Assembly (NCBI GenBank): GCA_904063045.1
Contig: CAJFCJ010000024.1
Span: 1-64,000 of the forward strand
Length of the DNA stretch: 64,000 bases
Direction of reading: 5' to 3'
Origin: Dimorphilus gyrociliatus
Lineage: Eukaryota; Animalia; Annelida
Shown: positions 1-64,000 of the stretch, one piece after another
Position numbering within the stretch: position 1 is the first letter of the stretch
Layout: each line of letters begins with the position of its first letter
The notes under the pieces: model-generated
Told to the model about the DNA's origin: nothing
Database searches by the model: none
What the model saw: only the letters and a program-made list of their open reading frames with translations
Position numbers and translations under genes: made by a program

Positions 1-67
1 CATATGTCGCATTTGGTGATTCTGTAGCAGTCGCCATATTCGTCTGTAAGGGATTGATAACAGACAT
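1..67 (-). CDS. Partial 5' end of a probable further TRIM-array gene running off the window edge
   Basis: ATG at 67 opens MSVINPLQTNMATATESPNATY..., which runs off the window. The N-x-(S/T)-Y ending resembles the pre-RING leaders of neighbours (NSYTL, NKSYEL). Confidence 0.35.
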   Translation of the reverse strand, partial: MSVINPLQTNMATATESPNATY

Positions 68-281
68 TTTAATATTGAAAGATAGTCGCTATCAGATAAC
101 AGTCCCAAAAAATTGGTAATGTTCAATTAAGATTTCAATAAATAAGACTTAACACATTTTTTTTCAATTTAAGGTTATTTAAAAGTTTTTATTTCTTATG
201 TTTGCATTAAAGAAATAATTCATTCTTCTAATTAAATTAATCTCTTCGAAAAGAGATAGATAGATGTAAGATACTTTATAG

Positions 282-1871
282 TTAAAGCTTTATAGAATGT
301 ATTTTATTGGAGTTTTTTTCTGTAATATAGAGTTGTTTTGTTGATGGATTATATTTGATGATATTTGAATGAAATTCGATGTCGATAACTTGCTGTTTTT
401 CCCTTTCATCTACTTTAAAAATTTCCAATTTTTTTAAGTTTGTATAGCCAATGATGATTGTATTTTCATCTATTGAACAAATTGAAGATGGTCTGTCTAA
501 TATTTTAGGTTGAAATTTAAGATCTTTAGATTCTTCAAACGGTTGAAAACTACTTTCAGAGTTTAAGCCATCGTATATCCATAGCCAACTCGATTCTGAG
601 CAATTCTCATCTATTGCAATAAAACAAGAAGAGCGTAATAGACAAAAAGCTTTAAAATTAAAGGATTCCTTTGGATTGCTTTTGTGACTTAAAGTCTCTA
701 CAGATAAATTTTCATCGTAATATTCTATATAAGCGTCTTTCGTTAAGCAATGAAGAATATTTAATTTATCGCAAGCAGCATCGACTATTCCATCTAACAG
801 TTTGACTGTCCTACGTTTGGACAGATTTAGATACCAAAAGTAACCCATTTGAATATAGCAAATATCTTTATCAAGTGAGAAAACAGTGTTGAACGGATCT
901 TTTGAAGTTCCTAAAATAAGAGCGTCTCCATTAGTATTTATAGAACGAATAGCATATGTTTGATTTAATTCTTTACTGCTAACTATCAAAGAAGATGATG
1001 GTCCAAAATTCGGCAGAATACCTAATATATTTTCGGCACCAGTTACTTTAACAAATACAGTTTCTTCAACAGATTCGTTTAATAACACATCTCTCTTCAT
1101 TGTTAATGATCTAAGACAATTCTCCAAAATAGTATGCATTCTTCCATCTCTTCCTCTAATTGATTGAATGACTTTGTTCATTGATTTTTGACCAAATGAA
1201 TTATAATTATGATTTAAGCGATTAATAACTTTTCTTGCTTTCAGTTCGCTTGATATGGAAAATTTTTGAAGAAAATTTTGAATGAATTCATTATTCATTG
1301 ATAAAAATGGCAATTTATTTTCCTTATTGTCATGCTTTAAACATTCCAACATACTGATTTCAGAATCTTTTTTATCATCTAGAAAATTTAAGAATGTATA
1401 GTAATCTTCCGAAATCATAAATTCTAAATAACTATGTATATCCTTATCTTTAGATGACCTTAACGTATAATACTGCTTTAGCTTTTCTCTAATATTTTCT
1501 AACTTTTTGGTAATATTTCTTATTTCAATTTTAGAACTATCCACCTTTTTATCGTCTAATTCGTGCAACGCTTTTCTATCAAGCTCGTTTGATTGTTCAA
1601 AACAATCAAAACTAGTTTCTTCTCTATTGAGATCTAATTGTTCAGAATTATTAGTTGGAGGAAGAGCTATTTCTTCTTCTTGGTCATTGCTATCTTGATC
1701 GCAGATAGTGATGAATCCGCACAGAGGACAAGAACATTCATTATAACACGACGACGTTCTAAGTAAGAATAGACAATCTTTACATAGAGTGTGTAGGCAA
1801 GAAAGAATTCTAACAGTAGTTTTTGTCACTTCATTGCCACAAAGACAACAATTTCTATATGTTTCATCCAT
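282..1871 (-). CDS. TRIM-like RING protein, no B-box; coiled coil plus NHL-like propeller C-terminus (array gene 1), intronless
   Basis: C3HC4 RING: CCLC...CLHTLCKDC...CPLC. C-terminal motifs shared with paralogs: WLWIYD, RPSSICSI, LYITEKNSNKI. Single 529-aa ORF. Confidence 0.85.
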   Translation of the reverse strand: MDETYRNCCLCGNEVTKTTVRILSCLHTLCKDCLFLLRTSSCYNECSCPLCGFITICDQDSNDQEEEIALPPTNNSEQLDLNREETSFDCFEQSNELDRKALHELDDKKVDSSKIEIRNITKKLENIREKLKQYYTLRSSKDKDIHSYLEFMISEDYYTFLNFLDDKKDSEISMLECLKHDNKENKLPFLSMNNEFIQNFLQKFSISSELKARKVINRLNHNYNSFGQKSMNKVIQSIRGRDGRMHTILENCLRSLTMKRDVLLNESVEETVFVKVTGAENILGILPNFGPSSSLIVSSKELNQTYAIRSINTNGDALILGTSKDPFNTVFSLDKDICYIQMGYFWYLNLSKRRTVKLLDGIVDAACDKLNILHCLTKDAYIEYYDENLSVETLSHKSNPKESFNFKAFCLLRSSCFIAIDENCSESSWLWIYDGLNSESSFQPFEESKDLKFQPKILDRPSSICSIDENTIIIGYTNLKKLEIFKVDEREKQQVIDIEFHSNIIKYNPSTKQLYITEKNSNKIHSIKL

Positions 1872-2037
1872 TATTATTTTAAATATTGAACGAACATGAA
1901 CGAATTTTTAAGCTTCAATCTTCTTTATACTACTGATAAGATAAGATAATATTAAAAAAAATAAGCAAAACTCCAATGTCAGTAATAATACGTATTATTT
2001 ATTTATTAAATACGTTAAACTATACGTTTGATATACT

Positions 2038-3750
2038 TTACGAAAAAATATGTAAACGATTTGTACCTTCTTCTGAAACGAAAATTTCATCAGTCTTCTC
2101 AGAATAGCTGACAAATTCTGGATGAAAATTTAAAGAAACAATTAATGGTTTTTTCGTATAATTCCCATAAAATAGGTGTAATCTTTTCGCTTCCTTATCG
2201 GCTATTATCATACCTTTCCCCTTTAATGAACAAATTCCAGAAGGATGTACAAATTGTAATGGTCCAATTGGTTCATGAGCCTTTTTACCCAACGAATCTG
2301 CGAATGATCTATCACGTGTTCTCTGTCCGTAAATCCATATACAGGAACCTTTCTTAAAAGTTTCACTCAAAACCGCTAAACGACTATTACTTAACGGACA
2401 AATACTCTTGTAGTTAGCTGAGTCCTCGTTTTCTTTCGGTCCTAGGTCACATCTTGAAATTAGTCGAAAATCTGATCCAATAATTAATTTTCCAATCGTG
2501 TTCTTCGTAATATAAATAAAGCTATTACTGTCTCCAATACAAGCATCGACAGCATCATCTATAGCTGCTAGGACAGTTATCTCATAGGAAAGGAAGTTCG
2601 AAACGCGCAACATAGAATCTGATAAAAGGACGAATAATTCCTTCTTGTACGACAAAATACTCCTAATTGGTTTCCGGAAAAACTGAAAAACTGATATTCT
2701 ATCATTTTCATCAATCTTGTATATCTTTCCTGTCCCGCCTGTGCTCATTACACTAACGTAAGTGTAACCTGTAGAACGGTGATCTGCGCAGATTGCCGTA
2801 ATTTCACCAGCTGATGGAAAGGTAACAATTCTCTCCTTTTTATCGAATTCTTTAACCAGCTCATAATCTCTTTCTGTGCAAATACTCTCCAACCTAGTTA
2901 CCATTTCAGTATAGTTAACTCTCGATAATCTGTCGGATAGGCACTCGCTGAACATATCCATAAAGATATTTGCATATTCGAATCCCTTTTTTCTATTCAA
3001 TTCAATACCTTTACTATTCGAATTGGCAATTTTAGACTGAAGATCTTGTACAAATAAGTTTAATTCTCCAAGCATTTCATTTCTAGCCTCCACGCACATT
3101 TCATCAGATTCATCAATAGATGCTATCTTTCTCTTAAGCTCATCAATTCGGTAAATTTCTTGACAGTATCGAACTTCAATGTCGCTTGCTATTTTAGTTT
3201 TAACACAGTCGACTATATCTTTTAGTGTATCTTCCAGAGAGACAGTGTCGGATATTGCATGATTCATTGTAGCAAATATTCGACATTGAATATTTTCTAG
3301 TATTTCTCTGCAACGTCTTTGAAAATCATTATGATTGATATCTTTTATTGTTACTATTTTATGATCTTTATGATTTTCATGGCAATCTACACAAAATTGA
3401 ACGGCACAAAGTTGGCAATAGAATATAATTCTTAATTTATGTTTTCTACAAATTCCAAAATTTGATGAAATTTCTAGAGCGTCGTCTGTGTCTAATAAAA
3501 GATCTGCAGGAACAAGATTATCTGCAATTCCATTAATTTTGTCCTGAGACCAAAGTGTATTTTTGTCACATATAGGACATTGAAAAGTAGATTCATCTTT
3601 TGGCTTGAATAGAGAAAGTAGACATTTCTTGCAGAATGTATGTTGGCACTGCAAAAGCTTTGGACTATTATTCAGCCACTCTTTCGTACAAAGAGAACAT
3701 TCCAAGTAGTTTTTCTTCAAAGTATAAGAATTAGCATTGCTGGCAGACAT
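2038..3750 (-). CDS. TRIM protein: RING, B-box2, coiled coil, NHL-like C-terminus (array gene 2), intronless
   Basis: RING CSLC..CQHTFCKKC..CPIC. B-box CRKH..FYCQLC..FCVDCHENHKDH. NHL-like HPSGICSLKGKGMIIADKEAKRL. 570-aa ORF. Confidence 0.92.
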   Translation of the reverse strand: MSASNANSYTLKKNYLECSLCTKEWLNNSPKLLQCQHTFCKKCLLSLFKPKDESTFQCPICDKNTLWSQDKINGIADNLVPADLLLDTDDALEISSNFGICRKHKLRIIFYCQLCAVQFCVDCHENHKDHKIVTIKDINHNDFQRRCREILENIQCRIFATMNHAISDTVSLEDTLKDIVDCVKTKIASDIEVRYCQEIYRIDELKRKIASIDESDEMCVEARNEMLGELNLFVQDLQSKIANSNSKGIELNRKKGFEYANIFMDMFSECLSDRLSRVNYTEMVTRLESICTERDYELVKEFDKKERIVTFPSAGEITAICADHRSTGYTYVSVMSTGGTGKIYKIDENDRISVFQFFRKPIRSILSYKKELFVLLSDSMLRVSNFLSYEITVLAAIDDAVDACIGDSNSFIYITKNTIGKLIIGSDFRLISRCDLGPKENEDSANYKSICPLSNSRLAVLSETFKKGSCIWIYGQRTRDRSFADSLGKKAHEPIGPLQFVHPSGICSLKGKGMIIADKEAKRLHLFYGNYTKKPLIVSLNFHPEFVSYSEKTDEIFVSEEGTNRLHIFS

Positions 3751-4279
3751 TTCTAACTGTTTATTATTTAATTATCTACTATAATAAATGATCAGAATAT
3801 TCGATTATTAAGCAAATTTTTGAAGTAAAATAATATAATCTATAAATCGGCAGGAGAACAATTTTTAGACTGGGCGGTGTTCTGTATACCCGCTTGAGTT
3901 TTACACATTTTCCAGTTGATTTGTACTCACCATATATATATAAGTATAAAAAAGATACACAGACGCACTATATATATATATATAAATGTACGCCAATATA
4001 TTTAATAGGCCTAAAAGAACTTTAATAGATTTAACAAAAGATAATTTATAATTTATTTTAATATTAAATTTATTCATCAAGAAAAAAGAGAGATTAATAA
4101 ATCATTAGATAAACATTTTAATCCTTAAAACAACTGTTTCCTTTATCAATATTAATTAATTAATTAATTTTTAATTAACAAATAGATTTTTAAATAAATA
4201 AACGTGTTTGTTTTTGTTATTAAAAACTTTTAAAAAAAATACGAAGATAAGTTTCTTCTTCTTTTTTTAAAAAATTTTC

Positions 4280-5068
4280 TTAACCAAATATATATACGAC
4301 TAAAAAAAATATAAGGATTATAACTATTAAACAGATATTACTCTGTATCAAATTAATAAGGGTTTGATCGTAAATAGACTGATCTCTTATTTCTAAAGTA
4401 TTTGATATTTTCTCAAATTTCGATACTAAAATTGAATATTTCTTATATAGAGATTCAATTCTTGCCTCCTCCTTTTTAAATAAGTCTTCACCTATAATTT
4501 TAACCCTCTTCCTCAACTCTGGGATTTTTCTTTCGATCTCAACTACGCCGTTATTCAATGAATCCATACTAATTTCCATTCTTTGTTTTAGATCTTCCAT
4601 AACCGTATTACATTTTATAAGGAAACTACCATTTCCTAAATAATCTAACCAAGGTTTTAGATCGTGATCTTTATGATCATTCCAACACTCTTTACATACT
4701 GGAACATTCCAACATTGGCGGCAAAAGAATAACACTTCCGCTTTATGTTCAACGCAAACTGATGTAACGTTACTTAGATCTTCAACATTATCCTTCTCTT
4801 TAGAAACACTTAAAACATTCCACGCTATCCGATTTCTGATCAGACCATCAGCTCCTTCTATTGGCCAATAAAAAGCAGATCTACAAATAGGACATAAGAA
4901 GTCGATAGCTTTATTCTTCAATTGAAGCTGATTCAAACATTCTTTGCAGAATGTATGCTGACAAGGTAGAACTCTTGGATCTCTATGTAGCCAGTTTTCG
5001 CAGCAAATGGGGCAAGTAAAGTAATCTTCTTTCAACTCGTACCTCAAATTCTTTGATGCTTCATCCAT
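4280..5068 (-). CDS. Short TRIM: RING, B-box2, coiled coil, C-terminal hydrophobic tail anchor (array gene 3)
   Basis: RING CPIC..PRVLPCQHTFCKEC..CPIC. B-box CVEH..CRQC..CKECWNDHKDH. Ends NICLIVIILIFFLVVYIFG-stop with no propeller. Confidence 0.85.
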   Translation of the reverse strand: MDEASKNLRYELKEDYFTCPICCENWLHRDPRVLPCQHTFCKECLNQLQLKNKAIDFLCPICRSAFYWPIEGADGLIRNRIAWNVLSVSKEKDNVEDLSNVTSVCVEHKAEVLFFCRQCWNVPVCKECWNDHKDHDLKPWLDYLGNGSFLIKCNTVMEDLKQRMEISMDSLNNGVVEIERKIPELRKRVKIIGEDLFKKEEARIESLYKKYSILVSKFEKISNTLEIRDQSIYDQTLINLIQSNICLIVIILIFFLVVYIFG

Positions 5069-5998
5069 ACTGTCTTTGTTCTACTGTTACTCTTGAGTTC
5101 TATTATTCAATCTATTCATCTATATCAAACGTAGGAATATACGCAATCATCGTATTTTCTTAAGATATTCTTTGATATTTATAAAAATTAATTGCAAATG
5201 TTTCTACTTCGTTCCAATGTTAAGTAATGAAGTATTGTAGATTTGTTATTAAAGGCTATTTTAAAACTGAGTAGTTTTAGGAACAATATACAATTTTGTT
5301 ATAATAATCTGCCTAAAACTGGTAATAACTTTTATTAATTATGCTTAATAAGGCATAAATTAATTTAGCTCAAAGTAAGAACCGGACAAACACTAATTAA
5401 AAAGACAGGATAATAATCTTAAAGAATTTGTTACACTCTAATTAATTAGCTTAACTAATTATTGAAGCTCGGATTTGAGAGTATAGACTAATACTACATG
5501 AATATATTCGTTTTATGCATATAAAGCAAGATATGTCATTCTTGTTTATCAAGGTAAATCAATGGCAACAGTGGGAGAGAGGGAGCCAGAGAATTAGAGA
5601 AAGAGAAAGAGAATTACTTGCTCAAACGAAAGATTTTCGATGAAGCATTTCCAAAGTGTTACTTATGAAGAGTTGTATAATTCGCATTGTATTATTTTGA
5701 AAAGAAAGCTGTTATTATACGAAAAATAACGTTAAAATCTATCAATTAATGATTAAAGAGCTAAAAGCTAACTGATAAAATCATATTTTTTCCCTCTTTC
5801 GTAATTAATATATAGTTATAATCTATAGCTTTCTAACTCTTAATAGGTTATATTTAATCAATTAGAATTGAATATTTTCTTGAAATTCACAATTACATAG
5901 TCTTTAAATCTTCTTAAAAGAAGTAAATTAGTTACAGTTATTTAGAAAATATAGAGTAGGAGCTTCTCTCTTAATCTTCTGTTTAAACTGTCGCTTTT

Positions 5999-6031
<33 letters not shown>

Positions 6032-6210
6032 GCTCTCTGCCTTTTTCTAATCTCAAGATATTCAAGTCAAGTAAATAAATTATATAAAATATACTATACA
6101 CGGTCTTTCTACGATTGCTTGATGAATATATCTATCTGGGTATATGTAAAAAAATAGTGTTACAGTTTGTTTAATACTGCTTTTTAACTTGAGTAATATT
6201 AATAATAACA
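5069..6210. promoter_or_regulatory. Divergent intergenic region between TRIM genes 3 and 4
   Basis: Head-to-head start codons 1.14 kb apart, with purine/pyrimidine tracts. A shared promoter is inferred from geometry only. Confidence 0.4.
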
Positions 6211-7989
6211 ATGGCGGAATCAGCAGACAATAATAAAAGTTACGAATTAAATGCTGATTACTTCGATTGCCCAGTCTGTTCTGACAGTTGGCTATCAAAA
6301 GATCCGAGAGTATTACCTTGTCAACATACATTATGCAAAGAGTGTTTAGGCAAGTTGGAGCACAAGGAATGCGTCGGCTTTGATTATATTGAAGATGTTA
6401 TAAATTGTCCTGTTTGCAGATTAACGGTAGTATGGCCGGAAAGAGGAATAGACGGATTTCCAAAAAATCTAGTAGCATCTAATGTAACAATAAGCAAAAA
6501 ATTAGATCAAGTGAATAATTTAAATTGCGATAAACACGGCTTAGAAATTATCTTTGTTTGCTGTTTTTGTTCAAACATTCCAATTTGTAGAAAATGTTGG
6601 AAGAATCATGAAAATCACAAATTAAAAGTTTATGAAGATTATATTAAATCGAAAAATTTTAAAGATAAATGTAACGAAGCTCTTGAACAGTTTAAACAGC
6701 ATTTTGATAAGTCGTACTCGAATTTGGCATTGAATGATGATAGGGTAGAAAAGATAATTAGTCGTGCAATACATCAAGTTAAAGAAAGTTGTATTCAAAG
6801 TAGAAAGAAAGCTATCGAAAATATAAATGAAAGATTAGAAATATTAAAACAAGTTGCAAATGATAAAGAAAACTGGAATTCTCTCAAAGAGCTTGAATTT
6901 GGAAATAAGGTATTACATTCAATACAAAGTGAATTACAAGAGAGCGAACATTACAGTATAAAAGCAAACAATACTGAAGAAATGGAAAGAAAGATTATTA
7001 ATTTTGCAACTGAACTTTTCCTTGCCAAAGAGAAGACTGGATCTACAGGGAAAATATTGGAATATCATAACTTATTAATACAAATTGAAGATTTATTCCG
7101 AATATGTCGTGAACCTAAATATCCCTATAAATTGTTCAATTTTGAAGATGTTAGAGAAATAAATAGGGTAAAATTTCCAGTTGTTTTATGCATTCACGCT
7201 ATGTGCTATCATATGGATAATTTTAATTCGCTTTATTTGAGCGTTACTACAGTTTATGAAAAGGCTATTATATGGCAGTTGAATTCGAATAACTTTGAAA
7301 TAATGAAAACATTTCGCCTAGATAAGATTGCCCAGAGCATAATGATTTTTAAGGATGAAGTTTATTTATGTAATTGCGAAGCTATTGTTAAACTTGACGA
7401 AACCCCTATCCTCATTACTAGAATTGAAAATGCGGTTGCTGCTATCGCGGGAGATGGAAATTATTTTATTTGTATAACAAAGCATACAATTAAAAAAGTT
7501 GTTATGGATCCTTTAATAAATCAAGTAATCGTTATTGATATTGGTCCTGGTATAGCTCCGCATTTAACTCAGTATAAGAGTATTTGTAATTGGAAGAATG
7601 ATTTTGTGATTGTTCTTGATGGCAGTTTTAGAGGTGGAAAGTGTATATGGATTTACGACGTTGATCAAAATTGTAGAAGAAGTATCTTTTCGTGCGGTAA
7701 ATATAGATCGCCAACTATAAATAAAGAAGAGCCGCTGTTTTTCGAAAATCCATTAAGTATTTGTTCGATAAATAATGATGTTGCCATTGTATCTGATTCA
7801 GGTTTAAAAAGACTACAAATATTTATAAATTCTATGGAAAATAAGCCAAAAACATATACTTTGGATTTTAGTCCAGATCTTATTTGCTTCTCTCCGAATA
7901 AAGAAGAGATCTATGTCTCCGAAAGAAGAGGAAATAATATACTTATATTATCTTATAAAGACTTTCCAACTAAGACAAGAAACGATTGA
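6211..7989 (+). CDS. TRIM protein: RING, B-box2, coiled coil, NHL-like C-terminus (array gene 4), intronless
   Basis: RING CPVC..PRVLPCQHTLCKEC..CPVC. Post-RING WPERGIDGFPKN. B-box CDKH..CCFC..CRKCWKNHENH. C-terminal CIWIYD and NPLSICSI. 592 aa. Confidence 0.92.
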   Translation: MAESADNNKSYELNADYFDCPVCSDSWLSKDPRVLPCQHTLCKECLGKLEHKECVGFDYIEDVINCPVCRLTVVWPERGIDGFPKNLVASNVTISKKLDQVNNLNCDKHGLEIIFVCCFCSNIPICRKCWKNHENHKLKVYEDYIKSKNFKDKCNEALEQFKQHFDKSYSNLALNDDRVEKIISRAIHQVKESCIQSRKKAIENINERLEILKQVANDKENWNSLKELEFGNKVLHSIQSELQESEHYSIKANNTEEMERKIINFATELFLAKEKTGSTGKILEYHNLLIQIEDLFRICREPKYPYKLFNFEDVREINRVKFPVVLCIHAMCYHMDNFNSLYLSVTTVYEKAIIWQLNSNNFEIMKTFRLDKIAQSIMIFKDEVYLCNCEAIVKLDETPILITRIENAVAAIAGDGNYFICITKHTIKKVVMDPLINQVIVIDIGPGIAPHLTQYKSICNWKNDFVIVLDGSFRGGKCIWIYDVDQNCRRSIFSCGKYRSPTINKEEPLFFENPLSICSINNDVAIVSDSGLKRLQIFINSMENKPKTYTLDFSPDLICFSPNKEEIYVSERRGNNILILSYKDFPTKTRND

Positions 7990-7993
7990 TGAT

Positions 7994-8020
7994 AAACAAA
8001 CAAACAAACAAACAAACAAA
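7994..8020. repeat. (AAAC)n microsatellite
   Basis: About six tandem AAAC units right after the gene 4 stop. Confidence 0.9.
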
Positions 8021-8614
8021 AAATACTAACAGTCTATTTTTTTAAGCCTTTTAACAAAACGAAAAAATTCAAAGTAACATAATCAACTTCTATATTTTCC
8101 CTAATTAAATAAAAAAAATGTTAATAAAAATTTATATTGTCTATTATTGTAATAATATGAATATTCATTAGCTGGATGAATTGTATTATAAGGGGGTAGA
8201 AAGACAAAAAAAGGGAGATAACTTTTAAACAAGGCTTCAAGGAAGAAGTTGGTGATAAATGAAGGAAATGAGAATAAAAAATCAATAAAGTAAAGAATAT
8301 CTAATATATAAAAGAGATAAGAAAATAATCTTTTATATCCTTAAAAGTAAAACTTTAAGACAAATGACTATTTTTTATTGACTATAAAGTACTCTTCTGT
8401 AATAGCTTAAGTGTATATACTATAATTCTTATTAGAATAAGATATCAATATGTATAACGAAAATCCCTTTGAGTAATGAATAACGATTATGTTGAGAGTG
8501 TCTTCCTCCATGCCTCACTAGTTTATAACTATATTTCCTATCGATTAGATATTATTCGCGTAAATAATATATTAGATACTAGTTATATTGTATTATCTAT
8601 TGCTCGTTATGCTT

Positions 8615-8616
<2 letters not shown>

Positions 8617-8647
<31 letters not shown>
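8617..8647. repeat. (TA)n microsatellite
   Basis: TA run upstream of TRIM gene 5. Similar runs lie at about 42281-42313, 57640-57664 and 61404-61432. Confidence 0.85.
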
Positions 8648-8654
<7 letters not shown>

Positions 8655-8720
8655 TTATATTATTATTATATTAATGCAATATAACTTATCACCTATAATC
8701 TGTACTTTTTTATTTTAAAA

Positions 8721-10430
8721 ATGGCTGCTTTAGAGAGTGCATTCTTAAAAATTAGTGAAGATTATTTCGAGTGTGCGATCTGTTTTGAGCAATGGATTTA
8801 TAGGAACCCGCGAGTGTTTCCCTGCCAACATACTTATTGTGGTATATGTATTGATGAATTATGGAAGAGTTGTAATCAGGCGATTTCTATTTCTTGTCCT
8901 CTGTGTAAGAAATTAGTAAATTGGCCTAACGAAGGTGTAGATGGATTTCCGAAGAATTTGGTTGCGTCTAATATTTATTTACCTGAGAAAGATGATAAGA
9001 AATCAATGTGTAAAAAGCATGAAAAAGAGATAATCTTCGTCTGTAAAGATTGCTTTGATGAGAAAATCTGTCAAGGCTGTATCACAGATCATTCAGCTCA
9101 TAATTTACTTACTTTAGATAATTATATAAGAGATGGAAAAATGTATCATGGATGTCACAAGATCAATAATATATTAAAGTCTCTTCATCAATACCAAAGA
9201 AATGTTATTGCTAAAGATAGTTATCTTCTTAAGGAGTTACCATCAACTATATGTTGTATAATTGAAGAGAAACAAACAGCAAATATAAAGAAGTTAGAGA
9301 TGATTAAAAAATGTATTTCAAGAATTACTACTTTTATTCAATTAAAGGAAAATTTTAACGATGAAGAATTGAATGATACAAGTCAAATATTAGAAAAAAT
9401 AGAGAATATTTTACCGAATGTAGACAATTTAGATTTTAAAAATAACGAATACGAAGGAAAATTATTTATGAATTTAAAGAATATGCTTTTATCAAAGGAG
9501 CTAAACGATCCTAAAAATGTTAATTTGAACTATGCAGAATTATTACAGAATTTTGATAAGATTCTCACATCAGATATCTTATATAAGATATCAAAAAATC
9601 TATCTTCCATAGATTATTTACATTTCAGCTCTGAGCGGTCTATTAATATTCAGAATATTGTTGAGATATTTTCAGTATGTTCTCATTCTGATGGTTTTAT
9701 CTATATGGGTGTTTATGCACAAAATACACTCAAATGGGCATGGTTAGGTTATTTAGATAATAAAAGAAGTTTTGCTATTTGGAAAGTTAATGAAAAGACT
9801 CTAAAACCGGTAAAAAAGTTCCAATTAAATGAATTACCTAATAGTATTATTGAACATAACAGAGAACTTTACGTAGGTTTTAAAAGTTCCGTTCAGACTT
9901 TGAATGAGTCATTAGAAATTGTTCTAAAAAGGAAGAATATACTTCATTCAATAAGGCAAGTTATACCAAATGATAAAAATTCATTAATATTCAGCACAAA
10001 TAATTCTATTGAAAAGTTAAGTTTTAACGAAAGTGAATCGAGCAAAACAAGGATCAAAACGCTATTGAATTCTGTTCATTTTAATGGTCAAATATGTAAT
10101 TGGAAGGAGAATTCATTAGCTCTTCTTGTTGGAAGTAAATTAATAATATACAAACCAGAAAAGGAAATAATCAAAACAATAGAGTTAAGGAATCAAATAT
10201 ACTTTAATAGAAAAGTATTATTTTCGTCAATTCTATCAATAAATAATGATTTTTTAGTCATTTCCGAATATAATTCAAAGACTTTAACGATATTCTATAA
10301 CGTTGAAGATGAACCGCAAATCTATAAATTGGATGTTAGACCACGTAAAATTTGGCATATAGAAAGTAGAAAAGAAATTTGGATAAATAACGGAGTTAAC
10401 AAGCTAATTGCTTTATCCTATGCCCACTAA
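8721..10430 (+). CDS. TRIM protein: RING, B-box2, coiled coil, NHL-like C-terminus (array gene 5), intronless
   Basis: RING CAIC..PRVFPCQHTYCGIC..CPLC. WPNEGVDGFPKN. B-box CKKH..CKDC..CQGCITDHSAH. 569 aa. Confidence 0.92.
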   Translation: MAALESAFLKISEDYFECAICFEQWIYRNPRVFPCQHTYCGICIDELWKSCNQAISISCPLCKKLVNWPNEGVDGFPKNLVASNIYLPEKDDKKSMCKKHEKEIIFVCKDCFDEKICQGCITDHSAHNLLTLDNYIRDGKMYHGCHKINNILKSLHQYQRNVIAKDSYLLKELPSTICCIIEEKQTANIKKLEMIKKCISRITTFIQLKENFNDEELNDTSQILEKIENILPNVDNLDFKNNEYEGKLFMNLKNMLLSKELNDPKNVNLNYAELLQNFDKILTSDILYKISKNLSSIDYLHFSSERSINIQNIVEIFSVCSHSDGFIYMGVYAQNTLKWAWLGYLDNKRSFAIWKVNEKTLKPVKKFQLNELPNSIIEHNRELYVGFKSSVQTLNESLEIVLKRKNILHSIRQVIPNDKNSLIFSTNNSIEKLSFNESESSKTRIKTLLNSVHFNGQICNWKENSLALLVGSKLIIYKPEKEIIKTIELRNQIYFNRKVLFSSILSINNDFLVISEYNSKTLTIFYNVEDEPQIYKLDVRPRKIWHIESRKEIWINNGVNKLIALSYAH

Positions 10431-10603
10431 ACTAGAAAAGAGAGTAGATTCTGTCCCTGATTTATTATGATTCTGTTTTTTTAAAGAAAATACAATTAAT
10501 TAAATACTATTTTATTGTTTTGATATAATTATTCAAATTTATTCAAGAGCTTATTCAAAATATGTCAATGCCAATATATAAATATATATAGAGAGGGACA
10601 GAG

Positions 10604-10606
<3 letters not shown>

Positions 10607-10650
<44 letters not shown>
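10607..10650. repeat. (GA)n microsatellite
   Basis: About 22 GA units between convergent TRIM genes 5 and 6. Confidence 0.9.
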
Positions 10651-10653
<3 letters not shown>

Positions 10654-10701
10654 AGTATAATATAAAGCAAACAAAAAGAAACAGCTATACATGATATACA
10701 A

Positions 10702-12498
10702 TTAGTAACCTGGTAAATTAATGGACAATACAATAATATTTGAGGTACCGTGTTCTGTTACGTATAATTCTCTGTTGAAAGACGAATAGTGTACAATATT
10801 TGGATGAATGTCCAAATTAACTATTAGTGGTGGCTTATCTATTGCTGTAAAGACTTGCAGTCTTTTATTACCGCAATCCGTAACAATTAACAATTCATTT
10901 TCAACGCTACAAACGCTACATGGATAACAGAAAGTTAATGGCTTAGCTAGGCCTAATTTAGCCGGTTCGTACTCTCCAAAAGATATAATATCTCCTTGAT
11001 TATTATTACTGGAAAACATATCATAAGCCAAAATGCAATTGTCGTTAGAAAAAGCTGAATCGAGAACAATTATCTTATCTTTCCATATACAACAATCCCT
11101 AAAGTCGATCAAACTCTCATCAACATCCTCCTCCTTTCCAATAACCCAGTCTACAGAACTTTCAGCATTCGAAAAAAGCCTTATCTTTCTTACAGAATCT
11201 TTTGTCAAACAAACAATTGTATTATCATCCAAAGTACAAGCAGAAATAACGTTATCTATTTTAAATACTGGCTCCTTCCTTTTTGAATTTAAGGTATAAA
11301 TACCATCCGATGAACATAAGAATATCTCATTACGTAATATAAATATCTTTGTAACAACGTTAGGCATTAAAAACTTCTGTTCAACACTGTAATTTCTAGA
11401 TGATAACTTTAATAGATAACTGCCACCATTCGTTTCGGTAATACTTATATAAATTGAATTTAAATATTCAATTAGTACGTGTACATTCGTTAAATTAGAT
11501 AATTTGATTTCTGATTTCACTGTTATGCAATCCTCGTCAATTGTGTCGTTATCATCTGATTCATTGTCCGATAGTTGCTCTCTTAATATAAACTTTTCAA
11601 AACCATTTATTAAAGGGTTAAAATCAATATATTGTTCAAGCGTACTACCTCTTTCCATAATTAGAAATAGACGATCGGAAAAATCAATCATTACTTGCCT
11701 TAAATCATCATTTGGAAATTCGAGATCGAAAATTTGATTTTCAATCTCTTCTTGAATAATCTTTAGGAAATCATTGTTTACTTTATCGCTTTTACGGCGA
11801 ATAAATAATTTCTTATCGATAACATTTGTTTGTAATTTAACGAGCATTGAATGAGTATCTTCAACTTTTCTATACCATTTATCTAATATCTCTTCTTTAG
11901 CTTCTTGAATACATTCGGCCATTTTATTCTCAATTTCTTTCGTTTTATGTACAAGGGCATCTAAAAACTCATTACATTGGTCTTGAGCATTTGACAACAT
12001 GCTAAGACATTTCTCGCGAAATTCTTCATTATCATTATAGCTCATTAGGGGCATTAGTTTATGATTTTGATGATTATTCCAACACAGCCGACATAACTTT
12101 GCATCGGAACAAGTTAAACAAACTAATTCTATTTCCTTTTTATGCATAAAGCAGGATTCTTTTTTAATTCTATCGCCTTCGTTTTCATGATCTTCTTCGT
12201 CCTCTTCTTCAGTATCATCTAAGCCTTCGCCATTAGGAAAGCTAACGTTCGAAACAATTCTACTTTTTGGAAAGCCGTCCTTACCGCTATCTGGCCAACG
12301 AACAGACCTTCTACAACTAGGGCAAGATATATAACTTTTTCTACCGGAAGCTTTCCAAATTCCCTCTATACATTCCTTACAGAATATATGTTGGCAAGGA
12401 AGGATACGAGGATCCCTTTTCAGCCAATATTCAGTGCAAATAACGCACATGAAATAATCGTCGTTTATCATAAAGCATTTTTTACCACTTTCCATCAT
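10702..12498 (-). CDS. TRIM protein: RING, B-box2, coiled coil, NHL-like C-terminus with acidic inserts (array gene 6), intronless
   Basis: RING CVIC..PRILPCQHIFCKEC..CPSC. B-box CFMH..CLTC..CRLCWNNHQNH. C-terminal YPCSVCSVENELLIVTDCGNKRL. 598 aa. Confidence 0.92.
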   Translation of the reverse strand: MMESGKKCFMINDDYFMCVICTEYWLKRDPRILPCQHIFCKECIEGIWKASGRKSYISCPSCRRSVRWPDSGKDGFPKSRIVSNVSFPNGEGLDDTEEEDEEDHENEGDRIKKESCFMHKKEIELVCLTCSDAKLCRLCWNNHQNHKLMPLMSYNDNEEFREKCLSMLSNAQDQCNEFLDALVHKTKEIENKMAECIQEAKEEILDKWYRKVEDTHSMLVKLQTNVIDKKLFIRRKSDKVNNDFLKIIQEEIENQIFDLEFPNDDLRQVMIDFSDRLFLIMERGSTLEQYIDFNPLINGFEKFILREQLSDNESDDNDTIDEDCITVKSEIKLSNLTNVHVLIEYLNSIYISITETNGGSYLLKLSSRNYSVEQKFLMPNVVTKIFILRNEIFLCSSDGIYTLNSKRKEPVFKIDNVISACTLDDNTIVCLTKDSVRKIRLFSNAESSVDWVIGKEEDVDESLIDFRDCCIWKDKIIVLDSAFSNDNCILAYDMFSSNNNQGDIISFGEYEPAKLGLAKPLTFCYPCSVCSVENELLIVTDCGNKRLQVFTAIDKPPLIVNLDIHPNIVHYSSFNRELYVTEHGTSNIIVLSINLPGY

Positions 12499-12734
12499 CC
12501 TAACTGATCAAAGAGTTAACAAATAACAACACACAATTTCAACACTTTGGCTTTATATACTCCCTTTTATTATTAATTAATTAATTGAGTAGTAATCAAT
12601 AATATTAAACAAGTTAAAAAAACAACAATTCTTTTATATTAAGACTTTTTCTTTCTATTTTAGTTAGATTGTTTTAAAGATTCTTGCGACCTAAATTTTA
12701 ATTAAAAAAAGAAAACATCATTAATTATCATTAA

Positions 12735-13415
12735 TTAACACGTCAAATTGCACATTTTTGTATTTTTTAAGCATATTATTGATATAATATAAAATATAAT
12801 TAATAACGATACGCATAGTAATTTTAGTTTGATCTTAAAAATAAATGAATTTAAGCAAATTATAGAAAATATTAAAGAAATTAATAATTTTATATAATAA
12901 TTTGCATAAATTAACATAATAATGTTAATTGAAAATGTAATAAGAAAAGATAGAAATAATAAATATAGAATATTTAAGAATTTGTTTCTCTTATTCATTT
13001 TATCTTTTTCAATATTATTACCATTCGTTAGAGTATTTGAATCCAATCTATCTTTAATTCGGCTTATTAATGGTAAATATCTTGAATTTAGATGATTTAA
13101 TCTGTTCTCTTCATTCGTTAGAAAATCATATCTCAATTCTTTCATTCTAGAATTCCGAAAATTGATACTAGCCGTTGTCGTCTCTCTCTTTTCTAATGAT
13201 GATTCCAGAGGTACAATTTTATGATTGACGTGATTTTTTCCCCAACATTTTAAACATAAAAAAGTGCTAGAACAACTTTGACAAACAAACAATGCGTCCG
13301 AAGGACGTTCTAGACATAGCTTACAACCTTTTTCACCATCATCCTTGTGCGTATTATTTACATCGCCCTCTCTCGGAAACAAAGAGAAGATATTAAGACA
13401 AGAGAAATAGACCAT
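12735..13415 (-). CDS. RING-less B-box protein with 2-3 C-terminal hydrophobic segments (array gene 7)
   Basis: B-box-like CKLC..LFVCQSC..LCLKCWGKNHVNH, short helical region, then about 70 aa of F/L/I-rich segments. The true start is uncertain because the first codons overlap a polypyrimidine/acceptor-like tract. Confidence 0.65.
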   Translation of the reverse strand: MVYFSCLNIFSLFPREGDVNNTHKDDGEKGCKLCLERPSDALFVCQSCSSTFLCLKCWGKNHVNHKIVPLESSLEKRETTTASINFRNSRMKELRYDFLTNEENRLNHLNSRYLPLISRIKDRLDSNTLTNGNNIEKDKMNKRNKFLNILYLLFLSFLITFSINIIMLIYANYYIKLLISLIFSIICLNSFIFKIKLKLLCVSLLIIFYIISIICLKNTKMCNLTC

Positions 13416-14645
13416 ACTATAGAATGATTAAGTAACTAAGAAAAGAAATAAAGGAAATAACGTAACATTTTAATAGTTGATAAAGCGAATATACTGTATT
13501 TATAGCAATACCTTTAGAGTTACCTCTTTCTATCAACTCTTTAGCAAAATTAAAGCCAAACGTTTAATTACATTTCAATAGGCCTATTAAAATCATTTAG
13601 TATATACTTAACTTCCGAATTGAGCTATATAGCATACAAAAAAGAATATTAGTTAACATAATGTGTTGAGTAGTGCAGTCAATACTTTTTGGACTAAAAA
13701 AGACACAAGTAAAACTAATCAAAGTTACTCCATCTGTATTCTATTGTTATCATTATTAGACAAATTTGTACGTAAAGATTATTGAATATAAACTTAATTT
13801 ATACTCTATATAGATTACGATTAGTAATTTTTTATCGTTATTTATTTCCTTTATATAATAATATTAAAAGCCCACATCCTTTTACTTATGATGTACAAAG
13901 TTAATTTATATATTATGTTATATAATGGATATTTAGACATTTGTTTAAGCCTAAAAAAGAAATATATATACTGTATATACTGTATATACACAAATATCCG
14001 GCCAGTCTTTTTTATTTTATGTAATCCTAACAAACATAATTGATAGATTATAGAGGCCTAATGGTATTTTGCTACTATTTCCCTTATCTCTTATCAAAAA
14101 AAAAACACAACACAGAATACAAAACGAAATTGAGAAACCAAAGGTAAAGTATAGGTATATACTGTATTATTATAAGTTATATGTCTATAAATAGTTTCAA
14201 ATGCAGATAGATATAGAGACAGAAAATATAATAATATGTGTAAAGTTGTTATTTCCTCACACTGATTCTTTTGATTATACAGAACAGGAAAAGAAGTAAA
14301 ACTTCATTATGAAAAAATTTTCGAAACTTTACGAATTCTTTACCGTTTCTAAAGGTAAAACTCATATTTATACTATAAATATTAATACAACATCCTATTT
14401 ATAAATACCGTAAAATTAACTATATCATAATATTTAAATTCTATAAACTGTATAATATATAGTATATATATATATAGACTGTTGTTTGTCAAGTTTGTGT
14501 CTATCATTATAAAATCTATACTCGTTTTTTAATTTAACATAAAAATAAAAAGTACAAAGTACGTTAAATGGTATTAAATAAGCCATTTGCCATAAATAAA
14601 ACGAAAGAAGAACAATTGCTTGGAGAAAACAAAAAATTAACTAAC
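13416..14645. promoter_or_regulatory. Divergent intergenic region between TRIM genes 7 and 8
   Basis: Head-to-head start codons about 1.2 kb apart. A shared promoter is inferred from geometry only. Confidence 0.4.
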
Positions 14646-16349
14646 ATGGCCGAATTTGTTGTGGATAAAACGTATGAAAATCTTGAAAATGTATGTCTTA
14701 TTTGCTTGGGAAAATTTACAGATGGAAATAAAATTATGTACGATTGTTATCATTCGTTCTGTAAGAATTGTTTGGATAAAAATTTAAGAAATAGACGTCT
14801 AAAGAGCTTATTATCTTGTCCAATTTGCTTTAAAGGTATTATTGAAGAGAGAAGATTTAATTCAAGTTCATACCAATATGACAAGGTAGATAGTTGCAAA
14901 CATTTTGATAAAGAATTAATAGTATGTACAGATTGCTTCAACTGTCTGATTTGTCAATTATGTATTGGTCAACACAAAGAACATAAATATATATATTATA
15001 AGGATTTCCTTAAAAGAGATCAAAAGTTTTGGACAGATTATGAAACTGCAACTAATGATTTAAAGAAACGCTCCTTATACGATTCATCTGTTATGTTTGG
15101 CGAATTTAAACAGCAAATACATAGTGAGTTTGATAATATTGAAAAGTTAACTGTAGTTAGATGCGGAAAAGAATGTAATAGAGTACTCGATAAGATCAAT
15201 AGCAAAATGATTAAACTCCAAGAATCAATTGATAGAAAAAAGAAAACATTTGCTTCTGAAATAATGGAAATTTATGGTTCAAATGTATTAAATAAATTAA
15301 AATGGGAGTTAACTTCTGACATGAATAACATAATGGAATTTCCCAAAGAATTAAGATTAAAAATAGAAGATCTCTTAAAAGATTATATAAAAGAAAGAGT
15401 TAATAAATTATTAGTAAAGTACGATCTATTAATTAAAAAGTTTGATAAATTAATTAATAATAATAATTTTTTAATTAATTGTCCAATGAATGATAGAATT
15501 CTATATGATTTATATTATATTAAGAAAAAATCTATTAAAAAATCTAAATTGATTCATTTCTTAGCCTTTTCCAATGAGTTAAACGATTACGGACAAAACG
15601 AAAGTATAATGCTAAGTATTAGTAAAAATAATAATAAATATGCCATTCTTCGCTTAAAGGCTAGTAACTTTAAAGTAACTAATGAATATTTAGTAGATGA
15701 AATTGTGAAAAAAATCACTTGCTATAAAAATATGATTATTTTATTCTTTGAAAATTCAATATGCAAATTAGATGATCGTCTTTCGGTGAATATTGAAATT
15801 ACGGATATAATTGATGGAAATTTTGGTGAATGTTCTTCGTATTTCCCTGAAAATTTTTTCTATATAACAAGTAATTCAATAAATGTTATGCCAAGGAAAT
15901 ATTTCTCTGATATATATCTAACCGGTATAAATTGGCAAGTTGAGGCTTACAAGCACTTGCCAGCAGATTATCTAGGTCTAATACGTTTATCTGGCTTACT
16001 AACAGCATTTGCTGTTGTATTTTACGATAAGAATTTAAACGGCATTTACTTGTCATCATTCTATAAAAGCAAAATTCTAAACTGTTGGAAAATATTAACT
16101 GGTTACCAACCAATATCATTCTGTTGTTTAGAGGATTGCGGAGTTATTATTGCTCATAACACAAAGAAGAAACTTTTGATTTTTCCCAATGTTTTATCCG
16201 GTTCAAGCTCAGAGAGAATGGAATATGTAATAGATTTCGTTCCAGGTTCTATATCATCTTCTAAATTTAGCAAAGAAATTATCATTGTTGAAAATAATAC
16301 GAATATTATTCATATCTTTAAATATAGCGCTTCTTTGAGAGAACTGTAA
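14646..16349 (+). CDS. Divergent TRIM protein: RING, B-box, coiled coil, NHL-like C-terminus (array gene 8), intronless
   Basis: ORF 14568-16349; the second Met (14646, MAEFVVDK) gives a paralog-like leader length. RING CLIC..CYHSFCKNC..CPIC. B-box CKH..CTDC..CQLCIGQHKEH. C-terminal YQPISFCCL and EIIIVENNTNIIHIF. Confidence 0.85.
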   Translation: MAEFVVDKTYENLENVCLICLGKFTDGNKIMYDCYHSFCKNCLDKNLRNRRLKSLLSCPICFKGIIEERRFNSSSYQYDKVDSCKHFDKELIVCTDCFNCLICQLCIGQHKEHKYIYYKDFLKRDQKFWTDYETATNDLKKRSLYDSSVMFGEFKQQIHSEFDNIEKLTVVRCGKECNRVLDKINSKMIKLQESIDRKKKTFASEIMEIYGSNVLNKLKWELTSDMNNIMEFPKELRLKIEDLLKDYIKERVNKLLVKYDLLIKKFDKLINNNNFLINCPMNDRILYDLYYIKKKSIKKSKLIHFLAFSNELNDYGQNESIMLSISKNNNKYAILRLKASNFKVTNEYLVDEIVKKITCYKNMIILFFENSICKLDDRLSVNIEITDIIDGNFGECSSYFPENFFYITSNSINVMPRKYFSDIYLTGINWQVEAYKHLPADYLGLIRLSGLLTAFAVVFYDKNLNGIYLSSFYKSKILNCWKILTGYQPISFCCLEDCGVIIAHNTKKKLLIFPNVLSGSSSERMEYVIDFVPGSISSSKFSKEIIIVENNTNIIHIFKYSASLREL

Positions 16350-16768
16350 TATCTATATTATAGACTCTTATATACTAATATATATTAGTACATTTGTTTT
16401 TATATTATTTAAATAAACCCTCTATTTAAATAACTTTATTCTAATTTCGGAGTAGCCTTAATTGGCAAATAATTAATTAATTATTAATTGATAAAACAGT
16501 TTCCCTTTCGTATTTAATGGTAATTTTTGTATGGCCAACTAGAGCACAATAGCTTATTTTCTGGTTTTTTTTCCTTTTTCTCTCTCTCTCTCTGTTTCTT
16601 CTTTCTTTTCCTGTTTTTATTACATCAGCCTACTCACATACGCGCCTTCTCATTCTTGAACTGTCTATTAGCAATATTTCAAAAAATTGAAGGTGTATTT
16701 CTTTCTGTCTCTCTGTTCAAAATAATTCAAATTAATTTTCTACGATTTCAGGTAGGACTAATTTGAAA

Positions 16769-18672
16769 ATGGAAAATTTGGAACCTGATGAATCAGAGGT
16801 AGAGATTCTTCCCAATGCAAATCAAACTGATTGTCCCATATGCATTAACTGTTACATAAGAAGAAATCCAAGAATTTTACCTTGCGCTCATACTTTTTGC
16901 TCCGTTTGCTTAGAACAATATGCCTTGTCAAAAAGAGTAGGAGTAGGAGATACATTGGCATGTCCAACGTGTGAAACTCATGTCAAATGGCCTAGTAAAG
17001 GCAGTTTAGGATTCCCGAAAAACAACTACTTTATAGAAAGAGATAGTGCAATTGAAGGAGCAACAGCAGCAGTTAGCGTTATAATACCCAAAGAAGATGA
17101 TCATATGTTTCAGCAAATGTTTGAAAATAACCTTCCTGATATTTCAAATTGTTTAAAACAACTTGAAAATCATTTAATACATCTTGAACACGAAAAATTT
17201 AATCTACTATCCAAAATTGATCTTTGTAGACTACTTGCTATCGATAAAATGGATAAATGGGTGAGCTGTATGAGAACTGAGGTTGAAGATAGGTAAATAT
17301 ATATCAGTATATATACCGTATAAACCATTATTAAATCTATTGGTTTCTTATATATTATTCAGATTTGCAGAAGACAAAAAACTTCTAAAGCAAATTCAAT
17401 TCGATCTCGAAAATTTAAATAGCGATGGTATTAGTTGATAATTTTCTTTCTTCATTTCTTTATTGATGCTCTGTTTTTCATATTCTTAGATACAAAAGAT
17501 ACATTAAACGTTCTCTTAAATGAAAAAGAAGCTCTTCTATCAAAGAAATTATCTTTAGTTAGTCATAATTTTTCTGTTGGTGAATTAAAACTTATCGAAA
17601 GAGAAATTATACTTGAAGAGTATCATACTGAAGAAATTGATTGTTACACAATCACGGCTTGTTGCTTAGGACCAGATAATCATTTGTACATACTCATTGA
17701 CAAATATAGAAGTTGGTATTATTTAAAGATGGAGAGATATTATCATTTTTCAATTTCTCTTTTTTTAGCAAAGGATAATAAATCAAAGGTGTTCGTTATC
17801 GAAAGGTATAGCGCAGATGGAAAACTTATTGAAGAAGACTGGTCCTGCCATCTAGAGGGCGACTATAGAGGTTTGGCTCTTGATTGCGAAGGAAATATGT
17901 ACTTGTGCGACAAAACTGCAATAAGGTTATAAAACATTCTTATATATTCAATCTTATTATTAATGTTAAAATCTCTTTTAGATTAGGCAGAACAGCAAAC
18001 TGCATTGTAAAGGCAAGTATAAAATATCTATTATCTATTGCAAACTATCCAAAAAATACTTATACGTCTTTTGAATAGATTTTAAAAAATGGAACACTAA
18101 AATCAAGAATTCTACAATTACCCGACAACGAAGAATTATCAACAGTTGCTGTTGACTCGACGGGAATTTATGTTGGTATTGATAGCGGTATTACGAAAAG
18201 AAGTATTGAAGAACACACAATAAGAATTTTGAAATATGATCTACAAGCTAAAACCTTGATGTGGCATTTTCAAGATCAATCATTTGGATTAGGAAAAATG
18301 TTTTCCATTGATGATTATTTAATACTTACAAGAATTCACGATGAAAAGATAGAAGTAATTCATCGTGATAGTGGAGAGAAAATAAAAAATTTGAACTTTA
18401 ATTTTAAAGAATCAGGCGATTCTCCCGCTTGGCCTAGTTCAATAGCTCCTCTTCCAATGAATTGTTTTATTTCAGCAGTTCAAAAACTTAAACAATTATT
18501 CGTATTTGACAAAGACTTGAATGTTTTACAGAAGATATCACTAGAAAAGCAAAATATACCTGTGAGCGTTATAACATGGTCAAATTTAGAAGGAAACTTT
18601 CTTCTGTTGCATTATAATTGTAAATTAGATAGAAAGCGTTATTTGTCATTCAGAAAAATTCTCTATAAGTAA
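16769..18672 (+). CDS. Intron-containing RING, coiled-coil, NHL-like protein (array gene 9), 5-6 coding exons
   Basis: RING CPIC..NPRILPCAHTFCSVC..CPTC plus WPSKGSLGFPKN. Frame-preserving introns at 17293-17362, 17428-17489, probably 17712-17768, 17926-17981 and 18013(or 18007)-18078. NHL-like YRGLALDCEGNMYLCD and WPSSIAP. Confidence 0.8.
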
Positions 18673-20495
18673 ACTCTATTATTTATACTTTATTACTAAT
18701 TACTTATTGAAATATTATGGTTTATCCTTTCATGTTATAATGAATATTCAGAGATTTTTGTTCTTTCTTTCAGAATGATTTTTCCTTTTTAATAAGCAAT
18801 AGTTACAAGTATTCTTGATAAAATAAGTATTGTTAGTAGGAAAATCCAATTACTATTTTATTAACTAAATCCCAAATATTTATCATACGGATCAGTGATT
18901 TTGAACTTTGAACTGTTTGTCAATTATTGTTTAGATAAATAGATTACTTTTTGTTACTAAGAAGAAGATATAAAGCAATGTTTTCTCGCTTTTTTTGTTC
19001 TTCCATTATAAAGAACTAAATCGAAATATTGATAAAAAGCACATTTCCTTATCAAATTTTGAGTACTAACGTAATGAATTGATAATATTTTTCTATTTTT
19101 AACTTTAAATGTACTGGAACCTCCCTCTACCTGTATTACCCTCACCTTCCCCCTTCCCAACTTTTTTAGCTGCCTTTCAAAAACATTTGTATGTCATCAT
19201 AGGACGCCACCATCACGTGAAAGCTGTATTATACATTCGTTTTCTGTTGTGGTATTTTCTTTCAAGTTTTTAAAATATACTACTCTCATCCCCAGATTCA
19301 TTGTTAATTCTATTATACAATTAATTATATAGGACTATCTAGTATCAATATAAAGAATACGTAAAACAACTAAACAAAATTGTTCAATACTCTCATTCAA
19401 TTCGTATTGAATGAAATAAAATACAAAAAGGAAAAAAAAAGTAAAAACAGTGTTAATTTCTCGATTTTAGATTGGAAAAACAACGCTACTTCAACGTCTG
19501 AAGCTTGAAAAGGTAAATTATAAATATACGTTTTGAAAGAAAAGACATTGCTCTTTTTTTCAATACTTAATTTAATCTATTTTTTAAGAGATAATATTCA
19601 AAAAAACCAAATTAGTATGAATGATAAATGATAGATTATCTTTTTTGTATTATTATTAGATACGTAAATATATATATATATATATATATGTATATAATTT
19701 ATATAATATACAGTATATATATATATACTATATATAAAAAAAATAGCTAGTTTACTATCAAATGAGAAGGGATACTTTTGCTGAAAGAATCAAAGATGAA
19801 ATTTTAACTCGTAGACTAAAGATAAATAAACAAAACAAAAGAGAAGAGAAAGAACCTTTCCCCTTTAAATTTACACTAGTTAATCAAAATCACAGATATT
19901 ATCTTTCATTTTACCCGATTAAAAGTTTAATTACAAATTTTATCTAGATAAAATGACAATTTGATAAGAGTAGGGAATGAAAAGGGTCTAAACCATTAAT
20001 AGGGGTATTTTTTTAGAATATATATAGTATTTATAATATATATATAATTATATAAGTTAGCGTATTTTACTTATCTATGTGTGAAATCACGTATACTCTA
20101 TTCTCTGCCTGTTCAAGTTGAGATATCATGGGAAAAAAACAAAATAACAGACAGATAAGGCCTATGCAGATTACGAAATTCCCTACTCTATCAGTTAGAA
20201 ATCTTTCAAACACTATACAATTCGTATTGTGGCACCAGATCCACCTATATCTCAAAAAAAAAATCTACTTCATAGATTAAAGAACTATAATATTGAAGGT
20301 CAGTCTATTTTTCAACTTGAATAGAGAAACACAAATCAAAATAGAATAAACTTTCTTATTAAATTGTCTTTATGATAAACCTATGATATTGTTAAAAAGA
20401 GAAAAATAATAGCAAATTCATTAATCAGGAATTTTGAAAAGAAACAAAAAAAAAAAAGAATCACGTGGAAATAATTTAACTGTAGTCCTTCTACT

Positions 20496-26100
<5,605 letters not shown>

Positions 26101-26974
26101 TTAAATAATTTTATTAATATTTCTCTTATCGGTATTAATTATGCTCCTGTTATTACAAAACTTTAATAATCGTCAATCACTATGAATTAATCAAATTTCA
26201 ATTGTTTTTATTGACAAACAAAGGATTATAATACTGTATATGCGTTATATATATTTACAATATACTTTTTACATGACATACCACAGCTATCAATGAAGAT
26301 TCTATACTATTTTTAGAATTCCACTATTATTCTTTTTATACAAGCAATACTGATCTATCACTTTCTTTTAAATTCAAAGGCCTATGTCTATAAAAAGAGC
26401 GTAGAATCAACTGTGAAAGGAAAATGGGTAACCGGTTTTGTACGTATTGAACACTTTTTGAATGTGTGGAACATGTAACCTTTTTATTTTGGATATGAGC
26501 TAGCTGCAGAATTTAGCCAGTAACAATCAGTACAGCAAATTATCTATTAACAGAAGGCCTATATTGAAGCGGTATAAAACATCTGCTGTGTTGAATAATC
26601 ACTTTCGGATTTACTTGAGCTGGGACGTAGTGTTGATGAATTTGAACTAAATATACGTTGTTTCTTATAGTTCTTTTCTCTCTTTCTCTCTCTTATTGAT
26701 AATTCAGAGACGATTTTGAATAGTTTTATCAGACTCAGATTAAAAGGTTGACAACTATTCAAGAGTAGAAGGAAGAAGAGTATATTGATATTAAAATAGA
26801 TATGGATATATGGCTTGTTTTTTAATAGAATATATATATATATATGATTGAATAATAGAATATATATTGAAGAAGAAAAAGTCAAGTTGAAATTTATGAA
26901 CTTTTTCATACAATATTTGGCCTTTTTTGTTGAAAAATAGTATGATATTGAAACTAAACTAAAGAGAAAAAAAT

Positions 26975-29900
26975 ATGTCGGAAAAGGAGAAGATGACTAG
27001 TAAAAATGGTAGTAAGAATGGATATGGTACAATTGATGATGTAGAAATTCAATTAGTCGAAAGAAATAACGAAGAAGAGGTATATTCTATTTCGTTAGAT
27101 ATCATTTTTTTTCTATAGGCTGAATAGGGACATATTTTTGTGATGTTTATTAACTATTATCTATATTTTCAAGCGCTAAGCATATATGACAAAAATTATA
27201 GATTATACCCAAAAATATACATAGGAGTAATAATTCCTACTATTATTCAATTTTTAAAATATAGGCATTTTCCTCGTATTGTCTATAAAATACAGTGAAA
27301 TATAGTTAACTTCCTAACTATATATATATATATATATATAGGAATTTATATAGTTTATTAAAGTGTTAACTATTTTATATTTACTCAGTATATTCCTATA
27401 TGTAACAGGTGTTGACTTTTCAATCGATTTTTAAAAGCATCCCAGAAAAAAATTCATAACACGCTTCCACAAATAAAAAAGAACTCAATTTTTACCCATA
27501 AAAAAAACTAATTTATCTGTTAAAATGTCAAAAAAGATTTTCTTTTTCTTTTTAAAAAAAAAAAAAGAAATCTTTTTTTTCTTTTTGTTTTTAACTTTCC
27601 TCTCTCACAGAGATTATATACATTTAGATGTATAAGGAAAACTATAATCTGTAATAATATAATGATTAAAGCTAAGGAGAGGGAAAAAAGTAGAAAAAAC
27701 AATAAACTATGATGTTTTTATTCAAATTTTTTAATATTATTTATTAATTTATTACAGACATATGGTTTGAAAAGTATATGGGTAAAATGAGATTTAACTA
27801 GATAAATGCATATAGTTATCTATCTATATATATATACTGTATATATATATACATTTATATACATATGTAATTAATAATTTACCTCTTATAAATATCAAAG
27901 GGATTGTCAATTCAAAATCATTCTGTATAATTCTCACTAGTTCGCATTTTTTCTTACAGCTGTTGTTCAAAGTTATGTTCAATTTTATGCTTTAAATTTA
28001 AAGGATTACTTTTTCTACCGTAAAACGCTTTTATTATTGTTCATTTCCTTTTATTTCTACTTGAAAAACAATCAATATTGCTTTATATCCAAGGGATTTT
28101 CTAAATTTTATCCTATAAAGACATGTACAGCATGTATGCATAAATTTGTCTATTTTTAGTAAGCAGTAGTAAAAAATTGTTTCCTTGTTTATTCAATTCC
28201 AAACAATTTAATTTTTTATTAATAATTTTATTTTTAGCGTCCATGCGGATCTGAGAAAACAACCTACTTTAATGATGGAAAACGAAAAATCGGTTTGTTA
28301 TACAAGAAATCATTTAAATATTAATAAAACAAGATATTTATTAATGAAAATCTAGACTTTGTTATTGTTTACGAAGAACAAAGTAATGCTGAAGATAGCG
28401 AAACAAAATCTGATAAACAAGTTTTAGATGAAAGTAAAGTGCAGAAGAAATATCGGCGATGGAGAACGACCTTCATTGAAAATTTAAAAGACTTGGGAGG
28501 TCAACACCCAAGTTTGGCCGAGAAAGGATTAGAGCTTGAAGAGGTTGAACGAATTTTCTATACTTTTGCATAAATTTTATGTTATCGATTTAATAAAAAA
28601 ATGCCAACATTTCTCTTTAGGAAATTTCTATTGTTGATAAGAAAGAACTTCATTTCATTAAGATACACTGTCCATGGCCTGTTTTATCCTACTACGCTGA
28701 AGATTTATCATTTAGAGCTCCTCTACAAGTAAATATATTGTTTTTGAACTTGTAATTTATTGACTTTTAATGATTTTTGATTTTTTTAAGGCTCATCAGA
28801 GACCAACAATAAATTGGTCTGACAGGGTACTTTCCACTTTAAATTTACCCAATATTATGAAAGAGGATGTTCCTAATAAACCACTAGATTTCAACACAGC
28901 AGCTTTTAAATTATCCAAACTAAAGACGTATTTATTTTCAATAAACATTATATATTTCCTTTATAACGTAATCTATAATATATTTTTTTATCCAGTTATC
29001 TGGGTAGCGAGGATACGGATACATTCTTTTCTAATCGCGAAAGACAAAGAATCACTTGGGAAATATTAGTAAGCGTCGTATTTGGTAAAAGTACAGAATG
29101 TGGTATAGAAAGACTTTTAGATTGTGGAGCCTTCGTTGCAGCTTATCCTCTACATGACGTAAAAATTGATTAAATTAATAATGATAAATTTTCTTGGAAT
29201 TAACAGTCTTTTCTCTTTTTTAATCTATTTTTAAAGGGTCCCTACGAAATGCCAGTAAATAATGAAGAAGGAGAAAAAAAAGTATTAAATATGAGACAAA
29301 TACTATACGAATATTGGGGAAGATGGGGAAAATGGTACAAATATCAGCCAATGGATCATATTAGACAATATTTTGGCGAAAAGATAGGAATATATTTCGC
29401 CTGGTTAGGTAATTAGAGTTAAAATATCTAATTACTAAAATTCATTTTATTACATATTAACAATCATTATAAAATTTTAACAAACGATAATTAATTATAG
29501 GCTTCTATACTGCTTGGTTAATACCTGCATCTGTTGTTGGAATTCTAGTCTTTTTCTATGGTGTTGGCTCAATGTTTTGGGATGTACCTGCGTACGTTTT
29601 TTATTCATTCATTTAATAACTAATAAATCAATATCCTCTTCCGTTTTTTATTACATAACTAGTAAGGAAATATGCGAAAGTGGAGATACATTTAAAATGT
29701 GTCCCTTATGCGACAACGGCTGTGGTTATTGGAACATGTCGTCGGTATGCTTCTATCAAAAGTTGGCTTATCTATTCGATCATCCTGGAACTGTGTTTTA
29801 TGCCGTATTTATGAGTTTTTGGGGTATGATACGATAATATATCTATTGTGTTTTCGTTCTATTTATAGTTATGTACAGAAGAGGGCGCTTATTTTGAAAA

Positions 29901-31972
29901 TTTTCTTTTTATTTTTATTTAGCTGTTACATTTTTGGAGTATTGGAAAAGAAAAAATGTATCATTAGCCCATCATTGGGATTGCTTAGGGTACGAGGAGG
30001 AAGATGAAAGACCTAGACCTGAATATGCCGCCTTGGCTCCAGCCAAAGAAAAGAACCCTATCACAGGTGTAATGGAACCACATTTCCCTCCTAGAGATCG
30101 AATACCGAGATTGCTGTCAGGAATAGCGGTTATCGTTATCATGATGGTCTTGGTTATAATATTCATTGTAGCTGTTATTCTCTATAGGATTATAATAGCA
30201 GTACCGATAGTCAAGAATCCAGTATGTTTCAATATATGATTAATACCAGAGTGTTAGTTTATAATTATTGCGTAATTATATTCATTTAGGTTCTTAGACC
30301 AAGAGCTCAAACAATAGCGAGTATGACAGCAGCCGTGGTTAACTTGATAATAATTATGGCTTTGGGGAAAGTTTATGAATTGCTGGCACATAAACTTACT
30401 CAATGGGGTTATTAATTATTATTAATAAATTCTACTTACTAAACGTTAATTAATTAATAATTATTTATTGTTTTATAGAAATGCATAGAACTCAAACAGA
30501 ATTCGAAGATCATTTTATATATAAAGTCTTCATTTTTCAATTTGTCAACTTTTATTCGTCTATTATTTATGTTGGCTTCTTTAAAGGAAAATTTGTCGGA
30601 TATCCAGGACACTATACAACATTTTTTGGCCTAAGGAACGAAGAGGTATATACTCTCTCTTTCCCCATCAGTTATTCTGTTATTTTTTTAATCAATAAAC
30701 TTCTTTTCTCTTTCTTTCAATTGTTAATTTAAAACTATAATGTTTCTTTTATCTCTTTGTTATTAAAGTGTCAAAATGGTGGATGCTTAATTGAATTGGC
30801 CCAGCAACTAGGCATTATTATGATTGGTAAACAAATGATCAATAACGCTCAAGAGCTCATCGTACCGTAAGACCATTCAATATTTATTATTGAGTATTAC
30901 ATCAATTATTTTGCAATAAACACTTGACTACAGTAAGATAAAGGGCTTTATTCAAAAGTGGAGGAGGGGTAGTACAAAAAAGAAGGGAGAAATTATTGAA
31001 CGCCCCCAATGGGAAGAAGATTTTGATCTAATTGAAAGTGAAGGATTATTTGCCGAATATCTTGAAATGGGTAAATAGTGTTAATACATCTATAATGAAT
31101 AAAGACATCATGCATTTAACCGCTCATTAATAAAATTTACAGTACTCCAGTTTGGATTCATTACAATATTTGTAGCAGCTTTTCCATTAGCTCCAGTTTT
31201 TGCTCTATTAAATAATTGGATAGAAATTCGATTAGATGCAAGCAAATTTGTATCTGAAACAAGACGCCCTATTGCGGAAAGGTGTGAAGATATAGGCGTT
31301 TGGTTCACCATCTTAGAAGCTTTAGCCCAGTTAGCCGTCATAAGTAATGTAAGAATTTTTTTTATTAAATATTATCAATAGCAGATAAAATATTAAAACC
31401 CGAGATGAACTATTACAATCACTAAAAAAACGTTTTTTTTCATCATTAAGGCATTCCTTATCGCCTTTACATCAACATTTCTTCCCAAGTTATTATATAA
31501 ATATCACTATCGCTGGGATTTAAAGGGCTACGTTAACTTTAGCCTTGCAATAGCACCACCAGATAGTGGGTACAATGAAACATGTCGATATCAGGCTTTT
31601 AGAGACCCTAATGGTAAAGAAACTACATTCTACTGGAATTTATTAGCGGTTCGGTTAGGCTTTATTATTCTCTTTGAGGTAAAAATAATAACGATAATAA
31701 AATCGTTATTTAAGTTATCTATTTTTACCTTTCTTTTTTATCTCTGTAGCACGTTGTCTTCGGAATATGCAGGTTAATTGATATTCTTGTACCAGACGTT
31801 CCAGAAAGTTTAGAAATAAAGATAAAGAGAGAAAGATATCTTGCTAAACAAGCATTAGCTGATATTAATATAAAGGTAAATCATAGTTCTATGTATTGTA
31901 AAGAGATTGTATAATTTTTACATTAAATTCATCTTATAATTGCAGCCGGAAAATGCTGAGGAAAATGCTTAA
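26975..31972 (+). CDS. ANO7: Anoctamin / TMEM16 family channel-scramblase, ANO7-like, multi-exon
   Basis: [68 protein letters not shown]-terminal [23 protein letters not shown] resembles ANO7. The family call is firm; the paralog assignment is less certain. Confidence 0.85.
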
Positions 31973-32628
31973 AGAAGATAAGAAATATCTTTCTATTCTG
32001 TTGCTTTATATATGGTTTTATTTTTAAGTATTCTCTAATTTTTCACTCTCTATCTCCCCTTAAATTACACTAGACATATACTTACTTATACAGTATGCAT
32101 AATATACTCATTATTTAAACACTAACTATAAAATACTACTGTATGTTAAATAATAATAAATATATGCAGTTAAGCCCAAAATTTAGAAGTAGAGATATGT
32201 TTTGCTCGTTTCTTAAAGAAATTAACTTACTCGTATATATACAGTATATATAATATATATATATATATATAGTATATATAATCTTTGTCCGCTTCATTTC
32301 TCCCTTTGTTTTTTTCTTCACACCTAGGTGAATACTAATATTTTGAAGCTTTAATATAAATGTTTATTTCATTTGTTTTTTTTAAAAAAAAAGCAATTTT
32401 TTTGGGGCCATCTGCAGAAAAGAAACAATATTTTTCTTAACAAAAAACTAAAAGAGAAAAGATTAAATTTCTTTAATTTTTTTTTTTAAAAAAAAACTTA
32501 GAAATATCTGATTTAACAATAATAAAAAACTAAAAGTACAACAAATGAAGTATATTTCCAATGGATTAATTAATATAACTAGCATAAAAGGTATATTTAC
32601 CAGGAATGAAAGATAAAGACCCTGTCTC

Positions 32629-32631
32629 TGT

Positions 32632-32665
<34 letters not shown>
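32629..32665. repeat. (TG)n microsatellite
   Basis: TG run with one interruption between the anoctamin and GPCR 3' ends. Confidence 0.9.
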
Positions 32666-32667
<2 letters not shown>

Positions 32668-33048
32668 ATTAAGGAGAGAAAGAGAGAATATATGCATGAA
32701 AGGTTAACATTTACTTCTTCTTTGGGATTGGTAATATTAGTGAAACAATTGTAAACAGTAACTAATTATTATCGTTTAGGTAGTTATTTAATGATTTAAT
32801 CTTGCCTTATGTTGAATAATACAGTATATTTTAACAATGACAAGTACAAACAATATACTTTTTATAATTTATTCATAATTTCTTTAATCATTTTTTTTAC
32901 ATAATATATGATTCGAATCATTTAACTATCGCGTGTTTTCCAACATTGTTCTCATCCTTTAAAGGTTATTACGTAATTCATTAATCAATTACTTCATTCT
33001 AATATCTTCTTATTCTTCTCTCTTAATATTTTATATTTCCTTATTTTG

Positions 33049-36000
33049 TTAGACCCAAGCTTGACCTTCGGTTTTTGTATTCGGTACCGGTATCGAAATT
33101 ATCGGATCCTCGCATTCTGACCTAATTAATGCGTCATAATCGATACCTAAATCGATATCATCGTCTTCAGAGGGGGCAACAATATCCAAAGCTAAAAATC
33201 CGTAATCAATCGATTCACTTGAACTACTACCACTCGCCTGTTTTAATGAATAAAAGCAATATTTTAGTTAAAGTGCAAGTTATTAAATTCTTTTTGGTGT
33301 TTTTTGTCATTGTCTTCCTCTTCTTCTTCTTGTTCTTCTTCTTAAGTTAATGTTTGCCTAAAAACGATAATGAAAGATTTTCTTACCTGTGCTTCCAAAA
33401 CGTATTTATCAAATAGTATTTGCAATCTACTAGATGGCGCGAAACGAGCTAAATCTGAGCCAGGCTTACGTAGTTCTTGGTGAATTACCTGAATGGGAAG
33501 GGAAGAGGGGAAAAAAAAAAGATTAAAAATAGTAAGGGTAAATAAGACTTAATGTAAATAAAAAAAAAATCCGAATCCAATTTTGTATTCCTTACATGTA
33601 AAGCTTCAGCTTTGTATTTATCTTCGACCTTTCTCTTCCTCTTCTTCGGACGAACTTGATAGAATATTAAATTTTCCGATGGTCCATCGGCATACCCAAA
33701 AGTTAACCAATACAAAAATAGTTTCCAAACATATAAAAATCCTTTGGCATATTTGGCTTTGCACAGTACGTTCAATAACGGATTTATGAATAAATTCGAA
33801 AGCAGCACCTTAAAAGCAATATCCTGAAAAATTGGGTTGTAGGACGTTTTCGTGATGGATAAAAGGAAAAGCACCTAAACGAGACAAGACAATAATAGGA
33901 CTATTAAATTACAATAATAACGTGTTTAAAACTCACGCAAAATGGAAGCCAGGTAATGATAAAGGAGGAAGCGCAAAGAGTCATCAATCTTGCTAAGATT
34001 AAGTCTTTCTGTTGTCCATAAGCTTTCTTGTGTAGTTTATCTTGTAGTATGCTTAGTTGTCTGTCATTTTTTGTTTTTAAGAATACTCTTTATTATCTCT
34101 TTTATACAATTTCTCTTAGTTTAAACAAAAGCATTCTAAATTAATATCCATTAAATGCTATTGAATCATTGATTCTTCTTTTTTTTTAAATTTCCCAACC
34201 CATCCCACCCAAAGAATTATTGACTAGCTTTCTTTTTACAAGTACCCACTACTACATGCTGTACTTTTATAGGAATTGTTAAATAAAAAATACTAAGTAA
34301 AAAGGTTGAGGTTTATCGAATGTTTTTAGGTTTTTGAATGGTTTGTCACATTTTTACGTACTTGTTAAAATAGGCTTGTCTTTCCGCTGGAACAGCGGGA
34401 ACACTTTTAACGTTATCCTTTAGCATATTATAGCTGCATTGTCGGTTATAATCGACTGTGTAGGGTCGCTTCATTTTATCTTCGTGTTCACTTTGCTGTC
34501 GTAAAACTCGTACTTTGCAGTTGACAGATTCAACTAATCTTTCTAATCGGCCGTTAAACGCTTGAGAACCTTCGCTCATTCTTGTACTTCGAGTTGAAAT
34601 AGTCGATTCGTCACTTTCTCTTCTAGAACGTAGGAATACAGCAACAGAATGACGTCTCGGTTCTGATGCGTCGTCAGAGACAGTCAACAAGGATTTAGAC
34701 GCCTTGCCTTCGTTAACAGGGAATGTATTAAAAGAGGCCGCCTTCGGGAAGGATTTTTGCGGTGGTGTTGATTCTTTCAAATACCTGATAAAATAAATGT
34801 TATCTATAGAACGATGTTTTCTTTCTATTAATCAAGGATAAATCATTGATCCAAACGAGCAATATCCTCTCAGTGTAAACAAACTTTCTTTCTCAAAAGC
34901 ACACTTTTATTCAATATACAATTTTTTTTAACATTTTACTTAAAATATTGTCGTATCCATTATAATCCCTTTATATTCAAGTACAAACAATGCGTAAAGA
35001 AGTAGAGTCTAAAACCGTGTTTGCTAAGACCTATCCTCCTTACTCTCTCGTAGTAACCTTAACATTTTAAACAAAAAAAAAAAAATTACAGAACTTTAAC
35101 ATATCGACCTACATGTTAACAACATACATACATTAAATAAACAGTAAATATACATTTAAAAAAAAAGAACGCTTATAAACGAAGATCAAAAGAAGAAAAG
35201 ACAAGTTCTTTATTCTTTTAAATAAAAATAAAAAGGTTTCTTTATAAAGAATTTTTTTTAACCCTACTCTTTTTAGATACAACAAATAAAACTAAACAGT
35301 TTTATCCTTTATTTATAGTATACTATATTAACAACATAGAAGAAAAAACATATATATTTATATATATAAGCTGTTAAAACACTTTCGATTGATGTTTCCA
35401 TAGGTTAAACTTTTTCTTTTTTTACTTTTTTTTTAAAAAACAAGGATAAAAACTTTTTCTTAGATTTAAATTTGTCATTAAACAGGTAGCTAATTACTTG
35501 ATCATTTATATGTTAGAAATCTATAAAGAGAAAAAGAAAAGTGAATTTCATTCATTCATTCTTTCCTTTTATTTCTTTCTTTTGTTACCACTTTATTTCT
35601 TTTTTTAATTTCTTTTTAACCTTTATTTCTTGTTAATAGGCTAAAACCGGATGTGTTTTAGGCGAATTCTGAGAAATTTTATGTTTGCAGTCGGCAAAAA
35701 TATATACTTAAATGTAGACGAAAAGCGTCGTCATATGTTAATAATTATCAGTTAACAAATATTTTTTACCAGCTGGATTCTGGTGTTTTGTGTTTCCCTT
35801 TGTTATTTTTAGGAAATTAAAAAAAATATGATAAGGAAAGATGCTTACTTTTCTGAATTGTATCTGATTTTGATTTCGGACGCTCTTTTACTGGATGAAG
35901 TTATCTTGGATTTGGAATGCTTTAAAGTTACTTTCTTGACTAGGTTACCGCACGCTTCGTCAACCTGCTCAACGACTGCCTGTAACCTCATTCTCAAGTA

Positions 36001-38088
36001 CTTTCGTAATATTCTAATAAGAGCGCCATTAGTTAGGATGAACGTTCCCATAACGATGAGGAAGAGAATGGCATTGATGATGACAAGCAGACAATCTGGT
36101 AGAGAAGAACTCTCGGATGGAGAGTAGACTGGAACACACACAGTCCATGTTTCTAAAGTTTTTATGTCGTCCCAAGAAGTCCAAGTTCCAATTATCGTAT
36201 TTAAAATTATCAGACAAATCAAAGAGATCAATATTGGAACAGCTTTACTAATTAGTATTCTATATTTTAAAGGAGACGCCACTGTTATGTAACGCTCGGT
36301 AGATGACAAAACCTAACCAATTAATTGTTATTACTCAAAAAGAAAATTCATTTGATTATGAGTACCTGCACTATGCAAATGGATTTAAGGTAAACGCTCA
36401 AGGACGCCGCTTGAAATTGACAGAGCACTTGCGGAACATGATTAGATTTCTGGAGAAATAGCGATGTGACGTGAAAGGCGAGGAGGCAAAAAATATCGGA
36501 TGAGGCTAAGCACGCAACGAGAATATCTTGTATAGATTTCCTGCTTTGCTGATGTCTGCAAAAATATACAAACCAGGTTGATCAATTAATTAGACGTCTA
36601 TTAGTTGGGTACGTTAGGATTGATCGGATTTTGATATGAGTTATTACCTTTTCTCTTTCAAAAAGTATCATATCGATATTTTCCCCATGACCTTTCCTTT
36701 TCTTTCTGGCGATTGAATCCTTAAAGACCCCCCTTCATTTTCAGATGATATTTTTACAATGGTATAGAATGAGAACAATTCGATTATTGTCAGATATTAA
36801 TTTCGATAAAATATCTGATATTTTCTTAAGCAATCGCCTCGAGATAAGGAAAGTTGACTTTACCGATAAATCCTAATTTATAATGGATACTCTACTATTC
36901 ATAAAGATGAAAAGAAGAAAGAAAGGAAGAGAGAGAGTGTGTGTCTGTGTATGTATGTGTTGAAGAGGAAGAGGACGAGGGTAGAGGGATCGAGACAAAA
37001 GAGAAAAAAAATGTTGATAAATTGCTATTAAAGAAAAACCTATAAAAGAGAAAAGAGAGAAATAATAAAAAACGATTATCCTAATTATTTAGGATATTCC
37101 TTATAGAGTACTAATTTTAACTTTTTTCTCTTCTTTTTCCATTCATTCCTCCCTCTCCTTTTATCATTATTTTGTCTCTCACACTATTCTCCATTTTATT
37201 CTCTCTTCCTTTTTATCATGTATATAGATGTACATGAACTATTCTTTATATCACTTATTCCTTCTTTCTTTCTATCTTTTAAAATTAGATTTATGTAAAG
37301 AACAAAGAGCTTGCCATTCATCTTCTCTTTCCATCTCTATCTATCCATCTATCTATCTATTTACCTATCCCCCTCTCTTTTTCTTCCTCCCTTTCTCTCC
37401 TTCTCTTCTCGTTTTATTACACCTCTTAAACGTTTTTCTTCCTAAAGTTATTAAACGTTTATCTTTAACCTTTCTTCGTCAATTAATTCATTAAGCATTA
37501 TGTATGTATAATTTATGTTTACGTTAGCCCTATTTTTCATTTGCAACTTACATTACTTTTAATCGGTTAATAGACGTTGTACATAATGTAATAGACTAAT
37601 ACGTTAGAAAACGATAGGCCTATAAAGGAATATTTTGTTTTCTCTTTCTCTTTCTCCCGCCCTCTTTCTCTCTCCCTCGCTCCCTTTTTCATTCTCTACT
37701 TCTCTTTCTCTCTATCTATTTATTTACGCGTAAGTTAAACCACCTGCTCAAATTTATACATCCTCATGAATTAATCCGAAATATCATATACTAGTTATAT
37801 TAGTATATATATATATATTTCCATATAGAATAATTATTAAGACGTCTCTACATATAGGCTCAAAATAGCATAGAATTTATATTACAATTTGCCAGAGTTG
37901 AGAGTTTTCTTATAAGGTGAAAATAGACAATTTTAACATAAAGGAACTTACCTTATTATAATAATCGAAATAATTAAAGTAATCAAATTAGCGATTAAGG
38001 CTATAGGAAAAACTGAAGCATAGAATACAATGGCAGAAGCCTCTTTATAGCTAGTAAAATCTTCTAACTGCGAGAAATTTTCACTCAT
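33049..38088 (-). CDS. Orphan class A (rhodopsin-like) GPCR, 8 exons, 644 aa, very long ICL3 and C-tail
   Basis: Exons 38088-37952, 36555-36366, 36312-35849, 34784-34362, 34087-33937, 33874-33596, 33488-33387 and 33237-33049 join in frame (1935 nt). TM1 ALIANL, TM2 LASSD, TM3 LCQF..ERY, TM6 FIITWLPF, TM7 NLFINPLLN. Confidence 0.85.
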
Positions 38089-39598
38089 TCCTCTCCCGGA
38101 TGAAACAGGCGAATGAATTAGCGTTTCATTGATCAGTCGCTTTTATTTATATCAATAAGCGGCACTCTTTGCGAAAAAAAAAGCTTCTCGCCTATTCGTT
38201 GTTTCTCCTTTGCACCCCTCTAACTTTACTACATTGCTGCCCTCTTCTCCTAACTAATCTCCTTCCCCCTCTTCGTCCCTTTTTTCCACTCGCTTTCACC
38301 CGTATTTTCTCTCTTGTTCTTTCCCAAACACTGTTCACTAAGTCAAATCATTCGTTTCTTATTGTTTTCTATTTACCCTTTCCACCACTTATACCGTTTA
38401 TCGTTTACCTTTAACTGTTTTTAACTTGTAAAATCGCCAATACTTTCCATTCATACCTACATTCCTACATTTTAATTTAAATAATAAATAATAAAATACT
38501 TAATAGACCAATTAAAAGATAAGATTCACTTTTAGTTAAATATTTTTTTCTTTTCTCATTTAACAGGCCATCTGCTCAGCGTTCTTTTTATTATTTATTG
38601 GACGCGTTGATATTTATAGACTGCATCGATTTATTGAACACTTTTTCAATTTCTGTAGGTAGTAAAGTCGTTCGCTGTTGTTAAGTTCCAAAGTGGATAT
38701 TTTCCTTTTTTATTTATTTTTCTTTTAAAAAAATTTTCACTTTGAATTAATCTATTTTATCTTCTCTCTCTTTCTCTCCCAACTCTCCTTTCTCTATTTT
38801 CTCTCTCTTCTCTTCTTCGTCTATACTACATGCTTTCTATTAAATAAGATATTTAAAGAGAAAATTCTCTGAATAGACTTGATTTATATTATATTATATT
38901 ACATAAATTACATTATCTTGTAAAATGTCATCACAGTCGAATAGGATTGTTTAAGGAACATTAAGTATATGAAATAATAATGTCAAAAGTCTTTATTAAG
39001 CCATAATTAAACTGTAAATGATGAGAATCATTAAATAAAGAAGGAAACTTCCCTTTTTTTAAATATTCAAACCATCTTTTTCTTTATTGATAAATAATTA
39101 AAAACAACAGAATTAAAAAGAGAGTGAAAGAGAGAGGAAGAGACGAATAAAGAGAGAGAGAGAGACTTTCCGGAATGAAAGTTAAGAATAGGTATTAATG
39201 GAAAATAAACAAACAATAAAATTAGGAACCACATAGGCCTATAATAAAAGTTGTTATTACTAAAACGTTTTAGAGCCTCTTTAAGTTAAGAGTTTATCTA
39301 TTGAATATTTTATTATAAGCAAATATTTCTTTTGAATATTATAATTACTCAATAGGTTTGTTAGATAAGAAAAGAGTGGTAGATAAGGGGAATGAAATAT
39401 TTCGTCTTATCTAATTTCCATTAATATCATAAATAACGAAAGATAAACGAGTAGGCAAAAGTAGATCATTCATTCCATATAGTTCTTATTCCATTTCCCT
39501 TACATTCAAGCTAATTGAAAAGTTCTTCCTATAATTTACTGACAGAGTTTCGATAATAAAAAAAGACATTCTTTTGGGCCCTAGTCTAAATAAAAACT

Positions 39599-42068
39599 TC
39601 ACAAGATTTGACTATTGATTACAAATTCAGAGCGGAAACTCTGAATTGCCTGGGCAACTTGCTTGGGATCGTCTATAGCAAGCGAATGTCCGGCTTCGCC
39701 AATGATATCTACTCTCCTACAATCCGTTAATAAGTCACGTAACTGTAACGCCCCAGAAACGTGGAACAACTCATCCTCTTCTCCCCAAATTATGGAAACT
39801 GGTTGGCGTAAACTGTTGAAAACGTTTTGCATACGAATATCTTGCTCTTCTTTCACAACGCTCTCGAACAGTTCCCTAAGGAATGGCTTGTAACGCTTCT
39901 GATCCTGAAGTAAGGCATAGGCTACCGTATCAGATATTACCTTGTTATAGCTAGAAAAGAGTAAGAAACAGAGAGGATTTAATAAATTTTAGTTAGCTTA
40001 AGTAAAAAGCATCTTACAGAAAAATAAGTGTAACATGCTAAAAATTTTACAAGGACAAGTATCAATTTATACAAAATACACCATTAGCAATTGTCGTCAA
40101 TGACTACGAGTTCGACAAAAATACGATGACAAACAAAAAAACAAATAAATAGGAAGTTAAAAAAAGAAAGAAAAAGAAAAAGAAAAGAGAGAAAATATTA
40201 ATATTTTCCTTTCTATTAAACTTATTGCTCCACTTTAAACAAACTATTAATTATCGAGCCAGTCGTTGTATAATTTCTATAGGCTTAAGAAATAAAAGAA
40301 AGTATAAGGAGGGTAAAAAAGAAGAAAGAAAAAATAAAAACAAGGGGTAACTTTTGGGAATTTATTGCAAATTTATTATGAGTCTAAAGCATAATGCCAT
40401 AAATAATTTCTGTTCATGTGAAAAATCTCCTATGAAAATCACGATTAGCGAAACGTTTAAAGCATAAAATTAACTTAGCCTATAGTAATTTCCATTCTTA
40501 GACTATAGTTTAATAATATTACGTCACCTTTTGTATAAAGTTATTTTTACAATTTCCTTTATATCTTGCACGCTTTCTGCAATAAATAAACACCGTTTGT
40601 CATCAAAGACCTGCAAATAACAGGATATAATATACAATATAGAGTACATAAATATGTAGTATATAAATATATATATATAAGAACAGATTACACAGCAAGA
40701 GAAATCTGTCATATCAACAAATTAGTAATTTTAATAATTATTAATAGTATAGTTTAGATACCAGTTTATTCTATCTATAAATATTATAAACCTGCTTTTG
40801 AAAATTTGTTTCAATCGGAGTCCTCATTCCAGGGCAAATTAAGGTTATTAATTTAATTTTTTCTGAGTATTGATTGGCAAAGAGAGCAGTTAAAGTTCCA
40901 CCAAGACTCACTCCAATTAGATGAACTGGTTTATTATTATGAATACAGTTTAGGAAATCATCTATCCTCCTTGTCATATATAATAGGCCTAGAGAGAACA
41001 AAATAATCCTATTCTTATTTAATTAATATTTTTTGGAAGGTTTTTCATATTTTGTACGTAATAATAAGAAAGAAAAAAAAGAGGAAGAATTTCTATCATA
41101 ATAGAAGGCTGTTAAATTAAAGTTTCAAGTTACAATCGTATTTTGTCAACTCTTTATGGAGGAATATTATGACTATTCATCCCATTAGGAATATCATGTA
41201 TTAGAAAACATGATAGTCAACTTCTCTTTATACATATGGCTATCATTTTTGTCATTATCTTCATTGTTATCATTATAATCGTCATCATCAGAATTAGGCG
41301 TCGTAGCTATGATTCTAGTTTTAATTAAGATTGTGATCTCTAAAATATTTTCTCTTCTTTTCCTTTATGTCTTTTTTATAGCCTCAATCTCTTCCTCCCC
41401 CCTCCTCCCACCCCCTTCAATCACGTTTTTTTACCCTATTGTTATGACTTATTCTTAATTAATTTTTTGTTCGTTAGGCCTAACCTTCTTCCTTAACTTG
41501 CTGTAAGTCTGAGGGTATATCCGTCGAGCCATGCCCAGGTATGTCCAAAAGTATAATGTGTGTTTCGGATGGAAAATACTGAACAATTGGCAGCCACCAC
41601 TCTTTACTAGAAGAGAAGCCGTGCAAGAAAACAATAGTCGCTTCTCTTCCGACTATTCCACGTTCAGCGTAACAAAATTTCATTCCATTTGCATTGACGT
41701 ATCGAACATTCATTCCCGCTTTAAAAAGGGCGAAACGCACGAGTAGTTTTAAACCTAAATTTAGAATTAAACGATAATTCTGAGTTATTAATATAACCAA
41801 TTAATTTTAACTTCACAAAAAAATAGCTCAAGTACGCCATCTATCATATTTTAAGAAAATATTTATAACCATATACGTTATTATACTATATATACTGTAC
41901 TGTATACTGTAAATATATCTAATTCTTTAACAATCTCTTCACGCAAAAAACAATGATATTTTTACAAAATATTAAATAAGATTTACCGATAATAGGCCTA
42001 AAATATTTCAACCATACTGTCAAGGAAGATCCAAAAAGGATGACACTAATGACAATGATTTCAATCAT
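39599..42068 (-). CDS. ABHD6: Monoacylglycerol lipase ABHD6-like alpha/beta hydrolase, multi-exon
   Basis: N-terminal TM exon (MIEIIVISVILFGSSLTVWL), VRYV..KFCYAERG, FLHGFSS oxyanion motif, nucleophile GVSLGG, IIWGEED (Asp), AGHS (His). Confidence 0.88.
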
Positions 42069-42276
42069 ATCTATAAAAAAAAAGATAAACAAAAACTAAG
42101 CTTTTTTTTTTTAAATAAACAAAATATGATGATTTTTTTATATAATTGAATAAAATACATTAAAAATTAAGTGTTTTAGTCATAAAAATGTATTAATCGA
42201 AATATTTTTTTCTTCAAGGTTACTTTCTTTTTCAAGAAAAAACTTATATGCTTATATACATTTAGAAATTATACAC

Positions 42277-42317
<41 letters not shown>

Positions 42318-42425
42318 TCTGTATATAATCTATAGAAATATACATATATGTATACATTATATATATTGAATGTGAAGATATCTGTTGGACAAAAATTAGC
42401 AAACTTTTAGTCGCTTTAAAAAAAA

Positions 42426-44281
42426 CTAATCCCGGAATTGTCGATTTGCAGTCATTTCGTGCATTTTCTTCTTCTCTTCTAATCTTTTAGTTAATTCCTC
42501 AACTTTTCTATTTAAAGATCCAGTGCTTGTATCAATCCATTGCAGTGAGTCAGTGTGGGTATTTAAAATTTGGGTAATTTGAGATATCGTATCTGGTTTG
42601 TCACCGTCTACACGGGGGAGGCTCATTCTGTTAACATATTCAATTATTTCTTTTAAATCATCATGCATTCCTTTCATTCTGATTCCAACTTTTTCGGCCA
42701 TTTTGTAAGTAACTTCTCTCTCTTCATCGGCATGTTGACGATGCTCAACAGGCTGAAGACGCTCAATTTCTTCTTCCATTGGTTTAAGTAGGTCGTCCAG
42801 TTCTTTCTGAGACGTTAGCATTGTATCAAGCTCTTTTGACAATTCAGTTTGTTCATTCTTGACTAACTCAACATCAGAGTGCAATTTACTGACTTCGTCT
42901 CCACTTTCCATAAGCATACGATCCCAACCATTGATCTCTGTAGCTTGTTGTAAAAATGCCTTCTCCATTTCTTCCAAATCAACATTCCACTTATTTAAAG
43001 TATTTTCTAGTTGTTTGTAAGTCATGTTGACTGTACTTTCGGTTGTGGTCGTTTCATTTGCCCCAGAGGTTGCTGGTTTGCTTACAGGCAAAGAAATTGT
43101 TCCCAATCCAGTTGGCATAGAAACTCCAGTACCAGTTGTCACTGGTTTGACCGCACTAATTCCAGTTAATCCAGTTGTGCTTGTAGCATCTGATGTAGTT
43201 TTAGCTACAGTGGGTAATGAAATTCCACCTAAGCTTTTAGGTGTACCAGCCGCTGGATCTGCTGGCTTAGTTGCATCAGCAGTCGATGTTGATGGCTTTG
43301 TTCCAAGTAATGAAAATCCAGTTGCTCCTGCTGGTGCTGCTGAAATGTCACAATATTCTTCAATATGCTTAATTTGTCATAAAAATTCAAACCTGCTGGC
43401 TTTCCCAATCCTAAGTTTAGTCCAGTATTGGCAGTAGAGGCTTGAGTTTGGTTGAAATTGAAAGCTGGAGGAGGCGCGGAAGCAGTTGTAGCTTGAGGTG
43501 TAAATTTGATACTTGTCGCGGGTCCCGATGAAGCCAAAGTTGCACCAAAATTAAAACCTGAGGTTGCCCCTGCAGTCGCTCCCGCCGATGATGTTGCAAT
43601 TGCCGAAGATGCCGATGATATAGTGCTTGCGGAAGATACCAATGTCGTTGGAGCTGCTTTTTGACCAAAACCAAATCCAGCTGATGCTGTTGTAGGTGCT
43701 GCTAATTGACCTAAAGTTGGAAATCCTGACGATTGACTCAATGCTGAAGCTGCTGGCTGACCTGAACCTGAAGCTGCTACCTGACCAAAAGCAGGAGGAG
43801 CATTAGATACTGTTCCAGCAGGAGCAGTAGATACCGTTCCAGCAGGTGCTTGACCGAAAGAAAATCCTGTTGTTCCACCTAACTTGGGTGCACCAGCATT
43901 TGCAGCTCCGAAAGTGAATCCAGTCTGGGCTGATGATACATTAGCCGCAGAAGCACTAGCAGCGGAGGTACTAACAGATGGTTGACCGAAATTGAAACCT
44001 GTAGAGGATGATGTGGTGGCTGCGCCGAATGAGAAACCTTTGTTCGCTGGTGCAGCATTAGATGGCTGACCGAAATTGAAACCAGACGATGCTGATGTTG
44101 TTGCAGCCGCCTGACTGAAATTAAAAGATGGTGCAGGATTTGTATTAGTGGTAGTGGCTGGTTTTTGGTTACTGAAGCCAAAATTAAATCCACTAGACGG
44201 AGTACCTAAATGATTAAGTTACGATTAGATTTTTGGAATTAATTATCAAAATTAAAAGTTATTACCTGTGCCAAAGCTCAT
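42426..44281 (-). CDS. NUP62: Nucleoporin p62 (FG repeats plus Nsp1-like C-terminal coiled coil), 3 exons
   Basis: ATG 44281 (MSFGT), many GFNFG/GFSFG repeats, Thr/Ala linker, MTYKQLENTLNKWNVDLEEMEKAFLQQATEINGWDRML. Short introns near 44208-44265 and 43340-43392. Confidence 0.93.
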
Positions 44282-44620
44282 ATTAACGTTTCAAATACGG
44301 CACTCGGTAAAAGCGATAATAAAACACAAAATGGCTGATACCGGACACCACGTTCAGGATTAAACATACGAACAATTATTGTCCTCAACTCATTTTTGAT
44401 GAGCCTTTTCGTCTAAGTCAAATATCTAGTCTCATAAGTTTTGTTGAATATATGGATAGACACTTATCAAATAAGAGATCAGTCACGTAATCTTATATTC
44501 AAATATATAGACACTCACTGTTTTTGGATAAACCTTATAGTGTACTCTCATATGGGCGATAATATGATTCAAAATTAAAATCCTACTTTGCAGACGTTCA
44601 ATAAATACGAAAAAAATATA
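44282..44620. promoter_or_regulatory. Probable bidirectional promoter, NUP62 / C3orf18-like
   Basis: Only 339 bp separate the divergent ATGs. Confidence 0.5.
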
Positions 44621-45344
44621 ATGATAGAAAACAGTACTAGCACTACATCAGCATTTACTGAAAATATAACAGTAAATAATTCCACAACAATCAGGAATCC
44701 AACGCATATATCTGGCTTGTATATATTTGGAATTTTTGTTGCTGCTGTTGCTATTGTAGCTTTAATTGTACTTGTGGTGAGTAAATTCATCGTGACGCCC
44801 AAGTTATTACTAACTAAAAAATTTTATAATCCACAGGCTGTGTTGCTATTTAAGCGATTAAGATTAAGAAGACTTAGACATCATTTGATGCCTGTTTACA
44901 ATTTCGAAGCGGGTGAAGAAGCTGATTATTGGGAAGATCAATTATTGGACCATGATGCCACAACTACCGCATTTCACAATCAAACTTCCGTCGCTAACAG
45001 ACAGCTTCGTTTAAAGGTAAAATGGCTTTTATATTAAAAACTTGATTTTAACTAGTGTATAAAAAGAAGAAAATTAATAGACGTAAAGTAAAGAGACGTA
45101 AAGTAAAAGAAGAATAACCATACTATTAAACAAAGGAAACAATTTATTTAATCCCTTCTAGAAATTAATACGTTTAAAATCTATATCCTATACATTTTTA
45201 TCCTTTGAGTTTAATACCTTAATGAGTAGTATCGATCTAGTATAAAAGAATAATTAAAAATATATTTTTTCGCAGGTTCCGTCAAGTCCGAGCCAGAGCC
45301 CTAAATTAAAGTTCTTCCCTCAGCCAGATACTCCTGGTGAATGA
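44621..45344 (+). CDS. Small single-pass membrane protein, C3orf18/SMIM29-like, 3 exons
   Basis: N-glycosylation sequons (NST, NIT, NNS) precede one TM. The tail RLRRLRHHLMPVYNFEAGEEADYWEDQLLDH matches, from memory, the C3orf18 motif [20 protein letters not shown]. Introns 44777-44836 (in frame) and 45017-45275. Confidence 0.75.
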
Positions 45345-46748
45345 GAAAACTTGATTAGCTATATAGATATTTAATTGACAATGTTTTTGTGGCTCATACT
45401 TTATACACTCTTTCTCTCTCTCTCTATCTCTCTCTCTCTATATATATATATATATACATATATATATACATTTCTTGTTTCTAGTGTTATATTTTCTCCC
45501 TCACTCTGTTGTGTTCGGTATCCTGGAAATCTGATTTTTTTTTCTTTTGTATTGCAAACACAAAACTAAAAATTATTGAGAGGAAAAGCCGTCTTCTCAC
45601 ATATATAAAAAAGTATTCAATTGCTATCTAATACGTATATAATTATTACTATCTTGTACAGTACATTTGTATATATAATTATGTTGTCGATGTTTGCCGA
45701 AAGTACAGCTATAAATGAGCATTTATTAGGCCTAGACCTGTGATAGAAGGCATCTAGTCAATAATCTGCAATTTATGATACAATATCAAAAACCCGTTTT
45801 CGTGTCATACTGCATGTAAAAAGTTATTCCAAAATTTCAATGTTTCATGGATTGAATATAATTTTTACTACTTTAAACGTTTTTGTGTTTTTTTTTTCAT
45901 TTAGAAGTATAAAAAAGAGAGAATAATCAATAACATCTCCAATATATTTACTTTGAAATAAACATCAAACATAAAATTATATGTTAATTTTCTTTTATGA
46001 AATCTTCTTTTCTTTCTCCTTTCAATCTCCTATTTCTCTTATTTCTTTACTTCTCCTTAGTTTTGACAATTCTTTAAAATATTTTTAAGCAAGGAACGTT
46101 TGGAATAGTGAAATGTTTATTCGATTTATTCTATTGGTACAAAGATTTATTCTATTACAAGATTAGTTTACAATTTAAAATGTTTTACTGTGTTTTAGAA
46201 TATTATCAGAACAGTATGTATATTACTATTACAAAAGAATATATATAATTATACATTATTTGAAAAAACAAACGTTATAATTTGAGATCAGAGAGAGAGA
46301 GGGAGAGGGGAATGAGAAGACAGACACGAATGCATCATATTGCAAATTAGGTTTCTTTTGTTGTTAATTTTATGCGAAATATTCAAAAAGAGTTTAAAAT
46401 ATAGTTAATTATAAATATTGATTTTATTCAATCGTAATTTGTTCAATTAATCAACATTCAACAACTTTTCATATTGAATTATATAAAAACCGAAAATTCA
46501 ATTAGTAAATTTTTACAGTTATTAACAAGTATAGGGTAATTCTAGTATGAGGAAATTCGCCGCTCTCACTCAATCTCCGGTCTCTCTTCCGAAGGCAATG
46601 CGAAAAAAAATTTATATTATTTCTTCCTCCTCTGTTCTAAGTTTGGTCATATGGGATTGTTCATCGACGGAAGAAGATTTCGTTACGTAGATGTATCGAT
46701 TCTTTTTCCTAGTTTTTAGCTATTCGCCTTTAGCTGACATTTATCGTA

Positions 46749-46820
46749 TTTCAGCTTAATTTAGTTTTATAGACGCTGTACAAAGTATAGTGGCGTCTAT
46801 ACAACTGAATTAAGCTGAAA
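46749..46820. repeat. 72-bp near-perfect inverted repeat (28-bp arms, 16-nt loop)
   Basis: TTTCAGCTTAATTTAGTTTTATAGACGC (46749-46776) against GCGTCTATACAACTGAATTAAGCTGAAA (46793-46820): 26 of 28 positions are complementary. Confidence 0.9.
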
Positions 46821-47196
46821 AAAAAATTTTACATAGTGATTTCTTAGTAAATACAACGATTTATACTAGTCAATGATTCTGTCTAATTATCGACGCATCA
46901 ATATACATCAGGCTTAAAAGTATGATTATTCAGTTTTTTTTATACAATTACCCTACTTTCCTTCCTGCATATATAAATATACTCTATTCTCTATGTACTG
47001 AACGTTCTATATATCAACAGTATATATATATATATATATGTATATACCACAAACACTATACATTTAAATTGATTTATTTTCATACGAAGTATTCATTTAT
47101 GTCGTTTTTTTTGTTTTGAAATATAAACAAGTCTATTATACAGCGTTTATACATGAAGAGAAATATTAACAATGATTAGAAAAACGTAAACATTAA

Positions 47197-50100
47197 CTAA
47201 AAAAATATAGCAATGGTAAATAAAATCGTAAGTAAATAAGGGACCGGTTGGATCGAGACACCTTTATTTACGTTATAGAGTTTTTCTTTAGCTTGAGCTG
47301 GGCTCGACCACGGATCTCCACGGATATACGCTTGAGGACAATCATCAACTGCAAATGATATGGTTAATTGATTCTACTCTTAACACGTTAAATGTATAAT
47401 GAATCACTCACAGAGCCTCTCGTTTTCCTCCAATAATAAATGTAAGGAAGCACCTAATTTTGGATCAGATGTTGATGATTTCATCTGTGGTCTGCATCTT
47501 GCTCCTGTAGACCTAGATAGTTTGATAAATCTCCAATCGGTTCTTTCATAATTCTAAAATGATAAATGTGAACGAATATTAGATTATATTGATTTATTAA
47601 GTTTAATATTTACCCAACAACGAAAGAACGAGACAGGATCTTCTTCATCGTATGTGATTAGATAAGAGTTCCAATTCTCGTCCCAGTGACCAATGCAGGT
47701 TAATTCTCTATCAGGTTCATCTAATAAATAATAAAAAACGTTTAACGATCAATCAATAGGAATATTCTGTTTTAGTAAAAGCTACCGTATTCTCCTATGG
47801 GCATTCCGATATGATCGACAGTCTCGCAATACTCGGCGTCAATTGCTATTTTATTGGCGTTATCATCGCAGGACTTGAATTCTGTGACGTATTTATCACA
47901 GGGAATAGAGTGACGAGGCCGTTCTATACAGAAAAAAGATTGATTTAAAAAGGAAAACGACTTATTCATTCTATAGAAAAGTAATGTAATATCCTTTTTT
48001 AGATATCTTTAAATTATTATTTACCAGTTATTCCCCTATATCTCGTTCTGTATTTTTCATTTTCGTTACCAATTTGTTTAAATTGGTACCTTCCACGAAT
48101 TGGACATAGAATTGGAACAGGAGGATTTACTAGAAATAAAAGTAATAAGAAAAATCAATGGTTAGTGTTTGGATGAAGAAATTGACTTGATTTATATATT
48201 TACAAACAAATATATGGGATATATTTTTAGAAACTTACATAAAAATGTATTATACATCCAATTAACGTCGTTTCTGTTAAAGGTAAAACTGGACCATGTA
48301 CAACCTAACCTAAATATCTTCTCATTATGTCTAGGATCTGCTCTTTCCATTTCGGTTAATCGATAAGGTCGACCTATGAAAGGTTCGAATTTGTTTTAGG
48401 TAATAGGATTTAAAAAAAAAACAACAATATATTCATAGCATATACTCTGTATTCTAGCTAATACATACCCATTCTCCATCTGATAACGCTATGATGTCTT
48501 GGAAGAAATTCAAAGCAAATGTAATCAACTTCGCTGAAAGAAGAATTTAAAAAAAAAATTAAGTAATCTCTCCACATTATTTGTCAATTTATCATTCAAG
48601 AATGGAAAAGTATAAAGATTACCATTTTCCTACGGTGATGGCTTGCATCAAATATCGATTGCCGCTAGTCATTTGACATATAAAATAGCTTTCTTTATAT
48701 GAATATTGGTCCAGCTTGGTCTTAAAATATATATGTGTAGAGTTGATTTGCACATCAACATCTTGCTCAGATTGATAGAACCTGTTGCGTTATTTTCATC
48801 AATTACAATTAATGAAAAGAAAATTGAAAATTTTACCAATTGCCAGTAAAATTCCTTGGCAAATTGCAACCAGGCTCTATGGGTCTTCCCACTCCAGCAA
48901 CGGGTTCCAATATAAGTCTGATAGGACCCTCATAAGGACTCTGTAATTGAGAACAATCCGCCCACCACGACATACTATATCTTATTCTATTATTCATTTC
49001 CTCTTGGTCAAATCTCGTCATCTATTGGAATCAAGAGAAAAAATAAGAGGGTTTTTTACTGTTGAACGCATTAGTTCTTTATTGCTAATCATACCATACA
49101 ACGAAATCTTTCTCTCCAAGGTTCCTTGGCTAACTCGGCAACTGCAGACCAAACATTACCATTTTTATCTGCCCAACTTCCTAAGCATTGAAATTCCACC
49201 CCTTTAATAGAGAAATATGCGTTATTGAATAAAAAACTATATAAAAATAAAAATTAATTAGTTAATTAATAACTAAACTAACGCTCATTTCGAGATGTCG
49301 ACACATCGTTACATCTTCCAAAATTCATATAAAAGATTTCGTTATCCTTGTATCTAGAACCAGGCTCTTGGCAAGCTTTTATTAAACTGCTCCTGGAATT
49401 ACAGATTCCTCCACCACCAATATCCATTTCGTATGTGAAATGAAACGTTCCTTCAAACGTATTTTTGCAGTTAACAACTACAAGCGTCTTTCCTAATAAT
49501 TTATTGACAAAGATTATAATTTATAATTCATAAAAACCACGGTTTTACATACTAAAGAAAGTGTTTACAGCTGATGTATCACTTAAATCTTTACAGCCCT
49601 CCTCAATAGATGGTTGATTTGAATATTTAATACAGTTGGCTGTTGAATATTAAAAGTTCTTTGGTAAATTTCTTTATCTATTAAATAATTCATACTCACT
49701 GGTTCTATATTGGATAATGTTTGGTGTCTTGTAAAACATGTCAAAGCATTGATAACACTTTTCAGTTCTGAAACCGGAAGGCATCAATAATATTTTGTAT
49801 TTTTCTTTGAAAGCAAAACGTTATTAATCATTAATATAAAAATATTTACCTGTTATACATTAAAATTCTACTATCGTGATTGCCGTTTGCGTCTGTTTCA
49901 TTATTATTCAATATATCTACACAATGTCCCCAAAATTTAGTCTTCCATCTTACCACGTCCGTTCCATCGCTTTCATCTTTTTCTCTCATGTCAATCAACC
50001 TAACCGATTTTTTAATTATTTATTAGAACTTATTTACTAAATAGGTTAAACCCATCGCAAAAAATACTCTAATTAGTACTTTAAGCTGTTGATATTTATA

Positions 50101-50472
50101 TACTTTATTATTAATTTATTCGTACCTGTCATTAATTGTTGTTTCAATATCGTTTCGACGTTCCATTGAGAAGTAATCTCCTCTAAATTGAGATGGTATT
50201 TTACACATCGATCTTCCGATGCCATCGCGCTCATTTATTACTTCTTCTTCCTGCCCTGAATTTTAAACGATTTATTAGTAAAATATCTGGAAAATTTACA
50301 ATAATGAGTAATATTCATCGCACAGGTGTGATATATTCGAAAAACAAAAATATGACAAACTAAGTCTTCTTAATCAAGATAAAGACTATTCTTAATTAAT
50401 ATTAATAACTTATTTACCTTTAATTATTGGTAAAACTAGAAAAATAGCTAAAATATAGAATTTTATCCTCAT
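47197..50472 (-). CDS. Secreted, probably GPI-anchored Cys-rich protein with repeated C-x2-P-x2-F-x-G-x-W/Y domains, multi-exon
   Basis: Signal peptide exon MRIKFYILAIFLVLPIIKG. Repeats CKIPSQFRGDYFS and CNLPRNFTGNW, also FQCLGSW. Terminal hydrophobic tail NKGVSIQPVPYLLTILFTIAIFF-stop with no cytoplasmic tail. Confidence 0.75.
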
Positions 50473-50766
50473 TCTACCTGTTCAAGCTTTTATCTGTTAT
50501 CGAAAATTTTAAGATAAGAAGTGCTAATAAAGCTAGGCGCCATCTACTGTACATTTGATACTAGGGATTATACAATATCTTATTAAACTTATATATAGTA
50601 TACACTGTATGTAAGTTTTCTTTATATGTTTGTAATTCATCAATTCTGTTCCAAACACGTGTTTTTGATAATAAAAAAATAAAATACGTTAGTCTTTTTC
50701 TTTTATTCAAGAATTAATTCAAAAGGAAAAAAACAAGAACTATTTATCTTAGTATTTAATAATTGA

Positions 50767-52918
50767 TTAATTCCTTTCAATTAATTTAAGACTAAGATCA
50801 TACGACGGTATCAGGAGGACACGATATTTTTGAGATAGTTCCTCAGTCTCACTACGGTGGACAGGTTCTAAAATATAATTTTGTAAGAGCCGAACAACCA
50901 ACGTAAACATTTCTTGTTCAGAAAATCTTCTTCCAGCACACATTCTTGGTCCATGTGAGAAAGGGGTTAGTAAGTAAGGATGGACTGATTTACTTTCAGG
51001 ACTTCCCCTAAGCCACCTCTCCGGTTTATATTTATCAGCATCCTTAAAGTATTCTTCTTCTCTTAGTAAGAGATTTGTGTTCAAACTAACTTCGGTCTGT
51101 TTGTCAGAGAAAGAATTCGTTATAAGTTAATGAAGTTTTAAAAATATTTTTTATCAAATTAACAACCCCTTTAGGAATAGAGTAGCCACCTATGTCTAGA
51201 TCTCTTTGTAAAATACGATTTACATCTATCCCGACCGGAAAGAACCTTTGACAACAATCCGTAAAATATCATTATATTATTATAACTCTTCGTCTAATAC
51301 TACAAACCTAAATCCTTCTTTGATACAAGCCTTTAAATAAGACATATTGTTAATTTGTTGTATAGTTAGAGGCGATTTCTTGTTAGAATGGCGATTTATT
51401 TCTTCAAAAAGCTGCTCCTGTTTGTCCCTATTCGCAGCCAAGCAATATAATTGACCAACAGTAACGGGAACCGTCTAATAAATGATAAAGTCAATTAACC
51501 ATAGCTGTTGTATACTCGTTATTTTTTAAAAAATAGCTTTATGGAAATAAATCGATCATTAACGCATATATAAAGATGTTTGAGCAAGTTAGAAGATTAT
51601 ATTACCGTACTCAATCCGTCAGTGAATAGAGAAAACGCTATAACGCTTAGATCTCTATGATCTAAATTCTTTTGGTTAAACAGGTAACGAATAAAAGTGT
51701 AGTTAACTTGCGTAGGAGTAGATTTAACCTTTTCAACGGTTTCATTTATAAGCGAATAGACTGATCTGAATAAGAGAAAGATTAAGAAAGGTTTTCGAAA
51801 AGCTCCTCTTAATATGGTATGCTTAAATATATCATACTTATAGAAAAAGTCTTCGGCTTCTACTAATTTCTTCCAAGTTTGACTTAAATTTGGTACTAAT
51901 TTATAAAACGGTAATGAAAATTTAAGACTATTCGTTAATTCAAATAGAATTCGATTAGCCTCAATCATTTTTAATGCTATTTCATTATCATTTAAAGCAT
52001 TTACATCCTTTTCGAAGCAGGTCATAGCTGCAGCTGTAAGAATATTAAATTAGAAATTTTTAAGCAGAAGTAATTACTTATGATAATAAAAAGCTATACA
52101 ATCTAAATTCCATCTAGCAATTTCCATATTCAGATTATCTATGATTCCTTGTGAATCTCTTTCTTGATTTAGCCTGGTGATTAGTTTCAAGACAACTTCA
52201 TCTACCTTCGTTGGAGAAGGTTTTTCATTATTCGGATGAGCATTTATTTACTATCTCACCATTGGTAGATACTGGCTAACTGCAGTCGGCTTCATCATCA
52301 TTTGTTGAACCGCACTTCTAAGCTTATGCCATTCTTCTCCATTTCTAGAATAATTAAACTTCTATAATGATTAAGGTTTAAATACAACTTTTAAATGAAT
52401 TTGCATACGTGAAGCCTAAACCAGGAGAGAAACCACGTGATTTCCTATATATATCAACAGTTTCCATGAGAGGTGGTATTTTTGGTGTTTTTGTATCATT
52501 ATTGTATACTATTTTGACATATTCTGGATCGAATAAATGAACTCTCGTATGGCCACTAATTGTTTCTTTAAATATTTTCCCATATTTATGATATTTCTCT
52601 ATTAGTGCTTTATGGTATTCGTCGGATTTCCATTTGCCTGAAGGACAGTTATCATTAACAATAGCAGTAGTAGTAGTACTATAGAACTATAATTACTAGG
52701 AATATTTTAGAGGATTTACCTAATTTGTAATCTAGATAAGTTCCTAAATAAGGTACATTTCTCGGTCCAGGTATTTCTGTAAATGATTTTATATGTTCAG
52801 CACCACTGTATAAGAAGGCCTTTGAATTTCTTCCCTCTAAACTATGCCATAAAAATTGTCTTGTAAAGAGTCTTTTAATATCGCTCAAATGACTTAAACG
52901 TTGAAAATTCATATTCAT
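50767..52918 (-). CDS. Cytochrome P450, mitochondrial clan (CYP44/CYP49-like), multi-exon
   Basis: [12 protein letters not shown]-helix DGLSTT, K-helix CIKEGFR, KPERW, heme motif [11 protein letters not shown]. An extra upstream N-terminal exon cannot be excluded. Confidence 0.9.
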
Positions 52919-53697
52919 CAGCTGTTGATAAGCAATCCTAGAACAGAGTGAGCATAAACTAATTAATAAAATGTTAAACAGCTTCAGCAGCAGCTGTACT
53001 TTGAAACTTGAACTTTAATCTTTCTGTTTGTCTTTCCTCCGGACTTCGTTTATACTATATTCTAATTGAGCGAAATTCGAACAATTTTTATTCGCTATAA
53101 ATTTAACTTGTTACAGATTGTTATTCAATACTTACCATTAATGAAGATTATACTAAAATTAAATTCTTACTGATTGTATAATATATAAATAAAGAAGATA
53201 CGCATTCATTAGGGAATTGAACATTATCGTTTCAAATGAGTCTATTAAAGATATATGACATTATCAGTTAAAACTGCTTGTTCTTTTTTATTATTGTAGC
53301 CCGACTTTTTCCGGTACAAATAACAGTTTCTTGAGAATATTAATCAATAATCGCGCGTTTTAAAGACATTGTACTTTTGTAGTAGTAATGTCGAAAAATT
53401 ACGATCTCCGATCTGATAATACGCTTTTCTGACTAAAATGTCTTATTAAAGAAATACTTTCGTTAAGGTTACTTTCAAGATTTAAATTTTGTTTACAATT
53501 CTATTAACTTTTAGAAAGAATGTTTACAATCTCATTGATAGCTTTATATTTAAATACAGCAGAAATTTATTCCTAGAACGTCGATTAAATCGATTGAAAT
53601 CGATATTCATCCTCCTATAATCGGAATCAGCGAACTAGTTCTGTCACAAATTTGAGTGCATCGAAAGAACAACCTTTTCGAGGAATTCGAGGAAGTC

Positions 53698-56600
53698 ATG
53701 GAGAATAAGTCTAAGAAAATTGAAGAATTAATAACGAATTTACACAACGCAAAAAATGATAATGACAAGTTTGCAGGATGTTTATTCGTCAGTGAAATTA
53801 GGTAGTTTTTCTAATTTCTCTTATTATCGCTCCTTTTTTTGCAGGCGGCTCATGTTGTGAAGTCCGATAATTTAACAACGAGTGATAAAAGAAAAGTTTT
53901 CACGGCAATAGGAGGTTACTTCATAGAGAGATTGCTTAGAACAAGTACATATCTAATTGATTTCGAATAATTACTCCCTTTTTTATGATATAAATTGTAT
54001 TTTAGAAAATGTTCCCGAAGGCTGTGGAGAGTATGTCTATAAAGATATTGCTATAAACATTTTAAAGAGTTTCTCAGACGATCAAGAATTGGTAAGTCAT
54101 TTTTATGAAGATTATTTGAACTTCTTTTCCCTAGTGTGTAATTTAAAAGTACTTTACAAAGCAACAAATTTGAATAAAATTAAAATTTATAAGATTGAAT
54201 GCCTACATTTTACAGATAAAAGAAGAGTTTATTGACTTTCTCCCCTATCTATTGACTATTATTAACCTTGTTCCTGATAATGAGTGCGTAAAATAAATAT
54301 AGAAACGACATCAAGTATAAAAAATCTTGTATAATTTTAGAGAAGCTAAGGATACTGTAGAGAAGCTGATAGAAAATACATACGATTGTTTAAATGCTAT
54401 AATTCAAGCATCCTTTAATTCTTCAAAGTTTGATATAAATGGTATCATCAAATCTCTCTGTACAACTGTAATTGCGCAAAACTTTAGTAAGTTTCAAAGC
54501 AATGTATATACCTATAAGTAACGTAATAGGACGATTAAAACTTTTTCACAGGTTATACGAAGGCATTGGATTTGTTAGAAGCATTACTACCGTTTCACAC
54601 AGAAATTCTCTGGACTGAAATAAATATGCATGAGTTCCATAAAATTATGAGTCTATTGTTAAAATTGTTGGAATCTGCAACCGTAAGTTGCTTTCTGGAT
54701 TGTTTCACCTGTAAGAATTTTAAATTTTTTCAGCCTATCAAGAAAGTAGCAAGACTGAAACTCATTCGAGTGTTTGTAAATAAAGGTCCATCATTGGTAC
54801 ATTTTCTTGTATACGATTATTTGAGCAAAAGTAATTGTTTTCTCTTGGATTTTCAGGATTTAACGGACTTAAATAGACGGCAATGGGCCAATGACTTATC
54901 TATTGCTTTGTTAAAGTTTATAAAATCTAAAGTAACTATATTACTTTTTCCTTCTTTTTCTTAAGTCTAAATAAAAAATCCCTATTAGTTGACAGTTAAA
55001 GATCGCCAACAAGTACTTATGTTAGCATCGGCTTGTGTTGGCAAGTATGGTTGTTTATGGCTAACTGCTACAAGCATAGAAGATCGAAATAAAATTATAA
55101 TCTTACTGGCACGTCTGGCCTGTATTGAATATCATATTTCTTTTGGATCATCAAAAGAAATTTCTGAGGTTGAAAAACAGATTGCTCTTTTGTTTTACTT
55201 TATAAAACGAGTTCAACGTCACAGGTTTACATAGATTCGAATACTGAGTTATACGTTACAATGTGTTCTCTTATGGCAAATATACTGGTATATATAATTG
55301 AAAATTGTGATTCATTTACAGATTCTGAACAGGTAATGAAAGTGTATATTATCTTATTAAATTAGGAATTAATTAAGCTACTCAAACAGATACGGCAATT
55401 TAAAGATGCTTTCGTGACCTCTATAGAAGATATGTGCGCAATAATTGTATCGATTGGTGAGAATAATCAAGTAGCAAATGTTTGTCTCTATTAATGAGTT
55501 TAGTTTAAATGCATTAAGAGTAATGGGTAAATGTTATACAGCATATTCACCCAATTACCTTATCAAGTTTGCGGGTAATTGGAACATGGGGCTCTGAAGA
55601 AACTGATTTAACAAGTGATCACTTGGTGAAAGCTATTCCATCAATAATTAAAATATGGTTCGTTCTTTACTTGAAATACTTTTACAAAAGGTTTTATATT
55701 CTGATATCTAATTTGTATTAGCGAAAAATTTAGCCAACAAGATCCTCCAACAGATGCTTGGTCTTTTATTCTAAGAGTAAGCATTTTAGAATTACTTTAT
55801 CTTCAACATAATGATCTTAATATTCATTTATAGATGCTACATTCCCTTATAATCTCTAAAGAAGAAGTTCGAGAAAGAATTCTAAAAGCCTGCATTCATC
55901 TTAAATTAATTGATATGACAACTGAAAAGCTCAAAAGCATTAAAATTGATAAGTCCTATACCGAAAATTTTGTAAGTATTTGCTTTTCAAATAGAAGTTC
56001 ATACCTACAATAATAGTTTCAAACATTTCAGGTAGATGCAATAAATGCTTTTACTATAACTGATGCATTGATAAGTTTAGGCCTCAAAGATCAGTATCCT
56101 GATGACATTATGAAAAATTTTCTCTCCTATTTACTAACCGACACCTTGTACTTTTGTTGGTTTTATACTCTTTTTATACGCTTAAAATATAATATTTAAT
56201 TATTTGCCAAATAGATGAAAGTCATATGTGGCTGGAATTACTACTTAGTAAGGCAGCTCTAACGTTAAAGGTCTGCCATGAATGGAATAGCTTTGACGGT
56301 AAGTAACATGGGCACCTTTAAAATAATTTAGTAATTCTATATCTTTTATAGACGACGTCTTTGTGAAGAAACTGTGTGTGTACATTGAAGTCCTCTGTAA
56401 AAATATTTTAAATAATATATATGAAACTAAGAGATCGACGAAAAAAAATCAAAGAGTGAAGACCAAATTTTTTATATCATTAAAATTCAAGCCATTTTAC
56501 ACAGAAAATTGCCTTGAAAGATTCTTAGAAATTATTGAAAGTTAGCTTTATTAATAATTTGAAAAATATTTTTTAATTTTTAAACATTCTATATTAGATA

Positions 56601-57001
56601 TTAATTCCTTAATTGATCAACATAAGGAAATTATTCAAAGTGTTATTGATTCTTCGTTATTAAGTTCGCTTCTAAAGTTATTGAGAGATCTTTATGATGG
56701 AGGTAATTACATAATTAACACAGAATTATGTTCTTTCGCTTGTCTTTAACATTAACTTTTTAAACACAGAATTATGTATGCAAGATATGGCAAAGATTAT
56801 CGACAATCTTCTTGTAAATTGTCTCGAAAAAAGCAATCATGTAAGAGGCTTAGTTCTTACAAAGCATATTAAACTGGAGTGGCTAAGGTGAGAACTAATA
56901 AAACTTGTAATACGATTATACAAAGACAGTGTTTCTCCAGATATCACGGTATGGTTAACTCTGGAAGATATATAGCTCAAATGTTAGAGGAAAGAGGATA
57001 A
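53698..57001 (+). CDS. NCDN: Neurochondrin, multi-exon
   Basis: N-terminal LHNAKNDNDKFAGCLF..VK and AIGGYFIERLLRT match the neurochondrin N-terminus. Helical ARM-like body across many short exons. Terminal exon 56941-57001 ends in TAA. Confidence 0.8.
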
Positions 57002-57631
57002 AACTAGTTTTATTAATACTTTACATTACGTCCAGTATTTTTTATCAAATTTCGTTTGTTAACTTTTTTATAGACCATTGTATTGGAAAAAAAATAAAAA
57101 CTTTCAAATTTCGTTATGTAATATGTTGTTTTAAAAATTTTTTTTGAGCTAGTTACGTTGTTTGATTGTAGTACGAAATGTTATAATCTAATTAAGAAAA
57201 TATACAAAAACCTATATTGATATATAGCAGATAAATTAATTATGTATTTAACAAAATACCACTGAACCGCTAGTTGAAAGCTACATAAAGACTTTTCCAA
57301 ACGTTTAAAAGATAAGTTTGCGAAAAGCGCACCGAATTCAGAGTGAAAACACAATACTCCTTTATCACTCTGAATACAATAGATATGTTAAAAATTACAA
57401 TCATATTTTACATCAAAAGATTAAGAAGTCTCTTTAAAAAAGGTCGTTTTACGACACTATTAGTAATAAATTGGTGGAAGTTTATCAAAACGGACACAAT
57501 ACTTAATATTCGACATAATAAGTAACGGTACTTTTATTTTATAGGCACAAAATATTTCACCGTCACTATAACTGAATGACAAATAATATATACATTTAAA
57601 ATCGTTAAGTCAGAACTAGTATATATATGTA

Positions 57632-57666
<35 letters not shown>

Positions 57667-57788
57667 AATTGAGCTACATTCCATTTTTTCTACCAATCTT
57701 TCAATTTCATATTTCAAAAAAATTTTCTAGCTTTCTTCTGATTGATAGAGAAATTTTATTTCTTTAAGGAGAGAACAATAACTGATTT

Positions 57789-60032
57789 TTAATCACTAAA
57801 ATCATCTGATTCGGTATCCACGTCATCTTGGAACATTCCAGCATACAAAAGTAAATCCTCTAAAACCTCGGAATTATCATTTCTGGTCTCCAAAAAATTC
57901 CACAATAAGAAGTGTACTTCATTTTCTGTCTCGCCATCTTCACGAACTCTTCGTCTATTCAAAGAAAAGAAAATAATTCCACATTCTATATTTGAGATTT
58001 ATTTAAGCAATAAGAAAACTCAAGGCTTATATTCTATTATGTTTGTATAAACAATCTCTCTTTAAATATCTTACACCAGTAAAGTTGAATTTTGGAAAAG
58101 AAAACAACATACTTTGGCTTAGGTTTTGGAGGCATTGGATTTCCCTGTTCATCGGTGTGCTTGTAAAAACAATGCTCGTTAAAGGGACAATCTCCTTTAC
58201 CATGATTCCAATATCTACAAGGTTTTTCTGACAGAGCATTTTTATAATTTTCCATCAATTTCTTCTTCTCATCTTCTACATTAAGTTATTAGTTAAAATT
58301 TAGCAGAATGAAGAAAAAACAATACTAGTATAATAGAATAAACAATGCAGTATTATACAAACCATCTTCTACCCAAATAATAGAAGGTGTTACGAAATTC
58401 GAGCACACTCTACATTCGGGGCACGCACGTACAACACGTTTTTCAAATTTATCCTGACCACGCCAGCGCCGAATGCAACTTAAGCAAAACACGTGATTGC
58501 AATGAGACAAAATTCCAAACCTAGCATCGGATGCTGGCTTTTTATCTAACACCTAAAAAAGCAAATATTAGTTTAATAATTAAATTTTATAGGTGAATAT
58601 TTTATATATTTGTATATACATATATATATACTGTATATACATACATATACCTTATACAATACTAATAGCTGTATATATATATATATATACTCTTGCTGGT
58701 TTAGTTTAATTATATATTAAGAAAACAAAAGCGTAGGGAAAGGAAAGAGCGACGGGGAGGGGAAATAAGCTGATTAATTATATTCTATACTAATAGTAAG
58801 TGTATAGTATTAATATTGTTACTTTCGAATTATAAAAACTTAACAAACTCCTAAGTAAAGCTATTGTGAAAATTAAATATCTCTAATTATACAGGGTTTA
58901 TGTTTGTACGGATGGTTAATAGTTTTACTTTGTATATGCTTAATTTATGATAGAGAAATAGGTTATGAATGAATCGATATGAGTATTTTAGTTAACCTTT
59001 TCCATACAAACTCCGCAGACTTTGTCTTTCGATCTAGCAATAGCAAATGATGCTTCCATGGCTTTTTCATGCTCTTCAATACAATCCTTCTCGTGTCTCA
59101 AACGTTGATTTTCATCATCTGGATGGAGGCAGGCATATCCGCACATTTCACAAACGTTACCATGGACATACTGGCACTCATCGCCTAATCGACAACCATC
59201 GCTACTCATCGCCCAAGGACATAGCTCATTAAATTTTTCTTTGTGACTTTCTGAAACTATGGCTGCACTATCGTCAACTGCAGTTATTTGGGCATAGTTC
59301 TTTCCATGGTATTTCGCCCCTGGAACGAATTCCGCAGCTTGAGCCCAATCATATGGTTTCGGACCTGTAGTAAACATAATAGAAATTTTTATCTATGACT
59401 CAGTTCAATGCGAATTCAATATTAACGAGTCACTGCGAGTAACCATGAATGGTTGGGACATGGGCATAGAACAAAACCTCAATGCATTTATAATTAATAT
59501 AATAACCTGAAATCATTGATTTTTCAGGTGGTTCGCTACTGCTTGGTAGAGGTGGTGGTCCCAAAATTTTTGTCTTATGTTGTTTAACATGATCAAATCT
59601 GGAAGAATATTCAAACTTTTTTTTATATAATCATCATTCTCAGTAATATGTTTGAATTTACCTGCATTCTGAACCGTAAGAACAAGACCCTCGCAGGTAA
59701 TATTTACAAACAGTATCTTCTTTAGATGATAAATCATGTGAGAAAAAGCAATTTGCACCTTTCCCACAACAACCGTTCTTATAGAACCTTAAAAAATGAA
59801 ACAAATTTTAAGATGAAGTGGTTAGTTAGGCCAAAATTAATAAAGCGAAAACAAGAATTTCATCGAAACTTGAAGTTGTTACGCAATAGAAAACAACAAA
59901 CCGCATGAATAGAAAATTTATAAATGCAATTTAAAAGCAGCTATAGATAAATATAATTATCAGTTAATAGCTTATTTGTGATAAATACCGGCAAAGAACT
60001 TTTGATGTAGAAAGACGCTCCGAATTTGCCAT
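57789..60032 (-). CDS. MKRN1: Makorin E3 ligase (C3H zinc fingers plus RING), multi-exon
   Basis: C3H fingers CRFYKNGCCGKGANCFFSH, CKYYLRGSCSYGSEC and CPWAMSSDGCRLGDECQYVH. CEMCGYACLHP motif. RING CGVCMEKV..RFGILSHCNHVFCLSCIRRWR..CPECR. Final C3H and acidic tail. Confidence 0.93.
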
Positions 60033-61086
60033 TGCTTTCGTTTTTGCAACTTGTTGCAAACTGGACTATGCAAATTGGAACTATTTTCGATTAATGTGTC
60101 TAAGGGTAATGGTCGCTGGTTTTATGAAACCACCTTAACCACTAAATAAATGTAGTATAATATTGTGGAGTGAGGTTAAATTACCTTTCTCTACTCAGGC
60201 GTATTCATAGTACTTTTTCAGATGATTATGTCATGATTATTTATCGAATGTGTAATACTATAATGCCTAACGATCATATAAAATTTGAATTACAAGAATT
60301 CCGATCTAATTGATCGAGTAGTGTCGATATCTCAAACAGTCTGGTTCTTGTTAAACGAATTTATAGACAAGACATTTCTTACGAGGATTACAATCAGCAA
60401 ACATAGAAGAATGCGTTTATTTAACTAGCAAATTGTATTGAGTTTTTTTGTCTTTTCTATAAAGCAAAAATGTCACCTTGGATTGTTTTATAAAATACAT
60501 TTTTGCTATTTGTATATAATATTTCACTATTTTATATAGTCTATGAGTTTTTAGGTTGGTTACAGTTACTTTTAATCATTTTCTAAATGTAAATATAGAC
60601 TCTACAGGAAATGGTTTAAATTGTTTTTAATCTATTTAATCGTTTTAGCTTATTATGCAAAGTCAATGGAGTTAAAAACTTCTTTTTACAATTTGCAACC
60701 AAATATTTATCAAACGAATTCTATAAATAATGTCTAAATTTGGTTTAATTGTATACTAAATTCTCATCTATACAAACCAAAGTTCTATTATTATAGACTG
60801 TGTATACAATCTAATAATTCATAAATAATACTTGTAATTAGAATTTTTTAAATAAAAGTTAACTAGCTAACTGAAGAAACTAGTACTTATTTACTTAATA
60901 GGATTATAAATAATCTGTTAAATAGCACCAGATTTCTTAATAATAATAATCATTGTGCCTTTTTTTTTAACTATACTTCAATTCGAATTAGTTGCATGTC
61001 ATTTATCAAGTTCAAAAAGTTAATTATTAAATTCCAAATAATAGTTTCCTGTACTTCGTCCTATTTCATGAGAAATAGATACTATA

Positions 61087-61377
61087 ATGATTCAAACATC
61101 TGACGACTTTTATATAAATGAACTTGTCCGAAAATTAGATGAACGAGGTATTAAAAGTGGCAATAGTATTTATAGTAATACTGTTAAGCAATTAATAGAT
61201 GAATTTTTTAATTTATTACCTGAGAATCAAGCTTTCAAAAGCAGTAAAGACACTGATAGATCACTGACAGCTGCCTTAGTCAGTATACTTCTTATTCTTT
61301 GTGTAGTAACTATTTTTATAATTCATATAATGCGGGTCTCTCATAATAAAAATGAGAATATCAACGATGACGAGTAA
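61087..61377 (+). CDS. Hypothetical small single-pass membrane protein (96 aa)
   Basis: ATG-initiated ORF with protein-like composition and one TM (LTAALVSILLILCVVTIFIIHIM). No family recognised; could be the terminal exon of a longer gene (AG acceptor at about 61078). Confidence 0.45.
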   Translation: MIQTSDDFYINELVRKLDERGIKSGNSIYSNTVKQLIDEFFNLLPENQAFKSSKDTDRSLTAALVSILLILCVVTIFIIHIMRVSHNKNENINDDE

Positions 61378-61399
61378 TTTTGAAACTGATCTTATATAT

Positions 61400-61433
<34 letters not shown>

Positions 61434-62321
61434 TAAAATATCTTATGTTCAGTATATTAATAAAAAAGAAATCATATCTAATTTCTCTCAGTTTCATAAA
61501 GATATTAAACTTTACCGAGGCGATATTCGTTTCTGGTGGTTTATTTATTTTGTACCACTTAGCTTGATTTGGCCAATTATTTATAATTATGTTATGTCTA
61601 AGATTAGTTGCTTTTTTTGCTTTACTAATGGAAAATGAAGTAATAAACGTCGTGATAATGGCAGCAAGAGTTTTACTTACGATTATAAAATGTCTAGTTG
61701 ATAGTATAAAAACAAGAGATTAGTATCTGTTTATCCAAATAACAGAAAATTACCATTATTTAAATAAATATGAAAGGCAATAAAGGAGAGATCATCATTC
61801 AATAAAAAAGAGGATGAATTCCAGCTGTTGTTTTTATATGAACACCCTCAAGCATGCCAAGTATTATACATAATGGGAATTTATCAAAAAATTTCGATTA
61901 GAGAATTAAGATTGAAATACTAAATTTGGGGTTTTTAATGAATAGAAAAAACAAAACTAAAAAATTCTTTATCTTCCTGAATAATCAATTTTTTTTCTAT
62001 ACTGTATATAAATCTTAATAGGGAAAAATAACAGGTATCAAAAAAAATATAAGAGAGTTATAAAACGCTCATTAAAAAAATGAGCTAAAAGAAATATAAA
62101 CCTGCTGTTAGTATTCTATAGCGGCAACTTTGTTCGAACACCTGTTGCATAATTTTTAATCTGTTTTTAAGAAATGGTCACTCTGGAAAAATATAATAAA
62201 AAAGACGATGCGGTACAATAGAGTCCGCCGTCTATCTCGTAATCTGCATTTTTCGAAAATTTTTGAGAATTGAAGAACAAATATTTGTTTTATTTTTCTT
62301 CTTTACCACTAACATCTTTTC

Positions 62322-63138
62322 TTAACATGTACATTGTTTTCTCATCTTGATTAACTTAGGATTAATACCGAGCTTGATAGATCTCATCGCCATTGCGCGA
62401 TTGAAATGCCTCTGAGTTTTAACAGCGTCGTTCGAATCGTCCAATCCTGAGTCGATTGACGTGAGAATACCACATAGGACGCCCAAAACTAAAAACAAGA
62501 TGATAAATAAAGTATAATAAGTAACTGTTGCGTCCGATCCGGCGTTCAATTCTTTTAAATGAGCTTGTGCTGGACCGAAACCTGGATTCAAATCTAAAGC
62601 GTGCTTGAGATGTAGGGCAGCCTCGGCATTATGGCCATATGCTTTTAAAATTTCACCCAATGTAAAATGCTGTAACCAAGTATTTTGGTCCTGTGGTGCG
62701 GCATCCAAGGATTGCCTAGTCAATTGAATAGCGTCATCTAAGTAGTGTAGATTAAACAAAACTCTGGCAAGATTCAACAGAGCGTCCGAGTGACGAGGAG
62801 ACAGAGCTAAAGCTTTGCGAAAGCATTCTATAGCAAGATAAGTATCACCCTTTACCCGCCAAAGATTGCCAATTTGATTATAAATGGATGCGGAATTAGG
62901 CTTTTCTTTTATGGATTTTTTCAACTTTCTCTCAATTTCTTCCAAGTTTACTTCTTTGCCAGATTTTTTGCGGAGAATCATCGCAACTTCTGGTTCAGCT
63001 ACATGAGGATGGGAATGACGTCCAGCAACCCCTCTGAGATGATCTACATGAGTAGAATTAACAGCTTTCCCACAGTCTAAAGTTTTCTTTTTTTGCTTTT
63101 TATTCTTCTTACCTTGGCCATTTATTTTTGTACCCTCT
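62322..63138 (-). CDS. 3' exon of a TPR protein, TTC17-like, with a C-terminal TM segment
   Basis: TPR motifs NQIGNLWRVKGDTYLAIECFRKAL, LLNLARVLFNLHYLDDA and HFTLGEILKAYG..LKHALDLNP. TM YYTLFIILFLVLGVLCGIL. Splice acceptor at 63139-63140; upstream exons not resolved. Confidence 0.75.
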
Positions 63139-64000
63139 CTGAAAAACACAAAGTGAGATAAATATACGTATATAGATATATATTCTCATATTAAATCAAA
63201 AGTCTAACAAAATGGAGACAGTGGTTTAATAATTCGATTTTCATTTGGTCAATACTTCCAATACTGTCATTTAATTGTGTGCAGTCACAGTAAACAAGAA
63301 AGAAAATATTGAATAAACTTTTACTCTTTATGGATAACAATTATCAAAGAGATTTAAAAAAAAGCATTTAAATACATGTAAATTAATACATTCTTCATTA
63401 AGCTTAAACATACTGATTACACTAGTCTTTATTCTAAAAATAATTATTTAAATAAAAATAAATGCTTATACATTAATTATCATAAATATAATCAATAAAA
63501 CACTATTTTTCTGTATTATGCAGTAAAAATGTACAACTTAACCGATTTTTTTCTTTTTAAATCATCACTGCAGAATTATTTAGTAGCTTTTAACCTAGTA
63601 GTTCCTTTTAGAGAAATAGATATTGTCATGTTGATATAGTTGTATCGATTTTTTTAAATACAGGTGTTCTATTTGTTAAATTTGTCAAACTTTCAATTAC
63701 ATTCAAAAAAGTATTGAGAACATTATTGGGTAACAGCAACAATTCATAATATAATTCGTTTCGGATAAAGATTGTTGTCAATAATTCTTAATTAAAATAA
63801 GACTAATAATATATATATTATTAAAACATATCCGATTATGTCTTAATTTTCAATTGCATAACGATATGCAATAATCTAAAATAAAAAATTTTTTTGTCAT
63901 TATTGATTGTTTACGTAATGTAAAGAAAAAACTTTTATCTGGTAAGGATGGGCTATCTTTAATAAAATTATACATACATACATTTCGCAATCTATATATA

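Follow-up and report, generated by a model that had tools for sequence, protein, structure and literature searches.

A probably old, lineage-restricted cluster of TRIM-NHL-type RING ligase genes in the annelid Dimorphilus gyrociliatus

TRIM-NHL ligases are usually regarded as a small group of regulators of development that are conserved over great evolutionary depth, and a locus of Dimorphilus gyrociliatus at which divergent paralogues of this type are packed side by side raises the question of what kind of cluster it is. The original prediction, made from the DNA letters, described a tandem array of TRIM-like E3 ligases and proposed it as a candidate intracellular immune-receptor locus whose variable sensor would be a beta-propeller. 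Our analysis of the first 64,000 nucleotides of scaffold CAJFCJ010000024.1 (the whole stretch examined, hereafter the window) indicates that the locus is most probably an old, lineage-restricted cluster of paralogous RING E3 ubiquitin ligases of TRIM subfamily C (TRIM2/3/32/56/71-type); an immune role of the cluster is possible, but unsupported.

Gene content and setting of the array

Nine RING and/or B-box genes lie at positions 282-18672, and every one of the open reading frames (ORFs) that the prediction had counted within these 18.4 kb was recovered where it had been placed. The genes and the evidence for each are as follows.

g1, 282..1871, minus strand: RING-coiled coil-propeller protein of 529 aa without a B-box (ORF)
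g2, 2038..3750, minus strand: RING-B-box2-coiled coil-propeller protein of 570 aa (ORF, Pfam)
g3, 4280..5068, minus strand: short RING-B-box-coiled coil protein of 262 aa that ends in a single transmembrane tail (ORF, Pfam)
g4, 6211..7989, plus strand: RING-B-box2-coiled coil-propeller protein of 592 aa (ORF, Pfam, AF2 model)
g5, 8721..10430, plus strand: RING-B-box2-coiled coil-propeller protein of 569 aa (ORF, Pfam)
g6, 10702..12498, minus strand: RING-B-box2-coiled coil-propeller protein of 598 aa (ORF, Pfam, AF2 model of the propeller)
g7, 12735..13415, minus strand: RING-less B-box-coiled coil protein of 226 aa whose C-terminal part has about three hydrophobic segments (ORF, Pfam)
g8, 14568..16349, plus strand: RING-B-box-like-coiled coil-propeller protein, 593-aa ORF (ORF, Pfam)
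g9, 16769..18672, plus strand: RING-coiled coil protein without a B-box, with introns and a divergent beta-rich C-terminus (ORFs, splice sites, tblastx)

Eight of the nine genes had been called single-exon, and this holds: g1-g8 are uninterrupted ORFs and g9 alone needs about four short introns, which follow the GT-AG rule, measure 55-70 nt and are in line with the median D. gyrociliatus intron of 66 bp (PMC7854359). Its exon model gives an open frame of 549 aa.

g9 exons, plus strand: 16769-17292, 17363-17427, 17490-17925, 17981-18011, 18079-18672

The six full-length intronless members (g1, g2, g4, g5, g6 and g8) each carry a propeller, and their frames stay intact over 529-598 codons though the genome is 30% GC. 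Single-exon coding regions are likewise found in TRIM32 and NHLRC1. Translation of g8 likely starts at its second Met (14646), judging from the sequence of its orthologue P0007, a protein of 575 aa that is 59% identical and begins where this Met lies; in the protein collection g5 is represented by a gene call from an internal Met (474 aa, P0005).

g1 lies only 281 bp from the scaffold start and, the window being the first part of the scaffold, the assembly may cut off the array. Within the window, a tblastn search with all family proteins found no further family fragments beyond the nine genes, DNA-level repeats between the paralogues were absent except for CT/GA tracts, and no immune genes were found among the neighbours of the array.

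Domain structure and known relatives

An N-terminal C3HC4 RING with its zinc ligands is present in all members other than g7, upstream of which a RING exon or ORF was looked for and none was found. Pfam recognises the RING in g2-g6, g8 and g9 (in g2 by several models) and only weakly in g1, whose ligands are intact in the alignment despite the weak score. The B-box, absent from g1 and g9, passes the Pfam cut-off of 24.1 bits in g2 alone (28.0 bits, against 23.7 in g7, 19.9 in g6 and 15.2 in g4); in an alignment of 17 family proteins, with g7 and g9 left out, its ligands C-x2-H-x7-C-x2-C-x5-C-x2-C-x3-H-x2-H are nearly invariant, as are the RING Cys/His columns. The full-length AF2 model of g4 shows RING/B-box, a long coiled coil and a propeller at 315-581 in that order, the coiled coil being predicted, at pLDDT of 50-70, as a helix of 77 residues (141-217) followed by helices at 224-246, 253-275 and 285-296. 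This order, together with phmmer matches of the N-terminus to PDB sequences of TRIM2 (5e-11), TRIM3 (1e-10) and TRIM56 (9e-8), bears out the description of the genes as TRIM-like RING E3 ligases.

Two motifs around the RING had been put forward as hallmarks of the family. By regular expression, the leader/RING pattern proposed for g2-g6 is exact in g2, g3, g4 and g6 and fails in g5 at one leader position, and the post-RING motif WP-x2-G-x2-G-(F/L)-x-(K/R) is found, as predicted, in g3-g6 and g9. Neither is family-specific, however: both align residue for residue with the segments that flank the RING of human TRIM2.

The C-terminal domains of the six full-length intronless members are homologous and visibly divergent, as had been noted, with 19-30% identity between paralogues. 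The structural check proposed alongside the prediction (Pfam, AlphaFold and Foldseek) was run and favours the NHL-like propeller: residues 316-598 of g6 are predicted by AF2 as a six-bladed propeller with 23 strands (pLDDT 85, pTM 0.86), whose closest matches in structure are NHL domains, namely those of TRIM71/Lin41, TRIM2, Brat and Mei-P26 (Z 22-23; VIA Z 23 for TRIM71/Lin41), with nearly equal structural scores for lactonase-type six-bladed propellers. At the sequence level the resemblance is confined to a small part of the fold. Only one of the six blades, and in g6 alone, passes the Pfam NHL cut-off of 20 (26.4 bits, residues 523-550, blade 5); g2, at 19.3 bits just under the cut-off, and g4 stay below it, g1, g5 and g8 give no match, and the family profile meets canonical NHL-repeat proteins via blades 5-6 only. 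The propellers also differ in charge, with pI values of 4.7 in g6, 5.3 in g1, 8.6 in g2, 9.35 in g5 and 8.65 in g8. Pfam detects neither a SPRY (B30.2/PRY-SPRY) domain, the C-terminus being a propeller, nor a filamin domain, the last g4 helix ending at 296 and the propeller following from 315.

Several known systems share parts of this design. The order RING-B-box2-coiled coil-NHL(-like) propeller without a filamin/Ig domain recurs in TRIM32, Drosophila Thin (Abba) and TRIM56; the NHL domain of Thin is among the best Foldseek matches (6d69, TM 0.67), the TRIM56 RING is one of the top sequence matches, and TRIM56 too ends in an NHL-like region in which NHL repeats are not clear (PMC2533329). 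These proteins nevertheless share only 10-17% propeller identity with the cluster, which is a multi-copy tandem with one blade recognisable as an NHL repeat. TRIM2, TRIM3 and TRIM71 (class VII) are closest in sequence over the RING, its flanks and the B-box (E 5e-11 to 2e-9) and closest in structure over the propeller (Z 22.6-23.2), but the cluster lacks both the class VII filamin/Ig domain and the B-box1 of TRIM71. The TRIM5/6/22/34 cluster and the fish finTRIMs are likewise tandem sets of lineage-specific paralogues whose recognition domain, at the C-terminus, is variable; they use B30.2/PRY-SPRY where this cluster has a propeller and, unlike them, the cluster appears to consist of old paralogues with retained orthologue pairs under overall purifying selection.

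Two short members depart from the common plan. The tail of g3 (residues 244-262, Kyte-Doolittle 2.98) gives this protein the architecture of TRIM13 and TRIM59 (class XI), in which one transmembrane segment forms the very end of the chain; g7, by contrast, is RING-less and has its roughly three hydrophobic segments. Since the nearest relatives of g3 are its cluster neighbours (35-38% identity to g4 and its orthologue o4), the membrane tail looks independently gained, and the sequences suggest that the likeness to TRIM13/59 is one of architecture, with common descent not supported.

Conservation in a close relative and candidate functions

When 1.84 billion representative proteins were searched with a profile, only eight full-length propeller clusters came up (among them P0004, which is g2, and P0006, the propeller of g1 in the A2 profile search), each belonging either to this locus or to one close relative, and no 1:1 orthologue among TRIMs outside this lineage; the predicted lineage restriction is thereby upheld. 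A word-indexed homologue search with g6 retrieved only g6 itself and one orthologue.

In the relative, whose contigs carry low-complexity ends and several genes and are therefore genomic, eight of the nine genes (g1 and g3-g9) have a supported partner. Bootstrap support is 92-100% for each tested pair; g9, which has no partner row in the tree, is conserved with the relative's locus L004 by tblastx. Where contigs allow, gene order is common to both species (g3-g7, g8-g9), and g3 and g4 stand head-to-head in both; the head-to-head arrangement of g7 and g8 is seen only in the window. Identity reaches 70% between g3 and its orthologue o3, which also conserves the membrane tail, 72% between g4 and o4, and 59-61% between g5 and o5. 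Across g3-g6 and g8 the whole-gene dN/dS is about 0.11-0.16 (Nei-Gojobori, two species), whereas g1 and g7 are fast (30% and 41% identity, dN/dS 0.43 and 0.54), all of these ratios being rough because dS is saturated (1.0-1.9). The partner of g1, o1 (P0009), has retained a B-box at just 30% identity, and o7 conserves the hydrophobic (transmembrane) segments of g7 at about 39-41%.

Domains do not evolve at the same relative rate in every gene. In g5 and g6 no domain is less conserved than the propeller (49-54%, where RING/B-box keeps 71-74%), and g4 shows this less clearly; in g8 the propeller is the more conserved part. Differences between g6 and o6 show no enrichment in putative top loops, with top and bottom assigned without coordinates, and propeller pI is kept between orthologues (o5 9.32 against 9.35 in g5; o8 9.07 against 8.65 in g8). 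In the tree, paralogue branches are deep and long and terminal branches short. Because partners are kept, branches are deep, dN/dS is low and the propeller is not consistently the fastest domain, the locus reads as an old conserved TRIM-NHL-type cluster and not as one with demonstrably fast turnover.

These observations bear directly on what the cluster might do. An innate-immune sensor or restriction locus, in which propellers would act as variable pathogen-recognition modules like B30.2 in TRIM5/22 and the finTRIMs under an arms race, would suit tandem paralogues that lack introns, are restricted to one lineage and diverge strongly, the faster propellers of g5 and g6, and some gain and loss between the two species, namely the loss of the g1 B-box and the relative's oX and three extra L007 genes, for which no D. 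gyrociliatus partner was seen. Oyster TRIM genes have been linked to herpesvirus resistance (PMC9437489), and the few expanded families of the D. gyrociliatus genome are mostly locally duplicated immune-type genes, unnamed in the genome paper, whose main text and four supplementary files do not name TRIMs among them (PMC7854359). We nonetheless consider such a locus unlikely, for it fits poorly with partners retained at saturated dS, with short terminal branches and the low dN/dS of five genes, with the conserved g8 propeller, with g6/o6 changes that do not cluster in the putative top loops, with conserved propeller charge and with surroundings free of immune genes. Post-transcriptional regulators akin to Brat, LIN-41/TRIM71, Mei-P26 and NHL-2, active in germline or development and each reading its own RNA motif through its propeller, would in turn suit the fact that the best structural neighbours (TRIM71/Lin41, Brat, Mei-P26, NHL-2) have NHL domains that bind RNA, the basic propellers of g2, g5 and g8 (conserved as such in o5 and o8), a conservation between orthologues that fits fixed endogenous targets, and the remark of Sardiello et al. 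that, among TRIM groups, only the NHL/filamin subgroup has expanded in invertebrates (PMC2533329). The acidic propellers argue against RNA binding by g6 and g1, a filamin domain is missing and, at 10-14% identity to RNA-binding NHL domains, binding residues are not comparable; we regard this role as quite improbable.

A further reading would take the genes for decaying retrocopies or pseudogenes, or for ORFs that arose by chance in AT-rich DNA. The genes are intronless, no transcript-derived contigs with g1, g3, g4 or g6 were found, exact-protein look-ups of g1, g3 and g4 matched the genome scaffold alone, and low-complexity hydrophobic tails could come from AT-rich sequence. This reading is, however, hardly credible given long frames intact at this base composition, conserved zinc ligands and C-terminal ends of the transmembrane tails, and a confident fold prediction, and it is largely refuted by the orthologue comparison, in which the relative's ORFs match in length and dN/dS lies well below 1 at saturated dS.

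In the six full-length members of such an old cluster of subfamily C ligases, the RING with its TRIM2-like flanks would most likely recruit a ubiquitin-loaded E2, B-box2 and the long coiled coil would dimerise the protein, and the six-bladed NHL-like propeller would select the target, be it protein or RNA. Propellers so unlike between paralogues in identity and pI, yet kept between species, suggest that each has its own stable target and does not pursue one that changes fast. The short paralogues g3 and g7 appear to have exchanged the propeller for membrane anchors, and would probably serve to hold a ligase or a coiled-coil partner at a membrane. A more elaborate scheme, which we find very doubtful, would have the cluster serve dinophilid-specific intracellular surveillance, the propellers recognising pathogen proteins or RNAs and each head-to-head membrane-tailed paralogue forming coiled-coil heterodimers with the neighbouring ligase and so tethering or gating it at the membrane of an organelle; if true, the scheme would amount to a sensor built from TRIM proteins in which a propeller replaces B30.2.

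What stands out is that this annelid, small and with a streamlined genome, keeps TRIM-NHL-type paralogues of its own that have diverged strongly, some of them membrane-anchored. Should an immune or RNA-surveillance role prove true, the set would parallel the B30.2 TRIM expansions of vertebrates independently and with a propeller; at present it offers annotators a well-defined gene family and makes a modest candidate for expression and selection studies, and it will not surprise specialists, to whom expansion of NHL-subgroup TRIMs in invertebrates is already known (PMC2533329).

Duplication history and outlying matches

Duplication of a four-gene module would pair g2 with g6, g4 with g8 and g5 with g9; these genes are unpaired in the free tree, and the AU test does not reject the pairs (p 0.11-0.37). 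On the relative's side, a word-indexed search found no D. gyrociliatus partner of its 457-aa gene, and an 84-aa ORF upstream of o1 in L007, considered as a g2-like C-terminus, was rejected as not g2-like.

Two further sequences touch the family propeller at its last blades: the C-terminus of g9 matches it weakly through the blade-5 motif (E 0.04), and the D. gyrociliatus RING protein P0077 weakly matches blades 5-6 (E 0.002).

Domain architecture of the array genes

An ORF list recovers all nine RING and/or B-box genes (g1-g9, window 282-18672) where the original prediction had placed them, and their TRIM-like identity is borne out by RING and B-box matches and by an N-terminus resembling those of TRIM2, TRIM3 and TRIM56. 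Pfam detects a RING in g2-g6, g8 and g9, with a weak match in g1, and a B-box in g2, g4, g6 and g7; the B-box is absent from g1 and g9, and neither a RING in g7 nor a RING-coding ORF upstream of it was found. When 17 family proteins are aligned, the zinc ligands scarcely vary (seven Cys in the RING, eight Cys/His in the B-box2), and the N-terminal 150-170 residues of g6 best match the RING-B-box structures of TRIM2 (E 5e-11) and TRIM3 (1e-10), followed by TRIM56. The two motifs formerly called family-specific, one in the leader and RING and one after the RING (WP-x2-G-x2-G-(F/L)-x-(K/R)), are present, with g5 departing at one position, but the claim of specificity fails: in a phmmer alignment the g4 leader and the first half of its RING match the corresponding human TRIM2 segment, and the post-RING 'CPVCRLTVVWPERGIDGFPKNLVASNV' matches a 27-residue TRIM2 segment, which identifies the motifs as locally substituted versions of the segments that typically flank the RING in the TRIM2/3/56 group.

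Modelled at full length by AF2 (mean pLDDT 75), g4 has a RING and a B-box followed by one helix of 77 residues (141-217), three shorter ones and an all-beta domain (315-581), leaving no room for a filamin/Ig domain; in this respect the modelled layout resembles TRIM32/Thin or TRIM56 and not TRIM2/3/71. Folding the C-terminal 283 residues of g6 with nine family sequences yielded a confident 23-stranded model (pLDDT 85, pTM 0.86). Of its Foldseek hits, the Drosophila Thin and human TRIM2 NHL domains reach the highest TM-scores and identities (TM 0.67, 15-17% identity). A Foldseek-independent search puts the NHL domains of Lin41 (Z 23.2) and TRIM71 (23.0) at the top, followed by those of TRIM2 (22.6), Brat (22.2) and Mei-P26 (22.1), with lactonase-type six-bladed propellers within one Z unit. 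One Pfam NHL repeat in g6, mapping to strands a-c of blade 5, exceeds the curated cut-off (26.4 vs 20 bits), and g2 and g4 fall just below it. The g6 model and its matches to TRIM71/Lin41/TRIM2 thus uphold the NHL-like C-terminus: as modelled, the domain is an NHL-type six-bladed propeller whose recognizable sequence signature is confined to the last two blades.

The short members g3 and g7 end in hydrophobic tails (one strongly hydrophobic segment at the extreme C-terminus of g3, about three in g7), and both tails and ORF ends are kept in the relative, a second organism in which o1 and o3-o8 are the partners of g1 and g3-g8. Gene g3 shares its architecture type with TRIM13/TRIM59; since its nearest relatives are its array neighbours (35-38% identity to g4/o4), this likeness looks convergent. 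The pairs g3/g4 and g7/g8 lie head-to-head in the window, as do o3/o4 in the relative.

Genes g1-g8 are uninterrupted ORFs. Gene g9 requires about four short GT-AG introns (55-70 nt), a size consistent with the species median of 66 bp (PMC7854359); modelled with five exons, it has a frame open over 549 codons. The ABC-transporter gene adjoining the array is spread over several ORFs, so intron-containing genes are normal in this region. The protein-collection call for g5 (8721-10430, +; P0005) begins at an internal Met and, at 474 aa, is without the RING; a 569-aa RING-bearing form is supported by the ORF and by the orthologue of 582 aa in the relative. At 14568-14646 (+), the start of the g8 ORF is probably the second Met, at 14646; the matching position is where its orthologue P0007 starts.

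Lineage restriction and age of the family

A profile of nine propeller sequences, searched without a word index against 1.84 billion representative proteins, finds whole-domain matches (E 1e-24 to 1e-105) in eight clusters only, namely g1, g2, g4/o4, g5, g6, g8/o8 and two genes of the relative, an organism known from genomic contigs in three Logan-assembled runs (SRR23372216/28/29; GC 24-26%); this supports the predicted lineage restriction. The remaining matches (E 1e-10 or weaker) are canonical NHL-repeat proteins matching profile positions ~200-275 several times over. All D. gyrociliatus members of the propeller subfamily detectable by this search sit in the window; P0077, a RING protein of the species, matches weakly over blades 5-6 only (E 0.002). 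Among invertebrates, expansion of the TRIM NHL subgroup had been noted for fly and worm (PMC2533329), and the subfamily with TRIM2/3/32/45/56/71 and malin has an ancient origin within animals (PMC3503706); the array is a new lineage-private set of a known ligase kind.

Contig L001 of the relative carries the orthologues of g7, g6, g5, g4 and g3 (39, 61, 59, 72 and 70% identical) in the order and orientation of the window, and those of g8 and g9 adjoin each other on L004. The partner of g1 (282-1871, -) on L007 (272-1849) is only 30% identical and retains the B-box that g1 has lost; either g1 changes faster than any other member or the pair may not be truly orthologous. Their propellers are of opposite charge (pI 5.3 vs 9.2).

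With 20 family proteins placed in a maximum-likelihood tree, each window/relative pair tested has 92-100% bootstrap support, with short terminal branches for g3-g6 and g8 (0.1-0.4) and long branches leading to the pairs (0.7-2.3), indicating that all paralogues are older than the split of the two species. Deep nodes are without resolution, and the free tree does not show a duplicated four-gene module, which AU tests do not reject (p 0.11-0.37). There is some turnover between the two species, as oX and three L007 genes are extra in the relative. The former, a 222-aa RING-B-box-coiled coil gene between o6 and o5 (L001:4489-5157, -), corresponds in the window to 271 bp only (10431-10701), with a (GA)22 tract at 10607-10650.

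Selection, charge and predicted function

Nei-Gojobori estimates on codon alignments, window versus relative (dS is saturated, so ratios are approximate)
g3, g4, g5, g6, g8, whole gene: dN 0.17-0.28; dS 1.4-1.8; dN/dS 0.11-0.16 (approximate)
g1: dN 0.73; dS 1.72; dN/dS 0.43 (approximate)
g7: dN 0.54; dS 0.99; dN/dS 0.54 (approximate)

Amino acid identity between orthologues by domain
g4: RING/B-box 84%; propeller 70%
g5: RING/B-box 71%; propeller 49%
g6: RING/B-box 74%; propeller 54%
g8: RING/B-box 48%; propeller 66%

These domain identities show that the propeller is not consistently the fastest part; differences between g6 and o6 fall in both strands and loops, with identity lower in blades 1-3 (43-49%) than in blades 4-6 (64-70%). 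Propeller pI spans 4.7 to 9.4 among paralogues and is kept between orthologues (g5 9.35/o5 9.32, g6 4.70/o6 4.93, g8 8.65/o8 9.07), a pattern that fits paralogues whose targets differ but are stable.

Homology and fold lend good support to the prediction that the genes encode RING E3 ligases, which would dimerize through their coiled coils and select targets through their propellers. The further proposal of an immune-receptor locus with propeller sensors is circumstantial, drawing on the tandem, intronless, lineage-restricted and divergent nature of the genes, on the report that most of the few families expanded in the species are immune-type genes duplicated locally (PMC7854359, whose main text and four supplementary files do not name TRIMs among them), and on the association of oyster TRIMs with herpesvirus resistance (PMC9437489). 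Against it, orthologues are conserved between the two species, which leans against a fast arms-race pattern, and no immune genes were found among the array's neighbours in the window; the immune-receptor proposal found no support in anything tested. For the basic propellers, a role as RNA regulators like Brat or LIN-41 would be equally open.

Neighbours of the array in the window
20745-26100, +, ABCC-type transporter, multi-exon, with TMD0, two ABC_membrane and two ABC_tran domains, directly after the array
35845-36309, -, rhodopsin-type GPCR exon
42426-43142, -, Nup62/Nsp1-like nucleoporin exon
62322-63149, -, TPR-repeat protein exon

The scaffold edge

The g1 product was located on scaffold CAJFCJ010000024.1 (positions 1-11871) of assembly GCA_904063045.1, which is the published D. 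gyrociliatus genome (PMC10735302); window and scaffold coordinates coincide, GC is ~30% across the whole window, and the array starts 281 bp from the scaffold end, so the assembly may have cut it short. Downstream of the g1 partner (L007:2141-6098) the relative has three more family genes:

Extra gene 1, L007, 331 aa, RING-B-box
Extra gene 2, L007, 328 aa, RING-B-box
Extra gene 3, L007, 457 aa, B-box-coiled coil-propeller

The matching positions would fall beyond the scaffold end in D. gyrociliatus and, given these genes and the scaffold-edge g1, the array may continue off the assembly; a search for a D. gyrociliatus partner of the 457-aa gene found none.

No CT tract of at least 5 units was found upstream of seven of the array genes; the other two, g4 ((CT)10, 5995-6049) and g9 ((CT)7, 16557-16619), have CT-rich tracts ~180 bp before the start codon, which may be promoter elements.
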